DNA from: Promethearchaeota archaeon
GTDB taxonomy: Archaea > Asgardarchaeota > Lokiarchaeia > Sigyniarchaeales > SOKP01
Direction: 5' to 3'
Assembly (NCBI GenBank): GCA_019058365.1
Contig: JAHPZE010000002.1
Location: 32,001 to 96,000, forward strand
Length of the DNA stretch: 64,000 bases
Part shown: one piece after another, positions 1-64,000 of the stretch
Position numbering within the stretch: the stretch's first letter is position 1
Layout: each line of letters opens with the position of its first letter
The notes under the pieces: model-generated
The model's database searches: none
What the model saw: only the letters and a program-made list of their open reading frames with translations
Told to the model about the DNA's origin: nothing
Made by a program: the position numbers and the translations under genes

Positions 1-555
1 AAATCCATAACAAATTTAAATAATAAATATCAAAAAGGCACAGTTAATGATAATTTTTTCAGAAAAGCTTTGAAAAGTACTATGAATAATTTTTTAAAGT
101 TAAGTTTTATTATAAAAGAAAATAACCTTCAGTTACCAGATCTATTAAACAAAATGAACATATCTCGAGAGTACAATTCCGTGTTGGATCTTATCAATCG
201 TATTTACACTCTAAATTTATCCGACAATAAAATAATTACTAAAAATCATAGTTTTTTGGAGTTACCTGGCATTACTTCAGAAATTACCTCCTCTTTTATA
301 ACACTTATGGATGCTTTAACTTTAGATGGTCTAACAAAAAAAGAAATAATTTTTAATTTATTTGATGAATTAAATCATAACTTGGGTAATTTTCCAGGAT
401 TAGATGATACACTAGATAAAGTCAAGTCAGTACAAAAAAGTGCTGCAAATCAAATTGATTTACTAAGATCCGATGCAAAATTAAGAGAAAAATTAATAAA
501 TGAGTTATATCAAATATTTAAAGAATTTCAAAATAAATTGAATCTCAAATCCTAA
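1..555 (+). CDS. Hypothetical protein, 5'-truncated by window edge
   Basis: The frame of ORF 70..555 stays open back to base 1, so the TTG at 70 is probably internal. No recognisable motif. Confidence 0.55.
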   Translation, partial: KSITNLNNKYQKGTVNDNFFRKALKSTMNNFLKLSFIIKENNLQLPDLLNKMNISREYNSVLDLINRIYTLNLSDNKIITKNHSFLELPGITSEITSSFITLMDALTLDGLTKKEIIFNLFDELNHNLGNFPGLDDTLDKVKSVQKSAANQIDLLRSDAKLREKLINELYQIFKEFQNKLNLKS

Positions 556-601
556 GTAAAATAATAAAATTAATATTTTTTCTCTTATTTAAAATCACAT
601 A

Positions 602-871
602 ATGCCCCGTCCCGGTTTAAGATCTAAAACCCAAGCAAGGAAAAAATTAAGCACGCCTGGGAATCAAAATGTCACCCATTATTGGAGAAAAAAACCCAAA
701 AGAGCAAATTGTGCGATTTGTAAAAAACCTCTTCAGGCTGTTCCAAGATTACGACCTTCCAAAATGGTTAAAACCCAATTAACCTCAAGAAGGGCAAATA
801 GAATGGAAAGTGGAAGGTATTGTGCAAACTGTCTTCAGACTTTAATAAAAGAGACCGTTTGGAGTCAATAA
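602..871 (+). CDS. rpl34e: 50S ribosomal protein L34e
   Basis: MPRPGLRS...TPG...H...KP...CAICKKPL...R...YCANC zinc-finger pattern; sits upstream of cmk and rpl14e as in other archaea. Confidence 0.95.
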   Translation: MPRPGLRSKTQARKKLSTPGNQNVTHYWRKKPKRANCAICKKPLQAVPRLRPSKMVKTQLTSRRANRMESGRYCANCLQTLIKETVWSQ

Positions 872-973
872 AATTTCTCTGATTTTTTTTAATTTCTTTT
901 GCTTTAATAATAAAAATCATAAATATTCTTCTTCTTAATTGAATTAATATTTAAATTAAAATAACCAAATAAA

Positions 974-1507
974 ATGATTATAACAATTTCAGGACCTCAT
1001 GGAACTGGAAAATCTACAATAGGAAAATTAATTGCAGAAAAGTTTGGAATCCAATATTATAGTACTGGACAAGCTTTCAGAGATCTAGCACAAGAAATGA
1101 ATATGACTTTAGAAGAATTTACTAAATATGCAGAAAAACATCCTAAAATTGATGAAAAGCTAGATGATAAAATAAATGAAATTGCTCAAAGAGGGAATAT
1201 AATTATTGATAGTCAATTAAGTGGGCATATTCTGAAAACTATAGCAGATTTGAAAATACTGTTAATATGCCCTTTAGAAATCAGAGTTAAACGGATGGCT
1301 GAAAGAGATAATACAAATTATGAAAAAAAGTTAAAAGAAACCAAATTAAGAGAAAAATCAGAATTGGAACGATTTCATAGTCTCTATGATATCGATTTGA
1401 GTGATCAAGAGGCTTTAAAAAAAATATATGATCTTATCATAAACACAGAAAACCTCACAATCGAAGATATCGTAGAAAAAATTCTTACAAAATTAAAAAA
1501 ATTGTAA
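974..1507 (+). CDS. cmk: Archaeal cytidylate kinase
   Basis: MIITISGPHGTGKST P-loop, STGQAFR motif, conserved rpl34e-cmk-rpl14e context. Confidence 0.92.
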   Translation: MIITISGPHGTGKSTIGKLIAEKFGIQYYSTGQAFRDLAQEMNMTLEEFTKYAEKHPKIDEKLDDKINEIAQRGNIIIDSQLSGHILKTIADLKILLICPLEIRVKRMAERDNTNYEKKLKETKLREKSELERFHSLYDIDLSDQEALKKIYDLIINTENLTIEDIVEKILTKLKKL

Positions 1508-1647
1508 AAATCTTTTTAGTTTTGAAAAACACAAAAATTTTATTTTAATATTGATTTATAATAATACTATAAATTAATTACGTTTACTGGATGTTAAAAA
1601 TAGCCAGTAATTAAGAATTATTTAAAAATAATTTGGTGACAAATTAT

Positions 1648-1920
1648 ATGAGCGTATATGATATTGGTAGACTATGCGTTAAAACTATGGGAAGAGAAGC
1701 AGGATTTCACTGTGTAATTGTTGATATCATTGATAAAAACTACTTGCTAATTGATGGATTAAAAGTCCGAAGAAGAAGAGTAAATTATAGACATATCGAA
1801 CCAATCACAGAAACAATAGAAATTAAAAAAGGAGCATCACATGAGCATGTAGAAACTGCGATCAAAAAGTCTAAATTAGAAAAGAAAATGAATGAAGTTA
1901 TCTCTATCCCAATCAAATAG
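1648..1920 (+). CDS. rpl14e: 50S ribosomal protein L14e
   Basis: GRLCVKTMGREAG.HCVIVDIIDKNYLLIDG KOW motif, VRRRRVN; ATG at 1648 preferred over TTG at 1633. Confidence 0.95.
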   Translation: MSVYDIGRLCVKTMGREAGFHCVIVDIIDKNYLLIDGLKVRRRRVNYRHIEPITETIEIKKGASHEHVETAIKKSKLEKKMNEVISIPIK

Positions 1921-2006
1921 TCAGAATAAAGATTAACATAAAAAACATTTTATTTTCATTTTTTAAATGCAACGGTTGCCTAGCCCGGTACGGCGCTGGC
2001 TTGGAG

Positions 2007-2025
2007 TGGGAAGTTTCACCCAGAA
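2007..2025 (+). other. Canonical tRNA intron (37/38), 19 nt, BHB
   Basis: Central helix TTGG/CCAG, bulges AG|T and AA|A. Confidence 0.9.
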
Positions 2026-2056
2026 AGCCAGTGTGTGAATGCACTCGGGGGTTCAA

Positions 2057-2086
2057 ATAATAAGAATCATCTTCTTATTGGAATAA
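2057..2086 (+). other. Non-canonical tRNA intron (58/59, T-loop), 30 nt, BHB
   Basis: Central helix GTTC/GAAT, bulges AA|A and AA|A, intron hairpin TAATAAGAA-tcatc-TTCTTATTG. Confidence 0.88.
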
Positions 2087-2126
2087 ATCCCTCCCGTTGC
2101 GTATTTTTCTCTATAGATTTATTGGA

Positions 2127-2729
2127 CTAAACATCGGGAAATTCTAAAGATTTTGCTTTTTGCCCTGCGAACATTCCACCCATACCACCAGAAGCCTGTG
2201 ACTGAAGCTTTAGCAATCTTTGTGTTAATGTATTAATTCCTAATGAACATAGGAAATACCACGAAGTAAAATTAATCCAAACTGAACCAGCACGGATAAA
2301 ATTTCCTATTAAAGGAATATCATTAGCATTCATAGGACTAAGGGCAACTGGAGCTCCTCTAAACAACATATTCACAATACCAAAAATTATTATCATTGGA
2401 ACAAACGTAATACAAGTTGGTTTCATCCTTTGAAGTGTCATTTTTTGTTGAGACTTTTTTATCATTGTATCTTTCCTTTCCCATCTTTTTCTAGCTTTTT
2501 TATAACGTTCAGGGTCTATTTCAGCCAAATCTATGATCTTTTGTTTTTCTTCTTCATGAGCTTTGGTTTGTGTTTGTTTACGATTTATCTCATTTGTATC
2601 TACCAACCACCTTGTTAAAAGAGTGCTTATTAATGCTGTTGTTATAGCTAATAATAAAACAAATATCATTGTTCCCGGAGGAGTGGTAATCAAATCCAAA
2701 AATGCATTTTGCAAGATTGAAAACAACAT
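2127..2729 (-). CDS. EMC3/TMCO1 (DUF106, Oxa1 superfamily) membrane insertase-like protein
   Basis: TM helix, coiled coil, 'MKP...TFVP.IIIF', 'WYFLCS' motif; directly downstream of secY. Confidence 0.88.
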   Translation of the reverse strand: MLFSILQNAFLDLITTPPGTMIFVLLLAITTALISTLLTRWLVDTNEINRKQTQTKAHEEEKQKIIDLAEIDPERYKKARKRWERKDTMIKKSQQKMTLQRMKPTCITFVPMIIIFGIVNMLFRGAPVALSPMNANDIPLIGNFIRAGSVWINFTSWYFLCSLGINTLTQRLLKLQSQASGGMGGMFAGQKAKSLEFPDV

Positions 2730-2890
2730 ATCAATATTTATTTATATTGAAATGGTAATAAACTTTTCAGATGAGGTTCTCTTCAGAAAAATCTATCAAG
2801 AATTTTAAATATTCTAATTAAAGGTATTTTTATCGTTATAATATTTACCATTTTGGCTATAATTGCCAACTATAACAGAAAAAATATTTT

Positions 2891-4369
2891 TTAGTCCATT
2901 CCTAGCAGGGCTCTCATACCCGGATACTGACTTGCAGCTAATTCTTTCGAAATCGTCTCGGCATAATTGTGGATGATTCCGATGGCAATTAGTAATCCCG
3001 TGCCTGAAGACAATGCTCTTAAAGTGTCGGCAGAAAAACTTATCACCGCAATAATGATTCCGTTTAATATAATTAATGTTGGGATATATCGTTTTAAAAT
3101 TCTCTCGATTATTTTTGATGAACTTCGGAATCCAGGAACTTCCATTTTTGAATCTATTATTTGATCCGCGATGTCACGGGGGGCGAGTCCTGAGACTTCA
3201 ACCCAGACTCGGCCGAGCAATATACAAAGAAAAATCAATACTACCAGATAAAAGATTGCTCGGAATGGATCTGCTACTACTTGATCAATTCCCAATGGTG
3301 GAGTAAGTAAATATATCAACCCAGATGTAGGTATGAGTTGGTTTCCTGAAACAGTACCAGTCCCTTCTTGAATACGAAATACTCCTATCAAATTGACCCA
3401 AAAATCAGGAATGAGTCCTCCATTTTTCGCTCGTATTCCTGAATAAGGTCCCGCGAACAATTGCCCAAAGAATAAAACGTTAGCATATAATGCATTAACC
3501 AAAATTACGGGAATATTTGAAACATAAAGCAATTTCATTGGATATTTCGATTTAAAACCTCGATAGCCTCGATATGCAAGAGGGATTTCAATGCGCGTAG
3601 ATTCAAACCAAATTACCACTAGAAAAATAATTATGGTGGTAACGATACCTAATAACGAGGGAAATGAACCTCTTAATAAAATCTGCCCTAGATTTGTGTC
3701 AGATTTTCCATCAAATAACACGGTAAAGAAAGCGATAACTATACCTCTAGGGAGATTATCTTGAGCAGGAATCCAACTGAAACAATTCCAAAATATTTGA
3801 CCGGAAACACCTGCTGCTATAAACAAGGAAACTCCGCTGCCAAGACCCCATCCTTTTTGAAGCAATTCATCTAATAATATTATTATTATTCCTGCAAACA
3901 GTAATTGAAAGAAAATAAAAAAAGCTCCCTGTATGCCTATTTCTGACAATTTCCCAAATGCTCCTCCCGCAATATATGCTATAGAATTGAAAATGGTTAA
4001 AAACACTGCCATCACTTTTTGAGCTCCACTAAACATAGCTCTGTCGTATGGATCGGACATGTTTACATTAATTATTTTAGACCCTAGAAGCAGTTGCATA
4101 ATAAGACCCGCTGTGACTATCGGACCTATACCTAATTCCGTTAATGTTCCTCTCTGACTAGCAAGAATAACTCTTAACCAATAGAAATAATCAGTTGAAT
4201 CTGCAAGGTTTACACCATATAGAGGAATATTACTTAATATTATATAAATAATAAGTACAACAGCTGTCCAAATAAACTTTTCTTTAAAAGTAACCTCGCG
4301 TTGCGGCTGTTTGATTTCCGGCATTGCTTTTACGAATGGTGTGAAGAATTTAAGGAACTTTCCAGCCAT
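2891..4369 (-). CDS. secY: Preprotein translocase subunit SecY/Sec61alpha
   Basis: GTLTELGIGPIVTAGLIMQLL, KGWGLGSGVSLFIAA, YP.KLLYVSNIPVIL, GTGLLIA motifs. Confidence 0.98.
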   Translation of the reverse strand: MAGKFLKFFTPFVKAMPEIKQPQREVTFKEKFIWTAVVLIIYIILSNIPLYGVNLADSTDYFYWLRVILASQRGTLTELGIGPIVTAGLIMQLLLGSKIINVNMSDPYDRAMFSGAQKVMAVFLTIFNSIAYIAGGAFGKLSEIGIQGAFFIFFQLLFAGIIIILLDELLQKGWGLGSGVSLFIAAGVSGQIFWNCFSWIPAQDNLPRGIVIAFFTVLFDGKSDTNLGQILLRGSFPSLLGIVTTIIIFLVVIWFESTRIEIPLAYRGYRGFKSKYPMKLLYVSNIPVILVNALYANVLFFGQLFAGPYSGIRAKNGGLIPDFWVNLIGVFRIQEGTGTVSGNQLIPTSGLIYLLTPPLGIDQVVADPFRAIFYLVVLIFLCILLGRVWVEVSGLAPRDIADQIIDSKMEVPGFRSSSKIIERILKRYIPTLIILNGIIIAVISFSADTLRALSSGTGLLIAIGIIHNYAETISKELAASQYPGMRALLGMD

Positions 4370-4735
4370 ATTTAATCAGCAACGTAAGTATTTTTGAATA
4401 GTTAGCGATAATTGCACTAACTTATTAATATCAAATTCTTAAATTTGAAGTGTAATTTTAAAAAAATAGAATTTTAAAAAAAGTTTGCGATTTAATAATG
4501 TATCTGATATGATGATGATTCAAATATTTAAAGTAGAATTATGAAATATAAAAAAAGTAAATAAAAAAATATCTATCTTTTATGTTATAAAAACCAAAAT
4601 TAATTAAATAAAATTCTAAAGATTTAATTTAAAATTGGTTTATATAAATCTTCCTTTTCTTTTATTTTTTTATTAATATTTATTATTTTATTTGCCAAAT
4701 TGCTTTCTTAGTTAATGAATTGTTTATTAGTGTCC

Positions 4736-5026
4736 TTAGAAAAGGGATCCAATCCCCGTAGGCTCTTCTTCGACTGCTTCTTCTTTTTCCTTCTTTTTTT
4801 CCTTCTTTTTTTCAGTTTTTTCTCCGGCAGGAGCTACCATTACCGGCATAGACCCAGCAGATTTTATAATTTCATCAATATCTGCTTGTTTTAGACCAGC
4901 AATTAATTTAACGATTTGATCTTTATCAACTTTCGCACCTGCGGCAGTTAATACTTTTTCTACATTCGCTTCGTTAATTTTTCCTCCAGCTTTATGTAAT
5001 AATAAGGCAGCGTAAATACTTTCCAT
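4736..5026 (-). CDS. rpl12p: 50S ribosomal stalk protein P1 (L12p)
   Basis: MESIYAALLLHKAG..INE N-terminus and acidic tail ending GIGSLF. Confidence 0.96.
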   Translation of the reverse strand: MESIYAALLLHKAGGKINEANVEKVLTAAGAKVDKDQIVKLIAGLKQADIDEIIKSAGSMPVMVAPAGEKTEKKKEKKKEKEEAVEEEPTGIGSLF

Positions 5027-5101
5027 AATATCTAACCTCTTTTTTATTTTTTTATCTTAATATTAGTAATTTTAATTGAAATATCAAAAAATCTTAATTT
5101 T

Positions 5102-5995
5102 TTATCCAAAAAGACCTCCAATACCAACTTCTTCTTCCTCCTCGGTTTCATCTTCAGCTTTTTTTTCTTCAACTTTAGATTCTGGTTCAGCCGATAATTC
5201 GATCTCCTCTCCAAAGATCATTGCTTTTATTGTATTAACCTCAGATACAGCTTTCCGAATATATTCTTCTGTCATTTCCTCTAAATAGAATGGCATTTCA
5301 AAAAGAATTCCTAGTGCCTCTCTATAAACTTTAGTGAAATCTTGTTTGAATTTTATCATATCCATATATAAGATTTCTTCAGGGATTATTTCACCGTCGT
5401 TCCAAGCAAAGTGAATTTTTATCAATGATTCTATTGGTGTAATTCCCAGCTTTTTTAAAACCGCTGCTTGCTTAACATTAACCAAATCACCAGCTTTATG
5501 GGTTCTTGTATCTTCACGAACATGTATCGTATCATTCATAATTCTCGTTGGCAATCGCAATGTCATATTCAATTCACTAATTACTTGTCCTGTGGGTAAA
5601 CCAGTATCACCTGCAGGAACCCATATATCTACAGGAGTAACTTCATTGGGTTTTGCTGGTACCATCCACTCATTTTCAAGAAATATCTTTTTTAATTCAA
5701 ATAGATCAATATTTGTAAATACAAGACTAGATTGCCCAGGAATATGATTTGCAAATTCATCCAAGTTTTTCTTTTTAGCTTCACTTTTAAATTGTTCTAT
5801 TGCTCGTAATTGAAGTGATTTTTTAGACATTCTAAATACTGCTTTTCCTCTCAAAATTTTCCTCATTGTTTGAAATTGCATGTCGCTTATATGAGCAACA
5901 TCAATTACAGCGATGTTCTTATAATTTTTAAATAAATCAACTAAATGATTAATTTCATCTATCTTCCATTGTGGTATATGTTTTTTTTTAATCAT
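5102..5995 (-). CDS. rplP0: 50S ribosomal protein P0 (uL10)
   Basis: IPQWK...V, PAGDTGLPTG, LKKLGITP, C-terminal GIGGLFG; ATG at 5995. Confidence 0.95.
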   Translation of the reverse strand: MIKKKHIPQWKIDEINHLVDLFKNYKNIAVIDVAHISDMQFQTMRKILRGKAVFRMSKKSLQLRAIEQFKSEAKKKNLDEFANHIPGQSSLVFTNIDLFELKKIFLENEWMVPAKPNEVTPVDIWVPAGDTGLPTGQVISELNMTLRLPTRIMNDTIHVREDTRTHKAGDLVNVKQAAVLKKLGITPIESLIKIHFAWNDGEIIPEEILYMDMIKFKQDFTKVYREALGILFEMPFYLEEMTEEYIRKAVSEVNTIKAMIFGEEIELSAEPESKVEEKKAEDETEEEEEVGIGGLFG

Positions 5996-5999
5996 TATT

Positions 6000-6728
6000 T
6001 CACACCTCAATACTTTTTAGGAACTCTTCTGTCACTTTCACGGGTTTTCCCATTGTAGATTTAAGATACATAGATTTAAAGTTGTTAAATTTGTGTGGCA
6101 TTTGATCAGCAATGAAATTCACTACAGCTTTCATATTTTCATATAACTTTTGCCTATCCAGAGATTTTTTACCGATCTTAGCGAAGATAATGGGTTGCTT
6201 TTTCATTTGAATCCTAATTATTTTTTTATATCGTTCATAAGCTACATTTAAATCTTCTACGCTAGAAATAATCCCATATCCAGTAGGAAAAGGTTTTGGC
6301 ATTTTACCAACGGGTCCAAGATATCTAGCTAAATATCGAGCGACATCTCTCATCATTTTATCTTCCACAACAAAAAATTCATATCTTTTAGCAAATTTTT
6401 TCTTGTATTTTTTCTCTTCATTATTCAAATTAATCAAACCGCTTGAATCTAAAGTTTCCACCCCAAGTTTTTTCGCTTCTTGTAAAATCTCATCTGACGC
6501 AATTACACAAATATTAGGTCTGTCATTTGTAATTACTTCATTTGATAAGATAATTTCTTTATCAATTCTGCTTTTTGGATCGTTTAGATTAATATCTTTA
6601 ATATTAATGATGATATCAATAGACTCATCGAATTTTCTGACTTTGCCTTTAAACCCTTCTTTCTTCATTATAGAAAAATCAATAGCAGCGTTTAATGATT
6701 TCTTTAATAATTTATCATCGACTTTCAA
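6000..6728 (-). CDS. rpl1: 50S ribosomal protein L1 (uL1)
   Basis: RKFDESIDIIIN, LGPVGKMPKP, KSTMGKP; L11-L1-P0-P1 operon. Confidence 0.96.
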   Translation of the reverse strand: MKVDDKLLKKSLNAAIDFSIMKKEGFKGKVRKFDESIDIIINIKDINLNDPKSRIDKEIILSNEVITNDRPNICVIASDEILQEAKKLGVETLDSSGLINLNNEEKKYKKKFAKRYEFFVVEDKMMRDVARYLARYLGPVGKMPKPFPTGYGIISSVEDLNVAYERYKKIIRIQMKKQPIIFAKIGKKSLDRQKLYENMKAVVNFIADQMPHKFNNFKSMYLKSTMGKPVKVTEEFLKSIEV

Positions 6729-6734
6729 ATTTTC

Positions 6735-7330
6735 TTAATCACCTCTTAAGATGTCATCAAATTCCCCTTTATCTATTTTTTTTTGGATAGCTCTTGGATC
6801 TTGTCCTTCTACTGTTAACCCCACTGATAATGCTGTTCCTAACACTGTTTTTATGCCTGCTTTAATTGTTTTATCTAAAAATTTATCTCTTTTAGCCTTC
6901 ACTACATTTTGAACTTGATCAAGTGTCAAATTTCCTATTTTTGTTTCTGAACAACTAGCACTCCCTTTTTCAACACCTACCTCTTTCAGCAATAATGATG
7001 CAGTAGAAGGTGTTTCTATAAAAATTTCAAATTGCTTTGTCTCCGGATCACATTCAATTCTAACGGGTACGGTTAGTCCCCTAAATACCATTGTCTGCTT
7101 GTTGATTTCGTCAACCACATCTTTAATATGTGCATCGAAAATCGAAATAATTTTCGTTTATGCCTGTGGGACCAACAGCAGGACCTTTACCATAATTTGA
7201 CAAAAGCGATATGCTTTATGCAATAGGCGGCCCTCCTGATGCATTTGGGGTCTAATCGAAATGATTATTAAAGATATACACTCCCACCAGTCACAAGAGC
7301 CTTTACAACAATTTTTCCTTTTTCACTCAC
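6735..7330 (-). CDS. rpl11: 50S ribosomal protein L11 (uL11), split by three BHB introns; exons 7330-7281, 7243-7223, 7186-7158, 7129-6735 (495 nt, 164 aa)
   Basis: The ORF track shows only the C-terminal 127 aa. The spliced N-terminus reads [46 protein letters not shown], the conserved uL11 GG.A..GPP.GPA.GP.G.N motif. GTG start at 7330 is preceded by GGTGAG. Confidence 0.92.
7130..7157 (-). other. rpl11 mRNA intron 3 (28 nt, near-perfect BHB)
   Basis: Central helix GCAU/AUGC, bulges AA|A and AC|A, intron helix CGAAAAUU-auuuc-GAUUUUCG. Confidence 0.9.
7187..7222 (-). other. rpl11 mRNA intron 2 (36 nt, relaxed BHB)
   Basis: Exon helix AGGGCC/GGUCCU, central helix GCCU/UGGU (one U.U), cuts AU|U and AA|A; inner hairpin AAAGC-auauc-GCUUU; contains an in-frame UAA. 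Confidence 0.83.
7244..7280 (-). other. rpl11 mRNA intron 1 (37 nt, relaxed BHB/BHL)
   Basis: Central helix UGGG/CCCA, cuts AG|U and AA|U; inner hairpin UAAUC-auuuc-GAUUA; contains an in-frame UAA. Confidence 0.85.
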
Positions 7331-7385
7331 ATACTCTCACCGTTTTTTTTAATAATTCTTGGTTTAAAAAATATCCTAAAAGGTA

Positions 7386-7456
7386 AGAACGCGAAATTAC
7401 TAATTATTCCTATTTCAATATTTTTATTATATCGAAACCGCATTAATTTGCGTCCT
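7386..7456 (-). promoter_or_regulatory. Structured 5' leader of the rpl11-rpl1-P0-P1 operon
   Basis: Outer stem AGGACGC-AAATTA/TAATTT-c-GCGTTCT enclosing a 10-bp stem GTTTCGATAT/ATATTGAAAT; TATA-like TTTAAAAA at about 7483-7476 just upstream. Confidence 0.5.
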
Positions 7457-7534
7457 AAGTTTCTTAGAATAATTTTTTTTAAACTTAGTAAGTTTTAGAA
7501 TAAAGCAACCTTAAAAAATTTTTCCAGAATTAAA

Positions 7535-7720
7535 TTAAAATCTACAACATAGCCTACGACCATGATTTAGATCACACTTTAAATATTCTTCAGATAAAAT
7601 ATTCATTATTGTATCACGATCCAAGTTTACTTTCTTGATAATATCTTCAATCTCAATTCCAGGAGTCGATATTAAGTCAAAAATCTTTTTCTTAACTTCT
7701 TCACTAATTTCTGAGCTCAT
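7535..7720 (-). CDS. Small hypothetical protein, possibly HTH-like
   Basis: 61-aa ORF with ATG start and amphipathic helical pattern; ends CCRF. Confidence 0.6.
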   Translation of the reverse strand: MSSEISEEVKKKIFDLISTPGIEIEDIIKKVNLDRDTIMNILSEEYLKCDLNHGRRLCCRF

Positions 7721-7752
7721 TATGATGAAATATAGATTTTCCTTAATAAATT

Positions 7753-7917
7753 TTAACTATTAAATCTGATTATTTCGTAAGCAATTTACTAATTAAGTAT
7801 TATTCAATCTGCGACTCCACTCTCAGCAACACTTTTAGGCATTCCAAAAGGTATATTTGTCACTTTAGATTCTGTTAGTGTTTTTACACATTCTGTATAG
7901 GAACGAAAAAGTATCAA
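7753..7917 (-). pseudogene. Degraded C-terminal fragment of CheB-type methylesterase
   Basis: Translates KTLTESKVTNIPFGMPKSVAESGVAD*IILN**IAYEIIR, resembling the CheB C-terminal 'T.A....S.VFGMPK.....G.AD..LP...IA..I', with three in-frame stops. Confidence 0.6.
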
Positions 7918-7943
7918 TTCTAAGAAACTTGAATTATGCCGTT

Positions 7944-8627
7944 TTAATCCCCTTCTTCTAAGATTACCTTATGTGCTATTTTACCAATTTTTTCTATCGA
8001 TGCTTCAATTAAGTCTCCTGGTTGAATCGGGCCTACTCCACTAGGAGTTCCAGATGCAACAATATCTCCAGTGAATAATGTGACAAATTTGGAGAGATAT
8101 GAGAGAATTTCAGGAATTTTGAAAATCATATATTTTGTATTTGATTGTTGACGAACTTCTCTATTAATTTGTAATTTAATATTTAAATTATGAGGATCTT
8201 CAATCTCACTAAAAGGTACAATTCTCGGGCCAATTGGTCCAAATGTATCGAAATTTTTGCTTCTATACCATGGTAAATTAATATTTCTATCACTTATCTG
8301 CATTTTCCTCGCGGTTATATCTAGAAAAATAGTGTATCCTTCGATATATTCATGAGCGTGCTCAATTTGAATATTCTTACATTTCTGAGAAATTATAAAT
8401 GCTAATTCTACTTCGTGATCTACTTGATTATATTCTTGACTATCATACAGTATTTTAGGATAGATAATTGGATTCCCATCAGTCACCAATGTATTTACAG
8501 TTTTCCCGAAGAATACTGGATCTTTTGGTACTCGTGCCTTCATCTCCCTTGCATGATCTACATAATTACGTCCCAAACAAATTATTTTTGTAGGACTTAT
8601 CTCATTTTCTCCAATTTTGATAATAAT
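7944..8627 (-). CDS. Fumarylacetoacetate hydrolase family protein (paralog 2); start uncertain
   Basis: KIICLGRNY, DHEVELAFII, RSKNFDTFGPIGP, GDIVASGTPSGVG. Homology to paralog 1 extends upstream of the TTG at 8576 to about 8621-8627. Confidence 0.9.
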   Translation of the reverse strand: MIIKIGENEISPTKIICLGRNYVDHAREMKARVPKDPVFFGKTVNTLVTDGNPIIYPKILYDSQEYNQVDHEVELAFIISQKCKNIQIEHAHEYIEGYTIFLDITARKMQISDRNINLPWYRSKNFDTFGPIGPRIVPFSEIEDPHNLNIKLQINREVRQQSNTKYMIFKIPEILSYLSKFVTLFTGDIVASGTPSGVGPIQPGDLIEASIEKIGKIAHKVILEEGD

Positions 8628-8630
8628 TTT

Positions 8631-9305
8631 TCATTCACCTTCCATAACTACTTTATTTGTAAGCGTTCCTATCTTTTCTATTGTTGCTTCAATAAGATCG
8701 CCTGGTTGTATAGGCCCAATTCCACTTGGAGTTCCTGTAGCTATAATATCTCCAGGCTCAAGGGTAAAAAATGTCGTAATATACTCCATAAGTTTGGGAA
8801 TTTTGAATAATAGATGCTTAGTATTAGAAAATTGTTTAATCTCTCCATTTAACATCAATTCAATATTTAAGTTATGAGGATCTTTGATTTCATCAGTATC
8901 AACTATTCTTGGACCTATCGGCCCAAAAGTATCAAATGATTTAGAACGAAACCATGGTAATTTAGATACTATATCTATTGCTTGCATTTTTCGTGCAGTA
9001 ATATCATTAAATATTGTATATCCAAGAATATAGTTATATGCTTCATCTTTTGGAACAAATTTACATTTATCTTTTATAATAAATGCCAATTCTACCTCAT
9101 AATCCACTCTATTATATTTGTGTTGGTTAAATAAAAATTTAGGATAAATTATCGGCTCTCTATCTGAAATCAGGCAGTTTAAAGTTTTTGGAAAAAGAAC
9201 CGGCTCTTTTGGAATGTTCAAACCTGTTTCTTCAATATGGTCCATGTAATTTGTACCGATGCAAATAATCTTCGTCGGATTTATCGTTTGGAGCCCAATT
9301 TTCAT
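8631..9305 (-). CDS. Fumarylacetoacetate hydrolase family protein (paralog 1)
   Basis: KIICIGTNY, DYEVELAFII, NDITAR, KSFDTFGPIGP, GDIIATGTPSG. Confidence 0.93.
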   Translation of the reverse strand: MKIGLQTINPTKIICIGTNYMDHIEETGLNIPKEPVLFPKTLNCLISDREPIIYPKFLFNQHKYNRVDYEVELAFIIKDKCKFVPKDEAYNYILGYTIFNDITARKMQAIDIVSKLPWFRSKSFDTFGPIGPRIVDTDEIKDPHNLNIELMLNGEIKQFSNTKHLLFKIPKLMEYITTFFTLEPGDIIATGTPSGIGPIQPGDLIEATIEKIGTLTNKVVMEGE

Positions 9306-9499
9306 AATACATTTACAATTTTTTGAAAAAATTGAAAAACTCAGTCTAATTCTTTATGATTTTAAATACTTTAATAGATTAAAACTCTTTAATTTCATAA
9401 ATCTTTGATATCTTCCTTAACAAAATTTAATTTTTCACTCGTTTTAAAAAAAAATATAGTAAAAAAAATTAATAATATAAGAAAAATTGTTAAAATCAA

Positions 9500-10081
9500 G
9501 TGAGAAAAATGAGTGAGCAGAAACCTTACAATGATGAAGAAAAGAAAAAGTTATTACATAGTACTTTAAACAAAAAGATAGCTGCCTCAGGTATTTTCAT
9601 TGCAGTTGGATTAATTTTGAGTTATCTTAATCCATTTGGATATTTCTTCATATTTGGTACGAAAATAAATCCATTTGCTCATTTTATTAATGCTATAACC
9701 GGTGTTTTGATTGGTTTAATTTTTTCATGTATAACAGCACTAGGGATTGCCATCCTTCGATTTTCATTCGCAATTGGGACAATACATGCGTTTCATGGAG
9801 GTATTACCGGTGCTTTTGTAGTTGGAATTGTTTCTCACTTTTTACGTAAAAAATTTCCTAAATATGTCGAGTTAGCTGCTTTTACAGAACCATTGGGAAC
9901 AATCTTCCTAGGAGGAACTATTGGGCATTTAATTGCTCCAATAGGAAGCATTTTTGCGATTGAGAGTCTCTATACATATTGGGGACTATTCGCATTAAGC
10001 TGTATTCCTGGAAGTATTATGGGATTCATAATTCTAATGGTTTTAAAACAAGCAAAAATAACATGGGAGGATTTTTTTTAA
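9500..10081 (+). CDS. thiW: ECF transporter S component, ThiW family
   Basis: P.AHFIN...GVL.G, LR....GT..AF.G...GA, EPLGT..LG motifs; multi-TM. Confidence 0.8.
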   Translation: MRKMSEQKPYNDEEKKKLLHSTLNKKIAASGIFIAVGLILSYLNPFGYFFIFGTKINPFAHFINAITGVLIGLIFSCITALGIAILRFSFAIGTIHAFHGGITGAFVVGIVSHFLRKKFPKYVELAAFTEPLGTIFLGGTIGHLIAPIGSIFAIESLYTYWGLFALSCIPGSIMGFIILMVLKQAKITWEDFF

Positions 10082-10108
10082 AAATCAATAATTAATGAAG
10101 CAATTTTT

Positions 10109-10696
10109 ATGAAATTTGATTCATCTTTGCGTTATGAGGAATTTATTGGACATCAGACTTTTCTTTACGGAGAAACAAACACCAAAAAGACTTATTTTAC
10201 AGCAAAATTTATTCAATTCCTCATAGAATCAAAATATTTCGATCCAAAAGAAATTAGTATCTTAGATTTTGCTCCGCCACAAAGTATTATTAATAATAAC
10301 AAAATTGGTGGTAAAATCAAAGATTTTTATAAAGGCAGTACTAAATGTAATACTTTTTTTTTTAAAGGAGAAATTGTCCCACCCCGCCTTAAAGCTAAAA
10401 ATGTTAGAGAATTATATGATAATGCTTGTAAAAATTTTAAAAAAACTTATATAATATTAACTTTATTCAACGATAATCCAACTTCGATATTAATCATCAA
10501 TGATATATCAATTTATCTTCACATAGGGAATAAAAAATTATTATTAGACTCAATAAAGAAATCAGATACTTTTTTTGGGAATTCTTATTACGGTTCTTCT
10601 ATAACAACAGATTTCACAAACCTATTTAGCTTAAGAGAAAAAAGATTAGTAGAATATTTGGTAAGGAAAATTAAAAATTCTTATTTTACGGGATAA
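10109..10696 (+). CDS. Hypothetical protein with a degenerate P-loop
   Basis: LYGETNTKKT Walker-A-like, ILDFAP, ILIIND Walker-B-like. Confidence 0.6.
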   Translation: MKFDSSLRYEEFIGHQTFLYGETNTKKTYFTAKFIQFLIESKYFDPKEISILDFAPPQSIINNNKIGGKIKDFYKGSTKCNTFFFKGEIVPPRLKAKNVRELYDNACKNFKKTYIILTLFNDNPTSILIINDISIYLHIGNKKLLLDSIKKSDTFFGNSYYGSSITTDFTNLFSLREKRLVEYLVRKIKNSYFTG

Positions 10697-10784
10697 ATTT
10701 TGTTAAAAAATATTTAGGCAAAATAATTTTAATTAATGTCCAATTAATTTATCTACAAATTATATTTATAACTAATTGACGAAG

Positions 10785-11429
10785 ATGAAAAAATTAATAT
10801 TATTTGGACCACCTGGAGCAGGAAAAGGCACCTTTTCGGGGCAGATAAAAAAAGTAGCACCTGAAATCATTCATATTAGCACTGGAGATATATTTCGGGA
10901 AAATTTAAAAAACGAAACACCTTTAGGATTAAAAGCAAAAAGCTATATGGATAAGGGAGAATTAGTACCCGATAATGTTACTATTGAAATGGTTAGAGAT
11001 AGGTTAAATAGAGAGGATGTTAAAAAAAATGGTTTTATTCTTGACGGCTTTCCTAGAACATTCGCTCAAGCAGAAGCATTAATGGATATAACTGAAATAG
11101 ATTTACTTCTTTTATTACAAGTTCCCCGAGATATTATATTTAAACGAATTTTGGGCAGATATGGGTGTAATAAGTGTGGGGAGATATACAATAAATACAC
11201 ACTTCCGCCAAAAGTAGAAGGAAAATGCGATAAATGTGGAGCTGAGATTAAATTTGAACAAAGAGCTGATGATAATGAAGAGACATTGAAAAATAGACTA
11301 GATGCTTACGAAAAAAATGCCAAGCCATTAATTAAATATTATAAGAAAAGGGGAAAATTAAAAAAAGTTGATGCTAGAGACACTCTGAGTTTCACTGAGG
11401 ATGATATAAAAAAAATTATCGAAATATAA
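10785..11429 (+). CDS. adk: Adenylate kinase (bacterial-type, Zn-lid)
   Basis: GPPGAGKGT, HISTGDIFR, GFILDGFPRT, CxxC..CxxC lid, QRADD. Confidence 0.95.
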   Translation: MKKLILFGPPGAGKGTFSGQIKKVAPEIIHISTGDIFRENLKNETPLGLKAKSYMDKGELVPDNVTIEMVRDRLNREDVKKNGFILDGFPRTFAQAEALMDITEIDLLLLLQVPRDIIFKRILGRYGCNKCGEIYNKYTLPPKVEGKCDKCGAEIKFEQRADDNEETLKNRLDAYEKNAKPLIKYYKKRGKLKKVDARDTLSFTEDDIKKIIEI

Positions 11430-11456
11430 AATTTTCTTTTAAATTCATTCTAAATT

Positions 11457-12209
11457 ATGAAATTCAATCTTTGTGTCCCGATACCTATCAAATACACAAG
11501 TATAAAAGAAGTTAGACCAATAATTGAGAAAGCAATAAAATCAAAACCTGACCTAATTGAATTAAGATTTGATTATATTTCTAATATTAAAACTCTTTCT
11601 AAAGAATTTGTAAGAGATTTATTAAATATTATTCATCCTCATGCTGCTGTTATCTTTACCTTAAGAGACTCATCTGAAGGTGGTCTCCTCAAAATGCATC
11701 AAAGAGAACGCTTTAAAATCTTGAAAATGTTAATAGAGACTAAATCCGATTATCTTGACATTGAAATGAATACTGATAAAAACATTTTAGGTGAGATTAT
11801 TAATTTGGCTCTCCAAAATGAAGTAAGAATAATTTTTTCATATCACAATTTTGAAAAAACGCTAACTTTCGATGAATCAATCCAACTTGTACAAAATTTC
11901 AATGAAAAGCTAACTCAAGAATTATCTTTAAATTCAAAATTACTTGAAGATATTATATATAAAGTTATCTTTACAGCTCAAAATTTTGAGGATAATTTAA
12001 TACCATTAAAGCTTTGTAAAGAATTATCGAATTCCAATCAAAAAATTATCTCATTCTGTATGGGACCATTAGGTATCTTCTCAAGAATTATGTGTGTCCT
12101 TACCGGCTCTTTTTTAACGTATACGTCTTTAGAAGAAAAGACTGCGCCGGGACAAATTAATATTTCAATAATGAGAGAATTTTACAGTTTAATCTTAAAT
12201 AATTGTTGA
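11457..12209 (+). CDS. aroD: Type I 3-dehydroquinate dehydratase
   Basis: DLIELRFD, IFTLR...EGG, DIE, SYHNF, MG..G..SR, TAPGQ. Confidence 0.92.
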   Translation: MKFNLCVPIPIKYTSIKEVRPIIEKAIKSKPDLIELRFDYISNIKTLSKEFVRDLLNIIHPHAAVIFTLRDSSEGGLLKMHQRERFKILKMLIETKSDYLDIEMNTDKNILGEIINLALQNEVRIIFSYHNFEKTLTFDESIQLVQNFNEKLTQELSLNSKLLEDIIYKVIFTAQNFEDNLIPLKLCKELSNSNQKIISFCMGPLGIFSRIMCVLTGSFLTYTSLEEKTAPGQINISIMREFYSLILNNC

Positions 12210-12239
12210 ATTCATCAATCTTTAGAATCTTACATTTGT

Positions 12240-12851
12240 TCAAGAAAGGATATCAAAATCAGATTTTAAGAAGTAACCAATCAATTTTGTAAGAAATTTT
12301 ACGAGTTCCTCATCAGATTCAAAAATAGGGTCTATAAATACATGTTGGAAGATATATGCATTACAAGTGTGACTTATAAGCATAAAGGCTTTTAATAAAT
12401 CAGCCTCAGGTATATCCTTAAAAGCTTCATAGTTTTTCCGCAAATTTCTAATGATTTTTGTGTAATAATACTTAGAAAGCGTGCCACCATCTTTAAAAAA
12501 ATCAGGATTGGATAAAATAGCTTGAGTTAGAGCAGAATAGTAAGATCTATGTTCTCGGGTAGTTTTTACTAGATTATCAATAAATTCACCAAGATAATTT
12601 GGATTTAAAATCATTTCTGATGCTAACGTTTTATCTGTTTTTGTAATTTCATTCGCAAAATAAATTATTAAAGCTTTCATTATTGCTGATTTTCCTTCTG
12701 AAAAATGATGGTAGATTGTACCTATAGCAACATTTGCTTTATCACGAATATCTCTTACACTAATATTATCATATCCTTTTTCAATTATTAGTTTATAGAA
12801 AGCTCGGATAATATCCTTTCTGTGATCTCTTTTTTTATTTGAATTTTCCAT
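12240..12851 (-). CDS. TetR/AcrR family transcriptional regulator
   Basis: EKGYDNISVRDI...ANVAIGTIYHHF HTH. Confidence 0.92.
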   Translation of the reverse strand: MENSNKKRDHRKDIIRAFYKLIIEKGYDNISVRDIRDKANVAIGTIYHHFSEGKSAIMKALIIYFANEITKTDKTLASEMILNPNYLGEFIDNLVKTTREHRSYYSALTQAILSNPDFFKDGGTLSKYYYTKIIRNLRKNYEAFKDIPEADLLKAFMLISHTCNAYIFQHVFIDPIFESDEELVKFLTKLIGYFLKSDFDILS

Positions 12852-12863
12852 CTTTAATTCTTC

Positions 12864-12933
12864 CTAGAACATTGATCTAGATATTTATATATGAGAAATT
12901 ATTTTATATTATTAAACTAGATCAATGTTCTAG
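12864..12933. promoter_or_regulatory. Pair of 17-bp quasi-palindromic operators (12864..12880 and 12917..12933) in the divergent promoter
   Basis: CTAGAACATTGATCTAG and its exact reverse complement CTAGATCAATGTTCTAG lie between tetR and the divergent membrane protein gene. Confidence 0.75.
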
Positions 12934-12991
12934 TATTTTAATTTAATTTTAAAACATAAGTTTAAACTCTATTTATATTAAAAAAACTGAG

Positions 12992-13426
12992 ATGATAAAA
13001 ATAATTGATCAAAAATTAAATCAAAATGAATCTTTAAAGGTAGCCGCTTTAATTCTATTCATATATGGTATTGTTGAAATTCAACAAAGTATAACGAATT
13101 TGTTAATAGCTTCTGGAATCATTCCAAACTTTAATCTCATATTTTTTGAATTCTTATTTCCTGGAGGAGAAGTCTCTGAATGGACAACAGAACCAATTCT
13201 TTATGTTCCAGCAATTATCATGTTTACCATTATAAGATTTATGTCTGGAATTGCTCTATTGAAAAATAAATTATATGGATTCTGGCTAGGAATAATTGGA
13301 TCACTTTTAACCATCTTTATGATAGTATCAACACTTAAAATTAATGCTTTTATGATGCCTTTTCATGCAATAATAATTATATTGCTTCTTCATGGATATT
13401 TTAAAGATCGTTCAATTGTAGAATAA
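12992..13426 (+). CDS. Four-TM membrane protein
   Basis: Hydrophobic segments; divergent from tetR. Confidence 0.75.
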   Translation: MIKIIDQKLNQNESLKVAALILFIYGIVEIQQSITNLLIASGIIPNFNLIFFEFLFPGGEVSEWTTEPILYVPAIIMFTIIRFMSGIALLKNKLYGFWLGIIGSLLTIFMIVSTLKINAFMMPFHAIIIILLLHGYFKDRSIVE

Positions 13427-13606
13427 TTAAATATATCTTTTTTTTTTTAAATTTTATGTATAATTAAGACGGTATAAATTTACTAATTTTTAGAGTCGTA
13501 ACAATGAAAGAAATTTACAGAATAATACTAGATAATCAGTATTTATGACACCCATTTAAAATTAGAACTATGAAGATTAAAAAGTAGGTGTTTTTTACAT
13601 AATAAT

Positions 13607-13636
13607 ATGGTAGTTTATTTTGGCTTTTATCTCATA
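13607..13636 (+). repeat. Degenerate copy of the first about 30 nt of the GH57 gene
   Basis: ATGGTAGTTTATTTTGGCTTTTATCTCATA versus ATGGTAGTTTATTTCGCTTTTTTATTTCATA at 15745. Confidence 0.6.
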
Positions 13637-13811
13637 ATGCTATAGAATCAATTATCATTTAAGTTAATTATAATCTTTCAAGAATATTTAACTGCTTTGG
13701 ATATAAATAGATGATCACATTTATAAAAGAACTGTTCCTACTATTTTTTAAGACAAATTTACTAAAATGTAAAACCAATTTAATAAAAAAAGGGAGGAAG
13801 AAATCGAAATA

Positions 13812-14516
13812 ATGAAGAATAATTTTCTGCTAGTCTGCAAATATTTCATAATATGTGTCGCTATATTAGCTTTTATACCACTTCCCGCAGTTAATGCCCG
13901 TGCTGCTTCTAGATCACGTTATTATGCCGGATACTATTATATTGGAGAGGCTGGAGAAGCTCCTTGGGGTGTTAAACCTAATGTTCTCACTAGATTCCCT
14001 AGTGTTCCTCTTGCTCACCATCTTTTTCAGTGGGGATCCGTAGTAATGAGTTATAGTCCATTATATTGGGTACAATTAGGATACGAGAGAATGTTTGTTT
14101 GGATTATTTTTCCAATAGTTATTAATACATTTTATTGGGAGAAAGTAGATGCTTTGGGCTCAACCCATACTTGGTTACTTGGCCTAAGCCCACTTGGTGA
14201 CCATACGTACACTTATGCGATATGGTGGGATTCTGTTAACCTAGAGTGGATATGGGCTGTATTAGAAGGATCAACTTGGCTTATGAGTGGAAAGCAGCCT
14301 ACATTTCCTCATAATTCAGTTGATCTTCAAGTCTTCGTAGAGACAACAAATTGGCAAATCAATATCGATGGAAGCCATTTTACTAAAATTAACTATTATG
14401 ATCCATCAGCACCTTTAAATTGGCGTTTATGGGATGATCATTTACCCAATGACACTTATCCATACTATGTAGTCGAAAGGGGTGATTATGAGTTTTATGC
14501 ACATTCTGTATTTTGA
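13812..14516 (+). CDS. Secreted protein, possible neprosin/G1-like glutamic peptidase fold
   Basis: Signal peptide; aromatic beta-rich; YYAGYY, WVQLGY, VFVET motifs. Confidence 0.6.
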   Translation: MKNNFLLVCKYFIICVAILAFIPLPAVNARAASRSRYYAGYYYIGEAGEAPWGVKPNVLTRFPSVPLAHHLFQWGSVVMSYSPLYWVQLGYERMFVWIIFPIVINTFYWEKVDALGSTHTWLLGLSPLGDHTYTYAIWWDSVNLEWIWAVLEGSTWLMSGKQPTFPHNSVDLQVFVETTNWQINIDGSHFTKINYYDPSAPLNWRLWDDHLPNDTYPYYVVERGDYEFYAHSVF

Positions 14517-14522
14517 GGTGAT

Positions 14523-15128
14523 ATGATAATGAGAAAAAAAGAAAAATCTTTTTTTGAAGCACTATTAATCCTAATCCCTCTACTGTTGTTAGTGTTAACT
14601 GTTTTCAATACAGTGGAGCCAAGATTAGAATATGGAGAACCTCTTGATTTCTATGGAACTTCTAGAGAGGTATCTTTAACTGAAATGGTCGAAGTAGCCA
14701 GTAAATTTAATATGTCAGTATATTTACCATCTGAATTGCCTAACAATCTTAAACATACCACTATATATCTCAAAGATAGCCCTTTCGTAGCGATAATTGT
14801 CTTTAGTGCTGAAAGTAATAAAGATTACAAGACTGCTGAGCTGACAATCCAGATATCTCCATCAAGTTCACCACCAACATATAATCAGTTGATTTCTCAA
14901 GCTGAGAATAATGAATATGAAACAGTTCTAGAAATCAAAGGCAATCCAGTATTAATCAATGAGAAGGCATACTCTGGTGGTGAAGAGAAGTTCAAAGAAA
15001 AATATGGAGATTATATACTCCTAGTATTGGCATGGATTGATGGAATGAGATATACGATATGTTGTCCAACTCTTATGACTGACGAAGCGATACAATTGGT
15101 GGAGGACATGTATTTACTGACATCATGA
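14523..15128 (+). CDS. Membrane-anchored protein (DUF4367-like)
   Basis: N-terminal TM, VYLPSELP motif, C-terminal 'W.DG.RY.I......EAI..VE'; GAGGTGA SD. Confidence 0.65.
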   Translation: MIMRKKEKSFFEALLILIPLLLLVLTVFNTVEPRLEYGEPLDFYGTSREVSLTEMVEVASKFNMSVYLPSELPNNLKHTTIYLKDSPFVAIIVFSAESNKDYKTAELTIQISPSSSPPTYNQLISQAENNEYETVLEIKGNPVLINEKAYSGGEEKFKEKYGDYILLVLAWIDGMRYTICCPTLMTDEAIQLVEDMYLLTS

Positions 15129-15257
15129 TTATGATCTCAAAATAGTATTTGGTACAAAAGTACTATCTTAAATTTTAAATTTTTTTTTAGTTGAGGAAAA
15201 TGAGCCCTTTTTCCTATCTTGCAAAGATTTGAATTTTTTTATTTAGAGGAACTTTTT

Positions 15258-15629
15258 ATGGCAAATAAGAATGTAGGTAATAAGTTAATTAAAATTGGCT
15301 TAATAGTGTTTGTTTGGAGTATGTGCTTAAATATTATTTTCGTATTATTAGCAGGTACAGTTACACCTTATTTGTGGATAATTGTAGTTTTAGCTTTTAT
15401 TGGTATTATTTGTATAGTAATTGGAGCTTTAAAAGGAAAGAAAGACGCAGGAGTATTGTTAGTAATAATTGGATTTATTCAGATTTTTTTGAGTCTTGAA
15501 TTAAGTGTTATTTCCAATCTTTTTGGGGGGACAATAACTTTTTTATTGATAATAATTCCGCTTTTAATTATTGCAGGAATTATTTGCATAGTAATTGGCG
15601 GATTAATCCCAGAAAAAAAAAATAATTGA
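15258..15629 (+). CDS. Membrane protein with an internal repeat
   Basis: Four TM segments, GIICIVIG twice; ATG at 15258 follows GAGGA. Confidence 0.7.
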   Translation: MANKNVGNKLIKIGLIVFVWSMCLNIIFVLLAGTVTPYLWIIVVLAFIGIICIVIGALKGKKDAGVLLVIIGFIQIFLSLELSVISNLFGGTITFLLIIIPLLIIAGIICIVIGGLIPEKKNN

Positions 15630-15744
15630 ATAAATCCTCAAAATCTACCTTCTCTTAATTAATCTCAATTAATCCATAAGTTTTTGATTGTTTTAATAAG
15701 CTAAAAAATGAAAAATAAAAAGATATAAAATTAATATATATATC

Positions 15745-16950
15745 ATGGTAGTTTATTTCGCTTTTTTATTTCATATTTATCAACCACCAGTTCAAATTCC
15801 CGTTGTAGTTAAACAGATTGTTAATGAATCCTACAGACCAATAATTGAAGCTTTGAGAGACCATCCAGATGCAAAAATTACTTTAAATATTAACGGCACG
15901 TTAACGGAGCAATTACATGATTTTGGATATAATGATTTAATAGAAGCTATCACCACACTTGCGTCAAGGGGGCAAATAGAATTTACGGGTTCTGGTAAGT
16001 TTCACCCTCTACTTCCGCTTATTCCCGAACCTGAAATCAAACGCCAAATTAAATTAAACAATGAAACTAATCAACAATTTTTCGGGAAGCTTTATAACCC
16101 TCGTGGATTTTTTCCCCCCGAAATGGCAGTTTCAGAAGAAGTTTTTAAAACTGTCAAAAAAGCAGGTTTTGATTGGATGATTATGAGTGGAATTGCCAAT
16201 ACTTTACCAGAATTTCCTACAAATCATATATCCGTGCATCCAAATGGATTAAAAGTATTATTCAGAGATGATTACACCTCAATTGATTGTGCATTTGATA
16301 AAATCAACAATATCGATGCCTTTGTTTCTCGATTGTATTATAAGCACACTTCCGAAGATTATTATGTTATACTTGCAATGGATGGCGAAACATTTGGACA
16401 CCATGTAAAACATGCGATCAATGATTTTTTAATCCCATTGTTCCAAGCATTACCACATCGAAATGATGTAAAATTATGTAATATTTCAGAACTCGTTGAT
16501 AGATTCCCTAAGGGATTTACTCAAATTCCACGAGATTCTAGCTGGTCAACAATGCCATATGATATTGCGAGTGATATCCCGTTCCCTTTATGGCTCGATC
16601 CTAATAACGAAATTCATAGAGAGCAACATAGATTTTTCATGTATGCCCTTACCTTAATTCATTTAGCAGCAAAATATCGGGATGGTATGAATGACGGTAA
16701 AAAAAGAATTTTCGATAATGCCAGAAACTTTTTGGATCGCGGAATTCACAGTTGCCAGCAATGGTGGGCATCTCAACGGCCATGGTACAGTCCAGACATG
16801 ATCTTGCGCGGATTAAATGAAGTTTTAATGGCAAGTGTCAATGCTAAGCGTAGTGTTCCTGAAAATAATCCTGACATAAAAGACGCTATGGAGCTTATTA
16901 TGAAAGATATGTTAAAAGCACAGAATAAAATTGTTTTATCTTTAATCTAA
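15745..16950 (+). CDS. Glycoside hydrolase family 57 protein
   Basis: HIYQP, ESYRP, HPLLPL, GFFPPEMA, MDGETFGHH, SSWS. Confidence 0.92.
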   Translation: MVVYFAFLFHIYQPPVQIPVVVKQIVNESYRPIIEALRDHPDAKITLNINGTLTEQLHDFGYNDLIEAITTLASRGQIEFTGSGKFHPLLPLIPEPEIKRQIKLNNETNQQFFGKLYNPRGFFPPEMAVSEEVFKTVKKAGFDWMIMSGIANTLPEFPTNHISVHPNGLKVLFRDDYTSIDCAFDKINNIDAFVSRLYYKHTSEDYYVILAMDGETFGHHVKHAINDFLIPLFQALPHRNDVKLCNISELVDRFPKGFTQIPRDSSWSTMPYDIASDIPFPLWLDPNNEIHREQHRFFMYALTLIHLAAKYRDGMNDGKKRIFDNARNFLDRGIHSCQQWWASQRPWYSPDMILRGLNEVLMASVNAKRSVPENNPDIKDAMELIMKDMLKAQNKIVLSLI

Positions 16951-17124
16951 TATACGAAACAATGAAATGAATCAAAAACCTAAAGCCTATTCAATTTAGT
17001 AGAATAAAATTAGAAAATAAGAAAAAAAAAATTATCGTAAAAGAATTATTCTATTTTCAAAAAATTTCTCAAAACTAAAGCTTTATCCGTAATTTAATGC
17101 TGGAAGAAAATACTTAATTCTAAT

Positions 17125-17472
17125 TTAATAATTCTTGGACCGAATTTCATGGAACCATTGATTCCAAAAATTTAATAATTTTTCAAACTTTTCTCTGGAG
17201 ATAGAGTATTCCTTGAATTTACCTTGCTTTGAACTATGAATAAATTTGTGTTCCTCCAAAATTCTAACATGATGGGAGATGGAAGGTTGACTTCTATTCA
17301 AGCTTTTTTCAATATCAGAGAGTAAACATGGTTTAGCATTTAATAAATTTAAAATTAAAAATCTGTCTTCATTACCTATGATTTCCATACATTCTCGTAA
17401 AAACTTATTAGAGGAATTATTCTTGAATTCTTTTTTTATAGTTTTAATTTTATTCTTTGTTAATTCTTCCAT
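17125..17472 (-). CDS. ArsR/SmtB family transcriptional regulator
   Basis: R..IL.LL...P....I...L..SQPSISHH..IL; ATG at 17472. Confidence 0.88.
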   Translation of the reverse strand: MEELTKNKIKTIKKEFKNNSSNKFLRECMEIIGNEDRFLILNLLNAKPCLLSDIEKSLNRSQPSISHHVRILEEHKFIHSSKQGKFKEYSISREKFEKLLNFWNQWFHEIRSKNY

Positions 17473-17509
17473 GTTTTTCTTTCTCTTCTTTCTATTAATT
17501 TTTATACAA

Positions 17510-18349
17510 TTAAGACGAGAGATTTTTAATCCAATTCTCCCATAAATGCACAAATTCCATTATTTTTGGCTTATTTAATGAATAATAAATGTATTTTCCA
17601 TCTTTCCACCCCTTAATGAATCCTGTTTTCTCTAATTTCTTAATATGATGTGAAGAGGTGGATTGAGATTTACCGATAAACATCTGTATCTCATCCAATT
17701 TTAAAGATTGAGATTTTAATATTTCCAATATTAAAAACCTTTCTGGATTTGAGAATGATTTCAACCATTTGACTAAATTGACTTTATTCCCAGAAACGTC
17801 TATTTCAAGCATAGGATCTATGTCTTCATTTGCTTGTTCAAGATAATTTCTTTTTTCTAAGGGACTATCAACCTGGGAGGATAAAATATTTTTATCTGGT
17901 TGAATTAATTGTTTAATTTGTTCAAATTTTTCATTGCCTTTCTTAAGTTTATTTTTCACTTGATGATTATATATTGCGAGTTCTATTGTCGGTAGAAGGT
18001 CATCTTCATTCGTGATAGGTTTTACTATATATCCATAAGGTTCCGATAATTTGGCTCTATCTAAGGTTTTTTTATCTCCATATGCAGTTATAAATATAAT
18101 GGGAATATTATAGTTTGTATTAATAATTTTCGCGGTTTCAATTCCATCCATAGTTCCCGCTAGAATTATATCCATTAATATCAAATCAAGATTTAAATTC
18201 TTGATTTCGGAAATTGCTTCTTCTCCGGAAGAAACTATAGCAATTGGATTATAGTTTAACTTTTTTAAAAGAACCGCTATTGCTTCAGCAGTAATTAATT
18301 CGTCTTCAACGATCATAACTTTTATTTGTGGTATTTTATTATTTCTCAT
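17510..18349 (-). CDS. Response regulator: REC domain fused to an ArsR-type wHTH
   Basis: IVEDE, DLILMDI, DGIE, FITAY, YIVKP; C-terminal SNPERFLIL...SQSTSSHHIKKLEK.G. Confidence 0.9.
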   Translation of the reverse strand: MRNNKIPQIKVMIVEDELITAEAIAVLLKKLNYNPIAIVSSGEEAISEIKNLNLDLILMDIILAGTMDGIETAKIINTNYNIPIIFITAYGDKKTLDRAKLSEPYGYIVKPITNEDDLLPTIELAIYNHQVKNKLKKGNEKFEQIKQLIQPDKNILSSQVDSPLEKRNYLEQANEDIDPMLEIDVSGNKVNLVKWLKSFSNPERFLILEILKSQSLKLDEIQMFIGKSQSTSSHHIKKLEKTGFIKGWKDGKYIYYSLNKPKIMEFVHLWENWIKNLSS

Positions 18350-18363
18350 AATCATTTTTAAAA

Positions 18364-20655
18364 TTACCAGGTAATTATAACATGAGTTCCCTTATTTTTT
18401 TCAATAAAAATCTTTCCATCCATTTGTTTGGTTATAGTGGATATAAGTTTTAACCCCATTGTATCTGAATTGTTATAATCTACATCTTTTGGAAACCCTA
18501 TTCCATTATCATACACATCTAATAATATTCTATTGTATATGGTTTTTTTCAGTGTAACAATAATTTTTCCTTTATCATTTTTAGAAAATGCGTGTTTTAA
18601 TGAGTTAGATACAAGTTCATTTATAATTAAGCCACAAGCAATAGCTTTGTCTAGACTGAAATCAATATCTTCAATATTCAATTGTAGTTTAATATGTTTG
18701 GAATTTGCTAAATAAGCTTTAAATAGATTATTAACAAGGTTTTTTATGTATTTTGAAAGACAAATCTTATTCAAGTTTTCGGAGTTGTATAATGCTTGGT
18801 GTATTAGTGCCATAACTTTAATACGATTTTGGAAATCCTTAAAAATATGGAGAATTCTTTCATCTTTTACATATTGTTCTTGTAGTACTAATAAACTTGA
18901 AATTATTTGTAAATTGTTTTTCACTCTATGATGGATTTCTTTCAGGAGTATTTCTTTTTCTGCTAGGGAAGATTCCAGTAGGGATTCATTCTTTTTCTGC
19001 TCAGATATATCAATTATATTTATATGTATGGCAGAAACTCCTTGAAATTGAATCTTTTGTAAAAATTGTCGAATATATAAATAATTGCCATTTTTATGCT
19101 TCATTCGGATATCGGATTGAAATGAGGATATATCTTCGTTTAAAATTTGATTATATTTTTCAATAGTCGTTTGTAAATCTTCAGGATGAATATGCTGGGT
19201 TATGGTGTTTAGATTCCAAAATAAGAGTTCATTTATTGAAAATCCTAAAATACTAGATATCCCTTTGTTTGCAAAAATTATTCGTCCATCAGCAATGATA
19301 AGTGTACCTAATAAGGATTGCTCTATAAGCATTCGATATTTTTCTTCACTTTCTCTTAATTCTCTTTCAGTAGAATCACGAACAATAACACCTGCAAGAA
19401 CATTGGCTATAGATTGTAAAAAATTGATATCATCTTTTGAAAATATCCGATGTTCTTTTGTATGAGCTCCTAAAATACCAAATGGGGTGTTTGTTCCTTG
19501 AATAATAACACTCATTCCGCTTATAACATCATGATCCGCAAGAAGTTTTGGGGCATAAAATCGAGTTTCCGTCTTTAGGTTTTCTACTATTACTGGAGTA
19601 GTTTTTAGTAATGTAAAACCTGCTTGTGAATTTATATTATTTTCAACAGTTGCATTTCCAACTAATCCTTTATGCCAACCCACTCCTGCCCGTAATTTTA
19701 AAAATTTCTTATCAGGAAGAATTTCAAGTACCTTTGTAAACTCAACATCCAATATTTCTGCAAGTAAAGATGTTGCTTTTTTAAATAAATTATCAATTTT
19801 TTTTTCTGTAATTGTTTCCAAACCAAATTTGGCAATTAAAGCTTGTCTATGGATATGATTTTCAATGAATTGTTGGATTTTTATGCTTTTCGTTAAATCT
19901 TGGGAAACACAGAGAATTCTGACTATTTTATTTTGTTCATCAAAAATCGGTGCTAGATTTGATGAAAGTTGTATATAATTTCCATTCTTTTTTTTAAATT
20001 GATATTCAATATTTTTAACAAATGTGCCTTCCAATACTTTTTTAATTCCGTCGGTAAGAATCATTTTATCATTAGGATGAATTAACTTATAAATGCTTAA
20101 TGAATCAAGGGTTTCTTCTTTATTATATCCTAAAAAATCAGTAAAAGCATTATTAACATCAAGAAAATTTGTGTTTAGATCTAAGGTATAAATCATAAAT
20201 TTAGAAGTTTTAAGCAATGTTTGAAATTTCTCTTCAGGTAAACATTGAGAACAATTAAAATCTTTTTGCTTATTGTAGGAATTTGTATTTTTTATCTCCC
20301 GTTTAATAGTTGGAATTAAGCGATTTAGATTATCTTCATTAATATAATCATTTACTCCAGTTTCTATCAATGAAATCATCGCTTTTTCATCTATTTCTTT
20401 TCCAATAACAATATAGGGAAGTAATATTTTTTTTTCTTTAATGATTCTTAATATTTCTATTCCGTAAAGAGTCCATGCGTCATAGTCGGATAATAAAATA
20501 TCCCACGCTTTTTTAGATAACACTGAATATAAATTGATATGATTTTCGATGAATTCCAATTGCACTTTGAAGTTATATACTTCTAACTTTTGTATTATTG
20601 AAGATGCCACATCTTTAGAATCAGAAATAAATAATATCTCACATTTTTCACTCAA
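18364..20655 (-). CDS. Hybrid sensor kinase (REC-PAS-GAF-PAS-HisKA_2/HATPase)
   Basis: LLKEIHHRVKNNLQIISSLL, NELVSNSLKHAF, DNGIG, GLKLI; PAS (IHP.D) and GAF segments. Confidence 0.93.
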   Translation of the reverse strand: MSEKCEILFISDSKDVASSIIQKLEVYNFKVQLEFIENHINLYSVLSKKAWDILLSDYDAWTLYGIEILRIIKEKKILLPYIVIGKEIDEKAMISLIETGVNDYINEDNLNRLIPTIKREIKNTNSYNKQKDFNCSQCLPEEKFQTLLKTSKFMIYTLDLNTNFLDVNNAFTDFLGYNKEETLDSLSIYKLIHPNDKMILTDGIKKVLEGTFVKNIEYQFKKKNGNYIQLSSNLAPIFDEQNKIVRILCVSQDLTKSIKIQQFIENHIHRQALIAKFGLETITEKKIDNLFKKATSLLAEILDVEFTKVLEILPDKKFLKLRAGVGWHKGLVGNATVENNINSQAGFTLLKTTPVIVENLKTETRFYAPKLLADHDVISGMSVIIQGTNTPFGILGAHTKEHRIFSKDDINFLQSIANVLAGVIVRDSTERELRESEEKYRMLIEQSLLGTLIIADGRIIFANKGISSILGFSINELLFWNLNTITQHIHPEDLQTTIEKYNQILNEDISSFQSDIRMKHKNGNYLYIRQFLQKIQFQGVSAIHINIIDISEQKKNESLLESSLAEKEILLKEIHHRVKNNLQIISSLLVLQEQYVKDERILHIFKDFQNRIKVMALIHQALYNSENLNKICLSKYIKNLVNNLFKAYLANSKHIKLQLNIEDIDFSLDKAIACGLIINELVSNSLKHAFSKNDKGKIIVTLKKTIYNRILLDVYDNGIGFPKDVDYNNSDTMGLKLISTITKQMDGKIFIEKNKGTHVIITW

Positions 20656-21125
20656 ATTTCATACACTACACTAAATTTTCATTTTTTTATTAACTTTAAT
20701 ACTCTATAGAATTCCTTTATTTATAATATTGGAATTTTCATTAAAAAAATATCTGTTTATATTAGCTTCATCCAAGCTTTCATTCTAATTTTCTTAATAA
20801 TATTAACAATATGCTTTAAAATAAATCTTTTGGATACAAATCGAAGTTGGTTAATACTAGTTATCTAAGATAGATAAAGTAAAAAGGAAGACTTAATTAT
20901 TAATTTAACAAAGGATTTTTATGCTAATATAACTTTCAAGGACATTATTCCATTTTTCAATCGTATTCTATCAAATTTATCAGTTTAAAAAATTTATTAA
21001 TATAGTAAAATTTATAAATGAAAAAATGTAAGCAAAACTCATATAAAGAATTTTGATTTTTCATTCAAAATTTTTTATTTCAAAAAAAATAAAATAATAA
21101 AAATAGGAAAATAGGAGAAAAAAAA

Positions 21126-21611
21126 ATGGTAAAACTAACAAATGAAATGAAGGAAGGTTTACGTGTTCCCGGAAAAGGGGGCAGTTTGATTTATTTAGCA
21201 ACATCATCCATAGATGGAAAACCAAATATAGCCGCAATGCGCTACGTAGATTCATATAAAGATGATAAAATTCTAGTTTCAGATATGTTTTTACTAAAAA
21301 CTAAAGCGAATCTTAAAGAGAATCCTGAATGCATTATAACAATATGCCATCCAATGGATTCTGGAAGAGACTGGGTATTTAAAGGTAAGGCAATTGATAT
21401 TGAATACGGTTTTCCTCCAGATTTCGATTGGTATGGTGCTAAAGCTAAAGATATCTTAGATGGTTGGGGTGATTGGCATCATAAAGAACCTCCAGATGAG
21501 GTTCCTCCAGATGTTGTATATTCAAAACCAGCACAACGTGGTGTTGTTGTACTACATGTAGAGGAAATATATTCTATTGAAAAAGGAAAAGTAGGTGAAA
21601 AAATACAATAG
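21126..21611 (+). CDS. Pyridoxamine 5'-phosphate oxidase-like FMN-binding protein
   Basis: YLATSSIDGKPN, D.F..KT.ANLKENP, KGKA, V.EIYS. Confidence 0.82.
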   Translation: MVKLTNEMKEGLRVPGKGGSLIYLATSSIDGKPNIAAMRYVDSYKDDKILVSDMFLLKTKANLKENPECIITICHPMDSGRDWVFKGKAIDIEYGFPPDFDWYGAKAKDILDGWGDWHHKEPPDEVPPDVVYSKPAQRGVVVLHVEEIYSIEKGKVGEKIQ

Positions 21612-21623
21612 GAGGGAAGAAAA

Positions 21624-22040
21624 ATGGTAGTAAAACTAACTGATAGAATGAAAGCTTGGATTAAAATTGGTTGTCATTTGAATGTGGCAACAAAAAAGGG
21701 GATCCCATTTGTCACGGTTTCAAGAAATGTGAAATCTGTTTCTGATGATGAGGTAGTATTTGCTTTATCTCAGGATGAATATTCTGTTATTAAATCAGCT
21801 TTATCTGAAAATCCCTGGGTCGCATTTGGAGTATCTCGAGCAGGAGGTATTCGTGCTTGTTATCAATTCAAAGGTAAAGGAACAGTTGACAAAAAAGGAG
21901 ATATCTATAATTTAAAAGTAAAAATATCTGAATTGTATTGTACCAAACCAGGATGTTATGCTGGACAAAGACTTGATACTAAACCCGCTAAAGAATGTGA
22001 AGAATGGGAACATGGTCTCTGGACCGATTTACCAAAATAA
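21624..22040 (+). CDS. PNPOx-like split-barrel paralog
   Basis: VATKKGIP, L.ENP.VA, YQFKGKG, YCTKPG.YAG.R. Confidence 0.72.
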   Translation: MVVKLTDRMKAWIKIGCHLNVATKKGIPFVTVSRNVKSVSDDEVVFALSQDEYSVIKSALSENPWVAFGVSRAGGIRACYQFKGKGTVDKKGDIYNLKVKISELYCTKPGCYAGQRLDTKPAKECEEWEHGLWTDLPK

Positions 22041-22137
22041 TAAACTTATTACTTAAATATAATTTTTTTTTGAAAATAAATTAGGATTGAAATTGAAATT
22101 TTATTGGATTATATAATTAAAGGATAATACAAATAAG

Positions 22138-22455
22138 ATGACTGATATTGAAACTGAAGAAGGAAAAGAAATTAAAGAAAAAGTGAAGAAGAAACCAAAA
22201 AAACCTCCAAAACAAATGCCGTGGTTTATGCCCTTTATGTGTGATGGGTGTGGTGATTGCGTTGATGCTTGTCCACAAGGCGGTATTGCATTATTAGGTC
22301 TCAATAGAAAGGTTCCATCTGCTTGGTTAATTGCTCCAGATTATTGTATTGGATGTGCAAAGTGTGCAGAAGCTTGTCAAAGCTCAGCTGTTCAAATGAC
22401 GGCATATGTGGAACGAGCTATTGAAAGATATAAGACAAAAAAACCTTTCCAATAA
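22138..22455 (+). CDS. 2[4Fe-4S] ferredoxin-domain protein
   Basis: CDGCGDCVDACP and CIGCAKCAEAC. Confidence 0.88.
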   Translation: MTDIETEEGKEIKEKVKKKPKKPPKQMPWFMPFMCDGCGDCVDACPQGGIALLGLNRKVPSAWLIAPDYCIGCAKCAEACQSSAVQMTAYVERAIERYKTKKPFQ

Positions 22456-22507
22456 AGTTTTGTAAAATAAATAAATTTTGAACTGAAAATAAAAGAGGAA
22501 ATGAAAA

Positions 22508-23572
22508 ATGGTATTTGATTTAAGAAGATGTGATTTTTCAAAATGCAAGGGAGAATGCCTTGCAAGATGTTTATTCGTAGATTACGATGAAAAACAAGCT
22601 AAAGCAGATATGGCCAAATTAATTCATCAGCAACCCGCGGATATACTTGCTAAATGTGTAACATGTTATGCGTGTAATGAATTTTGTCCGCGAGGAGCCA
22701 ATCCATGGGATTTGATTAACCAAATGCAAGAAAAAACAGGACTATACATATATCCGGAAGAGGCTAAAAAAACAGCATTAGGGTGGGCAAAAAAAGAGGA
22801 TAAGATTATTAAAGGAGATCCTGGTAAACCAGCAGTGTCCATAGGAGGTTTTGCTGATGCTCTTCCATATGATAAAGTATTTAAAGGCAAATTATTTGAG
22901 GGTTTATCTTTAATAATGGGAGGATCATACGCGTGTAGAGCACCCGAAACTCATATGTGTGATGCGAATTCTTGTTTAGATAATCTACCTTCAATGATTA
23001 AAAATCTTACAGACACAGGTTATAAAGAGATAATTTTCTACCATGATGCTTGCTATGGGTTTGTAACCTCAGAAGCATTAGCAATGATGATTGAAGTTCC
23101 TTTTAAACCTATACACATTATGGAATATATTAGAAATTGGCTCCGTGATCACAAGGATCTTATTACACCATTGAATATGAAAATTGCTTATCAACGACCA
23201 TGTACATCACGATATAACCCCCATGGAGAACTTAAAGAAAATTTTTATGATTGGGTAGAACAAACTTTTGAATTACTGGGTTGCGAGCTTTTAGACCGAA
23301 AATATCAAAAGGAGAACTCTATGTGTTGTAGTTCTGGTATTTTTCCAACCCAGAAAAATCGAGCTATGGGTTACGTTAAAAAAAACCTTCAGGATGCTAA
23401 GGATGCTGGAGCTGAAGCTTACATTACATTTTGTCCAATTTGTACTGCAGTAATGCGGCAAACAGCTAAAAGTATGGAAATGGAACCATATTATATTATT
23501 ATGCTAGTGCAAAAAGCTCTTGGAGAAGATTTACCTATAGGTGGCGCTGGAATAGGTGTACCTGTTCATTAA
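22508..23572 (+). CDS. HdrD/GlpC-like Fe-S oxidoreductase (CCG domain)
   Basis: CVTCYACNEFCP, YQRPC..R, CCSSG, CPIC. Confidence 0.82.
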   Translation: MVFDLRRCDFSKCKGECLARCLFVDYDEKQAKADMAKLIHQQPADILAKCVTCYACNEFCPRGANPWDLINQMQEKTGLYIYPEEAKKTALGWAKKEDKIIKGDPGKPAVSIGGFADALPYDKVFKGKLFEGLSLIMGGSYACRAPETHMCDANSCLDNLPSMIKNLTDTGYKEIIFYHDACYGFVTSEALAMMIEVPFKPIHIMEYIRNWLRDHKDLITPLNMKIAYQRPCTSRYNPHGELKENFYDWVEQTFELLGCELLDRKYQKENSMCCSSGIFPTQKNRAMGYVKKNLQDAKDAGAEAYITFCPICTAVMRQTAKSMEMEPYYIIMLVQKALGEDLPIGGAGIGVPVH

Positions 23573-23611
23573 TATTTTTCTAAATTTTTTTTTTTTTAAA
23601 AACATAGGTGA

Positions 23612-24367
23612 ATGATGTTGAGAGTTTTGATTAGTGTTCGTTCATTAGAAGAAGTATTACCTGCAACAAGGGGTGGTGCAGATATTATTGATCTTAAAAA
23701 TCCTAATGAAGGTTCATTAGGAGCTGCTTTTCCCTGGATTATAGATGAATTAAGAAATTTTGATACGAATATGAGATTAAGTGTAGCAATAGGAGATATG
23801 CCAAATTTGCCAGGAACAGCGTCTCTCTCAGCATTAGGAGCTGCTTATTCTGGAGCTAATATAATAAAAGTTGGACTTCTTGGCCCTAAAACTGTAGAGG
23901 AGGGAATATTTTTATTAAAAAAAGTCGTACAAGCAGTAAAAGATTATGATCAAAACATTTTAGTTGTGGGAGCAGGTTATGCAGATTTTAAAACTTTTAA
24001 TGGAATTGATTCATTGAAAATTCCTGAAATATGTAGGTCAGCTGGAGCAGATGTAGCAATGTTAGATACTTTCTCAAAGGATGGGAAGAAATTGTTTGAT
24101 TTCTTAGATTTAAAAAAGTTAAAACTGTTTGTGGATAAAGCTCATAAACTTAATTTATTTGCAGCTCTAGCGGGATCACTCGAATCAAAAGATATTAAAA
24201 CTATCAATAGTCTAGGAACAGATATTATTGGATTCAGAGGTGCTGCTTGCAGTGGATCCGATAGGAAAAATGGAGTTGTAGAAATTAATAGGGTAAGGAA
24301 AATTGTAGAAATCTCACAAAATCTAAATAATAATGGTAGAATTTTAAGCTCTACAACAATAATATAA
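23612..24367 (+). CDS. mfnB: (5-formylfuran-3-yl)methyl phosphate synthase (4-HFC-P synthase)
   Basis: LISV....E......GADIIDLKNPNEGSLGA.FPW, S.AIGD, KVGL, MLDT..KDG, LAGSL, G.RGAAC. Confidence 0.92.
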   Translation: MMLRVLISVRSLEEVLPATRGGADIIDLKNPNEGSLGAAFPWIIDELRNFDTNMRLSVAIGDMPNLPGTASLSALGAAYSGANIIKVGLLGPKTVEEGIFLLKKVVQAVKDYDQNILVVGAGYADFKTFNGIDSLKIPEICRSAGADVAMLDTFSKDGKKLFDFLDLKKLKLFVDKAHKLNLFAALAGSLESKDIKTINSLGTDIIGFRGAACSGSDRKNGVVEINRVRKIVEISQNLNNNGRILSSTTII

Positions 24368-24438
24368 TTTTTTTTTAAAGAAAATATATTTTATTACAAA
24401 AATTTAATTCAAAATTGATAAAAGTTAGGTTAAAAATT

Positions 24439-24693
24439 ATGAATAATATTAAAATTAAGCATTTTCCTGAAAAATGTTATGCTTGTAAAACTTGTGAATT
24501 AATATGTTCTTATCATCATACGAAAACTTTTCAACCATCAATTTCAAGTATTTCTGTTGAGAGAGACCATATTAACGGGATTTGGCACTGGACTTTGAAA
24601 GATACATGTGATAAATGCCAAGATGAAGAACAGCCTTTATGTGTAAAATTTTGTTTCTATGACGCAATTACTATTGAGGAGGGTGTAGATTAA
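24439..24693 (+). CDS. Small 4Fe-4S protein (AOR partner)
   Basis: CYACKTCELICS.HH, CDKC......PLCVKFC. Confidence 0.85.
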   Translation: MNNIKIKHFPEKCYACKTCELICSYHHTKTFQPSISSISVERDHINGIWHWTLKDTCDKCQDEEQPLCVKFCFYDAITIEEGVD

Positions 24694-24694
24694 G

Positions 24695-26614
24695 GTGAGT
24701 AGATATAATATTAAGGGTGGTATCACTGGAAAAATACTTAGAGTGAATTTAAGTGACGAGAATGTAAGAGTAGAAGATAATAAATACGCAGAGAGATGGA
24801 TTGGAGGGAGAGCTCTAAGTAGTTGGATTCTCCTAAATGAATTAGAACCTAATACAAAATGGTCTGATCCAGAAAATTATCTTATCCTTGGTGCAGGTGC
24901 CCTAGTAGGAACGATTGCACCCGCAGCATGTCGAATGAATATTGATACTTTAAATGTCTTCAATAATGGTAAAGGATCATCTAATTTTGGGGGTCATTTC
25001 AGCCCTGAAATGAAATTTGCTGGTTTTGATCAGATTGTTATCAGTGGAAAAGCTGATAAACCAATATACCTCTTTGTAAACGATGGAAAAGCAGAAATAC
25101 GTGATGCTAATCATTTATGGGGTAAAACTACATATGAGACAGAAAAAACACTTAAAAATGAGCTAAATGACAATAAAATTGAAGTTGGGTCAATAGGACC
25201 AGCTGGAGAAAATTTAGTTCATGGTTCTTCTATCATAGTAGATTGTGGCCGAACAGCTGGAGGGTCTGGTGTTGGTTGTATAATGGGTGATAAAAAAATA
25301 AAATCAATTGTAATCCGCGGCAATAAGGAAGTTAGGGTTGCTTACCCCGAGAAATTTGTTGAAAGAGTATATGAAGCATTTCAAAAAATTATGAAACGCC
25401 CTACAGCTAAATTATTTAGAAAAAAAACACTTGGAGGACTAGTATATAACGATTCTGAACAATTCGATGAACTCTGGGAGATGATGCATACTGTAAGAAA
25501 TGCTCAAGATGTACATTGGTCCCGTGAAAAAAGAACAAAAATGATGGGAAAGAATGGCGTTGGTAAGTTTTTCAAGAAAATTCAGGCGTGCTATATCTGT
25601 CCAGTGGGGTGCCAGCCATATTCAGAAATTGAGGAAGGTAAATTCAAAGGTGCTAAGGGTTTAGGATATTGGATAAACTCTGTAATGTGGTCAGGTAAAA
25701 TGGATATTACTGATCCAGATGCATCATTAAAATATCATCTTCGTGCCAATCAGTTAGGTTTGGATGGAGATAACTCTTCCGTCGTGATGGCATGGGCATT
25801 TGAGGCATATGAGAAAGGATTATTAACGAAGGACGATACTGACGGTCTAGAACTAACATGGGGAAATGTAGATGCTATGATGGAATTACAAGAAAAAATT
25901 GCGTACCGTAAAGGATTTGGAGATTATCTCGCAAATGGCGTTATTGAGGCAGCAAAAAAACTAGGAAAAGGTTCAGAAAAATTTGCTATTCACCAAAAAA
26001 ATCAAGACACTCTTGATCCTTATCGAATTGCAAAAGGTTGGTCTCTAGCATGCGCAACATCACCCGTGGCAGGGCGTCATATGAGAGGTAGTATTAATAT
26101 ACCGATTGCATTTGGTCCTAAAGGAGCTAAATTTAATCCATATTCTTATGAAGACCAGCCTCCAATAGTATTCTGGGAATTGCGTTCAAAAGAAATAGAG
26201 GATATAATTGGAATTTGTGTATATGTTGGTACTTGGTCAGGAGTATATGCACTTGAACCCTCTGATTATGTTAGCTTAACTAATTTAGCACTTGGAACTA
26301 ATTTAAATGAAGAAGAATTTATGTTGCTTGGACAGAAATCATATAACTTAGAAAAAGCTTTTAATACATTACATGTGGGATTTACCCGTAAGGAAGATTT
26401 ACCGCATCGAAGATTTTTTGAAGACCCAATTCAATCTGGACCCCATAAAGGTGAGAAATTAGATATCAATAAGTATAATTCAATGCTGGATAAATTTTAT
26501 GAACTTCATGGTTGGGACAAAAAAACTGGATGGCAAACCCGTGAAACTTTAGAAACTTTAGGATTAAAGGATGTAGCTGAAAAATTAGCTAAAGCAGGAC
26601 GTTTAATTGAATAA
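24695..26614 (+). CDS. Aldehyde:ferredoxin oxidoreductase (W-pterin) family
   Basis: GKILRVNLS, SIGPAGENLV, G.G.IMG.K..K, CYICPVGC, GLD, LP.RFF, FY..HGWD..TG. Confidence 0.93.
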   Translation: MSRYNIKGGITGKILRVNLSDENVRVEDNKYAERWIGGRALSSWILLNELEPNTKWSDPENYLILGAGALVGTIAPAACRMNIDTLNVFNNGKGSSNFGGHFSPEMKFAGFDQIVISGKADKPIYLFVNDGKAEIRDANHLWGKTTYETEKTLKNELNDNKIEVGSIGPAGENLVHGSSIIVDCGRTAGGSGVGCIMGDKKIKSIVIRGNKEVRVAYPEKFVERVYEAFQKIMKRPTAKLFRKKTLGGLVYNDSEQFDELWEMMHTVRNAQDVHWSREKRTKMMGKNGVGKFFKKIQACYICPVGCQPYSEIEEGKFKGAKGLGYWINSVMWSGKMDITDPDASLKYHLRANQLGLDGDNSSVVMAWAFEAYEKGLLTKDDTDGLELTWGNVDAMMELQEKIAYRKGFGDYLANGVIEAAKKLGKGSEKFAIHQKNQDTLDPYRIAKGWSLACATSPVAGRHMRGSINIPIAFGPKGAKFNPYSYEDQPPIVFWELRSKEIEDIIGICVYVGTWSGVYALEPSDYVSLTNLALGTNLNEEEFMLLGQKSYNLEKAFNTLHVGFTRKEDLPHRRFFEDPIQSGPHKGEKLDINKYNSMLDKFYELHGWDKKTGWQTRETLETLGLKDVAEKLAKAGRLIE

Positions 26615-26726
26615 TAAATATAATAATGAGATTATATATCTACTTCAATTATTCTCTTTATTATAATCGAATAAATCATTACAAATAAAAATTAAAATAA
26701 AAAAAATAATATTTCTCTTAGATGAA

Positions 26727-26926
26727 TTACTCCTTTTTAAATAGATTTCCACATCCCCCACACTTTACATTTTTTGCATAAACCGGAGTACCCTGCTTTA
26801 GCAGTATGCTGAAAGAGCAATACTTATACTGTAGTAAAGTACATTACTTTTATCCGGTTCTTCATGAAGCATGCGTGGATTATCATTTCCACATTTAGGA
26901 CATTTTACTCTTTTATAATCAGCCAT
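26727..26926 (-). CDS. Small zinc-ribbon protein (56 aa) split by one BHB intron; exons 26926-26826 and 26796-26727
   Basis: Spliced product MADYKRVKCPKCGNDNPRMLHEEPDKSNVLYYSMQGTPVYAKNVKCGGCGNLFKKE joins two CxxC halves that lie in different frames. Absent from the ORF track. Confidence 0.82.
26797..26825 (-). other. mRNA intron (29 nt, relaxed BHB) in the zinc-ribbon gene
   Basis: Central helix CAGU/GCUA (3 of 4 pairs), cuts AU|A and AA|G, intron hairpin AGUA(U)UGCU-cuuuc-AGCAUACU; the unspliced frame stops at UAA inside it. Confidence 0.8.
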
Positions 26927-26985
26927 ATTAGCCTAACTCTGTTATTAATTATTTTACATAATTAGTAGATTATAATAATATAAAT

Positions 26986-27516
26986 TTAGGTTTTTAAGTG
27001 GGTTTTTATAACAATCTCTCTTACAATTTGCTGGACTTTTTTCTTAGTTGTATCAATAACTATTTCTGCTGCTTCTTCATATAAGGATAATCGAAAATTT
27101 AGAATTTTCTTTATTTCTCTCTTAAAATTTTCTTTATTTATGAGAGGTCTTATTTCTATTCCATTATTTTTTGATCTTTTATAAATTTCCTCCAAACTAG
27201 CCTTTAAGAGGATAATATGACAATTTTTCTTTAAATTATCTAAATTAATCTTATTCAGAACTACGCCACCCCCACATGAAATTACAACTTTGTCTAATTC
27301 AGAGACTTTTTCATAGACAGAACTTTCATATTCTCTAAATTTGCTTTCTCCCTCTTCATCAAAAATTTGTGGAATAGTTTTTCCAGTTTTTTGAATTATT
27401 AGCTGATCAGTTTCAATAAATAGATAATCATCACCAAGATATTTAGCTAAAGCTCTACCTACAGTTGTTTTTCCAGTAGCCATAAAACCAATAAGAGCAA
27501 TGGAATCTTTAAGCAT
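26986..27516 (-). CDS. aroK: Shikimate kinase (bacterial type)
   Basis: IGFMATGKTTVG, GE..FR..E, VISCGGG, RPL. Confidence 0.92.
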   Translation of the reverse strand: MLKDSIALIGFMATGKTTVGRALAKYLGDDYLFIETDQLIIQKTGKTIPQIFDEEGESKFREYESSVYEKVSELDKVVISCGGGVVLNKINLDNLKKNCHIILLKASLEEIYKRSKNNGIEIRPLINKENFKREIKKILNFRLSLYEEAAEIVIDTTKKKVQQIVREIVIKTHLKT

Positions 27517-27562
27517 TTTGAATTACTTTCAATATCTTATTGAGTAGGTTAAACTTTTCTTT

Positions 27563-28126
27563 TTAGAATGATGAATCTAATGTAAATCCATGTTTTGCTA
27601 AAACACCCTTTTTTAATTCAAGGTAATTACTCGATATATATACCGGAAAGTTAAATTTTTCTGGATCTAGAGTTTCATTTTTTACATAGATAGGATCAGA
27701 ATGTGTCGCAACAACTTTACCAAAATAACAGATATGTGAACCAAGTTCTATTCTTTTAATAACTTTACATTCCATATTCCATGGAAACTCTTTTATCATT
27801 GGAACTTGTATAACAGAAGCATCTTGTTTTGTTAAATTTAATTTTTTCCATTTATTAACTTCTCTTCCAGAACGTGTTCCACAATAATCAGATTCTCTTA
27901 ATTGTTCTATTGTAGGATAATTAATAACAAATTCACCATATTTTTCAATTAAATGAAAAGAATATCGTTTAGGTTGGATAGAAATAGCAATAATAGGAGG
28001 ATCAAAGCAGACTTTCCCTACATATGCTAATGTTATTAAATTAGCGTCTTCGCCTGTTCCTACAGAAATAACTGCCACTGGCATAGGAAAAGTTGAGATT
28101 TTTGGACTTAAATCTACTTTTTTCAT
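27563..28126 (-). CDS. Flavin reductase-like protein (DIM6/NTAB family)
   Basis: PMPVAVIS, GEFVIN.P, CGTRSGR..NK, MECKV...ELGSH..F.G.V. Confidence 0.88.
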   Translation of the reverse strand: MKKVDLSPKISTFPMPVAVISVGTGEDANLITLAYVGKVCFDPPIIAISIQPKRYSFHLIEKYGEFVINYPTIEQLRESDYCGTRSGREVNKWKKLNLTKQDASVIQVPMIKEFPWNMECKVIKRIELGSHICYFGKVVATHSDPIYVKNETLDPEKFNFPVYISSNYLELKKGVLAKHGFTLDSSF

Positions 28127-28286
28127 TCTAATCTCATTTTATTAGTTTGAATTATTAATTATTTTAATTGTTAACTTTTTAAATAGTTTTAATTTGAATT
28201 ATATCAAATTTTCCTATAAAACTCTTAAATAATAAAAAATTAGTAAATAATCAAAATCCGTTGAAAATTATATAAGGTGAAAGAGA

Positions 28287-28907
28287 ATTATAATAAAACA
28301 TCGGGGTTTCGAACCTAAATTTGATTCCTCTGTATTTATAGCACCCACAGCAGCAGTTGTAGGTAACATTTCGATTGGAAAAGATTCAAGGATAATGTAC
28401 GGTTCTGTTCTTGATTCAGAAGGTTCTACAATCGAAATTGGTGAATGTTCAATAATATGTGAAAATGCTGTTCTTAGGGCTACAGCATCAGGAAATCGCG
28501 AGTATCCTGTAATAATTGGGGATCATGTCTTTGTTTCACCGCAATCAACTATTATAGGTTGTGAAGTTGAATCTAATTCATATATAGCAACGGGTGTCAC
28601 TGTTCTGCAAGGTGCTATTGTTCAATCTGGTGCCGCGGTAGCTGTTGGAGCTTTTGTTCATGCGAATACAGTTATTCCCGCAAATTCGTTTATTCCTCCA
28701 AATAATATAGCTATTGGAGATCCAGTTAGAATCTATAGTCCTAAAGAGAAAGAAGGCTTGATTAAAGCAATAAAATCAATTGAGTTTGCTAAAGTTGCAT
28801 TTAATGTTGAAGCAAATTGGGAAAATCGCTTTGAGAGGTATAGACAAGCTACGATGGTTCGTTCAAAAGAATTTGAGAGCCATTTTAATGATGAGATAAT
28901 AGTTTGA
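28287..28907 (+). CDS. Gamma-carbonic anhydrase-like hexapeptide-repeat protein; probable ATT start at 28287
   Basis: The open frame from 28287 encodes the family N-terminus (IIIKHRGFEPKFDSSVFIAPTAAVVGNISIG); GGTGA lies 6 nt upstream, and its TGA is an in-frame stop. Confidence 0.8.
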   Translation: MIIKHRGFEPKFDSSVFIAPTAAVVGNISIGKDSRIMYGSVLDSEGSTIEIGECSIICENAVLRATASGNREYPVIIGDHVFVSPQSTIIGCEVESNSYIATGVTVLQGAIVQSGAAVAVGAFVHANTVIPANSFIPPNNIAIGDPVRIYSPKEKEGLIKAIKSIEFAKVAFNVEANWENRFERYRQATMVRSKEFESHFNDEIIV

Positions 28908-28932
28908 GACAAAAATAACTTAAATAATTAAT

Positions 28933-29802
28933 ATGATCGAGAACGATTTTGTTACTGCTCATACAACAGTTCTTTGTATTATTGGGTATCCAATTGAACA
29001 TTCTATGAGTCCAATAATGCATAATGCTGCGATCCGTGAATTAAACCTTGATTATATTTATTTAGCATTCAACATTTTTCCTGCTAATTTGAACCTTGCT
29101 GTGAAAGGAATTAAAGCATTTAATATCATTGGAATTAATGTGACAATTCCCTTTAAACAAAAAATTATGAAATATTTAGATGAAATTGATCCTATAGCAA
29201 AGAAAATTGGTGCTATAAATGCAATTAAAAATGATAAGGGATATCTAACTGGGAAAAATATAGATGCGGAAGGAGCTATGAAAGCATTATTAAATGCAGG
29301 GTACACCGTTTCAGGAAAAAATATCTTATTGCTAGGTGCTGGTGGGGCAGCAAGAGCATTAGCCTATATAATGGCGGAAGATGTTCACAAAATAGTTTTT
29401 GTAAATAGAACTGAAAAACGAGCATTGAAACTTTCGAATCAAATAAAAAAATATTTTGGGATAAATGCTGAAGCAAAGAAAATGAGTAAAAATGTTTTAA
29501 AAGATGAATCTAAAAAAGCCGATATTATCATTAATACCACTCCAGTTGGTATGTATCCTAATGTTGATAAATCGCCAATCCCCGCAGAATGTTTGCATGA
29601 AGATTTAATTGTCTATGATATTGTGTACAACCCATTAAAAACTAAATTAATAACAGATGCTACCCAAAAAGGATGCAAAACACTAGGAGGTTTAGATATG
29701 TTAGTTAATCAAGGAGCTTTAGCATTTGAATGGTGGACAAACAAAAAACCTGATACTAGTTTAATGAAAAAAAAAATAATTGAATTTCTTGGGAAGAGCT
29801 AA
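28933..29802 (+). CDS. aroE: Shikimate dehydrogenase
   Basis: IGYPIEHSMSP.MHN, NVTIPFK, GAGGAARA, NTTPVGM, YDIVYNP, GLDMLV.QG. Confidence 0.95.
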   Translation: MIENDFVTAHTTVLCIIGYPIEHSMSPIMHNAAIRELNLDYIYLAFNIFPANLNLAVKGIKAFNIIGINVTIPFKQKIMKYLDEIDPIAKKIGAINAIKNDKGYLTGKNIDAEGAMKALLNAGYTVSGKNILLLGAGGAARALAYIMAEDVHKIVFVNRTEKRALKLSNQIKKYFGINAEAKKMSKNVLKDESKKADIIINTTPVGMYPNVDKSPIPAECLHEDLIVYDIVYNPLKTKLITDATQKGCKTLGGLDMLVNQGALAFEWWTNKKPDTSLMKKKIIEFLGKS

Positions 29803-29885
29803 TAAATTTTAAAATTTTGATTGATTATAGCAATAAATACGATAAATTTACAAATATTTTAAAAGAAAAAAAAAACAAAAAAAAA

Positions 29886-30254
29886 TTATTGTATTGAACT
29901 TCCACAAAGTGCACAGAATTTAGCATTCTCACTTTGATCTAACTCAGTTCCGCAATTATAACAAAATACTGCTTTCTCTTCAATTTGTTGCGATTTTTTA
30001 ATAACTTTTGGTCTCTCTGGTTGATGAGAAATATTTATTACTTGATATTTTGAACTTTGTTGATCAGTTTCTTTTTGTTCATAACATACTGAATCACAAT
30101 GAATACAACGAGGTTTATGTTCCTTATCTAAATAGATTGCAACATAAATCAATAGGCCAATACCCCCAGTGAAAATAGCTAAGATAATCGCCAAACCAAT
30201 ATTGAATTCATTCTTTTTTGTATAAACATTCATATTACATTTTGGACAATACAT
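29886..30254 (-). CDS. LITAF-like zinc-ribbon membrane protein with a C-terminal double zinc ribbon
   Basis: CPKC-hydrophobic hairpin-CIHC, then CYNCG..FCALCG. Confidence 0.75.
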   Translation of the reverse strand: MYCPKCNMNVYTKKNEFNIGLAIILAIFTGGIGLLIYVAIYLDKEHKPRCIHCDSVCYEQKETDQQSSKYQVINISHQPERPKVIKKSQQIEEKAVFCYNCGTELDQSENAKFCALCGSSIQ

Positions 30255-30387
30255 ATTTTTATCATACCAAATTGTTTTATTTTTATTTAATTAAAAGAAG
30301 ATTTTAATTGAATTAAAAAAATTTGGAGTCCAATTTTTAAAATTAATATGCAAAAACGCCTATACTAAGTAAAAATACGTAAAAAAA

Positions 30388-30771
30388 TTAATTTTCGGAA
30401 ATTTGACTCCCACAGTTCGGACAATAACTTGTTCCTGGATTTAATTTTTCTCCACAAAGAGAACAAAAATTCGGTCTAGAGCCAGTTATTTCTTCAGATA
30501 TGTTTACAGGTGTTGAATATGATGATTGTTGAATTTGAGGTTGAGGTTGATAAGTATAGGGGCTTGGAGTTTGGAAGGTTGTAATTTTATTCCCACAATG
30601 CACACATCTATCTTCAGGTTTACTGTAATATATTGCGAGGTAAATCAATAAACCAATTCCCGCTGTAAAAATCAACAATACTATTGCGAGACAAGTATCA
30701 ATATCTTCACGTTTTAACAAAACTTCTTGGTTACAGCGGTTGCAATATCCTGTAGGATTTGTAGTTGTCAT
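30388..30771 (-). CDS. LITAF-like zinc-ribbon membrane protein (paralog)
   Basis: CNRC-hydrophobic-CVHC, P/Q-rich linker, CSLCG..YCPNCG. Confidence 0.75.
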   Translation of the reverse strand: MTTTNPTGYCNRCNQEVLLKREDIDTCLAIVLLIFTAGIGLLIYLAIYYSKPEDRCVHCGNKITTFQTPSPYTYQPQPQIQQSSYSTPVNISEEITGSRPNFCSLCGEKLNPGTSYCPNCGSQISEN

Positions 30772-30847
30772 TTTACGCAATTATGTAAAATTTTAATTTT
30801 ATTCCTTTAGACTTTAAGATTATGAATATAAATATTAATTTAAATTT

Positions 30848-31237
30848 TTATTCTATTAGGTAAGCACCACAACTTGGACAGTTTTCTACCTCTTTTAATA
30901 TTTCTTGTTTACAATATGGACAGTAAACCTTGGACTTTTCTTTTTTTTCATCTTCAATTTTTTGAAGTATTCGGCTAATTTGAGCTTTTGGATCTGGAAT
31001 CTCTTCATGAGAATTATAAATACTTAATTGATTTTGGCAATTTGGGCAAATATTTCTTTTTAAAATTACATAACGATAAATGAGAAAGGGAACTATTGCA
31101 AAACCTAATGAAGAAATAATTGCTAGAATCCAGATATTAATGTACATATTCTCTATGGATTTTCTTTTAGGTTTTAAAATTTCTTTCTCACAATTCTTGC
31201 AGTATGCGAATTTATTATGTTTACGCATTACTCTCAT
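30848..31237 (-). CDS. LITAF-like zinc-ribbon membrane protein (paralog)
   Basis: YCKNC-hydrophobic-ICPNCQNQLSIY, then CPYC..CPSCG. Confidence 0.75.
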   Translation of the reverse strand: MRVMRKHNKFAYCKNCEKEILKPKRKSIENMYINIWILAIISSLGFAIVPFLIYRYVILKRNICPNCQNQLSIYNSHEEIPDPKAQISRILQKIEDEKKEKSKVYCPYCKQEILKEVENCPSCGAYLIE

Positions 31238-31437
31238 TTTAAATAAGAATATTTAATTATTTTAATTTATGTAGTAGATTCTATAAGAATTTATTATAAT
31301 ATTCTAATATGCTTTAATTTGTTAAAAATTTAATAAAATGAGGTAATTAAAAATAAAACGAATAAGTCCTTATTGATAATAATTTAGTAAATCTTAGTTG
31401 AATTATTGCTAAAATATAATACATTTTTTGATTTAAT

Positions 31438-32043
31438 TTGAAGCAAAAATCTTTGTTTATTGCATTAGAAGGGATTGATGGATCAGGCACAAGCACTCAT
31501 AGTCACCTTCTTAAAGGTTTTTTAGAAAGCAAGGGATTCAAAGTTCATTTAACGATGGAACCGTCTGAAAGCGATATTGGGAAATTAGTCAGGAAATATC
31601 TAAAAGATAAAAATGTACCGCCTGCCGCTGATGCATTATTATTTGCTACTGACAGAAACTTACATTATCATAACGAAATCAAGAAAAAACTAGAAGATAG
31701 GTATATTGTTATATCCGATCGTTATTTAGAATCTTCGATAGTATATCAATCGTTACAATCAGATAAAATCTCTGTTGAATGGGTTATGGAAATCAATAAA
31801 TTTGTAGCACTACCTGATATAACAATTATTTTAGATGTCGATCCAAAAACGGCATTAGCAAGAAAAGAAGAAGCTGATTTGGAAAAATTTGAGGATAACT
31901 CATTTTTACATAAAGTAAGAAATCTTTATCTCAGCCGCGCTAAACAAGAAGGGTATTCTATTGTTAACTCTGATGATATTATAGAATTTGTTCAAGAAAA
32001 GATTCAGAAAATTATACTCGATAAGCTAAAAGATTTGAGTTGA
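31438..32043 (+). CDS. tmk: Thymidylate kinase
   Basis: FIALEGIDGSG.ST, LLFA.DR, VISDRY..SS..YQ, PD.TIILDV. Confidence 0.94.
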   Translation: MKQKSLFIALEGIDGSGTSTHSHLLKGFLESKGFKVHLTMEPSESDIGKLVRKYLKDKNVPPAADALLFATDRNLHYHNEIKKKLEDRYIVISDRYLESSIVYQSLQSDKISVEWVMEINKFVALPDITIILDVDPKTALARKEEADLEKFEDNSFLHKVRNLYLSRAKQEGYSIVNSDDIIEFVQEKIQKIILDKLKDLS

Positions 32044-32127
32044 ATTATGAAAAAAAAATAACAAAACCTTCTTTTTCTTTACTATAATTAGTTAATTAAC
32101 TATAGAACAAATTATTAAAATAACTCG

Positions 32128-32664
32128 TTACATTAATTCTTCAATTTCTTTTTGAATATGTTCGATTCTTTTTTTCGATTTTAACAAAATCTTACTTCTT
32201 CCATATTTTTGAAACCATCTATTAAATCTGGCTTGGATTGAAACTTCTCTCGTACCCGCCATATGTTTATCTGCTAAACATATTATTTTTTCTTCTAAAG
32301 TGATAGGTAAATAATCCTTTTCAGGTAATCCCACTTTTTTAGCATCTTGTTTATCTAAACCACCTAAAATATGAGTTTCACAGATTCTCGCGAGTTTATC
32401 TGAAAAACCTCTCTGTCTTAAGAGTTTACCACCTATTAATGCATGGTTAAAACCATGGGTTTTAGATCTCCCAATATCATGCAATAAAGCCCCAATTTCA
32501 ATCAAATTTACATCTAATTTTGCCTTTTTTACTTTATTTGCTATTTCTATGGCTTTATCAGCAACTTTTTCTGAATGGCGTCTAACTGAGAGTGGAACTT
32601 TCAATCTCCTTAACAGTTCTAACGCAAAATCCCGATCGGGTAAAATTTCTTCTTTATTTACCAT
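32128..32664 (-). CDS. HD-domain (HDIG) protein, TIGR00295-like
   Basis: RHS..V, GALLHDIGRS.TH, ETHI.GG, EEKII..AD. Confidence 0.9.
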   Translation of the reverse strand: MVNKEEILPDRDFALELLRRLKVPLSVRRHSEKVADKAIEIANKVKKAKLDVNLIEIGALLHDIGRSKTHGFNHALIGGKLLRQRGFSDKLARICETHILGGLDKQDAKKVGLPEKDYLPITLEEKIICLADKHMAGTREVSIQARFNRWFQKYGRSKILLKSKKRIEHIQKEIEELM

Positions 32665-32832
32665 TATTTTTTATAATTAACCAATTAACTTTAAGTTTGA
32701 GTTATTATAAAATTCAGTAAATCTCTATTCTAACCAAGATATCTGCAATCTTTAGTGTTTAAATATTAATAGACTAGGTAGAACAGATTTACTCACTATA
32801 TTCTATGAAAAAATAATTTCTCTTAGGGATTT

Positions 32833-33327
32833 TTAATAGAATTCCTCATAAGGTCCGCTTACTAAGCCACCAACTAATCCTCCAATTAAAACCCCTACAA
32901 ATGCGCTAATTATTCCCCCTAATGTTTCAATCAATTGCGTTCCTTGGAATAAAGACATTAAATCTTCACCGGATATAATGCTTAATATTATCCAAAACAA
33001 TAAAACTACAATAACTACTAACGAACTAGCTATTACTCCTCTTCTTAAACCTTTTGCTATTGACCCTGTGAGGTAACCGATGAAAATCCATGCTAAAATT
33101 TCGGGAACAAAAAATCCAAGGATGGTTGGCGTCCCTGTAAAAAATGAAATCATATCAAAATCAAAATTTGCTCCCACCAATAATGCTCCCACTCTTAATC
33201 CATTAATTCCGGAAGATATTATGGTTAATATATCAACCATATTAAAGAAAAAAGCAGAAAAGAAGCTAAATACAATACCAACTATGATACCAATAACTAA
33301 TCGATAGGACGTCATGATTAAAACCAA
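32833..33327 (-). CDS. Gly-rich multi-pass membrane protein
   Basis: Several hydrophobic helices. Confidence 0.72.
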   Translation of the reverse strand: MVLIMTSYRLVIGIIVGIVFSFFSAFFFNMVDILTIISSGINGLRVGALLVGANFDFDMISFFTGTPTILGFFVPEILAWIFIGYLTGSIAKGLRRGVIASSLVVIVVLLFWIILSIISGEDLMSLFQGTQLIETLGGIISAFVGVLIGGLVGGLVSGPYEEFY

Positions 33328-33545
33328 TATACATCTAAATGATTAAATAATAGTTATAATCTATAAGTTATATTAATAATTAAAATCATTATGCTATATT
33401 AAAACTTTAGTTCTTAAGCTTTTACAAAAATCTGCTCAATAAAATATTAAAGTTATTATGTATTCAATAATATATTCATAAATTCGTTAGACATAAATAT
33501 ATTTTAAATTAATTAACGTCAGAAAAAAAAAGTAAGGCTACTAAT

Positions 33546-34373
33546 TTGGCTCGAAAGAAAAAGAAAACTGAAGAACCAGAAAGTACGAAAAAAAACGACG
33601 ATCTAGAAGATTTTAGTGAAGAATTCGATATTGATTTTGAAGAAGATTTAGATTTAGAAGAAGAACTTGACTTATTAGACACTAAAGATATAGAAGCAGG
33701 AATTGAGATAAAAGAAGAATTAATTGATAAAGATGAGGAAAGAAAACAGCTTTATTTAAGCTGTGGGATACATATTGGAACAAAACTATTAACTGGAGAT
33801 GCTCGAAGGTTTATTTATAGGCAGACTAATTATGGATTATATGTTATTGATTTAACTCAAACCGATGAACGACTTAAAATTGCAGCTAAATTCTTAAGCA
33901 AATATGTTGAAGAAGGAAGTGATAGAGTCATTGTTACTTCAGTTCGACGATATGGGAAAGAACCAGTAAAAAAGTTTTGTGAAGTATTAGGGTGCAGAGC
34001 AATAACTTCAAGATTTATTCCCGGCTCACTTACAAACCCAATTATTGATACCTACATTAAAGACGCGAGCGTTGTATTAATTGTAGATCCTCATGCAGAT
34101 AAAGTAGTTTTACGAGAAGCTAAATTAGCCCGAATCCCTTTAGTATCTCTATTTGATACCGATGATACTCTTACAGGCATAGATCTTGCGATTCCAGCTA
34201 ATAATCGAGGTAAAAAAGCATTAGGGCTAGCATTCTGGCTTTTAGCACGACAAATTATGTTAGAGTTAGGTAAAATATCAAGTGAAGATGAGTTTCGATA
34301 CACACTTGATGATTTTACTTCAAAAATAGTTCCTGTTTACCGTCAAGAACAGCAAAGTCAAACAAGAAGATAA
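33546..34373 (+). CDS. rps2: 30S ribosomal protein S2 (uS2) with an acidic N-terminal extension
   Basis: YL..GIHIGT, RFIPGSLTNP, DTD, IPANNRGKKAL..FWLLAR. Confidence 0.96.
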   Translation: MARKKKKTEEPESTKKNDDLEDFSEEFDIDFEEDLDLEEELDLLDTKDIEAGIEIKEELIDKDEERKQLYLSCGIHIGTKLLTGDARRFIYRQTNYGLYVIDLTQTDERLKIAAKFLSKYVEEGSDRVIVTSVRRYGKEPVKKFCEVLGCRAITSRFIPGSLTNPIIDTYIKDASVVLIVDPHADKVVLREAKLARIPLVSLFDTDDTLTGIDLAIPANNRGKKALGLAFWLLARQIMLELGKISSEDEFRYTLDDFTSKIVPVYRQEQQSQTRR

Positions 34374-34537
34374 TTTATTAAATATTAATATCTTGGTTTA
34401 TCAATTTTATATTATTTATTAAATAATTCCTTGATGATTTAAACGCAAATTGTATAGGTTTTTTTAACAAATCAAATTGTTCCTATATATTGACAAAAAC
34501 AATAATTTTGTTGACTAATATCTTAAATTATAATTTC

Positions 34538-35215
34538 TTATTTTATGTACAATATGTTAGGAAGATCAGAGAGATTGTTAAGAAATTCTCTTACTTGATA
34601 TCGACTGAACACTTTTCGTGGAGTAACTCCTGAAAGAACAGCAATAAATGAAATATCTGCTCTATTGGCTGTTTCTGCATCAATTGTACTGTCTCCGATA
34701 TATATAACTTTTGAAATAGGTAAATTTAATTTCTTTACAGCTAACAATAATCCAAATGGATCTGGTTTAAGCATTTGGACATCTTCCCCACCAACAATAA
34801 CCTCAAAATAATCTAAAAGATTTTCTCTACTCAAAATAGCTTTTATTCTATATCGAAATTTCGTAGAAACAATCCCTAACTTAAAACCATTATTATATAA
34901 TCCTTTAATTACATCAGGGGTCTCTGTAAACAATATAGTAAAATCTGCCATAATCTCATCTGCCTTTTTAATGAAAAAATACTTGAATTTTTCTGTTTTA
35001 TCTACATGTTGTTCTCCTACTAGGTTTATAAATGTATGTTCAAGTGTAAGACCAATTGTTTTAATAATGTCATTTTTTGTAAATTCTGCAAAACCAAGTT
35101 CTTTTAATGCATAATTTACACATTTTACAACACCTTTGGACGAATCTGCTAATGTAAAGTCAAAATCAAATATCACGCCTTTTATTCCTTTGATTTCATT
35201 TTTAGGAATCCTCAT
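34538..35215 (-). CDS. HAD-family phosphatase (phosphoglycolate phosphatase-like)
   Basis: IFDFDFTLADS, VSTK, KPDP, YIGDS..D. Confidence 0.9.
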   Translation of the reverse strand: MRIPKNEIKGIKGVIFDFDFTLADSSKGVVKCVNYALKELGFAEFTKNDIIKTIGLTLEHTFINLVGEQHVDKTEKFKYFFIKKADEIMADFTILFTETPDVIKGLYNNGFKLGIVSTKFRYRIKAILSRENLLDYFEVIVGGEDVQMLKPDPFGLLLAVKKLNLPISKVIYIGDSTIDAETANRADISFIAVLSGVTPRKVFSRYQVREFLNNLSDLPNILYIK

Positions 35216-35397
35216 GAGTTTCCGATTCGATATTATTTCTATAAATTTTCTCTATTTATTATTAATTTCTCTACTAAACAAGTTTATTTTTCTTATTAAA
35301 TCGCAACTTACTCTTTTGAATTATTTATAGTAAGTTTTTAATTTTAAATCAATTACTTTAACATAGAGAAATATTACTAATTTTAAGTGTTTTAGTG

Positions 35398-36174
35398 ATG
35401 AAAAAAATTATCTCATTTTCTGGAAAGGGTGGTGTAGGGAAATCCACACTCCTCGTCTTGATGCTCAAATATCTCCTTGAAAAATCTAAAGATCTTAACA
35501 TCCTCGTAATTGATGCCGATCCCGATGCAAATATTGGAGACATTATCGGAAAAGAAATCCATTTTAAAGAAACCATTGGGGGGAAAATGACCATCTTAAA
35601 AGACAAAATCCAAAAACGGCAGATACCTCTTGATGTGTCGAAAGCGCAAATCATTGAATCTGAGGTCTTTGATGCATTAATCGAAATGGACGACTTTGAT
35701 ATATTAGAAATGGGACGTAGCGAAGGTGAGGGGTGCTATTGTAGTGTAAATAACACCTTAAAGCGGGTGATTGACATCCTCTCAAAAAATTATGATGTAA
35801 CGTTAATAGATGCCCCCGCAGGACTGGAATATTTTGCCAGAAAAACGGGTCGAAACGTCACAGATTTAGTGATAGTAAGTGATCCAAGCAAAATGGGTAT
35901 CCATACCATGAAACGGATATTAGAAGTATCTAAAGAAGTAGATTTGAAATTTGAAAATATATGGATACTTGGGAATCGGTTTCCAGAAAATATAAGAGAT
36001 ATTTTAGAAAAAGAAGTTACCAACATTAAAGAAGAATATGTAAAGCTTCTTGGCTTTATTGCGAATAGTGAAGAAATAAGTAAAATGAATTTAGTTGGTG
36101 AAAATCTCCTAAACTTACCAAACGAAAGCGAAGCATATAAAACAGGCAAAGAATTATTCGCTAAAATAGTATAA
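35398..36174 (+). CDS. cooC: CooC/AcsF-type nickel-insertion ATPase
   Basis: SGKGGVGKS, VIDADPD.N, GEGCYC, D.PAGLE...R. Confidence 0.85.
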   Translation: MKKIISFSGKGGVGKSTLLVLMLKYLLEKSKDLNILVIDADPDANIGDIIGKEIHFKETIGGKMTILKDKIQKRQIPLDVSKAQIIESEVFDALIEMDDFDILEMGRSEGEGCYCSVNNTLKRVIDILSKNYDVTLIDAPAGLEYFARKTGRNVTDLVIVSDPSKMGIHTMKRILEVSKEVDLKFENIWILGNRFPENIRDILEKEVTNIKEEYVKLLGFIANSEEISKMNLVGENLLNLPNESEAYKTGKELFAKIV

Positions 36175-36176
36175 AA

Positions 36177-36839
36177 TTAAAGGTATTCATTAATCTTTTT
36201 ATTTAGAAAATTTTTTTCTACTCCACCTCTCATCCCAGGTAATTCAAAACACTTGTCTGGAACCATTCGCTTAAAATAACTTTTGTTTTCTCTTTCAGAA
36301 ATAAATTGTGAACTATATAGTGTTTCGAATATTTTTTCTCCTGAAAATTGTATATCTTCGAAATATGGATTAAAAGAGCGATTTTTACTAACTTCTTCTA
36401 CTACTTTTTTTAGAGGAGAATTAAACTCCCGGATTATTCCTTTTTCATCTATTATTGCAGTTTTATGAGTGTGTTCATTATATAAACAAATTATGCATTG
36501 TGGCCATCTTTCATGAAAATATTCTAAAACAAGATCTATTACACGATGTTTTAATAGGACTACTCCAAATAGTACGCCACGATTATTGATCTGTGTTCGT
36601 GTAAATTGTTTAGCACGATAAGATTCAGTAGACACTTCCCGCATCATACAGTTAATTTTTTTTGCGAGTGGAGTACCTGAATTTCGTAAGATAACTTCTG
36701 GAATTTTTTTAATATGTTTGATTAGAACAGGAGAAAATTTACAATGACGGGGTAGATTATGAATCAATTCTTCATGTGAGTGACCTTTAGCGCACCCAAC
36801 AACTTCTAACGGATCTTGAACCTCCTTTATTTTTTTCAT
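36177..36839 (-). CDS. DUF4130-family partner of the DNA-repair radical SAM protein
   Basis: V..E..R...F.R, YF..RWP, Y.SQ.I.ER.N; translationally coupled to the radical SAM gene. Confidence 0.72.
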   Translation of the reverse strand: MKKIKEVQDPLEVVGCAKGHSHEELIHNLPRHCKFSPVLIKHIKKIPEVILRNSGTPLAKKINCMMREVSTESYRAKQFTRTQINNRGVLFGVVLLKHRVIDLVLEYFHERWPQCIICLYNEHTHKTAIIDEKGIIREFNSPLKKVVEEVSKNRSFNPYFEDIQFSGEKIFETLYSSQFISERENKSYFKRMVPDKCFELPGMRGGVEKNFLNKKINEYL

Positions 36840-38164
36840 TAGATTCCTTTTTCCATGATTTTATTCTCATTTAGATTAATAAACTTGTGTAGAGTCGTTT
36901 GATTTCCTTTATTTATCAAAAGAAAAGGATCAGCTCTCTTTAATACTACACCAACCGATTTTAGATCTTGTCTACGTTTAAAAACGAATTTTCTAGTTCG
37001 CAAATTAATTATTCTTTTAGCAGAAATTGGACCAATTCCCGGAACTCGAATTAAATCTTGGTAAGATGCTTGATTTGGATCTACAGACCCATGATCTTTA
37101 AAATATTTTCTTGCTAAGTGCATTTTTGGGTCACCTCTAGGTAAATTACACTCTTCATTTAGTATTTCCTTCAAATCCTTCAATTTATAATGATATATCC
37201 GTAATAACCAATCACTTTGATATAATCTGTGCTCTCTTGTTAATGGAGCGGCTTGTTTGCCAGCTAAGGGTGTCCCTTTTATAGGAATAAATGAAGAAAA
37301 ATATGCTCGCCTTAAGTCAATTCCTTTATATCCCCAATCAATTCTCTTAAGTAGATCATAATCAGTCTCATTTTCCGCAGCACCCACTACAAATTGTGTC
37401 GTTTGTCCACTATTAAGAATTGGAGCTCCATCCCATCTAAATTTTTTATAACCATCTTCTCGTCGGTCCTTAATCATTCTTTCTTGGAATTTCAATTGAT
37501 TTTCTTGCTTAAAATCTCGCATAATTTTTAGTGCCTCATCATTATGTCTAACTCGAATTTGTTTTAACCAACGCTGGCGTGTTATGATATCATTATTGAA
37601 ATCTTTCTGTTCAGCAATTTCAGCTAAATAGTCTTTAGTTGAGGCTTCAGAATTTATTGAAATACGATCAGATAGAGATATTGCTTCCTTTAACAAATAT
37701 TGGCTTACACCGGGTAAACATTTAAAATGAACATATCCACGAAATTTATATTTAAATCTAAGAAGTCTAATTGCCTCCAACATCTCTTCGGTTGTCTTAT
37801 CTGCACTACCACAAACTCCTGATGAAATGAAAACTCCTTCTACAACATTCATCGAATAAAGCTTCATAAATGTCCGAGCATATTCTTCTGGAGTAAAACT
37901 TAACTTCTGTTTTGCACTATGAGAAAAGCAATACTTGCAATTATATATACACTTATTAGTATATAGAGTTTTAAATAAGCTCATACATCGCCCATCAGGA
38001 GTATAGGAATGGCAAATCCCCGCACTTGCTGTTGCCCCAATCCATTTTTTTGAATCTCCGAAAAGTTTTGGATATTTATCAGTACGACTGGAAGCAGTAC
38101 TGGCACAAATATCATACTTTGAATTTTCTCCTAAGATACGAATCTTTTCCAAAACAGAAGGCAC
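36839..38164 (-). CDS. Putative DNA modification/repair radical SAM protein (TIGR03916-like) with HhH
   Basis: GICHSYTPDGRC.SLFK.L.TN.C.YNC.YC, GQTTQFVVGA, REHRLYQSDWLLR.Y, L.RVPGIGP.SA. Confidence 0.92.
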   Translation of the reverse strand: MPSVLEKIRILGENSKYDICASTASSRTDKYPKLFGDSKKWIGATASAGICHSYTPDGRCMSLFKTLYTNKCIYNCKYCFSHSAKQKLSFTPEEYARTFMKLYSMNVVEGVFISSGVCGSADKTTEEMLEAIRLLRFKYKFRGYVHFKCLPGVSQYLLKEAISLSDRISINSEASTKDYLAEIAEQKDFNNDIITRQRWLKQIRVRHNDEALKIMRDFKQENQLKFQERMIKDRREDGYKKFRWDGAPILNSGQTTQFVVGAAENETDYDLLKRIDWGYKGIDLRRAYFSSFIPIKGTPLAGKQAAPLTREHRLYQSDWLLRIYHYKLKDLKEILNEECNLPRGDPKMHLARKYFKDHGSVDPNQASYQDLIRVPGIGPISAKRIINLRTRKFVFKRRQDLKSVGVVLKRADPFLLINKGNQTTLHKFINLNENKIMEKGI

Positions 38165-38292
38165 TTTACTCCTCAGCTAAATAGAATAACATACCTTATA
38201 ATGGTATATATGTTTAAATCTTGAAATTTTCCTTATAAAAAGAGAGGGGATATTGAATTTTCAATAAAATTTTAGGTTGCAAAAATATTACT

Positions 38293-38718
38293 TCATTTCA
38301 GGTTATTTTTTAAGTCTTTAAGAATATTTTTCCTTATTTTACCAAAATTTTCACCTTTATCAGCAAAAGTAGGTATATCCCCATGAGCAGGTTTGTATGA
38401 ATCCATTCTTATTCGAAAATATGTACGAATTATGTCTACGATTGCATCAGAATAATCCATCCAAATCCCAGCTTCAATATTTTCATTTAAAAGATCGAGC
38501 CAGAAAGTTGGAATTGAAAAAATAATTCTTGTAGTATTTGCTACTGATTCAGTAGAAGATATAATAGTAGAAGGTCTTCCTTCTTTATCCCATTGTTTAG
38601 CTGCTGAAATTGTACCATATGAACACTTTTCATCAATAACAATAGAAGATTGTTTTTCTCCTTTTTCAAGTCTTTCAAGAATACGTAAATATTTTTCTTT
38701 ATCAATTTTTCTTGGCAT
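38293..38718 (-). CDS. Putative DNA-binding protein (HTH-like plus ribbon-helix-helix-like)
   Basis: N-terminal 'L..GE....I.....CS.GTIS' and 'RIIFSIP....LL...I..G....YSDAI...IR'. Confidence 0.55.
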   Translation of the reverse strand: MPRKIDKEKYLRILERLEKGEKQSSIVIDEKCSYGTISAAKQWDKEGRPSTIISSTESVANTTRIIFSIPTFWLDLLNENIEAGIWMDYSDAIVDIIRTYFRIRMDSYKPAHGDIPTFADKGENFGKIRKNILKDLKNNLK

Positions 38719-38840
38719 AATATTCTCACTTACTACTATAATATCTACTATTATATTTAAATGTTTATAGTAGAGAAATAATATAATATATTTTTAAAAC
38801 TACCACTAATCAAAATAAGAAGAAATAACAATCCTTTTAT

Positions 38841-39122
38841 TCAAAAAGGTAAGTATAAATTTTCTATTGTTTGATAAATTTTTTTCTCTTCACTTAAATA
38901 AGAATTATGGGACAAATCTTCATCAGAATGGTTCTGAATCCACATTTTGTTTTCAAGTGCCTTTAATGACGTTAGAATTCGTTTTGCTTCGTTTTTTGAT
39001 TCTGCACTATTAAGACATTTAATTAAAAAATTTATATAATTCAGAAGCAACTTTCTTAATTTTTCTCTTTTTGTTTGCAGGAGGTTTAATCTATTGCTTA
39101 CATAAGTTGTTGTTTGCATCAT
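38841..39122 (-). CDS. Hypothetical protein
   Basis: 93-aa ATG ORF with no motif. Confidence 0.5.
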   Translation of the reverse strand: MMQTTTYVSNRLNLLQTKREKLRKLLLNYINFLIKCLNSAESKNEAKRILTSLKALENKMWIQNHSDEDLSHNSYLSEEKKIYQTIENLYLPF

Positions 39123-39292
39123 TATATTCCAAGAAAGATCTCAAATTATGAGATAATTTAAATACGAATAATATGTATATATTATCGATTTTTCTCGAAA
39201 TTTTAAATTAATTTAGCTATCCATGAATGATAAACAAACTAAAATCTATTTTTATATTAGCAAATTATATTTAATAAAAACCAATAAACTAA

Positions 39293-41122
39293 ATGGAATT
39301 AAAAATGCCTAAATATACTGGTGGAGAGATTATCTCCAAATATCTGATAAAAGAGGGAGTAAAATATGTTGTCGGGATTCCTGGTCACGGAAATCTTCCT
39401 CTTGTAGACGCTTTCTTCAAAGATAAGGAGAAAATTCAGTTGATTCAACCTAAGCAGGAAATGGCAGGAGTTCATCTCGCTGTAGGATATTATAGAATTA
39501 CAGGACAACCTTTATGCGTTTTTACTTCAATTGGGCCAGGAGCAATTAATACCGCTATTGGTATTGCTGATGCTTTTGTTGATTCATTTCCTTGTCTTAT
39601 AATTACGGGAGATACCCATGTTCATATGAGAGGGAAAGGGGTACTCCAAGAAATTGAAAGAAAAAAAGATTCTAGTATGCCCAAAATTTTAGAACCTATT
39701 GTAAAAAGGAGTTTCGAGGTAGATACTGTAGGACAACTAGCAACGATAATGCAGAGAGCTTTTAATATTATGTTAACCGGAAGAAGAGGACCAGTTCATA
39801 TTGATCTTCCTATGGATGTGCAAGCGAATTCTATTGAGGTGGAGATTCCAGAGCCTCTTGAGAGAAGATCAATCGGTCGGATAAGAGGAGATCCTGAGAT
39901 TATTAAGAAAGCTGTCCACTTAATTAAAAACTCAAAAAGACCTGTTTTATTTATAGGTGGAGGAGCAATTTCCTCAGAAACTAGTGAGGAGATAAGAACA
40001 CTAGCAGAAAAAATAGGTGCAGCAGTGGTCGTTACCATGATGGGGAAAGATATTATTGATAATTCTAATCCACTTTATTGTTGGTCAGCAGGTTCCAAAG
40101 GTACAACAGTGGGATTAAAAATGACGACAAATGCTGACGTTATTCTTGCCGTCGGTTGTAGATTTGCTGATGAAACTGCGAGTTCGTATAAAGATGGAGT
40201 TAGTTTTTCGATACCACCAACAAAACTAATCCAATTAGATATAGATCCTCATGAAATTGGTAAGAATTATCCTGTTTCTGTAGGAATAGTTGGTGACGCT
40301 AAAGCTTGTTTGACCCAAATTTTAGAAGAGTTAGGAGATTATTCAAGAGATTATAAGAATACAGAATATTATAAAGAAATTCAACAAGAGAAACATAAAT
40401 GGTTCAAATTTCTTGATGAGAATCGGGATGATTCAAAAATACCTGTTATGATATCTACAGTTTTAAGAGAAGTAAGAAACTTTTTTGACAGAGATGCTGT
40501 AATAGTAACTAGTTCTGGAAATGTGCAAGCTCAGATGCTTCAAGAATTAGAGTTTTATGAACCTAAAACATGTCTTACCGCTGGAGGATTCTCAACAATG
40601 GGTTATAGTATTCCAGCAGCGATTGGCGCTAAACTGGGTTCAAAAGATATTGGAAAACCTGATAGACAAGTTGTTGCGCTTGTTGGAGATGGAGATTTTA
40701 TGATGACTATATCAGAATTATCTATAGCAGTTCAACTCGGATTGGATAACATCTTCTTTATTATTCTTAATAATCATGGCTGGATTGCAATTAAAGACTT
40801 ACAACAAGCTGCGTTTGGTGAAGATAGGGGTTATGGTACAGCTTTTGAAGATATAGAAGGAAAAACATATTCCCCTGATTTTGCTAAAATCGGTGAAGCA
40901 TTTGGTTGCTATTCTGAAAAAATTTCTAGCAAAAAAGAGATTATTCCTACACTTGAAAGAGCAGCTAAATCAGGAAAACCAGCAGTAATAGAAATTGAAG
41001 TTCAAAGAGAATATCCCTATACAGGATCTCCCGCTGTAGGTTGGTGGGATGTTCCAATACCAGAATATATAAAAGACCGAAGAAAGAAATATGAACAAGA
41101 AAGTAAGGGAGAAAAGCTCTAA
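39293..41122 (+). CDS. Thiamine-pyrophosphate enzyme, acetolactate synthase large-subunit family
   Basis: GIPGHGN, SIGPGA.N, GPVHIDLPMDVQ, MGYSIPAAIGAK, GDGDF..., ILNN. Confidence 0.9.
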   Translation: MELKMPKYTGGEIISKYLIKEGVKYVVGIPGHGNLPLVDAFFKDKEKIQLIQPKQEMAGVHLAVGYYRITGQPLCVFTSIGPGAINTAIGIADAFVDSFPCLIITGDTHVHMRGKGVLQEIERKKDSSMPKILEPIVKRSFEVDTVGQLATIMQRAFNIMLTGRRGPVHIDLPMDVQANSIEVEIPEPLERRSIGRIRGDPEIIKKAVHLIKNSKRPVLFIGGGAISSETSEEIRTLAEKIGAAVVVTMMGKDIIDNSNPLYCWSAGSKGTTVGLKMTTNADVILAVGCRFADETASSYKDGVSFSIPPTKLIQLDIDPHEIGKNYPVSVGIVGDAKACLTQILEELGDYSRDYKNTEYYKEIQQEKHKWFKFLDENRDDSKIPVMISTVLREVRNFFDRDAVIVTSSGNVQAQMLQELEFYEPKTCLTAGGFSTMGYSIPAAIGAKLGSKDIGKPDRQVVALVGDGDFMMTISELSIAVQLGLDNIFFIILNNHGWIAIKDLQQAAFGEDRGYGTAFEDIEGKTYSPDFAKIGEAFGCYSEKISSKKEIIPTLERAAKSGKPAVIEIEVQREYPYTGSPAVGWWDVPIPEYIKDRRKKYEQESKGEKL

Positions 41123-42657
41123 TTCTGATAAATTGCATATTTATCATCTAAAATTTTCTTTAAATTGTTAGGAAGGTTAAATTTTCTAGCATAAAAATCA
41201 AAAATAGTATCATCAATTACTTTCTGCTCTTTATTATAATCATACTTGGAGTTTTTTTCTTTACATTTAATAATTGTATCCACTAATTTTTCTACTTTTT
41301 CTTTAATTTCCTTTTCGGGTTCTATAAAAGGGATGGCATGGATTCCAGTAATTTGGATACTACTAGTATTATTGATAATTCCCTTGGCAAGGTAATTATA
41401 TAACGAGCTATTAAGCAAACCTAACATATAGCCAATTGAAACAAATTTACTTTTAATTATAAATCCAATTGCTTTATTAGAATCCCAATAGCATCCCCTT
41501 GGCATATAACGTGCTGCTAATCTTGAACTTACTCCGCTTATTATTATCCCTTCTTCTTCAAACGGTACATTTTTTGGAATATCATAAATTTTTATAGCTT
41601 CCTCACTCCAATCTAAGGCTTCCATGATTGGTCGATAATACTGGTCGGCGCCACCTCGTTTTAAATAAGGCTTCCATTTAATGTTTTCTAAACCCGATCT
41701 CTTAATAATTTTGAATTTATTTTGCGAATCATTAATCTTCATGTTTCTATTATTAAACAACTCAGCTAGTTCTGTGCCCTCAATAGCAGCAATATATTTT
41801 CTATTATTATGTGTGTGCATTCCTATAAAACCCTTTAAGTATTCTTCTAATTTAGGAGCTTTTTCAAATAATTCAATAACTTTTTCATCAACATCGGTAT
41901 AAAAAATGTTAAATGGTAAAAAATTATACTTGAATTGCTTTATTTGATTAACATTTGGAGGAGATTGGTAGTCTTCCTCATTATCTATTCGAGGAATTAT
42001 CCTCATTAAATTATTATCTCTGTTAACTTTATTTTTCTGACCTGAACATTTTGTTAAAATTATAATTGCAGGGCTAGTACTTACATTTTGATTAGAAAAC
42101 AAATTTTTTGGTGCTAAAAGAATTTCGTTAATTTTACAGGTATTAAGGATAAATCTTCTTAGCTTTTTATGGGTACTTAGAGTCAAGAACGAATCACTGG
42201 TGATAAAACCAAGTTTTCCTCCCTCTTTTAATCTCCAAATACTATTAACAATAAACATTGCATAGGTTTCATGAGCATTTATTTTCCCATATATTTTTTG
42301 TAGTTTTGCTTTGTTTGTACGAATATATTTACTTGTCTTGTTTAAATACGGTGGATTGCCCACAATAAAATCAAATTCATTATATGAGTCAGGATATAAA
42401 GCTAGAAGTGTATCTTGCTCCTTAAAGAAAATACCTAATCTTTTTATTTCAATTTTAAAGTTTGAATTTATATCATAAGCAAATATTTGATTTTTATTAA
42501 TTCCAGATTCTAGTAACTTCTTTATAAAAATACCTGGTCCTGCACACGGGTCCATAATTTTGTGATCTTCTTGAATTCCTCCTAATCTTGACATAATATA
42601 TTCTACAGTATTAGGAGGAGTAATAACTATTCCTAAATCCTTATTATTATACTGGAT
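41119..42657 (-). CDS. Eco57I/TaqI-like N6-adenine DNA methyltransferase (start probably upstream of ATG 42594)
   Basis: DPCAGPGIF (motif I), VGNPPY (motif IV), GFIT.DSFL, LLNS TaqI_C-like; the motif-X-like GIVITPP lies upstream of the ATG. Confidence 0.85.
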   Translation of the reverse strand: MQYNNKDLGIVITPPNTVEYIMSRLGGIQEDHKIMDPCAGPGIFIKKLLESGINKNQIFAYDINSNFKIEIKRLGIFFKEQDTLLALYPDSYNEFDFIVGNPPYLNKTSKYIRTNKAKLQKIYGKINAHETYAMFIVNSIWRLKEGGKLGFITSDSFLTLSTHKKLRRFILNTCKINEILLAPKNLFSNQNVSTSPAIIILTKCSGQKNKVNRDNNLMRIIPRIDNEEDYQSPPNVNQIKQFKYNFLPFNIFYTDVDEKVIELFEKAPKLEEYLKGFIGMHTHNNRKYIAAIEGTELAELFNNRNMKINDSQNKFKIIKRSGLENIKWKPYLKRGGADQYYRPIMEALDWSEEAIKIYDIPKNVPFEEEGIIISGVSSRLAARYMPRGCYWDSNKAIGFIIKSKFVSIGYMLGLLNSSLYNYLAKGIINNTSSIQITGIHAIPFIEPEKEIKEKVEKLVDTIIKCKEKNSKYDYNKEQKVIDDTIFDFYARKFNLPNNLKKILDDKYAIYQN

Positions 42658-42674
42658 AACTAATCAGCGCTCTA

Positions 42675-43835
42675 TTATTGTTTATTTAAATTAATATCAA
42701 CTTCACTTAATAGGACTGTATAAAATTGGCAGAGTTTCTTCAATATATTTATATCAATTTTATCCAGATCATCGTCTTCAGAATGAACATAATTATAAGT
42801 GCTTTTGTCTCCATTACCAAGTCCCTTGAATTTTTTATTTAATAGAAATAATCCATCACTATATGTACCAATGTAAAACCTGTGTGTTTTCTTCTCTAAA
42901 CTCATTATATCTTTATTTTCTAAAATATAATTAAAAGATTTATAATTTTTATTATTAAGTAGACCATGATCCCATAGATTTACTTTTTTAGCGATAGAGT
43001 CAAAGTTGATTATGAAAGTCTTATCTCTATCAAAATCTTTGATATTATTATAAAAATTTCTTACACCCATAGTCCCAGATTCTTCTGCGCCAGTAAATAC
43101 AAACCACAAATGATAATTATTGAGTATATTTTTTGGATTTGAATAATAATGTAGCAGTTCTAAAACACATGATATTCCAGAAGCATTATCTATAGCTCCT
43201 TTAGATTTATTATTAGTTTTATTTATCCAAAGTATAACAGTAGCTCCAAGATTAATACTTATGATCAAAATTGCAAATATATTTATTAAAAAGAAATCTT
43301 CAGTTAAGAAAAAAGAATTTAAGATGGTAATTAAAAGACCTAGGGAAAAAGTGATAATCCATATATAATACAACTGGATACGAATTTTTATTGAGAATGT
43401 CTGGCCTTTTGAATCTAAATGTGAAAATAGGAAAATATTATAATCTGAGATTTCATTCTTAGCCTGAGATGGTAGTTTCACAAATAAATTCTGAGAATGA
43501 TATTCATGCAGTACTTTAATTGTTTCTGGATTCCGAGTATATAAAATTAGAATCAAAATTAAAATGAATATCAAAAATAGATTAACTATATTGAAAACTA
43601 AATTAAAATTCAAAACTAAAACCACAATAAACCAACTTAGTAATGTTAAAGCAACTTTCGGATAAATTCTTGAATAGAAAATACTAAAAGAAAATTCTTG
43701 AACTATCGGTGAAAGACTTAGATCTTCTATTTTATTTTTACCAATATTGAATGATCTCTTCTCAAAGTCAGTTCCAGATAACCTTGGAAAAGAAAATTCT
43801 TTTAAATTTTTCAATATACGCGTTTCATCAATCAT
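42675..43835 (-). CDS. M28 family metallopeptidase, membrane-embedded
   Basis: SHLDSK, GAIDNASG, FTGAEESG, INFD, HS..D. Confidence 0.88.
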   Translation of the reverse strand: MIDETRILKNLKEFSFPRLSGTDFEKRSFNIGKNKIEDLSLSPIVQEFSFSIFYSRIYPKVALTLLSWFIVVLVLNFNLVFNIVNLFLIFILILILILYTRNPETIKVLHEYHSQNLFVKLPSQAKNEISDYNIFLFSHLDSKGQTFSIKIRIQLYYIWIITFSLGLLITILNSFFLTEDFFLINIFAILIISINLGATVILWINKTNNKSKGAIDNASGISCVLELLHYYSNPKNILNNYHLWFVFTGAEESGTMGVRNFYNNIKDFDRDKTFIINFDSIAKKVNLWDHGLLNNKNYKSFNYILENKDIMSLEKKTHRFYIGTYSDGLFLLNKKFKGLGNGDKSTYNYVHSEDDDLDKIDINILKKLCQFYTVLLSEVDINLNKQ

Positions 43836-43846
43836 AATTTAAAAAT

Positions 43847-45514
43847 TTATTGTAGATATGCTCCATATTTTGCTGAGCTTACGATTTTTCTATAAATGTT
43901 TAAATAACCAGTTTCAATTTTTACTTCAGGTTTTTCCCATTCGTTTAACCGGTTCTCAATTTCTCCTTGAGGGATTAATAAGTCTAATTTTCGATTATCA
44001 ATATCAATTTCTATCATATCACCGTTATGAACTATTGCAATTGGGCCTCCTTCAATTGCTTCAGGACACACATGCCCTATACAAGGACCTCTCGTAGCTC
44101 CAGAGTATCTTCCATCGGTTATCATTGCTACTGAATCACTTAAACCCATACCTACTAAAATAGCTGCTGGAATTGATAATTCTCTCATTCCTGGAGAACC
44201 TTTAGGGCCTTCATAGCGAATAACTAATACATTACCTTCTTCGATTTTATTTAACAATAAAGCATCTTTCAAATCTTCCTCACATTCAAAGACTTTAGCA
44301 GGACCTTTATGATATCTCATTTTGGGATCAATAGCACTTTGTTTTATTATAGCTCCTTCAGGTGCTAAACTCCCTTTTAATACAGCAATTGCTCCCTCAC
44401 TTGAGATTGGATCGTTTAAGTTCCTTATAATTTGGAAATCGGTAAAATCCACATTTTTAAGATAATCCTTAAGTGTTAATCCTAGAACAGTTTTTGTTGA
44501 TAAATTCAACAACTTTGATAATTTTTTCATTAAAACTTTAACACCACCAGCTTCATGGAACTCAGAGAGATTGTATTCTGATGCTGGTTTGAACTTGGCT
44601 AGAAGCGGAACTGATTTGCTGATTTTATCGAAATCAAAATGGTTTAGATTACCACCTATTTCATGAGATAACGCACATAAATGTAGGACCATATTAGTAG
44701 ATCCACCAAATGATAATGCAACCTTAATTGCATTTTCAATTGAATCATGAGTTATTATATCTAAAACCTTTATTCCTTTTTCAATTAAGTTCATGATCGT
44801 TTTACCTGTGTGTTTGCATAATTCTATTCGTTCCTCACTAACAGCACTCAATGTTGCACAATCTGGTAAAGAAAGACCCATTGTTTCCACGATACAAGCC
44901 ATAGTATTGGCAGTACCCATCATATTACAAGCTCCAGGAGAACAACATGTTTCTGATTCAATGAGAAAAAAATCTTCTTTTGATATTAAACCTGCATTAT
45001 ATTTTCCAATTGCTTCTTTAATATCAGATGTTACATAAGTTTGACCTTTAAGAGATCCATCTTGAAACGTTTTAGGAAGCATAATTCCTCCAGTTAAAAA
45101 GATTGTCGGAATATTACATCTAGCTGCTGCTAAAAGCATCCCTGGTATAATTTTATCACAAGTACATATCATTACCATCCCATCAAAATCATAGGCTTTA
45201 ATAGTACATTCAATCGAAGCTGCAATTATATCTCTCGAAGGTAGAATATATTTTGAAAAATTTCCAGAATTAGCTATTCCATCACATGGAGCAATAGTAT
45301 TAAATTCCATAGGAGTACCACCAGCTTGTTTGACACCTTCTTTAACAAATCCAGCTAATTTACGTAAGTGTATATGTCCCGGATTAATTTCATTCCATGA
45401 ATTTACTATTGCAACTTTTGGTTTTTGTAACTCTTCGTAAGAATAACCACATCCGCGATATAGAGCACGTTCATATGCTTTTTTTGGATCTAATTCTTTT
45501 ATATTTGATAACAT
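43847..45514 (-). CDS. ilvD: Dihydroxy-acid dehydratase (IlvD/Edd family)
   Basis: [47 protein letters not shown]...GHV.PEA. Confidence 0.92.
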
Positions 45515-45596
45515 TGAGATTTATAAAAATATTTAATTAATGAAATTTCCCATAATAAATCAATTTCTCAAGAAATGATTAAATAATCATGTGTAT

Positions 45597-46499
45597 TTAA
45601 TCATTAATAATAGGATTTTTATCCATGCAAGGAACTCCAAATTGACAAAATGCGCATCCAACTGGATATGTAGGAGGCCTTAATTTCCTATTCACACAAC
45701 GAATGTGGGGTTTTAATATTGGCCCTATTTTTGCTATTATTTTTCTTGCTACTTTTTGCCCATATTCATAACATTTTATTTTATCGTGGCCATTTTCATC
45801 GATAGCATTAGCTGGACATCTCTCTTCACATTCTCTACAAATCCCTTTTGCATAATATAAGCAATTTCCATAAGGGTTATCACTCTTTCTTGTAGTAATT
45901 TTGAGTGGAGCATCAGTAACAACAGAAGCTAGTCTAATATTACAACCAACATCAGTAATTAGCCCCTCATGCAAACTAAATGTTCCTAAGCCCGTTGCAA
46001 AAGCTATATGGCGTTCTGACCATGTTGAGTAAAAATTTTTCTTTAAAATTATAGAAAAGGATTTACTCAACATCCCAGCTATAGCCTTATAACCGTTACC
46101 TTCAAAAAATCCGATAATCTGTCTACATGTTTCTTGTTTAAAAGAATTAGCATAATTTCTTCCTACAGAATAAATTTCAGCTGGAACTATCACTCTTGAT
46201 AACTTTTTTATATTTTTACTTTCATTGCGGATTTTATCAACAAATGGAAATACGATTGATAAAATTCGGAGTTTAGAAGCTTCTATCGTTTCTTGATCCT
46301 CTGCTAACCATAACTCAAGAGGAGTTAAATGTTCAGGTCCAACGACTTCTTTAAATTTTTGAAAAATTGGATCGTCTCCTTGGGCAACTCCAACTTTTGG
46401 ATTAGAAAAAATTCTGCCTCCACCATAATTTTCTTGGAGGCGATTAAGCTTACTTGTTTCAAAAAATGACTCAAGATACGAATATATTTCATTAATCAA
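45597..46499 (-). CDS. Epoxyqueuosine-reductase-like cobalamin/4Fe-4S protein
   Basis: WSERH.AFA.GLG.FSL..G.IT..G...RL.S.VT, C..C...CP..AI, C..CQ..VPC. Confidence 0.8.
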   Translation of the reverse strand: MINEIYSYLESFFETSKLNRLQENYGGGRIFSNPKVGVAQGDDPIFQKFKEVVGPEHLTPLELWLAEDQETIEASKLRILSIVFPFVDKIRNESKNIKKLSRVIVPAEIYSVGRNYANSFKQETCRQIIGFFEGNGYKAIAGMLSKSFSIILKKNFYSTWSERHIAFATGLGTFSLHEGLITDVGCNIRLASVVTDAPLKITTRKSDNPYGNCLYYAKGICRECEERCPANAIDENGHDKIKCYEYGQKVARKIIAKIGPILKPHIRCVNRKLRPPTYPVGCAFCQFGVPCMDKNPIIND

Positions 46500-46725
46500 A
46501 AAAAATTACCATTTCTTATATAGTAGATAAAAATAATTTATAGGGAGATTTTATAAACTTAATTAAAAAATATACTTTTAAGTGTTTTATAAAGAATATC
46601 TTGTAATATTATTTCTTATTGTTGCTAAAAATATATCCAATATTGTCATATACTATAATCTTGAATTAACGATTAGGTCATAATTAAAGGTTTTAATTTT
46701 TCTGAAATTTAATATATAATTATCT

Positions 46726-47775
46726 TTATTTAAGTAGATTCTTAATGAATTCACCTAAAAATGCCTCTAAACTGTTCTTTAAATCATTAATCCAAGCGGA
46801 ACCATCTAATTCTTTGGTTTTAAATGAATTTGTATTTTGATTTAAAACAATTGAAATTTCGGATTCTAATCTTTCTTTAGGGTTAGCTTCCTTAAATTCC
46901 TCTGTTAAACCAAAATAAATATAGTCTGCAAGATTTTTTATTAAAATTTCTATGAATTCTTCAAATTTATATATCATACCAAATTGAAAATATGATGAAA
47001 GAAATTGTGTAATTGACATTTCGAGTTCTCGTTTTGGAATTTCATTTTTATTAAAGCAATAAAACTTTATTAATCGTTCTATCATTGTTCCATCAAATCT
47101 TATTTTTGTAGTGTTTAATATTTTTTTTTCTTCCTTTGGAGTTATGATCTGTGCTAATTTCGACGTAGATACTTCATTATAGTCATTTTGAATAATCTCT
47201 GATAATCCTGAACGTAGGGTAAATAAGTTAGTATTGATTCTTTCATTGTTATAAAAAATTGTTGGAACTTTTGGTTGATGTTCTTCAAGAATTTCATTTA
47301 GACTTGGAGTTTTTCTATTAAAAGGTAAGAAAAAAATTTCATATAGCGTGCTAAATTCAAACTCTTTCATATCTTTTTTGAATATTTTTCTTATATATTC
47401 ATCGTAATCAAGAAAAAACAAAGAAATACAGTCATCAAGTGCAGTATAGTAATCAGCATATTGTTCTTTAATAAGATACTTCTTATATTCTGACCTGAAA
47501 TGATTAGCTCGGATCCACTCAAAAGCAAGATCTAAAACACTCTTCTCTTTAATAATTTTGTTTTTATAATAGTTTATTGTATCTATAACCTCTAAAGTTG
47601 AGGGTCTAATTGATTGGTTAACAAGAAATTGAGCTATGATTTCGATTGTAGATGAAGAATTGGATTGGTTTTCAATTCTCTTGTAATAACTCAGTAGACG
47701 TTCTTTATCAATACTTATTGCGTGTTTAAAGCTATATTTTTCCAAGATCTTTACACTCTTAATATTTTTAATCAA
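46726..47775 (-). CDS. Hypothetical protein
   Basis: 349-aa ORF overlapping the upstream gene's stop. Confidence 0.7.
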   Translation of the reverse strand: MIKNIKSVKILEKYSFKHAISIDKERLLSYYKRIENQSNSSSTIEIIAQFLVNQSIRPSTLEVIDTINYYKNKIIKEKSVLDLAFEWIRANHFRSEYKKYLIKEQYADYYTALDDCISLFFLDYDEYIRKIFKKDMKEFEFSTLYEIFFLPFNRKTPSLNEILEEHQPKVPTIFYNNERINTNLFTLRSGLSEIIQNDYNEVSTSKLAQIITPKEEKKILNTTKIRFDGTMIERLIKFYCFNKNEIPKRELEMSITQFLSSYFQFGMIYKFEEFIEILIKNLADYIYFGLTEEFKEANPKERLESEISIVLNQNTNSFKTKELDGSAWINDLKNSLEAFLGEFIKNLLK

Positions 47776-48806
47776 CTTTCATTATCAAGGATATTATGTA
47801 TTTTTAAAAGAGAATCTGATGAATTTAGGTTCCATTTTTCAAAAGGGTTAATATTTGGATTAATTTCTATTACGGTTTCCTCAAAATTTTTGTTTTTATC
47901 CAAAACAAGTCGTATTTTTTGCTTATAAAAAGTTTCATCATTTGAATTCTTAAATTTACTATCAGTATTGATTAAAATTAAACCGTAACTCTTTTTTTCA
48001 TCTTTGTTAATTAAAAATTCTTCCAAATATAAAACTTTTTTATTCTGATAACTTAAATCAATTAACCGTATACTTGGAATAATGTTAGTTCTATTAAACA
48101 TTTTTAATGTCTCAACAATTCGATCTTCATAATAATCTGGTAATATTGCCATAATATAATAAGATGGAATAGAAGAGAGATATTTATTCTTTAATGGATC
48201 ATCATAATCAAAAGTATAAAGATTAGATACATTTGAATCTTTAGATTCTATTCTTTCTGTTATCCCTATACAATAGTAATTCTGTTTTTTCTTCCAATAC
48301 ATCTTTCTAGCTGAACCGAGAGAATGTTCAATAAGGTTTATACCTCTAGTTAGTTCATTATCAATAAAACTAGTAAAGTCAAATTTATCTTTATTAATAT
48401 ATTCATTTACAATTTTTCCTTGTATAATATTTGGATGAATGTATCTAATTAATTTTTGGTATATTAATTCAACATCTTCCGTATAGGGCGAACCGATGAT
48501 TGTGAACAGGTTTGTTTTAATCTCATCAGAAAATATTGATGAATTAAGACATGTAAAAGATTGAATAATTTCACTTTCTTTAATTTTTTTAAGTGATATT
48601 AACGTTGACTCAACTCTATTTAATGTCCATTCCCTTTCAGGAATCATTCCTTCAGAAAGGAGTAATGGTCCTAGAAACCTTAATGAGAGTACCCTAATTG
48701 CTGATTTACTCTCGTCAGATGATAACTCATTATATTTTATTTTATCAAAAACTCGTTTTTCTTCATCAGAGTAGAATAAACCCAAAATTAAATTTTTCTC
48801 TTGCAT
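47772..48806 (-). CDS. Hypothetical protein
   Basis: 344-aa ORF with no recognised motif. Confidence 0.7.
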   Translation of the reverse strand: MQEKNLILGLFYSDEEKRVFDKIKYNELSSDESKSAIRVLSLRFLGPLLLSEGMIPEREWTLNRVESTLISLKKIKESEIIQSFTCLNSSIFSDEIKTNLFTIIGSPYTEDVELIYQKLIRYIHPNIIQGKIVNEYINKDKFDFTSFIDNELTRGINLIEHSLGSARKMYWKKKQNYYCIGITERIESKDSNVSNLYTFDYDDPLKNKYLSSIPSYYIMAILPDYYEDRIVETLKMFNRTNIIPSIRLIDLSYQNKKVLYLEEFLINKDEKKSYGLILINTDSKFKNSNDETFYKQKIRLVLDKNKNFEETVIEINPNINPFEKWNLNSSDSLLKIHNILDNES

Positions 48807-49092
48807 CTAATTTTATGTAATCCTGATATATTTTTTTCTAAATTTAATAAGGAAATTTATATTAAAAAATGCATTATTTAAAATTTCTAATTAAGAATAA
48901 TGGTTTTTTTACAAACAGATTTTCTTAAATTTAGGATCATTGAACAATGTTGAAAATCATTTTAGAGTTTTTTAATAACAGTACCCATAAATCCTTAATT
49001 CATTAGAAATAATTTCCAATTAGCTATAATTAACTATTTTTATCAAGAGGGATTATATAAATTTAATTAATTATTCTACTTTTGAATATTTC

Positions 49093-50193
49093 ATGTTGAA
49101 AGTTGGGTTAATTGGGACTGGTGTTATCTTTGACCTAAATGTTTTAGGATATTTAAACCGAGAAGATGTAAAAATTACTTGTTTATGCAATAGGACTATT
49201 GAAAAAGCCAAACAAAAAAAAGAAAAATTCAATTTAGATCCTAATATTTCTATCTATTCGGATTATAAGGAAATGATAGATAAGGAGGATTTAGATATTG
49301 TAGAAATACTTTTACCACATCATCTCCACGCTGATGCTACTATTCAAGCTGCTCAAAAAGGAATAAAAGGAATTTCTGTTCAAAAACCAATTGCTTTAAC
49401 TTTAGAAGAAGCTGATAAGATGATTAATACTTGTAAAAAATCAGGATCAATTCTCTCGATTTATGAGAATTTCGTTTTTGCCCCTCATATAATGAAAGCA
49501 AAAGAATTATTAGATAATGATTACATTGGTGATCCCTCATCAATTCGGATTAAGACCGCAATAGGCGCTAAAGGTGGTTGGAAAATCCCAGAAGGTGCAG
49601 AAATATGGAGAAAAGATCCAAAAAAAATTGGGGGAGGGCAAAATGGTTCTCCAATTCTCTTCGATAATGGATGGCATGCTTTTTCTTTAGCGACGTGGTT
49701 TTTTGAAGAAGATATTGAAAAGGTTTTTGCATGGGCAGGTAATTATCGAGGTCTCGATGCTCCCGCATATGTAATGTTCAAATATAAGCAAAGTAAAGAA
49801 TATGTGGTTCCTCAATATGGTAATATGGAATTTACATTATTACCGGAAATGAATTTCTCAGATTCAAAATATTATCCTGTTGATGAATTCATTGAAATCA
49901 TCGGTAGCCGTGGAATAATGAAGATAAACCAAGGTACATCAATAGGTAATAAAATGTCGGATTCTGAAATATTTCCCCCCATCGTAATTATAAGAGATGG
50001 CAAGATAGAAACATTTAAGGATTTTGAAAAAGATTGGAAACATAGCTTTATTAATGCTACGAATTATTTCATTGAAGTAGTAAAAAATAATAAAGAACCA
50101 AAACTTTCTGGTGAACAAGCAAGATCTATATTGAAATTTAATCTAGCTGCTATTAAATCCGTTGAGCAAGGAAAAGAAATATATCTAGATTAA
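49093..50193 (+). CDS. Gfo/Idh/MocA family oxidoreductase
   Basis: KVGLIGTG, DIVEILLPHHLH, VQKP.A, D.G.H. Confidence 0.9.
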   Translation: MLKVGLIGTGVIFDLNVLGYLNREDVKITCLCNRTIEKAKQKKEKFNLDPNISIYSDYKEMIDKEDLDIVEILLPHHLHADATIQAAQKGIKGISVQKPIALTLEEADKMINTCKKSGSILSIYENFVFAPHIMKAKELLDNDYIGDPSSIRIKTAIGAKGGWKIPEGAEIWRKDPKKIGGGQNGSPILFDNGWHAFSLATWFFEEDIEKVFAWAGNYRGLDAPAYVMFKYKQSKEYVVPQYGNMEFTLLPEMNFSDSKYYPVDEFIEIIGSRGIMKINQGTSIGNKMSDSEIFPPIVIIRDGKIETFKDFEKDWKHSFINATNYFIEVVKNNKEPKLSGEQARSILKFNLAAIKSVEQGKEIYLD

Positions 50194-50197
50194 AAAA

Positions 50198-51463
50198 TTA
50201 TTCTAATAATAGATCTTTATCATATTTCAATTCTTTATGAATTAAACCTGCTTGTATCCCCTTTTTAAAATCTTTTCTTATTCTTGAAAAATATTTATGT
50301 AATACAGCGCCATTGATCTCTTTAGGTTCCTCAACTAAGCATGAACGGTTTAATTCATTTTCAGAAGTCATTTCTTCCCAAAAAACATCTCTTTTTTGTT
50401 GATCTGAGATGTGTGCCATTTTAGCAAAAATAGATAGGTTTTTCCCTTGCTCTCCGTTATATAAAGGTTCTCCTCCACTTTTTATAACTTCAATAAAATG
50501 TTCAGTTGAATTTATAAAAGAATATCTCCAATCTCTTGGGAGATCATTTCCATATGTGTTTACTTCTCCATTAGTATATACAATAATAGGAGGAAACTGT
50601 GGACTTTTTGAAATAAAATTACCTCCACAAGTACATTGATTTATCCACATTAGACCTTTTGTACCAGATATTTCAATATATTCATCACATACATAATAGT
50701 TTGTAGGGTAATATAGATTAGGAGCTATAGTAATCTCAAAAATGCCAAATCTAGGAGCTTTATCTACATATCTGCTTGGATATTGCCAAAGAATATAACT
50801 TGGTCCATCCCAGACTGCAGAAAAATAATCAATCCAACTATAAACTTTTTCAACTCGATCTTGACCCATTAACCAGAGCGCCATTGAAAATTTATGAATT
50901 CCATCATCATAAACCCATGGCCCTCCCCCACAAATATCAAATTTTCGACGCCATCCAATTGATTTTAGATCTCTTGGCATACTAGGACCTCCTGCATTAA
51001 TCGAATTAATTCTAAAATTCGTCAAATCTCCAATAATTCCATTATTTAGTAATTCTTTTGCTCGTAAATATACAGGATAGAATCGAAAATTTTCATATAC
51101 TTTTAATTTCACTTTCTCATCTTCACAAACTCTTATCATTTTTTCACAATCTGTTAATGTATGAGCCATTGGCTTTTGAACTGAAATACCTCTGACTCCC
51201 GCTTTAGCACAATATTCTGTCATAGGTCCATGAAGATGATGTGGAGTTAAAATTTCAACAATATCTAAATCTTCCCGATTAACCATTTCTCTATAATTCG
51301 GGTATATCTTTATAGTTCTTAATCCCCATTGTTCTAATTTATCCCTAGCTTTCTTAATATCCGTATCAGAAACAGCAACAATTTCTGTATCTTGTGAATG
51401 GAGATAACCCATAACATTTAAATTGGCGATATCACCACAACCTATTATTCCAACTCTTAACAT
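50198..51463 (-). CDS. Gfo/Idh/MocA family oxidoreductase (convergent paralog)
   Basis: RVGIIGCG, DIVEILTPHHLH, VQKPMA, GGG...DDGIH. Confidence 0.9.
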   Translation of the reverse strand: MLRVGIIGCGDIANLNVMGYLHSQDTEIVAVSDTDIKKARDKLEQWGLRTIKIYPNYREMVNREDLDIVEILTPHHLHGPMTEYCAKAGVRGISVQKPMAHTLTDCEKMIRVCEDEKVKLKVYENFRFYPVYLRAKELLNNGIIGDLTNFRINSINAGGPSMPRDLKSIGWRRKFDICGGGPWVYDDGIHKFSMALWLMGQDRVEKVYSWIDYFSAVWDGPSYILWQYPSRYVDKAPRFGIFEITIAPNLYYPTNYYVCDEYIEISGTKGLMWINQCTCGGNFISKSPQFPPIIVYTNGEVNTYGNDLPRDWRYSFINSTEHFIEVIKSGGEPLYNGEQGKNLSIFAKMAHISDQQKRDVFWEEMTSENELNRSCLVEEPKEINGAVLHKYFSRIRKDFKKGIQAGLIHKELKYDKDLLLE

Positions 51464-51526
51464 AATCTCAAAAGTTCAAATTATAATTTAATTTTTATTA
51501 ATTTAGTCTATAAAAAGAATGTAATT

Positions 51527-52954
51527 TCATTTTTCCTTCATTTCATACCAATCTTTCATTTCAAATAATTGTGTGTCATCTTCTATGAGAAGTTCTCCCT
51601 TCGCATCTTTTTTAATTACATTAAATATTCTATCGCAAATATCTGGATTTTCTTCAGCAATATTTACATTCCACTCCGGATCCTTTGATAAATCAAAGAG
51701 TCGTTGATATAATCTATTATTCGAAGTAATAAAAGCAAAATTATCGTCTTTATATAGCGTACACGCATGAAAACCGCAAGTAATATAATTACGGTCTTCA
51801 ATAATTTGATCATCTTCCTCAATAAATATAGAAAGATCTATCCCATCAAATATATCGGGTTTATCTTTATTTAAAAAACCGAAGATTGTGGGTAATATAT
51901 CAAAATCATAAACATATAACTTTCTTATTCTTTTAGGTTTATTAATCTCGTGAGGGGGTTTAATCATAAAAGGAATATCAACTAATTCAGGATACATATA
52001 ATAAGGGATCTTTCCTGTTGCATTATGTTCTCCGATGGAATGCCCATGATCACTGATAAAAATTATTAAAGAATCTTCATATAACTCCATACTTTTTAAT
52101 TCATTTATAAAATATCCAAACCACGCATCACATAATGATACTTCTCCTGCATAACAAGCTCTCATATATTTTAACTCTCCCTCGGTAAGATAATCGATAT
52201 CATGACGATAAGCAGGCGTAATTACTTTCCTACCAGAATAATTCTTATCTACATAAAGATCAAGGTATTTTTGAGGAGGATCCCAAGGTTCATGTGGATC
52301 AAATTCATCAATTAAGCAAAAAGTTTTACTAATTGCCTGAGTGTCCTTAGTAAATTCAATAGCCTTCTTAAAAGTTTTAGCTGGAAAATAATTTTCTTCT
52401 GTTTTTCTATCTTGAATATTTGGAAAATATCTATTTAATATAAGCTTTTGATACCCTCTACCAGCAAGGTCTCCACTAACAGTATGTTCTTTCATCATCT
52501 GATTAAGTTCAGATTTACCTTTCCTTAAAATTGCCCTAAATTTATCATTTTCATGACCTCTAATCCAATTCCATTGATCATACCCTAGATGAAAATTCAT
52601 ATTAGGTTTAAATTGATGATAAGCGCTTGTTATAAATGCCGTTTTATATCCGAAACTATTTAAGTACTCAGAAAGATGTTTCTGTTGAGGAGGGATTGGA
52701 TGCCATCCTGGAGCCTTAACTATATCATCAGTTCGAAGCTTTGGTTTCTGATGGTTAAATGGAAAAGTACGAATTCCAGTATGAATAGCTCTACGTACAG
52801 GGATAGTTGGTAATGATTCAGGATAAGCTTTATCATATACAATACAATCTTTAGCAAATTCATCAAAATTTGGGGTTTTTATCCATTCATTTCCATAAGT
52901 CCTTCCAGTATGATCTTTCCTTAATGTATCAAATATTATTAAAAAAATTTTCAT
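51527..52954 (-). CDS. Sulfatase-family protein with Thr at the formylglycine position
   Basis: DTLRKDH, TPNFD, PTIPVRRAIHTG (T-x-P-x-R), DPHEPWDPP, SDHG...GEH. Confidence 0.88.
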   Translation of the reverse strand: MKIFLIIFDTLRKDHTGRTYGNEWIKTPNFDEFAKDCIVYDKAYPESLPTIPVRRAIHTGIRTFPFNHQKPKLRTDDIVKAPGWHPIPPQQKHLSEYLNSFGYKTAFITSAYHQFKPNMNFHLGYDQWNWIRGHENDKFRAILRKGKSELNQMMKEHTVSGDLAGRGYQKLILNRYFPNIQDRKTEENYFPAKTFKKAIEFTKDTQAISKTFCLIDEFDPHEPWDPPQKYLDLYVDKNYSGRKVITPAYRHDIDYLTEGELKYMRACYAGEVSLCDAWFGYFINELKSMELYEDSLIIFISDHGHSIGEHNATGKIPYYMYPELVDIPFMIKPPHEINKPKRIRKLYVYDFDILPTIFGFLNKDKPDIFDGIDLSIFIEEDDQIIEDRNYITCGFHACTLYKDDNFAFITSNNRLYQRLFDLSKDPEWNVNIAEENPDICDRIFNVIKKDAKGELLIEDDTQLFEMKDWYEMKEK

Positions 52955-53119
52955 AATAATGCGACTTCTGGTTAATAAATCTATTAATGTTTAATCATGT
53001 AAAATAATTATAAGAATTATCCTTAATTTGCATTGAGTATTAAAATTAAAAATTAATTACAGATAAAAGCTATTTTGATAAGTTTTAGACAAAAAAATAA
53101 AAAAATTGAAAAATAGGAA

Positions 53120-54331
53120 ATGAAACCATTTTCATTATTGATAAAGCCAGCCTCAGCCGATTGTAATCTAAGATGTGAATACTGTTTCTATATAGATCAC
53201 CTTGAAAAGATTAAAGACAACCCTCGAATGTCAGATGATGTATTAAAAAAAATGATAGCAGGCTATATGGAGACAAATCAAAATAATAATTATGCTTTTG
53301 GGTGGCAGGGAGGGGAATCGATGATAATGGGCCTAAAATTCTTTCAAAAAGCAGTAGAACTTCAAAAGCTTTATGCTCCTCCTGGAGCTGTTATAAGTAA
53401 TGGGTTACAGACAAATGGTACACTTATTAATGATGATTTTGCACATTTTTTTGGAGAATATAAATTTTTAATTGGAGTAAGTCTTGATGGTCCTGCCTAT
53501 ATACATGATTACTATAGAAAAACTATAGGTAAAAAATCCTCTCATCATTTGGTTATGCACGGTATTGAATATTTGAGACAGAACAAGGTAGAATTCAACA
53601 TTTTAATTCTTGTAAACAATGAAAATGTAAAAAAAGCGAAAGAAATTTATCATTATCTACGAGAACAAGGTTTTTTTTATCACCAATATATCCCTTGTGT
53701 TGAATTCGATGAAAATGATAATCCCAAGACATTTTCAATAACAGGAGTAGAATGGGGAGACTTTCTCTGCGATCTATTTGACCAATGGATTAAAGAAGAT
53801 ATATATGAAATTTCTATTCGACTTTTTGATTCAATCTTGGAATATTTGGTATTTGGACGCTATAATGTATGCTATATGAATAATAATTGTTGCCAATATT
53901 TTGTAATTGAATATGATGGAAGTGTTTATCCTTGTGATTTTTTCGTTCGTGAGGATCTATTATTAGGAAATATTCTTCATGATAAGTGGGAAGATCTTCT
54001 AAAATCTCCAATCTATCGTAAATTCGGACAGGAAAAAGCCAATTGGCATAAAAGTTGTAATTCATGTCCTTTCATTAATTTATGCCATGGAGATTGTCAA
54101 AAATTCCGTATAGGAAGCCCTCAAAGCTCAAATATATTGAGCGTTTTATGTAAGGGATGGAAAAAATTTTATACATATACTTTACCACATTTTAAGATCA
54201 TTGCTGATAGAATAAAAAATGGACATGCAATTAATTCAATGATTCAAATTAAATCTGAGAAAGTTGGACGAAATTCCCCGTGTCCTTGTGGAAGTGGGAA
54301 AAAATATAAAAATTGCTGTATGAGACAGTAG
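53120..54331 (+). CDS. Anaerobic sulfatase-maturating radical SAM enzyme (anSME) with SPASM and C-terminal SEC-C
   Basis: [36 protein letters not shown]....[20 protein letters not shown]. Confidence 0.92.
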
Positions 54332-54332
54332 C

Positions 54333-57002
54333 TTAAGACTTTTTTAATTTCCATCTTAATGGTTCATTTAGTTTACTTCTACCATAAAAAACTATCTGAT
54401 CTTTTTCAATGTTAATATCCTTTTCTGAGTCATTAACTTCCAGACTTACAAGTTGCTTTAATTCATCACTATTTAGATTCAATGCAACTTTCCAATTCCC
54501 CTCAATAAGAGGAGCATACCAACCAGAATATCCTTCTTCTGTCTTTTTAAAACCTAATATTGGAGAAGAGACACTATATTTTTCTTTTGGTAAACTTGGT
54601 GAAAATTTAATGCCTTTTTTAGTGAATTTCGCTCCTATCAAATGTGTTATATTATATAATGGCCAAGCATGTGGATGTAAATTCATAACAGGAAAATCTG
54701 TCCAGTTTATTCCGAATGGGTCTTCTAACATAATTTTATTATCTTTTGGATCTCCTGTAACAAGATATTCAAAAAAGTGAGTTTGCCCATGATATATTGA
54801 GAGATCAGAATTATATGTATCTGGTCCACTCCAAATTCCATACCATATATCAGGAAAAGCCTTTGCGTGAAATGCAAGTGTATTTTTTTTCCATTCATCC
54901 CAAGCCATTTCACTTTTTACGCAGGATAAGGCCCATATTAATGTTCCGTTAATTGATGGCCAAATTCCACCATTGACTCGCATACCAACTTCTCTTTTCA
55001 TTAAATCAATGTCTTTGCTTAGTAACCTTGCTCCGATCTTTGATGAATATCGTAACAACTTATCAATATTATTTTTTAAAACCGGAATCCAGTCATTATC
55101 GACAGCATCTCCTATAATGGCCCAAGGTTGAGGTTCTAACCATAGGATTTCATCTCCAATCCAGCCTAGATCGTCGTTAAACCACGCTCGCTTAAACCAT
55201 TGTCCATTCCACTGTGCTTTAACAGCTTTTTTCAAAGATTCGGCATACTTAATAACCTTATCAACCATATCATAGTTTTTAATAATGCTTAATAAATCCG
55301 CAAATTTATTGAGAACATAAATTGCCATAGTAGTATTAAGAATACTTTCTCCATGAGTTCTCACCTCCTCATGTTTTTCTTCTGGAACATAACCCATTAC
55401 AGCGCCATCATTCCAATCACCTGTTGAGAGTCTTTGAAGTCCATGCTTTCCAGTTCCAGTAATTTCTGTAAAATGGTTAAAACATAAAATTAAGATTTTT
55501 AAAACTGCTGATGTATTAGCTTCTTTACCATAAAGAGGATAAGTCGAAATTACTTCCTCTAAAAATTCCTTATCTCTTGTAGCTAGTATATATTCACTAG
55601 TAACCCATAATAACCATAATTCAAGATCACTGGGAAAAAATGGTAATGGTATAATCATTCCATTACCAGTGACCCCATACGGAATTTCTCCATCTTCTTT
55701 AACAGTTTTTAAAATGTATCTAATAATTTCTTTAACAATTTTGGGTTCACAAAAAATAAAAGGCAATATATGCTGTAGTGGATCTCGTGCTGCTATTTGA
55801 GTTCCCATTATATATTGATAGACATGTCCTTGAGAAAGAATATGCTCATTGAAATAATCATCATACGTCATCGCACTACGCAAATAATAATTATGCCATA
55901 TAGTTTCACGTTCTACCCAAGCTTCTTTGGGAATAGACAATTTTATTATATTTCTTTTCCAACTTTCAGCAGAATAATCCCATTGATTATAGATTTCATT
56001 TTTATAATCTTTTAAAACTTGATCGAGATAAATACCTTTAGGTAAATAACCATATGCAAAATATAATGTTCGACTTTCTTTTGGTTTTAAATAAACTTGT
56101 TGTTCTACTATCATTGCACTTTTATCGTCTACCGTATCTAAATTAGAAGGAAGAGTACCTTTAACTCCATCAGGAAACTCAACGCCCCCTTTTCCAAAAA
56201 AGTCAAATCCATTAGTACTAAAATCTCTAATAGGGCCATTTAATGAAACTAAGAATGTTTTAGGGGATTCTTTGCTTTCAAATACAGGTTTGGGTGCTTC
56301 TTTTTTGTTCACACTCTTACGACCTTGAAAATGTTTAGCTTCGAATAGACCAGAATTATCTATTAAAGAAAATTCATGTGAAAATTTTGAACTAAATTCT
56401 CTTCGCTTTTTATTCATTAATGAAAGATCTTTTTTCCCAAAAGCTGTATAATATGCAAGTACCGAAAATTGAAACATTTTACATCCCCAATATTCTATCC
56501 ATCGTAAATTTTTCGATTGTTCAGTATTATTTGAAATTGTAACTTGAGATATAAGTAAAGGATCATCTCCATAAGGTGCAAAAATAACTTGATCCACTGA
56601 TAGATTATATCCTTTAACTATTTTACGGAAATATCCAATCCCAAAAATTCGATCAAATGAATCTCCGTTTCCTGAAAAAAATGTATTTAACAAATTTTCT
56701 CCATCAACTAAATATCCAAACCCTCCTGCGAATTGATTTTGCTCGGGATCATAATCATTAAGGAATTTTGGACATCCTTCATCTTGACGAACTTGAACAT
56801 AACCAAAATTTGAAGCAACTCCGACTAAGCGATCGTTTCCAACTTGGTGTAGATGTTCTATATTAGAGCGCAACTTTTCATTTAAAGGAATTATTGCTTT
56901 AGGATCATTTATTTGGTCGCAAGTATAACGATAAGCAGGTAATCCGAATTCATCTTCAATCCATTCACCAAAATAACCAGAACCAAATGATTTTTTTGAC
57001 AT
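54333..57002 (-). CDS. GH94-like glycoside phosphorylase/hydrolase, (alpha/alpha)6 barrel
   Basis: RD.LQ, D..LWL....EY...T.D..FL, G.HGL....GDWND, W.G.WF.R, NGG.W. Confidence 0.78.
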   Translation of the reverse strand: MSKKSFGSGYFGEWIEDEFGLPAYRYTCDQINDPKAIIPLNEKLRSNIEHLHQVGNDRLVGVASNFGYVQVRQDEGCPKFLNDYDPEQNQFAGGFGYLVDGENLLNTFFSGNGDSFDRIFGIGYFRKIVKGYNLSVDQVIFAPYGDDPLLISQVTISNNTEQSKNLRWIEYWGCKMFQFSVLAYYTAFGKKDLSLMNKKRREFSSKFSHEFSLIDNSGLFEAKHFQGRKSVNKKEAPKPVFESKESPKTFLVSLNGPIRDFSTNGFDFFGKGGVEFPDGVKGTLPSNLDTVDDKSAMIVEQQVYLKPKESRTLYFAYGYLPKGIYLDQVLKDYKNEIYNQWDYSAESWKRNIIKLSIPKEAWVERETIWHNYYLRSAMTYDDYFNEHILSQGHVYQYIMGTQIAARDPLQHILPFIFCEPKIVKEIIRYILKTVKEDGEIPYGVTGNGMIIPLPFFPSDLELWLLWVTSEYILATRDKEFLEEVISTYPLYGKEANTSAVLKILILCFNHFTEITGTGKHGLQRLSTGDWNDGAVMGYVPEEKHEEVRTHGESILNTTMAIYVLNKFADLLSIIKNYDMVDKVIKYAESLKKAVKAQWNGQWFKRAWFNDDLGWIGDEILWLEPQPWAIIGDAVDNDWIPVLKNNIDKLLRYSSKIGARLLSKDIDLMKREVGMRVNGGIWPSINGTLIWALSCVKSEMAWDEWKKNTLAFHAKAFPDIWYGIWSGPDTYNSDLSIYHGQTHFFEYLVTGDPKDNKIMLEDPFGINWTDFPVMNLHPHAWPLYNITHLIGAKFTKKGIKFSPSLPKEKYSVSSPILGFKKTEEGYSGWYAPLIEGNWKVALNLNSDELKQLVSLEVNDSEKDINIEKDQIVFYGRSKLNEPLRWKLKKS

Positions 57003-57156
57003 TTTTCAAAAGATATCCTTAAATTGTGTTATATTATTAATTCCCGCTAATATAAGAACTTTCATATTCTTATTTGTAATAAAATCTTACGTGGTAAAAA
57101 AGTCTTTAAAGTAAGAATACTTTTTTGGTTTATTAATTAAACAAAATGATACTAAA

Positions 57157-57906
57157 ATGAGTAACATTTTCACTGACGTCGGAATTGTCGCAATTACATT
57201 TTTTTACGTTATTTTAACGATTTTTATACCTCTAATATTGTACAAAAAGGAAAAAATCACTAAATTCTCAGCAAGAAAGTCAATCCATATGTTTGCTGGT
57301 TTAGCAATACTAAGCGCACCATTTTATTTTTGGCCATTTTGGCCAACCATTATAGGTGTTACGTTGACTATATTCGTTTATTTTAGCTCAAAAGAATCAA
57401 AAGTAAAGCAACTAAAAGATTTATATGATGCAATCTCTGAAGAACAAGAAAATGGTTTGAAGAGAGCTTTTCTTCAGGGTCCCTTTTTTTATTGTATTTC
57501 TATTACATTATTAGTGTTAATTTTTGCAATTTTTGCTCCAGATCAATTTTATTTTCCAATAGCGGGAGTATTGATAATGATAGTTGCTGATACTTTGGCT
57601 TCAGTAATAGGAAAACGTTGGGGAAAGATAAGTTTGTGTCTTAAATACACAAATTCAAAAAGAACCTTAGAAGGAAGTTTAACTTTCTTTGGAACGGCGT
57701 ATCTGCTATGCTTTCTCTCGTTTTACCTGTTTGGTTTGTTAATCCCTACTTTTCAAGATCCTTTGAATTTACCTACTATATTAATATATTCATTAATCAC
57801 CAGTGCAATCGCTGCAATAATCGAACTAATTTCTCCGAGCACATATGACGATTTAACTGTTCCCATAGGTAGTACTTTAATTATGTACCTTTTAACTTTG
57901 CTCTAA
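57157..57906 (+). CDS. CTP-dependent polyprenol (dolichol/phytol-type) kinase family
   Basis: RK.IH, G...Y, D.LAS.IG..WG, KRTLEGS, E......DD...P. Confidence 0.85.
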   Translation: MSNIFTDVGIVAITFFYVILTIFIPLILYKKEKITKFSARKSIHMFAGLAILSAPFYFWPFWPTIIGVTLTIFVYFSSKESKVKQLKDLYDAISEEQENGLKRAFLQGPFFYCISITLLVLIFAIFAPDQFYFPIAGVLIMIVADTLASVIGKRWGKISLCLKYTNSKRTLEGSLTFFGTAYLLCFLSFYLFGLLIPTFQDPLNLPTILIYSLITSAIAAIIELISPSTYDDLTVPIGSTLIMYLLTLL

Positions 57907-57964
57907 CATTAACTTATCTTTTATTTTAATTCAAATAGTTTTTAAAATTATAAGATCACGTATC

Positions 57965-59356
57965 ATGGAAAATACCCAAAAATCCTTTAATGTAATAGTA
58001 GTTGGTGCTGGTACAGGTGGAGCGACTTCTGCCAGATTTGCAGCAAAGAAAGGTTTAGATGTCTGTTTAATAGACAGAAAACCAAGGGTAAAGATTGGAG
58101 ATAAAATATGCGGTGATGCTGTAGGAAATGAAATTTTTGATTTCTTAAAGATTAATCATCCAAAAAATGAAGAATTATCATGTTATATAAAAGGAGCGAA
58201 ATTATACTCACCGAACCTTAAGAAATGTATCACATTACTAGATCCTAAACAAGCGGGATACATTGTAAATAGATTAGAATTTGGACAAAGATTATTGAAT
58301 GAAGCTCTTGATTCGGGTGTTAAACAATTCTTAGACAATACTATGGCTTTACATTTGTTATATAAAAATGGAACTGTTACCGGACTTCAAGTTAAATTAG
58401 AAAATGGAGAAAAAGTCAACCTTAATGCCAAAATTGTTATTGATGCGAGTGGATTTTATTCACCCTTAAGAAAAAATGCTAGAAGTTCCTTAATTGAAAA
58501 AAATATATCAAATAACGATAGTATTTTATGTTATCGTGAGATTGTGAAATTTTCATCTTCAGATCAACAAGTAGATGATCCCGAATACATTTCAATAATT
58601 CTAGATCAAGAGAAAGCTCCTGGAGGATATATGTGGTATTTTCCAAAAAACGAGTCTTCTATTAATATAGGAATTGGGACCTTTATGGATTATGGAGGTA
58701 AAGTAAAGGATTTATACAAAACAAATGTATTTCAAGAATTTATTAAAACATCCAATATTGAAATTATCTCAACTGGAGGTGGTGTAGTCCCTGTGAGAAG
58801 ACCACTATGGTCCTGTGCAGATAATGGATTTATGTTAGTAGGAGATGCTGCCTGTCAAGTTAATCCACTTCATGGAGGTGGCATTGATCCCTCTATGAGA
58901 GCGGGTTTTCATGCTGCAAATTCAGCAGTTCACGCAATAGAAAATAATGATAATTCTATAAACGAGTTATGGGATTATAATTATAATGTAATGACAAGTT
59001 TTGGAGCTGAATTTGCCTCATTAGATTTATTAAGAATTGTTCTCCAAAATCTTTCAAATGAGGAATTGAATTTTGGTTTAGAACGCGATTTGTTGAGCGG
59101 AGAAGAAATTTTAGAAATTTCCTCTACAGGAGGGTTAAATTTATCTCTAATTAATATGGCAGTTAAAGCTTTTAAAGGGATTTCCCAGCCAAACTTATTA
59201 TTAGATCTAAATTATCTTAGGATAAAAATGAAGGAGATCGCTAAACTTTACAAAAATTTTCCTAAAGAATTAGATCGATTTCCTAATTGGAAAGAAAATA
59301 TTATTGCAATATATGATAATATTGAAAGAATGATTGTGAATACCAAAAAAAAGTAA
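57965..59356 (+). CDS. Geranylgeranyl reductase family (DGGGPL reductase)
   Basis: VVGAGTGG, KICGDA, IDASG, PGGY.W.FPK, VGDAA..VNPLHGGGI. Confidence 0.9.
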   Translation: MENTQKSFNVIVVGAGTGGATSARFAAKKGLDVCLIDRKPRVKIGDKICGDAVGNEIFDFLKINHPKNEELSCYIKGAKLYSPNLKKCITLLDPKQAGYIVNRLEFGQRLLNEALDSGVKQFLDNTMALHLLYKNGTVTGLQVKLENGEKVNLNAKIVIDASGFYSPLRKNARSSLIEKNISNNDSILCYREIVKFSSSDQQVDDPEYISIILDQEKAPGGYMWYFPKNESSINIGIGTFMDYGGKVKDLYKTNVFQEFIKTSNIEIISTGGGVVPVRRPLWSCADNGFMLVGDAACQVNPLHGGGIDPSMRAGFHAANSAVHAIENNDNSINELWDYNYNVMTSFGAEFASLDLLRIVLQNLSNEELNFGLERDLLSGEEILEISSTGGLNLSLINMAVKAFKGISQPNLLLDLNYLRIKMKEIAKLYKNFPKELDRFPNWKENIIAIYDNIERMIVNTKKK

Positions 59357-59379
59357 AGAAATTAAAAGATGTGAATTTT

Positions 59380-60198
59380 ATGGTTGATATAATAATTGAT
59401 GAGTATATTGAAAAAAGTACATATGAATATTTAATTAAAAAAATCAATACTGAAGGAGCTTTGCATTTTTCTTTAATAGATCCTGATCCTTTAAGACAAG
59501 GACCATCCAAAGCGGGAAAAATGGCAAAATATGCTGAAGATGCAGGTACTGATGCCATTTTAATAGGAGGAAGTACTGTGTTTGATCAAACCTTTGTTGA
59601 TAACACAATAGTTGCAATTAAGGATAAAGTTAAGGTCCCAATTATTATTTTTCCTGGAGGTATTAGTAATGTTTCCAAACATGCTGATGCGATTTTTTTT
59701 ATGTCTTTACTGAACTCATCAGATCCTTATGCCATTATCGGTCAGCAAGCCCTTGCTTCATATACAATAAAATCTTATAATTTAGAATATATATCAATGG
59801 CTTATTTAATAATAGAACCTGGGGGTAGCGCTGGTTGGATAGGAAATGCGAGATTATTACCTAGAAAGAAACCTAAATTAACAGCAGCTTATGCATTAGC
59901 CGCAGAAATGTTTGGTTTTAAAATTATATATTTAGAGGCAGGTTCAGGAGGAGAGAAAATTCCAGTAGACCATATAAAAACATGCTCATCAGTACTTAAT
60001 ATCCCAATAATTGCTGGTGGCGGTGTCGATAATAAAGAAGATGCGAAAGCCTTCGTTGATGCAGGAGCCGATATCATCGTTATGGGTACATATCTCGAAA
60101 ATCACATACTAAAAGATAATGGAAACTCATTAAAAGGTATAATTGATGAAATTAAAAACGCTGGGAAATCACAAAAAAAAAATTTTCCAATAAGATAA
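59380..60198 (+). CDS. Geranylgeranylglyceryl phosphate (GGGP) synthase
   Basis: HFSLIDPD, DAILIGGST, IFPG, FMSLLNS, YLEAGSG, GGG.....A......GAD.IV.G. Confidence 0.93.
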   Translation: MVDIIIDEYIEKSTYEYLIKKINTEGALHFSLIDPDPLRQGPSKAGKMAKYAEDAGTDAILIGGSTVFDQTFVDNTIVAIKDKVKVPIIIFPGGISNVSKHADAIFFMSLLNSSDPYAIIGQQALASYTIKSYNLEYISMAYLIIEPGGSAGWIGNARLLPRKKPKLTAAYALAAEMFGFKIIYLEAGSGGEKIPVDHIKTCSSVLNIPIIAGGGVDNKEDAKAFVDAGADIIVMGTYLENHILKDNGNSLKGIIDEIKNAGKSQKKNFPIR

Positions 60199-60211
60199 AG
60201 GAAGTATTTTA

Positions 60212-61084
60212 ATGAAATTCAAAGATGCCATCGAAATTCTTCGACCCATTAATGATATAATGGGAAGTTTAACTGTTATTATAGGAATTCTAAATACAAG
60301 ATTTGATGTTGATCCCATTATATTAGTTTTAAATCTAATTTTGGGTGTTCTTACTTATTTTTTTATTGCTGGTGCCGGGAATGTCATTAATGACTATTAT
60401 GACATCGAAATTGATAAAATAAATCGTCCCGAAAGACCTATTCCTAGAGGGTCAATAACGTTGAACCAAGCAAAGATCTTATGGATTACTACTTCTTTAA
60501 TTGGGATTACAATCGCCATTTTCCATAGCATTTTATTTAATCTTGGATACTTGAATATTATTTTAGCAGTTTTTTTTGCTTTTATAGGTTGGTTATATGC
60601 AGCTTGGGGTAAAAAAAGCGGATTCATCGGAAATATTATTGTCAGTATATCCTTTTCGATTGGACTTATCTACGGAGCTGTTTTAAATAATACTACTATC
60701 CCTCCTTATATATACTTCTTCTTTTTAACGGCATTCTTTCTTCTACTCGCTCGAGAAATCATTAAGGGATGTGAAGATATTGAAGGAGATAAAAGTCAAG
60801 GAGTAAAAACATTAGCTATTAAGATTGGAATTAAAAAATCAAGATTAATTTCTCTGATATTTACATTATTAGCTATAATTTTCTTTATCTTGCCTTATTT
60901 CACTAACATATTAAATCGATTGTTGTTTTTGATTTCTATGTTTTTTGGGTTGGCTATAGTTTTATATACTATGGTATTAATGGTTAAACCCAATTTAGAA
61001 AGAAATGATTTTAAACGAATAAGTTTATTATTAAAAATATCCATGTTTCTTGGATTAGTTGCTTTTATCTTTGCAAGCTTTTAA
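60212..61084 (+). CDS. Digeranylgeranylglyceryl phosphate synthase (UbiA family)
   Basis: NDYYDIEIDKINRPERPIPRG, REIIK..EDIEGD...G..TL; adjacent to the GGGP synthase gene. Confidence 0.9.
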   Translation: MKFKDAIEILRPINDIMGSLTVIIGILNTRFDVDPIILVLNLILGVLTYFFIAGAGNVINDYYDIEIDKINRPERPIPRGSITLNQAKILWITTSLIGITIAIFHSILFNLGYLNIILAVFFAFIGWLYAAWGKKSGFIGNIIVSISFSIGLIYGAVLNNTTIPPYIYFFFLTAFFLLLAREIIKGCEDIEGDKSQGVKTLAIKIGIKKSRLISLIFTLLAIIFFILPYFTNILNRLLFLISMFFGLAIVLYTMVLMVKPNLERNDFKRISLLLKISMFLGLVAFIFASF

Positions 61085-62494
61085 GAATTTTAAAATACTG
61101 TTGAAATCTCTGTTTTCAATTAATTCATTTAACTTTTCCTTGAATTCGTCATTTAATTCACTATAAGGAAAAGTTTGAATTAACTTTCTAACTTGGGTTA
61201 AACCAAGATATTTTCTTGTATATTCTGCATCAGAATATTTATAGGTTGTAAGGAACTCACTGTCTAATTTCGCCCTAAAAGATTCTAACATAAAATTAAA
61301 AAAATCTTTTAATAATAACTGTTTATCTGGTGTAATTACGGGTTCAAAAAAAACTTGAATTGGATGAGTTCGATATGTGTTCCCTGATACGTAAATTCCA
61401 TCAACTTCAAAATCCTTGAGAATTGTACTTAGTCCAACTCTACCTTCATAAGAACCTGTATCGACAGTTCGAACATATAAAATGTTTGATCTGATTCTCT
61501 TTTTAAGCTCGTCATTTATAGAGAGAATTAATTTCTGATATTTATTATTTTGATAATTATTAGCATCTATGACCGTAATTTCATTATCTCCCTTATTTTG
61601 CAGAACTTCTTGTTTTAATAGATAATAATTTACTTTTAAGGGTTTTTGAACTAGAAATTTTTTAAGAAACTCATCTATTTCAGAACCAGCACGATAATTA
61701 AATTCAGGTTTAAGCTTATATTCTTTTTTAAATATAACATTTTCTTTTTTGATTTTAATACCCTTAAATTTTAGATTTTCAGATTTAGGTGCTTTTTTCC
61801 TTGTGAAGAAGCCGATACAGATGTTTGTCCCCGTGTATTCGAACACTTTTGTTTCAAATATTGTCATTTTTGTAATTATATAATATTTAAGGAAATCTTT
61901 ACGAAATTTATTTGAAACAGATGCACCATATAAAAAATTCGATGGAATAATGTAAATCAAATTTGTAATTTCATTTCTTAGATCGTTTATCATAGCAATT
62001 TGATATAAATCTTGATAACCATTATTTTTCCCTCTAAAAAATTCTAAGTATTTTTGAGTTTCCTTATGCTTTCGTATATACCCTAAATAGAGATATGGTG
62101 GATTCGTTATATGATATAAGGGAAATTGCATGTTGTTCAAAAAATCAGGAAAACTTTCTAAATTATCTCTCAACTTAATGTTTTTATTAGCTACTTCTAT
62201 GGGGATACCATAATTTTTAGCATTGATAATACAATTTTTTACCATTACTGGTTGAATATCACATAAATAAATATGATCTATAAAAAATTGAATTCTTTTT
62301 TCAAGAGGAATTGAGTTCAAAATAGGTAAAATTAAATTTCCTTGACCAGCAAATAAATCTATCCATGTATACGCCCATAATTTATCTTGAATATCAGGAA
62401 ATATATATTTTATAAAAATATCTCTAGAAGTGAGATGAACACCCAAAGATCTTCGATATTTATTATCTCTAAAGTCTCTTATATTATTTCCCAT
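61055..62494 (-). CDS. N6-adenine DNA methyltransferase-like protein
   Basis: DLFAGQGNL, ITNPPY, YQDLYQ, IIPSNFL. Confidence 0.82.
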   Translation of the reverse strand: MGNNIRDFRDNKYRRSLGVHLTSRDIFIKYIFPDIQDKLWAYTWIDLFAGQGNLILPILNSIPLEKRIQFFIDHIYLCDIQPVMVKNCIINAKNYGIPIEVANKNIKLRDNLESFPDFLNNMQFPLYHITNPPYLYLGYIRKHKETQKYLEFFRGKNNGYQDLYQIAMINDLRNEITNLIYIIPSNFLYGASVSNKFRKDFLKYYIITKMTIFETKVFEYTGTNICIGFFTRKKAPKSENLKFKGIKIKKENVIFKKEYKLKPEFNYRAGSEIDEFLKKFLVQKPLKVNYYLLKQEVLQNKGDNEITVIDANNYQNNKYQKLILSINDELKKRIRSNILYVRTVDTGSYEGRVGLSTILKDFEVDGIYVSGNTYRTHPIQVFFEPVITPDKQLLLKDFFNFMLESFRAKLDSEFLTTYKYSDAEYTRKYLGLTQVRKLIQTFPYSELNDEFKEKLNELIENRDFNSILKFLKACKDKSN

Positions 62495-62644
62495 ATATGG
62501 TTGACTCTTTAGATCTTATAGATAATTTTATTAATAACTTAGGCTCAATATAAGTTTATGATTGATTGGATTATAATGATATTTTTTCAACTTTATACTT
62601 TAGGGTATCTAAATCTCGAATGATAAAATAAAAAAAAATGTTAA

Positions 62645-63700
62645 CTATTTCAAAAATTTGTATTTTTCAGCTTTATACATTCGATAGAAGTCTTCAATTG
62701 TAGTTAATACTATTACCACAATAATCACACCAGCAATTCCTCTGAAAATATCGTAAAATTCTGGAGCAAGTCCAATATTTGTAAGAATGTCTCCGGGTTC
62801 ATTAACAACTAATATTGGAAATATTTCTGGTCGAATCATCATCAAACTGACTACCGATATTGATGCCAGTTTTACGCCTATTGTTATACCATGTATAATC
62901 TGATGAGCAAAATATTGTCTATTTCCTATCAATCCTCTACTTAAATCTAAAATCCCCTCAACTAAAATGAATAAACCAGCGAATTGCAGGTATAGTAGAA
63001 ATTCTGGCTCAATTAAGCTTGTTATAGCTGGAATTGGTAATACTATAAAAAAAACCCCTACCATAATTGCGATTGCCCCACCAATGATAACTCCAACAGG
63101 TTTAATATAAGATTTTACTGGTCTTTTCTTTATTTCTGAAATCGGAATTCCTTGTTCACGTGCTAACTCAAGCTGTTGTTTTTCTTTTATTCGTATTTTC
63201 TTAGATTTAAAATCTTCAGGAAAATAACCTTCCATAGATAATGCTACAAAAATTATCGTAATTATTGCAAAGGTTGAAAGGCAGCCAATTTGTATTCCCT
63301 GAATTATATTTCCGAATAATTGACCGATATCCACATTCCCAAAAATTAAATCTACAACTTGTGCGACAAGTGTAATTCCAATTACTACAAAAAATACAAT
63401 TCCTAACACCCTTAGATAATATGGCCACAATTCCTTAGTAATATAAACTTTTGGGGTTCCTCGTCCTTTATATTCCTTAGCAATGCTTTGTGGACTCCCC
63501 ATATGAGAAATTGCCATTTGGACAGTTTCTATTGTAGGTTGATCAGTTTTGGATAACTCTTCTGCCTTACTCCAAATATGTTCTTCAAGCTCAGCCAAAA
63601 TTTCCTTATTTTCCTTTTTATCTTTAAGCCATTCGGGTAGCTTTGATTTGACTCCCTTTAAATATTCTTTTATTAAATTTGCCATTTCTTTTTCACTCAT
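62645..63700 (-). CDS. HAAS-domain membrane protein (PadR partner)
   Basis: I..YL..V...LP.......IL.EL..HI......AI..MGSP..IA..Y, followed by TM helices. Confidence 0.82.
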   Translation of the reverse strand: MSEKEMANLIKEYLKGVKSKLPEWLKDKKENKEILAELEEHIWSKAEELSKTDQPTIETVQMAISHMGSPQSIAKEYKGRGTPKVYITKELWPYYLRVLGIVFFVVIGITLVAQVVDLIFGNVDIGQLFGNIIQGIQIGCLSTFAIITIIFVALSMEGYFPEDFKSKKIRIKEKQQLELAREQGIPISEIKKRPVKSYIKPVGVIIGGAIAIMVGVFFIVLPIPAITSLIEPEFLLYLQFAGLFILVEGILDLSRGLIGNRQYFAHQIIHGITIGVKLASISVVSLMMIRPEIFPILVVNEPGDILTNIGLAPEFYDIFRGIAGVIIVVIVLTTIEDFYRMYKAEKYKFLK

Positions 63701-64000
63701 TTCTTAAACCTCTTTCTTTTAATTCTTTTTCTATATTATTTCCACAAACATCACAAAACCGGACTTCTAAATTTGAAAGTTCAATTTTATTGGCACACAT
63801 AGGACAAAATAAATATTTCTCTGATTTTAAATTCACACTTACATCAAAGAGTGGTGCTATAGCTTCAGTTAATTTACTATAAAATCCAGCAAGGTGATTA
63901 AAAATTTTTTTTCCATAATCAGTAACTCTATAAAACTTTCTCTTTCTTCCAGAGTCTTCTCTTTCAGATTTTATAATATTATCAACCTCTAACTTTCTTA
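63693..64000 (-). CDS. PadR-family regulator with a C-terminal double zinc ribbon (5' end beyond the window)
   Basis: Minus frame reads LRKLEVDNIIKSE...GRKRKFYRVTDYGK...FCPMCANK...FCDVCGNN...RNE*; not in the ORF track. Confidence 0.85.
   Translation of the reverse strand, partial: RKLEVDNIIKSEREDSGRKRKFYRVTDYGKKIFNHLAGFYSKLTEAIAPLFDVSVNLKSEKYLFCPMCANKIELSNLEVRFCDVCGNNIEKELKERGLRNE

Follow-up and report, generated by a model that had tools for sequence, protein, structure and literature searches.

Removal of short introns from mRNA without a spliceosome, with joining of the exons by a tRNA-type ligase, is familiar from the IRE1/RtcB pathway (HAC1, XBP1), where the sequence of the stem-loop matters and IRE1 cuts within conserved 7-nt loops. 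Archaeal introns are usually thought to need only a BHB shape at their ends, with the interior being ignored. Splicing of mRNA has been documented for about two archaeal genes (PMC10485636). The cbf5 pre-mRNA of Crenarchaeota carries a short coding-sequence BHB intron (Watanabe 2002; Yokobori 2009, PMC2738675), and HVO_1309 of Haloferax is given as a BHB mRNA intron case in PMC10485636. For tRNA genes, transposition of introns in Thermoproteales, yielding near-identical introns at different sites, was described by Fujishima 2010, as relayed by PMC4090602. A study of non-canonical and multiple introns in Asgard tRNA genes (bioRxiv 10.64898/2026.10.13.758758) deals mainly with Jordiarchaeia and Atabeyarchaeia, where the median length is 22–23 nt, and says nothing of mRNA or hairpins. 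The searchable papers, few of them subscription titles, yielded no account of mRNA introns in Asgard archaea or of pentaloops in introns.

We analysed a window of 64,000 nt (the whole stretch of DNA, positions 32,001–96,000 of contig JAHPZE010000002.1, assembly GCA_019058365.1) from a Promethearchaeota archaeon (Lokiarchaeia; Sigyniarchaeales; SOKP01). A sequence-only reading had proposed that five introns of 28–37 nt in this window each contain a hairpin with a pentaloop, and all inserts, hairpins and loops were as described, with folding of the intron interiors giving AUUUC, AUAUC and AUUUC (rpl11 introns 1–3), CUUUC (Zn-ribbon gene) and UCAUC (tRNA-Ser). Removal of the inserts restores the tRNA or the reading frame, and the four mRNA introns of the window have exact empty sites in relatives, located at the BHB cut sites. 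The features are:

1969..2101, plus strand: tRNA-Ser(GGA) gene with two introns; with both inserts removed, ARAGORN gives tRNA-Ser (score 116.5)
2007..2025, plus strand: canonical 37/38 intron of tRNA-Ser, 19 nt, without apical pentaloop and outside the ~30-nt class
2057..2086, plus strand: T-loop 58/59 intron of tRNA-Ser, 30 nt, full hBHBh' (H 4/4, inner helix 9 bp, outer helix 4 bp)
2067..2071, plus strand: UCAUC apical pentaloop of the T-loop intron, from folding of the intron interior
6735..7330, minus strand: rpl11 (uL11) gene, four exons of 50, 21, 29 and 395 nt
7244..7280, minus strand: rpl11 intron 1, 37 nt, H UGGG/CCCA, loop AUUUC at 7262-7258
7187..7222, minus strand: rpl11 intron 2, 36 nt, H 3/4, outer helix 6 bp, loop AUAUC at 7212-7208
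7130..7157, minus strand: rpl11 intron 3, 28 nt, H GCAU/AUGC, inner helix 8 bp, loop AUUUC at 7148-7144
26727..26926, minus strand: small Zn-ribbon gene, 56 aa, two CxxC, two exons
26797..26825, minus strand: Zn-ribbon intron, 29 nt, loop CUUUC at 26815-26811

The joined rpl11 frame encodes 164 aa, of which 137 are identical to the intron-free orthologue of a relative (G023), and the product contains the Pfam L11 domain. Within 30 genus genomes, introns 1 and 2 were each found in 6 and intron 3 in 10. There is a single rpl11 match per genome, and non-family genomes with a full-length match have long open frames (162–219 aa). No new intron positions were found in twenty further regions adjoining rpl11. 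Intron 3 had a z of -3.3. Intron 1 gave a competing lowest-energy fold when its flanking exon was included, as did the Zn-ribbon intron of this genome. The latter intron is carried by 27/30 relatives, and the joined Zn-ribbon frame (YYSMQGTPVY) is that read in the intron-free relatives L060, L075 and L080. The tRNA-Ser 37/38 intron measures 16–19 nt in 15 relatives, and the 58/59 intron is present in 11 and missing from 4 of 15. Rfam families (group I or II introns, known small RNAs) were rejected as an identity: the 64-kb window gave no match at gathering score, and inserts of 28–37 nt have no room for a ribozyme core.

Most tRNA genes of this genome are interrupted by tRNA-type introns of ~30 nt. 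Introns in mRNA were sought by motif-free spliced alignment against G023 and a BHB scan, and 14 were found in this genome (at least 14 sites) and 4 in G023, in genes including those for rpoA', EF-1alpha, AMP phosphorylase, JAMM and rnhB. Their lengths range from 26 to 37 nt, with 15/18 at 28–32 nt, a class that also takes in 51/61 non-canonical tRNA introns. They have the BHB layout of a 4-bp central helix and two 3-nt bulges, with junctions after the second bulge base; the central helix is complete (4/4) in 13/18 and 3/4 in 5/18, and the outer helix is often missing (relaxed HBh'), averaging 1.9 bp versus 5.2 at 37/38, with the inner helix averaging 5.2 versus 1.8. The de novo BHB scan scored on inserts common to G023 was overrun by false frame jumps, and only empty-site cases and rnhB were kept from it. 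When candidates were ranked de novo, blind to the loop, the top 45 included 8 known introns, along with three plausible new ones (C49, carB on C24, and C46); candidates from this ranking that lack validation have loops at background rates.

The apex was assessed in a held-out set of 14 mRNA introns, lying outside the four of the sequence-only reading and collected blind to the loop, with shuffles and hairpins elsewhere in the genome as controls. Pentaloops were present in 10/14 (2.1 expected), U4 in 14/14 (2.3 expected), an odd symmetric apex in 14/14 (5.5 expected) and NNNU[C/A] in 11/14 (1.1 expected, A at position 5 having been admitted only after the held-out set was seen), and an energy-free method gave U4 in 11/14 versus 3.2. 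Loop size and U4 bias exceed chance. An absence of loop length or sequence bias relative to background hairpins had been named as the outcome that would count against the idea, and the bias was strong against both shuffles and genomic hairpins, the latter having 14–16% pentaloops and about 1% ANNU[C/A]. The consensus apex is (A)-N-N-U-(C/A), positioned 8–11 nt from the 5' cut and 13–16 nt from the 3' cut, with two long introns having their extra bases on one side only. The proposed ending in UC is not the rule, although NNNUC in 4/14 held-out introns is above chance (0.07–0.3). Exceptions are an apex ending in U in 3/18 mRNA introns and one candidate without U4. Alleles of rpoA' site 1 with unrelated stems have the apices AUUUA, UCUUC, UAUUC and AUUUC, sites added later, blind to the loop, have AAUUC/AUUUC, AAUUG and ACAUA, and later candidate sites have UAUUC and AUAAC.

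The usual description of an intron interior free of sequence constraint does not hold here, as U4 and C/A5 of the apex are conserved. In 25 alleles of the Zn-ribbon intron, where the loop is AUUUC in most relatives, the stems covary, with 97.5% of cells paired and double changes in 7/11 pairs; U4 and C/A5 are each kept in 25/25 while the stems turn over, counts whose independence is inflated because alleles are related sequences. U4 had 0 parsimony changes versus a mean of 5.2 at four-fold sites, and loop positions 1–3 vary as often as stem positions. The loop had also been regarded as common to mRNA and tRNA introns, which holds for about a quarter of the non-canonical tRNA introns (8/32 versus 2.1 expected) but for none at 37/38.

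A suggested check on EndA type and on RtcB/archease neighbours revealed two EndA paralogues, and RtcB adjoining archease. EndA alpha, encoded on C26, has the Tyr/His/Lys triad and its alignment spans the A. pernix loop, with equivalents of K44/R46, and EndA beta, encoded on C12, is without the His; the genome encodes a predicted relaxed-motif EndA, RtcB and archease. A NusA-like tandem-KH gene, at C35:28111-28608 in this genome, is located head-to-head with archease in 23/24 family genomes, and this adjacency is the sole reason for following its product as a lead to a helper.

The reading we judge slightly better than even is that these are enzyme-spliced BHB introns of a selected common build, whose apex the splicing machinery, or some helper, probably recognises. 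The build would consist of ~30 nt, with two 3-nt bulges flanking a 4-bp central helix, in most cases hardly any outer helix, and ~8–10 pair steps of inner hairpin capped by the 5-nt (A)-N-N-U-(C/A) apex. From established chemistry, an (alpha-beta)2 EndA would cleave each bulge 3' of its second base, with RtcB/archease joining the exons and restoring the frame. Selection would maintain the apex as a recognition site, about one helical turn from the bulge, for EndA itself or for a helper RNA-binding protein, and the apex would replace the tRNA body and outer helix missing at mRNA sites, allowing the BHB to form and be cut ahead of ribosomes. Such a replacement would account for a rule that mRNA introns follow almost without exception, non-canonical tRNA introns only loosely and 37/38 introns not at all, and the sequence-only suggestion of a loop bound by a splicing co-factor gains from the conservation of the bias under selection, which fits a recognised loop. 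Three quarters of the non-canonical tRNA introns lack the signature and yet must be cut, which counts against apex-reading, as does the highly variable interior of the cbf5 intron, which was taken as independence from EndA recognition (PMC2738675). A more specific version, in which a dedicated RNA-binding helper in the Lokiarchaeia of this family reads the apex and links splicing by EndA/RtcB with transcription before the ribosome arrives, with the NusA-like tandem-KH protein beside archease as candidate, is speculative and we give it little credence.

Selection may also act without a protein reader, the apex being a cap that folds fast or is stable, with a 1-5 pair (A-C, A-A or G-C) closing a triloop, and that helps an AU-rich hairpin to fold. 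EndA is known to read structure rather than sequence, RNNN[C/A] is over-represented across the ~30-nt introns as a whole, and in the tRNA-Ser T-loop orthologues, with a 5-nt apex ending in C in 12/12 and in UC in 5/12, purine-1, C-5 and the loop size are conserved whereas U4 is not. Such a cap is nevertheless unlikely, as stable UUCG and GNRA tetraloops occur in 0/18 mRNA introns though easily reached, the other strong hairpins of this genome lack such a loop bias, and the fixed loop distance is left unexplained. Alternatively, an insertion mechanism or old ancestral mini-element may deliver ~30-nt hairpins with this apex, which would be clearest in younger mRNA introns and decay in older tRNA introns. 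The shared 28–32-nt peak, the patchy presence implying many recent gains or losses, and degenerate 4- or 6-nt loops ending in YC in tRNA introns (9/33 versus 2.3) are consistent with such a birth mark, but U4 and C/A5 have outlasted repeated changes in the stems and at four-fold sites of the same gene, no sequence is common to the stems or H helices of different sites, and the genus-wide Zn-ribbon intron retains the apex, which partly matches an outcome that would speak against a birth mark, an apex kept as well in the oldest mRNA introns as in the youngest; we consider this origin distinctly unlikely. That the inserts are unspliced (pseudogenes, assembly errors or recoding), with the loop match a coincidence of an AT-rich genome, is scarcely credible, as they break the essential genes rpl11, rpoA' and EF-1alpha, recur in independent assemblies with compensatory changes, occur in all three frame phases, and end at BHB cut sites.

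That introns moved recently out of tRNA genes into mRNA, whether by reverse splicing, as first suggested, or by transposition, is very improbable and, as a general route, largely refuted. Two tRNA–mRNA pairs reach 70% identity, and rpl11 intron 3 has 12/13-base matches to intron 1 and to the tRNA-Met 37/38 intron, but each such match has ~0.17 expected by chance, and that between the two mRNA introns is reached in 17% of loop-keeping shuffles. Against a structure-keeping null, mean identity among 51 introns is 0.458 versus 0.455 and the maximum 0.73 versus 0.72; the longest word found elsewhere in the genome is 14.5, as for shuffles (14.5), junction repeats are 1.2 versus 0.9 nt, this genome has no donor copies, the intron sites have no target duplication, and RVT_1 reverse transcriptase and Y1 transposase were not found in this draft genome. 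Cross-tRNA families make up only 1.5% in other Asgard lineages versus 28% in Thermoproteales (10.64898/2026.10.13.758758). The reported 9-mer is indeed exact in rpl11 introns 1 and 3 (7254-7262 and 7140-7148), and occurs 9 times in the 64-kb window, consisting chiefly of loop and AT-rich stem; 9-mer and 13-mer sharing alone carries no significance. T-loop mimicry as its source was ruled out, as the remaining loops do not fit. A mobile mini-element (MITE/REP/casposon-like) was rejected with no dispersed copies, duplication or mobilising enzyme found, a transposed family of Thermoproteales type (≥80% identity at unrelated sites) on the maximum of 0.73, and a CRISPR/Cas1 origin, prompted by the ~30-nt size, on the sole Cas1 lying in an ordinary CRISPR-Cas locus and the lack of target duplication; no Cas1 was found in G023. 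On these comparisons the introns are not copies of each other and recent tRNA-to-mRNA spread is unsupported; an old common origin is conceivable, and the resemblance is best read as a shared requirement.

Essential genes of this Asgard lineage (uL11, RNA polymerase A', EF-1alpha, EF-2) depend on such predicted introns, and standard annotation truncates the genes bearing them. The conserved interior apex points to something that recognises the inside of these introns, and a conserved, positioned signal offers a mutable handle on two matters, the colonisation of translated mRNA by introns of the enzyme-spliced kind and the origin of new introns in archaea; a helper, if real, would mean mRNA splicing assisted by a trans-acting factor in a prokaryote closely related to eukaryotes. 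Like those of cbf5 and HVO_1309, these are short coding BHB introns whose motif is often relaxed, which EndA cuts (predicted here; (alpha-beta)2 type in the crenarchaeal cbf5 system) and which are gained or lost patchily, but those systems have one gene per genome, whereas here there are at least 14 sites, three in one ribosomal-protein gene, and the highly variable cbf5 interior is replaced by a conserved apex at fixed spacing. As for the Asgard tRNA introns of 10.64898/2026.10.13.758758, there are many independent BHB-site gains, little cross-copying and two EndA paralogues, but the class described here peaks at 30 nt, reaches mRNA and has an apex signature. With the Thermoproteales, many non-canonical positions and a broad-specificity EndA with an extra loop (predicted here) are shared, while their introns are near-identical and here only the build and apex are common. 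Unlike in the IRE1 system, the predicted cuts are in the BHB bulges, the conserved loop is uncut and the nuclease is EndA.

The sequence-only reading had described five hairpin inserts in the window, namely introns 1-3 of rpl11, one in a zinc-ribbon gene and one at position 58/59 in the T-loop of tRNA-Ser(GGA), and their positions and loops were all confirmed in the source genome G000, a 4.74-Mb draft in which the window spans 32001-96000 of contig C34. Labels of homologues and Atlas taxa indicate Promethearchaeota/Lokiarchaeia. When the cuts were placed behind the second nucleotide of each bulge predicted for the bulge-helix-bulge (BHB), the products were a uL11 of 164 aa, 137 of whose residues are identical in an intron-free orthologue, a zinc ribbon of 56 aa and a normal tRNA-Ser(GGA). 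Scans of the window with ARAGORN and Rfam gave no match, because its tRNA is doubly interrupted. Six presence patterns of the rpl11 introns were seen in 30 genus genomes (14 genomes had none of the three, 8 had only intron 3, and two each had all three, 1 and 2, 1 alone, or 2 alone), and the combined alleles pinned the junction of intron 1 to the BHB cut site. The zinc-ribbon intron was present in 27 of 30 relatives, the other three reading straight through, and its 25 alleles showed pairing in 97.5% of cells and double changes in 7 of 11 pairs, exceeding all shuffles and slid controls. By every genomic criterion the five inserts are real introns, from which we infer splicing itself, and it is barely credible that they represent an unspliced artefact. 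The 30 genus genomes share conserved blocks in the non-coding leader upstream of rpl11 (window 7331-7480, minus strand), which folds into several predicted hairpins, had no Rfam match and is a candidate cis-regulatory RNA.

Motif-free spliced alignment of the proteome of the relative G023 (81% complete) against G000, and the reverse, allowing jumps of 14-90 nt, identified mRNA introns at 12 sites of G000 and at four of G023; those of the zinc-ribbon and rnhB genes bring the total to 18. These introns were 26-37 nt long and occurred in all three frame phases, each inside a highly conserved motif. Further sites came from relatives and from a loop-blind search, one of the three candidates from the latter interrupting the conserved carB motif IGQAGEFDYSG.

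mRNA introns found by spliced alignment (host genes named from their conserved motifs), and further sites
G000: rpl11 (three introns), rpoA', AMP phosphorylase, mevalonate kinase, B12-binding domain, EF-1alpha, acyl-CoA dehydrogenase, CoA activase, JAMM, DhnA aldolase
G023: EF-2, metallo-hydrolase, PurA, Zn finger
G000 contig C24, near 5758, plus strand: probable intron, 30-31 nt
G000 contig C49, near 53860, plus strand: probable intron, 30-31 nt
G000 contig C46, offset 915, minus strand: probable intron, 30-31 nt
Relatives (regions L211, L223, L238, L258, L245, L069): introns in rpoA'', and at a second position each in rpoA' and the zinc-ribbon gene

Profile searches detected 43 tRNA introns in G000, with four more found later, and 33 in G023; 51 of 61 at non-canonical positions (other than 37/38) were 28-32 nt long. 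The tRNA-Ile(UAU) gene has three introns in G000 (contig C34 near 25520-25694) and four in G023 (near 741700). Near 194641 of C34, a 28-nt intergenic insert relative to G023 forms a minus-strand hairpin capped by AAUUC, and is perhaps an intron of an untranslated or non-coding RNA. A GC-richer intergenic stretch conserved in G023 (L181:979-1160, C34:247480-247660) has a 27-nt BHB-like hairpin with loops AAUUA/AUAUA but no ORF or Rfam match, and is possibly an uncharacterised RNA.

The proposed pentaloop ending in UC was scored in 14 held-out mRNA introns, excluding the original five. Pentaloops were found in 10/14 (expected 2.1 given a hairpin), NNNUC in 4/14 (0.07) and ANNU[C/A] in 9/14 (0.2), with background hairpin frequencies of 16%, 0.6% and 1.1%, respectively. 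When scoring used the five nucleotides placed symmetrically about the hairpin axis, all 14 had an odd symmetric apex (expected 5.5) and U at the fourth position (U4; 2.3), and 11 had NNNU[C/A] (1.1); an energy-free method recovered U4 in 11/14 (3.2). Loop size and U4 were predicted beforehand and held, whereas strict NNNUC applied to a minority, and A at position 5 was admitted post hoc with the data already seen. Loops at later-found sites in metagenome contigs and relatives were AAUUC/AUUUC (second rpoA' site), AAUUG (rpoA'') and ACAUA (second zinc-ribbon site), and the G000 candidates had UAUUC, AUAAC and, judged by eye, AUUUC. Distance to the apex was 8-11 nt for the 5' cut and 13-16 nt for the 3' cut (10 and 15 in rnhB), with the surplus bases of the 36- and 37-nt introns confined to one side.

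Among non-canonical tRNA introns NNNU[C/A] was enriched, yet a minority (8/32 in G000, expected 2.1; 5/25 in G023, expected 1.8), and it was absent from 37/38 introns. U4 occurred in 14/14 mRNA versus 11/32 non-canonical tRNA introns (Fisher P 2e-5), and alleles of the tRNA-Ser T-loop intron all had a 5-nt apex ending in C (12/12), with UC in 5/12. The inner helix is long and the outer short in mRNA introns, the reverse of 37/38 introns. Of the hairpin proposed as common to tRNA and mRNA, size class and build are therefore shared, whereas the strict apex belongs chiefly to mRNA introns.

Among the zinc-ribbon intron alleles U4 was invariant and position 5 shifted between C and A alone; the parsimony count of changes was zero for U4, 2-4 for the remaining loop positions and, on average, 5.2 for four-fold sites. 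Alleles at the first rpoA' site (30-40 nt) retained a pentaloop with U4 on unrelated stems. Together this argues for purifying selection on the apex, although the alleles are kin and a single column has limited power. Rather probably, the apex is a recognition element, which would be recognised one helical turn away from the bulge and would make up for the tRNA body absent at mRNA sites. It is unlikely to be an RNA-intrinsic folding cap, and less likely still to be a decaying birth mark left by some insertion route. Spread from tRNA into mRNA, as first suggested, is very improbable as recent copying: pairwise identity of 51 introns was at the level of structure- and loop-keeping shuffles (mean 0.458 vs 0.455, maximum 0.73 vs 0.72), no intron exceeded its shuffles in the length of matches to the rest of the genome, junction repeats were near random, and searches of the draft genome found neither RT nor Y1 transposase. 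rpl11 intron 3 matches both intron 1 and a tRNA-Met intron at 12/13 positions; with a chance expectation of about 0.17 for either match, isolated cases of local copying are possible. Cas1 was rejected as a source since it belongs to a CRISPR locus; at C24:36800-56000 a Type I-like CRISPR-Cas operon precedes a long array, and another array, built from a different repeat, lies at C30:43655.

The splicing machinery proposed for inspection comprises two EndA paralogues, and RtcB adjoins archease. The Tyr/His/Lys triad is present in EndA alpha, whose alignment to the specificity loop of A. pernix is gap-free and contains the equivalents of K44/R46, residues tied to relaxed substrates (PMC3241643); EndA beta lacks the His. 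A 166-aa NusA-like tandem-KH gene (L188:3386-3886; G000 C35:28111-28608) lies head-to-head with archease, near rtcB, and adjoins archease in 23/24 family genomes. A single query detected it in 37 of 40 genomes of the family and in 0 of 10 from other families, where divergence may hide it, and 44/54 homologues matched KH_2. Its predicted model (pLDDT 71) best matched archaeal NusA (E 1e-7, TM about 0.4), and a paralogue is present on contig C51. Adjacency is its only tie to splicing, and the gene could be a NusA paralogue of the usual kind.

Earlier examples of mRNA introns of the BHB type are those of cbf5 and HVO_1309 (PMC10485636), and a preprint on Asgard tRNA introns (10.64898/2026.10.13.758758) did not treat mRNA or hairpins and left the arrival route open. 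Added here are the quantified apex rule, the spacing and conservation of the apex, and the contrast between mRNA and tRNA introns. The interior of the cbf5 intron was described as unconstrained (PMC2738675), whereas the apex of the G000 mRNA introns is conserved.

Follow-up and report, generated by a model that had tools for sequence, protein, structure and literature searches.

Three short BHB-type introns and two micro-exons in the rpl11 gene of a lokiarchaeal genome

Introduction

How can an archaeal cell obtain a complete ribosomal protein uL11 from a gene whose N-terminal codons are split by three short inserts, and whose unspliced frame ends at a stop after 20 codons? Such a gene lies on the minus strand of the window (the whole 64,000-nt stretch of DNA analysed here), and a preliminary description attributed the inserts to mRNA introns cut by the splicing endonuclease EndA and sealed by RtcB. 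The EndA-spliced archaeal mRNAs named in reviews are cbf5 and Haloferax HVO_1309, with one intron each, and more are expected (PMC10485636). The papers found on Asgard introns are concerned with tRNAs or group II introns (including PMC11291895). A literature search that left most subscription journals outside its coverage turned up neither mRNA introns in Asgard archaea nor an archaeal protein gene with several introns.

Structure of the rpl11 gene

The gene begins with GTG and consists of four exons, the two internal ones being micro-exons (Table 1). Excision of the three inserts gives a 495-nt frame encoding a uL11 of 164 amino acids, and the coordinates, insert lengths, exon sizes and translation proposed earlier were all reproduced from the sequence. 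The spliced product has the features by which archaeal uL11 (PRK01143) was recognised, namely an N-terminal domain with a proline-rich motif, a C-terminal RNA-binding domain, a length of about 164 amino acids and a position beside rpl1, and it equals the intron-less consensus across codons 14-37. All seven incomplete splice forms meet an early stop; all three inserts must almost certainly be removed for uL11 to be made.

Both uL11 Pfam domains match one place only in the 4.74-Mb, 100%-complete genome, which makes this rpl11 the single copy; a second intact rpl11, named at the outset as a finding that would count against splicing, is not present among the domain matches. The expectation that standard gene callers would report a truncated L11 is borne out: they report the inner ORF of exon 4 alone (127 or 118 amino acids), databases contain products of 118-128 amino acids, and many of the Lokiarchaeia uL11 entries are fragments of 118-150 amino acids. 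Against the NF002232 cut-off of 162, an intron-less congener (P0009) scores 190 and passes, while the unspliced ORF of the window scores 147.7 and fails.

Table 1. Positions of the rpl11 exons, introns and pairing elements, of neighbouring features in the window, and of BHB-type introns elsewhere in the genome (G000) and in a congener (G023)
Feature	Position	Strand	Remarks
rpl11 exon 1	7281..7330	-	50 nt; codons 1-16 and two bases of Ser17; GTG start at 7330
Helix strand UGGG for intron 1	7286-7283	-	supplied by exon 1
Intron 1	7244..7280	-	37 nt; frameshifting, in-frame stops
Terminal loop AUUUC of intron 1	7262-7258	-
Helix strand CCCA of intron 1	7249-7246	-
rpl11 micro-exon 2	7223..7243	-	21 nt
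Helix strand GCCU for intron 2	7228-7225	-	in micro-exon 2, whose 3' part also makes the exon helix
Intron 2	7187..7222	-	36 nt; in-frame stop
Terminal loop AUAUC of intron 2	7212-7208	-
rpl11 micro-exon 3	7158..7186	-	29 nt
Helix strand GCAU for intron 3	7163-7160	-	supplied by micro-exon 3
Intron 3	7130..7157	-	28 nt; frameshifting
Terminal loop AUUUC of intron 3	7148-7144	-
rpl11 exon 4	6735..7129	-	395 nt with stop
Ribosome-binding site GGTGA	7337..7341	-	precedes the GTG start; similar sites in relatives
rpl1-rpl10-rpl12	4736..6728	-	intact, downstream of rpl11; ORFs, uL1 match
Upstream element, two inverted repeats	7385..7489	-	conserved in an alignment of 80 Lokiarchaeia upstream regions
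BHB-type introns in G000 (26-32 nt), first five	C13:17126, C26:18160, C36:26637, C52:2085, C52:30988
BHB-type introns in G000 (26-32 nt), remaining five	C6:17691, C7:91535, C9:585, C9:32935, C46:48704
BHB-type introns in G023	C1:1382056, 292034, 335882		absent from G000

Intron-bearing and intron-less alleles among Lokiarchaeia

Loci of rpl11 were taken from genomes and metagenomes and compared by protein-to-DNA alignment with free intron positions, RNA structure being left unused. The names of the relatives (Promethearchaeota/Lokiarchaeia, including Loki_b32) place the host in Lokiarchaeia/Promethearchaeia, in agreement with the Asgard origin first surmised. Among 86 distinct Lokiarchaeia sequences, some of which are partial contigs of close kin so that the counts are not independent, 32 are insert-free; 8 have intron 1 only, 17 an insert at the intron 2 site only and 18 intron 3 only, while introns 1 and 2 are combined in four, introns 1 and 3 in one, and all three in two. 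The remaining four bear inserts at two further sites, codon 28 (L064, L066, L069) and codon 32 (L138), of 28-31 nt and with the same geometry; L064 and L066 combine the codon 28 intron with intron 1. Relatives thus use five intron sites within the first 34 codons of rpl11. The comparisons below draw on 17, 23 and 21 distinct sequences carrying intron 1, an intron at the intron 2 site and intron 3, respectively.

The search for intron-less alleles, proposed as a check in the preliminary description, yielded both insert-free genes and each insert alone at its usual site. Since the inserts are precisely absent from congeneric alleles and recur at the same codon, they are not chance insertions. 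All three occur, a few substitutions apart, in two independent assemblies (L003/L032 and L104), which rules out an assembly artefact. Carriers at the intron 2 site fall into two sequence families, of 35-36 nt and 30-31 nt; the shorter introns (L121, L116, L122, L062, L140) look unrelated to the longer ones and form a canonical BHB, and the occurrence of two families at one junction suggests two independent insertions there.

We traced six full-length sequences that nearly match intron-bearing loci, and none was identifiable as RNA-derived: one is a METAG sequence extending far upstream, one a short METAG contig, three run into upstream genes, and the sixth came with no DNA record. The search brought to light no spliced transcript, circular intron or junction peptide. 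The homologue list contains no full-length protein more than 86% identical to the C-terminal part of the window's protein. A sequence of partly spliced appearance (P0003) proved to be a DNA allele with introns 1 and 2.

Geometry of the splice sites

A 4-bp helix had been proposed at each junction. This holds for introns 1 and 3 (4/4 pairs), whereas the central helix of intron 2 (GCCU/UGGU) has three pairs and a U.U mismatch. Among carriers, the helix is complete in 17/17 for intron 1 and in 20/21 for intron 3, and has three or four of its four pairs in 23/23 for intron 2. In intron 3 the central helix stacks on an 8-bp stem. At intron 2, seven unpaired bases face the 5' cut and a 6-bp exon-exon helix is present, so that its predicted structure is a bulge-helix-loop-like site held by that helix. 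The exon helix of intron 1 consists of two pairs after a mismatch, and that of intron 3 is mostly absent. The strict hBHBh' motif, with two 3-nt bulges and flanking helices, is formed by none of the three, and their folds are relaxed forms of the BHB motif as far as pairing can be read from the sequence.

With the cut placed 2 nt beyond the central helix, all carriers of introns 1, 2 and 3 (17/17, 23/23 and 21/21) yield the conserved protein. When each intron was slid from -8 to +8 nt and the spliced proteins were compared, shift 0 was the sole register to do so in all carriers of introns 1 and 3, and shifts 0 and +1 were equivalent for intron 2; a shift of -1 yields the conserved protein in just 1, 4 and 3 carriers. 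All junctions are intracodon and split Ser17, Ile24 and Asn34. The three motifs draw on non-overlapping exon bases, and hence no fixed order of splicing is required.

In folding models of the whole region, the helix of intron 2 is the sole dominant one, with a probability of 0.93. The helix of intron 1 has a context-dependent probability of 0.05-0.75, and that of intron 3 rises from 0 in the global fold to 0.77 in local folding and 0.94 with most of exon 1 removed; forcing all three helices together costs about 5.5 kcal/mol in whole-region folding. Neither the enzyme nor the ribosome enters these models, and for this reason no order of splicing is drawn from them.

Several other classes of intron are set aside by size and content. 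The inserts are 28-37 nt long with variable ends, and a search of 7050-7600 against Rfam gave no match, which rejects group I, group II and spliceosomal introns and self-splicing. Archaeal introns encoding a homing endonuclease are rejected as well: within the limit of 80 nt, the aligned rpl11 loci contain no insert above 37 nt, and no endonuclease gene was found in or beside the rpl11 introns.

Signs of selection in exons and helices

Compared with the window over codons 10-37, 52 intron-bearing sequences show 659 synonymous and 23 non-synonymous codon differences, and intron-less sequences 468 and 15. The exons of rpl11 are by this measure under purifying selection, and a pseudogene is rejected. 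An insertion read through by the ribosome is likewise rejected: of 64 inserts examined, none can be read through, each one shifting the frame or containing a stop.

The wobble bases of exon codons that form the central helices are fixed in carriers, in 17/17 against 7/65 non-carriers for intron 1, 23/23 against 9/59 for intron 2 and 21/21 against 7/61 for intron 3, with kin among these sequences not independent. The central helix of intron 1 shows a compensatory change from U-A to A-U in L064 and L066, in which the exon side is the wobble base of a Gly codon. Across the 21 carriers of intron 3, 95.8% of the cells of the stem are paired and five pairs display two-sided changes, 11 in all; none of 500 shuffles reaches the observed level, and control structures slid along the alignment are paired in 24-48% of cells against 96%. 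These patterns indicate that exon-intron pairing in the EndA geometry is under selection.

Splicing machinery and proposed mechanism

The genome encodes two EndA paralogues above the TIGR00324 cut-off. One (198 amino acids, on G000:C26 in the region of 34764) aligns best to crenarchaeal alpha subunits and retains the catalytic His and the K-P-R loop, a loop linked to the cleavage of relaxed motifs (PMC12397907). The other (206 amino acids, on C12 in the region of 101662) is without the catalytic His and is probably a structural subunit. We infer a two-subunit EndA with a crenarchaeal-type loop, the assembly of the subunits being itself presumed from their sequences; this enzyme type has been linked to the splicing of cbf5 (PMC2738675, PMC10485636). 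RtcB is intact (567.6 bits).

Taken together, rpl11 is very probably a functional gene with three relaxed BHB-type mRNA introns. It would be transcribed into a pre-mRNA as the first gene of an L11-L1-L10-L12 message, and each insert would form a local hairpin paired with the exon bases just ahead of it. By the geometry of the sites and the precedent of cbf5, the two-subunit EndA would cut each strand 2 nt beyond the central helix, and RtcB would ligate the exons. The proposal that first drew attention to the locus, a functional multi-intron gene processed by EndA and RtcB, is thus the best reading of the single gene copy, the selection on its exons, the cut register, the covarying stem and the presence of the enzymes.

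The inserts might instead be removed by a different route, either from the DNA of some members of the population or by another RNA enzyme that reads the terminal loop. Precise intron-less alleles in near-identical DNA contigs are in line with this idea, as is the conservation of an R-N-N-U-C/A loop that lies away from the cut sites and outside the BHB definition. It is nevertheless very improbable: the boundaries of all three families, and those of 13 further introns in two genomes (10 and 3, described below), fall at EndA positions, the rpl11 inserts have no terminal repeats and no adjacent recombinase, and whole assemblies carry the inserts as consensus. Translational bypassing, in which the ribosome hops over the inserts and no RNA is cut, is known from T4 gene 60 and the byps of yeast mitochondria, and the inserts resemble such elements in being short hairpins with in-frame stops and of similar size. 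We hold it to be just as improbable, since the first two bases of the take-off triplet agree with those of the landing triplet in just 1/17, 0/23 and 3/21 carriers (4/61), the split Ser17, Ile24 and Asn34 are preserved only by cutting and joining, and pairing in the EndA geometry is under selection. Least credible of all is a dead 5' part, with a truncated L11 of 127 amino acids from GTG at 7118 or no L11 at all: products of 118-128 amino acids do stand in databases, the C-terminal RNA-binding domain is whole and some bacteria can live without uL11, but the exons upstream of the last intron retain 889/908 residues of the window's peptide in carriers, their codon differences are overwhelmingly synonymous, the GTG at codon 38 or 39 is missing from 6/21 carriers of intron 3, no ribosome-binding site precedes 7118, and insert pairing is maintained across hosts 69-98% alike in protein.

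Further introns in the genome and a shared terminal loop

Introns removed by EndA from rpl11 would not be alone in this genome. We aligned 1725 orthologous proteins of a congener (G023, with an intron-free rpl11 and a 2.27-Mb chromosome, 81% complete) to those of G000. This census returned 13 frame-breaking inserts of 26-37 nt in 11 genes, three in rpl11 and one in each of ten others; rpl11 is the sole multi-intron gene found by it. The number 13 is a floor, as introns common to both genomes escape the census. A BHB-type fold was found in 12 of the 13 inserts, against 2 of 64 ordinary in-frame indels given the same treatment, and 12 of the 13 sit in 9-residue windows identical in the two genomes (background 21.5%). 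From their motifs we take the ten other genes to encode Alba, EF-1alpha, the large RNA polymerase subunit, AMP phosphorylase, a JAMM protease, an acyl-CoA dehydrogenase, a cobalamin-binding subunit, a kinase, an aldolase and one more protein. The reverse search revealed three BHB-type introns in the congener that G000 lacks, apparently in the genes of EF-2, adenylosuccinate synthetase and a third protein.

Each of the three rpl11 introns has a 5-nt terminal loop, R-N-N-U-C, closed by a Y-G pair. The loop is retained across carriers while the stems vary, and is mostly present at the codon 28 and codon 32 sites as well; the shorter family of introns at the site of intron 2 (30-31 nt) is without the R-N-N-U-C/A form. 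Among the 13 introns outside rpl11, 6 have an R-N-N-U-C/A loop on a stem of at least 3 bp, where shuffles predict about 1.15; the loop occurs in 1.3% of background hairpins. It may be a mark of common descent or a binding site.

ARAGORN called just 29 tRNA genes in G000, many of them mis-called, with introns at odd positions (location given as the orthologues, on C9, of G023:C1 about 720000-760000). These odd calls imply that tRNA introns are probably numerous and under-annotated.

Gain, loss and possible lateral exchange

On a quick tree of 77 rows, built from exon 4 and rpl1 only, introns 1, 2 and 3 require at least 11, 14 and 16 changes of presence, counts that do not separate gain from loss. 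Sequences 96% alike in exon 4 carry introns 1 and 2 in one case (L103) and intron 3 in the other (L107), and what sets L294, L295 and L297 apart from L038 is precisely the 28-nt intron, along with a few other bases. Introns that come and go in this way between close relatives are optional passengers and not conserved regulators.

Exon 2 of the window is identical in distant carriers of introns 1 and 2 (L040 and L110, 78-80% in exon 4), and its exon 3, first base aside, matches carriers of intron 3 (L107, L005, L021). Pairs of sequences sharing an intron are more alike in the nearby exon than non-sharing pairs at equal exon-4 distance. These similarities point to lateral exchange of short tracts, by which the three-intron allele would be a mosaic of an allele with introns 1 and 2 and an allele with intron 3. 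Part of the pattern is explained by selection for RNA structure and by an intron-rich ancestor whose introns were lost precisely and repeatedly. As for possible vehicles, the pattern of intron 1 gave 0 matches in viral contigs, and reverse transcriptase (PF00078) was not found in G000. The three LAGLIDADG_3 matches in the genome are all on contigs other than that of rpl11. Downstream of the acyl-CoA dehydrogenase intron, at a distance of about 400 nt, is a LAGLIDADG ORF of 482 amino acids (L299:1620-3068, G000 C46), a possible free-standing homing partner.

Relation to known introns

The closest known system is the intron that Desulfurococcales and Sulfolobales have in cbf5 (Watanabe 2002; Yoshinari 2006; Yokobori 2009, PMC2738675). 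Both are short introns inside a codon of a conserved motif, with a relaxed BHB, a two-subunit EndA, a cut between the second and third bulge base, and gain and loss among relatives. Unlike cbf5, with one intron in one gene, rpl11 has three introns and two micro-exons in an Asgard host, at least 11 genes are affected in this genome, and relatives use five sites at the start of rpl11. The splicing of cbf5 was shown by cDNA, whereas that of rpl11 is predicted from DNA. HVO_1309 of Haloferax volcanii (PMC7714728; PMC10485636) likewise has an EndA-cut BHB intron in an mRNA, but that intron is single, lies in the 5' UTR outside the coding sequence and is cut by a homodimeric enzyme. The non-canonical tRNA introns of Asgard archaea and Thermoproteales share the size class, the motif and the occurrence of several per gene; they have been gained repeatedly (PMC11291895; bioRxiv 10.64898/2026.10.13.758758), and the main text of the latter work does not mention mRNA or cbf5. 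Those introns lie in tRNA genes, which in G000 too are interrupted.

The splicing of XBP1 and HAC1 by IRE1 and RtcB is a protein-catalysed, non-spliceosomal excision of a short frameshifting mRNA intron, and resembles the proposed processing of rpl11 in this respect. It differs in its nuclease and motif and in being a regulated switch, whereas the rpl11 introns are optional between sister strains. The layout of the gene had been called eukaryote-like; this applies to the arrangement of exons and introns and to nothing further, because nothing ties these introns to spliceosomal ones.

Relative to the known EndA introns, what is new here is their multi-intron, micro-exon, genome-wide and mobile character. 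We would put at even chances the broader reading that Lokiarchaeia splice mRNAs routinely with the tRNA machinery, and that introns of about 30 nt with an R-N-N-U-C/A loop move laterally and are stacked by recombination; by this reading they bring short tracts of exon with them and settle in the best-conserved codons of housekeeping genes. If true, the nearest prokaryotic kin of eukaryotes have an exon-intron architecture with micro-exons of 21-29 nt that is built without a spliceosome, and in their cells ribosomes can load onto an mRNA that is still unspliced. A ribosomal-protein mRNA that needs three splices would by itself show that a cell with no nucleus can tolerate obligatory multi-intron splicing of a gene whose expression is normally high. 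This has a bearing on the proposal that splicing had to be separated from translation under the burden of introns. Near-identical strains differ in intron presence, and the gain and loss of archaeal introns, a question posed by tRNA introns also, thereby become testable at the population level. Truncation of intron-bearing genes by gene callers extends to the phylogenetic markers EF-1alpha and the large RNA polymerase subunit.

Neighbouring features of the locus

The rpl1-rpl10-rpl12 genes are probably on one transcript with rpl11, and the genome census against the congener found no introns in them. On a metagenome contig (L298:1502-2217), rpl1 is split by an apparent deletion or assembly error and not by an intron. 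The conserved upstream element may permit alternative pairing and has no Rfam match; a translational leader of the L1 type is one possible role, and a promoter that includes a factor-binding site is another. An ATG-TGA start-stop at 7327-7332 (minus strand) overlaps the GTG start of rpl11, with the same layout in many relatives, and could divert initiation. Further upstream, 7944-9305 of the minus strand holds two tandem paralogous ORFs with the look of the fumarylacetoacetate-hydrolase family.

What the first reader, a model, noticed from the sequence alone, without database searches (positions are those of the whole stretch)
26727..26926. Hidden 56-aa zinc-ribbon gene whose two CxxC halves are joined only by removing a 29-nt BHB intron
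Seen: an ATG at 26926 reads MADYKRVKCPKCGNDNPRMLHEEPDKSNVLYYS and then hits a stop, while QGTPVYAKNVKCGGCGNLFKKE* follows in another frame. The intervening 29 nt (26825-26797) form a hairpin with BHB-like junctions (CAGU/GCUA, AU|A, AA|G), and splicing creates the ATG of ...YYSMQGTP.... Inference: this second, unlinked locus about 19 kb from rpl11 means mRNA introns are not confined to one gene, and small intron-split genes are invisible to ORF callers.
Basis: partly seen in the sequence, partly recalled or inferred. Interest (0 to 1): 0.86.

Follow-up and report, generated by a model that had tools for sequence, protein, structure and literature searches.

The report
tRNA-type mini-intron in zinc-ribbon gene
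A tiny zinc-binding protein gene of a Loki-type Asgard archaeon is split by a 29-base hairpin shaped like a tRNA intron, and comparison with about 70 related genomes shows that the message must be cut and rejoined at exactly the predicted bases, a kind of mRNA splicing that the papers I could search describe only for the cbf5 gene.

Summary
On the minus strand, exon 1 (26926-26826) ends in a stop inside a 29-nt insert (26825-26797). Exon 2 (26796-26727) follows in another frame.

- **Junction.** Removing the insert gives a 56-aa C4 zinc ribbon. Contiguous orthologues in the same genus and in 12 sister genera read ...VLYYSMQGTPVY... across exactly this junction.
- **Conservation.** 35 congeners keep an insert of exactly 29 nt at the same site.
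- **Structure.** Nine base pairs show changes on both sides. The fold is a 4-bp helix, a 3-nt 5' bulge and a looser 3' loop, with both cuts after the second bulge base.
- **Selection.** Both exons have dN/dS of about 0.08 in the spliced frame only.
- **Enzymes.** The genome encodes two EndA paralogues and one RtcB.
- **Missing evidence.** No RNA data could be found, so splicing is inferred, not seen.
- **Other introns in the same gene.** Relatives carry five further inserts that obey the same cutting rule, at three nearby sites. One of them is a copy of intron 1.

The organism is a Promethearchaeia (Loki-type Asgard) MAG. The closest known case is the cbf5 pre-mRNA intron of Crenarchaeota.

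This scan has already reported such mini-introns on other DNA, both in this genome and in other Asgard genomes. This locus is therefore a new member of that kind.

The parts
26826..26926 (-). Exon 1. ATG at 26926-26924. It encodes 33 residues with the first CxxC knuckle (CPKC), then AT, the first two bases of the split Met codon.
   Evidence: It matches exon 1 of orthologues at 64-100% identity. dN/dS is 0.083 among 31 intron-bearing species.
26797..26825 (-). 29-nt BHB-type mini-intron. It holds the in-frame stop TAA at 26800-26798.
   Evidence: It is absent from the contiguous orthologues (35 contiguous coding sequences listed). It is exactly 29 nt in all 35 intron-bearing congeners. Covariation is shown.
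26727..26796 (-). Exon 2. It starts with G (third base of Met), then 22 codons with the second CxxC knuckle (CGGC), then TAA at 26729-26727.
   Evidence: dN/dS is 0.084 in the spliced frame, against 3.0 and 0.94 in the other two frames.
26828..26831 (-). Central helix H, 5' strand (CAGU, the last full bases of exon 1).
   Evidence: It pairs with 26802-26799. This helix is 99.3% paired over 35 copies, and the pair at columns 15-47 varies as C-G, U-G and U-A.
26825..26827 (-). 5' bulge AU|A. The cut falls after the second base (26826|26825).
   Evidence: It is a 3-nt bulge in the MFE fold. The cut rule comes from PMC2738675.
26803..26824 (-). Inner hairpin h'. It has 5 + 3 bp with one bulged U and the loop CUUUC.
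   Evidence: 7 of its 8 pairs show changes on both sides across species.
26799..26802 (-). Central helix H, 3' strand (GCUA; GCUG in most relatives).
   Evidence: Only the window's copy has C.A at the outer pair. G005 (L001) has C-G and sister G078 (L066) has U-A (alignment; tree).
26796..26798 (-). 3' cut region AA|G. The cut falls at 26797|26796. It is a relaxed bulge or internal loop together with C at 26795.
   Evidence: The position follows from the 4-bp helix plus two bases. It is confirmed by the junction of contiguous orthologues. The loop is closed by the exon-exon helix at columns 4-10/52-58, which is 93.5% paired.
26977..26984 (-). TTTATATT, a possible archaeal TATA box 51-58 nt upstream of the ATG, just after the shikimate kinase stop.
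   Evidence: Read from the sequence. This is inference only and was not tested.

Best explanation
This is a protein-coding gene for a 56-residue C4 zinc-ribbon protein. It is interrupted by a 29-nt archaeal bulge-helix-bulge (BHB) intron that sits after the second base of the Met35 codon. The proposed steps, all inferred, are as follows. The pre-mRNA folds so that the last exon-1 bases (CAGU) pair with the 3' part of the intron (GCUA/GCUG), forming the 4-bp central helix. An 8-bp intron hairpin stacks on one side and an exon-exon helix on the other. The splicing endonuclease cuts after the second base of each bulge, at AU|A and AA|G. The genome has two EndA paralogues, which fits the broad-specificity (alpha-beta)2 type reported for Asgard archaea. 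RtcB then joins the exons and creates the AUG codon. Only the spliced message encodes both CxxC halves. The unspliced message would give a 42-residue product with half a zinc site. Shown here: the exact junction, conservation and covariation of the intron, purifying selection on both exons in the spliced frame, and the presence of the enzymes. Inferred: the RNA-level cutting and joining. The function of the protein is unknown; it is a generic small zinc ribbon.
For: (1) Junction. Contiguous orthologues in the same genus and in the 12 other genera of the family read ...VLYYSMQGTPVY..KCGxCG.. with DNA ...TAYAGTAT|GCARGG..., exactly the predicted join.
(2) Conservation. 35 congeners carry an insert of exactly 29 nt at the same base.
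(3) Repair by removal. Removing the insert restores the full ORF in 31 of the 33 copies tested. The other two need a second BHB insert removed as well.
(4) Structure. 93.7% of cells are paired. 9 pairs show changes on both sides. 0 of 500 shuffles reach the observed values, and slid controls give 26-50% pairing. 7 of the 8 inner-hairpin pairs covary, and the central helix is 99.3% paired.
(5) Selection. Among 31 intron-bearing species dN/dS is 0.083 (exon 1) and 0.084 (exon 2, spliced frame) with dS at or above 1. The other frames give 0.94-3.0.
(6) Cut rule. Cutting between the second and third bulge bases, as in cbf5 (PMC2738675), gives the right frame for this insert and for five other inserts in the same gene in relatives.
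(7) Enzymes. The genome has two EndA-domain genes of about 205 aa and one RtcB. Asgard EndA is reported as (alpha-beta)2 with the L1 loop for relaxed motifs (PMC5829648).
(8) Inheritance. On a tree of the flanking genes, 31 of the 35 intron-bearing genomes form one group, so the intron was inherited vertically over long divergence.
(9) Protein fold. The AlphaFold2 model of a contiguous orthologue (pLDDT 80.5) puts the junction in the turn between two long strands of a single small domain.
Against: No RNA evidence exists: no RNA run was listed. Metagenome contigs that hold the spliced junction all come from intron-free species, at most 87% identical to any intron-bearing copy. The 3' cut site is not a clean 3-nt bulge. 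The outer closing pairs are weak, and an alternative pairing (columns 12-50 and 13-49) would bury the site in a helix. The window's own copy has a C.A mismatch in the 4-bp helix. The single-sequence fold is not better than shuffles. A -1 frameshift inside the insert is not excluded by stop codons in any single copy.
Confidence: 0.9

Rival explanations
1. Recoding during translation. A programmed -1 ribosomal frameshift, or a hop across the hairpin, joins the two frames, and the conserved hairpin is the stimulator.
For: The exon-2 frame is open across the insert in the window's copy. In none of the 35 copies does a stop in that frame lie after the first frame-0 stop. A conserved hairpin is present.
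Against: The windows in which a shift could work do not overlap between species: columns 33-36 in L003/L067 and columns 42-48 in L061/L062. No common shift site can therefore exist. No slippery heptamer is conserved. A shift would add about 10 residues in a beta-turn that contiguous orthologues lack. The insert evolves by paired changes, not by codon constraint. A hop cannot create the split AUG codon that orthologues encode. The same cut rule repairs five unrelated inserts.
Confidence: 0.04
2. The gene is broken. It is a pseudogene, a frameshifting insertion or an assembly error, and only the 42-residue exon-1 peptide, if anything, is made.
For: Public annotations call only the truncated 42-44-aa ORF. 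The gene is small and of unknown function.
Against: The same 29-nt insert is present in 35 independently assembled genomes. Exon 2 is under purifying selection as strong as exon 1, and only in the spliced frame, with dS at or above 1. All four Cys residues and the stop are kept in the 31 copies that intron-1 removal repairs fully; the other two also need a second insert removed.
Confidence: 0.02
3. The insert is removed from the RNA, but by a different route than EndA/RtcB, for example another endonuclease that recognises the hairpin.
For: The 3' site departs from the strict BHB.
Against: The spacing of the two cuts across a 4-bp helix, each after the second unpaired base, is the signature of EndA (PMC2738675). 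It holds for six inserts. Both enzymes are encoded. 29 nt is far too short for a self-splicing intron.
Confidence: 0.04

Closest known systems
cbf5 (pseudouridine synthase) pre-mRNA intron of Crenarchaeota (Watanabe 2002; Yokobori 2009, PMC2738675)
   Same: It is a short intron (16-44 nt there, 29 nt here) inside a protein-coding sequence. It has a relaxed BHB, predicted cuts between the second and third bulge bases, a host with a heteromeric EndA, and a patchy distribution among relatives.
   Different: The phylum differs (Asgard/Promethearchaeia, not Crenarchaeota), and so does the gene (a 56-codon zinc ribbon). Relatives of this gene carry further introns at three other nearby sites, one of them a copy of the first.
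BHB introns of archaeal tRNA genes, very abundant in some Asgard lineages (bioRxiv 10.64898/2026.10.13.758758; PMC5829648)
   Same: The motif, the cut rule and the presumed enzymes (EndA, RtcB) are the same. So are the small size and the repeated gains at sites that can form the motif.
   Different: The host RNA is an mRNA. The exon half of the motif is made of codons (Tyr-Ser-Met), so the structure and the protein sequence constrain the same bases.
Unconventional cytoplasmic splicing of HAC1/XBP1 mRNA in eukaryotes (from my own knowledge; RtcB involvement is also mentioned in PMC8718801)
   Same: A small intron is removed from an mRNA by a protein endonuclease plus a tRNA ligase. This changes the reading frame and the C-terminus of the product.
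   Different: The endonuclease there is IRE1 acting on twin stem-loops, and the splicing is regulated by stress. Nothing here shows regulation.
Small one-domain zinc-finger proteins of archaea (e.g. HVO_0758-type, MJ0042-type zinc ribbons)
   Same: The protein is about 55 residues with two CxxC knuckles. There are weak sub-threshold hits to these families.
   Different: No curated family is matched above its cut-off, and no solved structure matches at E<=0.001. The family appears restricted to Promethearchaeia-type MAGs.

Membership tests
Archaeal BHB (splicing-endonuclease) intron | A central 4-bp helix flanked by two 3-nt bulges on opposite strands | tested here: inconclusive
   The helix and the 5' bulge are canonical: 4 bp in 34 of 35 copies and 99.3% paired. 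The window's copy has 3 bp plus C.A. The 3' side is a 4-base loop closed by weak pairs or by a 7-bp exon-exon helix, which is a relaxed form.
Archaeal BHB (splicing-endonuclease) intron | Cuts between the 2nd and 3rd bulge bases give the true exon junction | tested here: met
   The predicted join TACAGTAT|GCAGGG equals the contiguous sequence of intron-free orthologues. The rule is taken from PMC2738675.
Archaeal BHB (splicing-endonuclease) intron | The structure is kept in evolution by compensatory changes | tested here: met
   9 pairs show changes on both sides. 0 of 500 shuffles reach the observed score. Slid controls give 26-50% pairing against 93.7%.
Archaeal BHB (splicing-endonuclease) intron | The host encodes EndA and an RtcB-type ligase | tested here: met
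   Two PF01974 genes (103.5 and 72.6 bits) and one PF01139 gene (567.6 bits) are present in the same assembly.
Archaeal BHB (splicing-endonuclease) intron | Spliced RNA and an excised (circular) intron are observed | not testable with these tools
   No RNA run was listed. Junction-bearing metagenome contigs all come from intron-free species.
cbf5-type pre-mRNA intron | The intron lies in the cbf5 gene at its conserved site | tested here: not met
   The host gene is a 56-codon zinc ribbon next to shikimate kinase. The intron works like the cbf5 intron but is not a member of that intron lineage.
C4 zinc ribbon | Two CxxC knuckles on a beta-hairpin scaffold, with all four Cys invariant | tested here: met
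   C10, C13, C47 and C50 are invariant in 17 contiguous orthologues. The model has two long strands and pLDDT 80.5.
Any curated Pfam or NCBIfam zinc-ribbon family | Score above the family's curated cut-off | tested here: not met
   The best hits are all below their cut-offs: CxC5 21.3 bits (cut-off 26.9), HVO_0758 22.3 (27) and MJ0042 18.8 (20.9).

The most novel reading that the evidence does not exclude
In Promethearchaeia the tRNA-splicing machinery acts as a general mRNA-splicing system, and its mini-introns are still spreading. This one 57-codon gene has introns at four positions within about 10 codons in different relatives. In one genome a second intron is a recognisable copy of the first. 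It sits 19 nt downstream, at a site that already carried the same CAGUAU hexamer, the exon half of the motif. This would mean that introns propagate to sites which pre-form the splicing motif. It would be a protein-enzyme route to intron-rich coding genes in the closest archaeal relatives of eukaryotes.
Probability: 0.5. Interest if true: 0.9.

Novelty: new member of a known kind. Interest (0 to 1): 0.78.

Why it matters
- **Rarity in the literature.** In the papers I could search, BHB introns inside archaeal coding sequences are documented only for cbf5 of Crenarchaeota.
- **A strong comparative case.** Here the same mechanism is needed to make a protein in an Asgard archaeon. The comparative evidence is unusually dense: 35 intron-bearing and more than 30 intron-free orthologues, full covariation, and selection on both exons.
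- **A system for studying intron gain.** The locus has a dated gain inside one genus, five further inserts at three nearby sites, and one intron-to-intron copy.
- **Annotation.** Gene callers truncate such genes to 42-44-aa 'hypothetical proteins'. Asgard proteomes used for eukaryogenesis studies are therefore systematically wrong at these loci.

Tried and rejected
- **RNA evidence.** No RNA holder was listed for window:26500-27300, so read laying could not be used.
- **Metagenome scan for the junction.** A scan of JGI metagenome contigs for the spliced junction found 9 contigs. All are multi-kb genomic contigs of intron-free species, at most 87% identical to any intron-bearing copy. They are therefore not cDNA.
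- **P0005 look-up.** P0005 is a full-length protein of the MTEYK type, close to the intron-bearing copies. All its contigs are genomic and show the same flavin reductase - shikimate kinase - zinc ribbon synteny.
- **Covariance model of intron 1.** Searching the whole own genome found only the locus itself (E 9.5e-15). The next hit (E 1.1, C52) is not in an ORF. Intron 1 is therefore not a multi-copy family in this genome.
- **Protein families and fold search.** Pfam, NCBIfam and Foldseek/PDB gave no family or fold match above threshold.
- **Tree of the gene itself.** With 129 columns it is too poorly resolved to count gains and losses. The flanking-gene tree was used instead. It is a quick tree; the careful search did not finish.
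- **Alternative exon-2 frame.** The frame with CKKC is rejected, because orthologues and dN/dS support the CGGC frame.
- **Motif search alone.** A loose single-sequence BHB scan is non-specific in this AT-rich DNA, so motif search alone should not be trusted.

Full report
**What is in the sequence.** On the minus strand an ATG at 26926 opens a 42-codon ORF. It reads through a CPKC knuckle to ...VLYYS and then into ISIALSAYC and a stop at 26800-26798. Downstream, in another frame, lies QGTPVYAKNVKCGGCGNLFKKE followed by a stop at 26729-26727. Deleting 26825-26797 (29 nt) joins ...TACAGTAT to GCAGGGT.... This creates an ATG codon and gives a 56-residue protein with two CxxC knuckles.

On this one sequence the case is weak. 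The fold energy is no better than shuffles (z = -0.73). A loose BHB scan finds dozens of candidates in 190 nt of this AT-rich DNA. A third frame of exon 2 also holds a CxxC.

**Comparison settles the junction.** The window is contig C34 of a 4.7-Mb assembly. Relatives carry the titles Promethearchaeota or Promethearchaeia archaeon, that is, Loki-type Asgard MAGs.

I searched exon 1 alone against 41 related genomes and then a contiguous orthologue against 135 genomes of the family. The gene was found in 122 of the 135. Outside the window's genus nearly every copy is contiguous. At least 13 genomes of the genus are contiguous too. All of these read ...VLYYSMQGTPVY-xxx-[ILVM]KCGxCG..., with DNA ...TAYAGTAT|GCARGG.... 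That is exactly the predicted join. No homologue needs another junction or keeps the inserted residues.

35 other or identical-site copies in the genus carry an insert at the very same base, and it is exactly 29 nt in every one. Removing it restores a full ORF in 31 of the 33 copies tested. The other two need a second insert removed as well.

**The insert is a conserved RNA structure.** The alignment has 35 sequences and 69 columns. I tested this structure on it:
- an exon-exon helix (columns 4-10 with 52-58);
- a 4-bp central helix (columns 15-18 with 44-47);
- a 3-nt bulge (columns 19-21);
- an 8-bp hairpin (columns 22-30 with 36-43).

The result is 93.7% of cells paired and 9 pairs with changes on both sides. 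Of 500 shuffles, 0 reach the observed values. Slid controls give 26-50% pairing. Seven of the eight hairpin pairs covary. One lineage (L006, L067, L068) has replaced almost every hairpin base while keeping the pairs. The central helix is 99.3% paired.

The only unpaired cell in the central helix is the window's own C.A. G005 has C-G there and the window's sister G078 has U-A (alignment; tree), which looks like a compensatory change half-way through.

The two splice sites lie after the second unpaired base on either side of the 4-bp helix (AU|A and AA|G). This is the rule stated for cbf5 introns (PMC2738675).

The 3' side is not a clean 3-nt bulge. It is a 4-base loop opposite four exon-1 bases, closed by the exon-exon helix or by two weak pairs, and an alternative pairing can bury it. 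I therefore call the motif a relaxed BHB. This is the form that heteromeric EndA enzymes with the L1 loop are reported to handle, and Asgard archaea are reported to have that enzyme type (PMC5829648). The assembly encodes two EndA-domain genes and one RtcB.

**The exons are translated in the spliced frame.** Among 31 intron-bearing species dN/dS is 0.083 for exon 1 and 0.084 for exon 2 in the spliced frame, with dS at or above 1. The other two frames of exon 2 give 3.0 and 0.94. This excludes a pseudogene or an assembly error.

A -1 frameshift inside the insert is not excluded by stop codons in any single copy. However, the windows in which it could occur do not overlap between species: columns 33-36 in L003/L067 and columns 42-48 in L061/L062. 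No conserved shift site can therefore exist. Such a product would also add about ten residues in the turn between the two long strands of the modelled domain, residues that contiguous orthologues lack.

**History.** A tree of the two flanking genes (shikimate kinase and flavin reductase; 360 columns; quick search only) puts 31 of the 35 intron-bearing genomes in one group. It does not force more than one origin. The 129-column tree of the gene itself is unresolved. The simplest reading is one gain inside the genus, followed by vertical inheritance over a divergence at which synonymous sites are saturated.

A covariance model of the intron finds no other copy in the window's own genome.

**More introns in the same tiny gene.** Five further inserts of 30-32 nt lie in or just after the Val-Tyr codons, 6-8 codons downstream of intron 1. 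They occur in three genomes of the genus and two of another genus. Each has a 3-4 bp central helix, 3-nt bulges and an 8-10 bp hairpin. For each, the cut rule restores the frame and the normal spacing to the second knuckle.

In G016 the second intron, together with its CAGTAT exon hexamer, is 31/43 identical to intron 1 of the same gene. This is far above shuffles. It looks like a copy that landed where the exon half of the helix already existed.

Public protein sets contain exon-1-only products of 42-44 aa named 'hypothetical protein'. They also contain products truncated or read through at the second site. The gene is therefore mis-called rather than invisible.

**The protein.** No curated Pfam or NCBIfam family is reached, and Foldseek finds no solved structure at E<=0.001. 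The four Cys residues are invariant. A paralogous ribbon forms the C-terminus of a protein of about 335 aa. The function is unknown.

**What is missing.** No RNA run was listed. Metagenome contigs with the spliced junction all come from intron-free species. Splicing is therefore inferred. I put it at 0.9.

**Context.** In the library I could search, BHB introns in coding sequences are described only for cbf5. Asgard tRNA genes are reported to be heavily interrupted by such introns.

Earlier unchecked notes of this scan report similar mini-introns in other genes of this genome and of other Asgard genomes, some with RNA support. In this window the uL11 N-terminus is indeed in four pieces.

This locus is thus a new, very well supported member of a kind that the scan has met before. 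Its added value lies in the dense comparative series and in the intron-copy event.

Noticed in passing
L017:1422-1452 (minus strand; genome G016, also L145): The same zinc-ribbon gene has a second, 31-nt BHB intron 19 nt downstream of intron 1. Together with its CAGTAT exon hexamer it is 31/43 identical to intron 1 (score 18; shuffles -8 +/- 3.6, maximum 6 of 2000). It looks like a copy that landed at a second CAGTAT site in the Pro-Val-Tyr codons.
   Followed up: yes
L010:1655-1684 (+), L070:370-401 (+), L071:376-405 (+), L072:291-320 (-): Four more inserts of 30-32 nt lie in the VY-K codons of the same gene, in genomes G017 and G088 (genus g1) and G111 and G112 (genus g22). Each has a 3-4 bp central helix, 3-nt bulges and an 8-10 bp hairpin, and each restores the VY-xxx-[ILVM]KCGxCG spacing when cut by the BHB rule. 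Three of them share the site GTTTATAA| with helix TTAT/ATAA (TTAT/GTGA in L071) but have unrelated hairpins.
   Followed up: yes
window 7100-7330 (minus strand): The N-terminus of ribosomal protein uL11 is in four pieces (MSEKGKIVVKALVTGG / ASGGPPIG / GPAVGPTGIN / IKDVVDEIN...) separated by short inserts. The called ORF starts only at 7118. This agrees with an earlier first-reader note of three BHB introns.
   Followed up: partly
P0024, P0033, P0038, P0041 (public proteins): Database orthologues either stop a few residues after VYxxx or carry an in-frame 12-residue insertion there (P0033, 68 aa). This suggests further second-site introns that were read through or truncated by gene callers. P0039-P0043 are exon-1-only products of 42 aa.
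   Followed up: no
window 26831 and 26799; L001, L066: The outer pair of the central helix is C-G in G005 (L001), C.A in the window and U-A in its sister G078 (L066). This looks like a compensatory change caught half-way.
   Followed up: partly
G000:C15:19810-19941 (L165:1096-1500, minus strand): A paralogous copy of the whole zinc ribbon (...CPECGNENPLMIHE...YRCGECG...) forms the C-terminus of a protein of about 335 aa with an acidic, low-complexity N-terminal part. It is conserved in many genomes of the family. Its function is unknown.
   Followed up: no
G000:C26:34764-34988 and G000:C12:101662-101910: There are two separate EndA-domain genes with open frames of about 205 aa. This is consistent with a heteromeric (alpha-beta)2 splicing endonuclease. 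The catalytic residues and the L1 loop were not checked.
   Followed up: no
window 26986-28126 (minus strand) and L169: The gene order flavin reductase - shikimate kinase - zinc ribbon is conserved in intron-bearing and intron-free relatives, so all copies compared are orthologues at one locus.
   Followed up: partly
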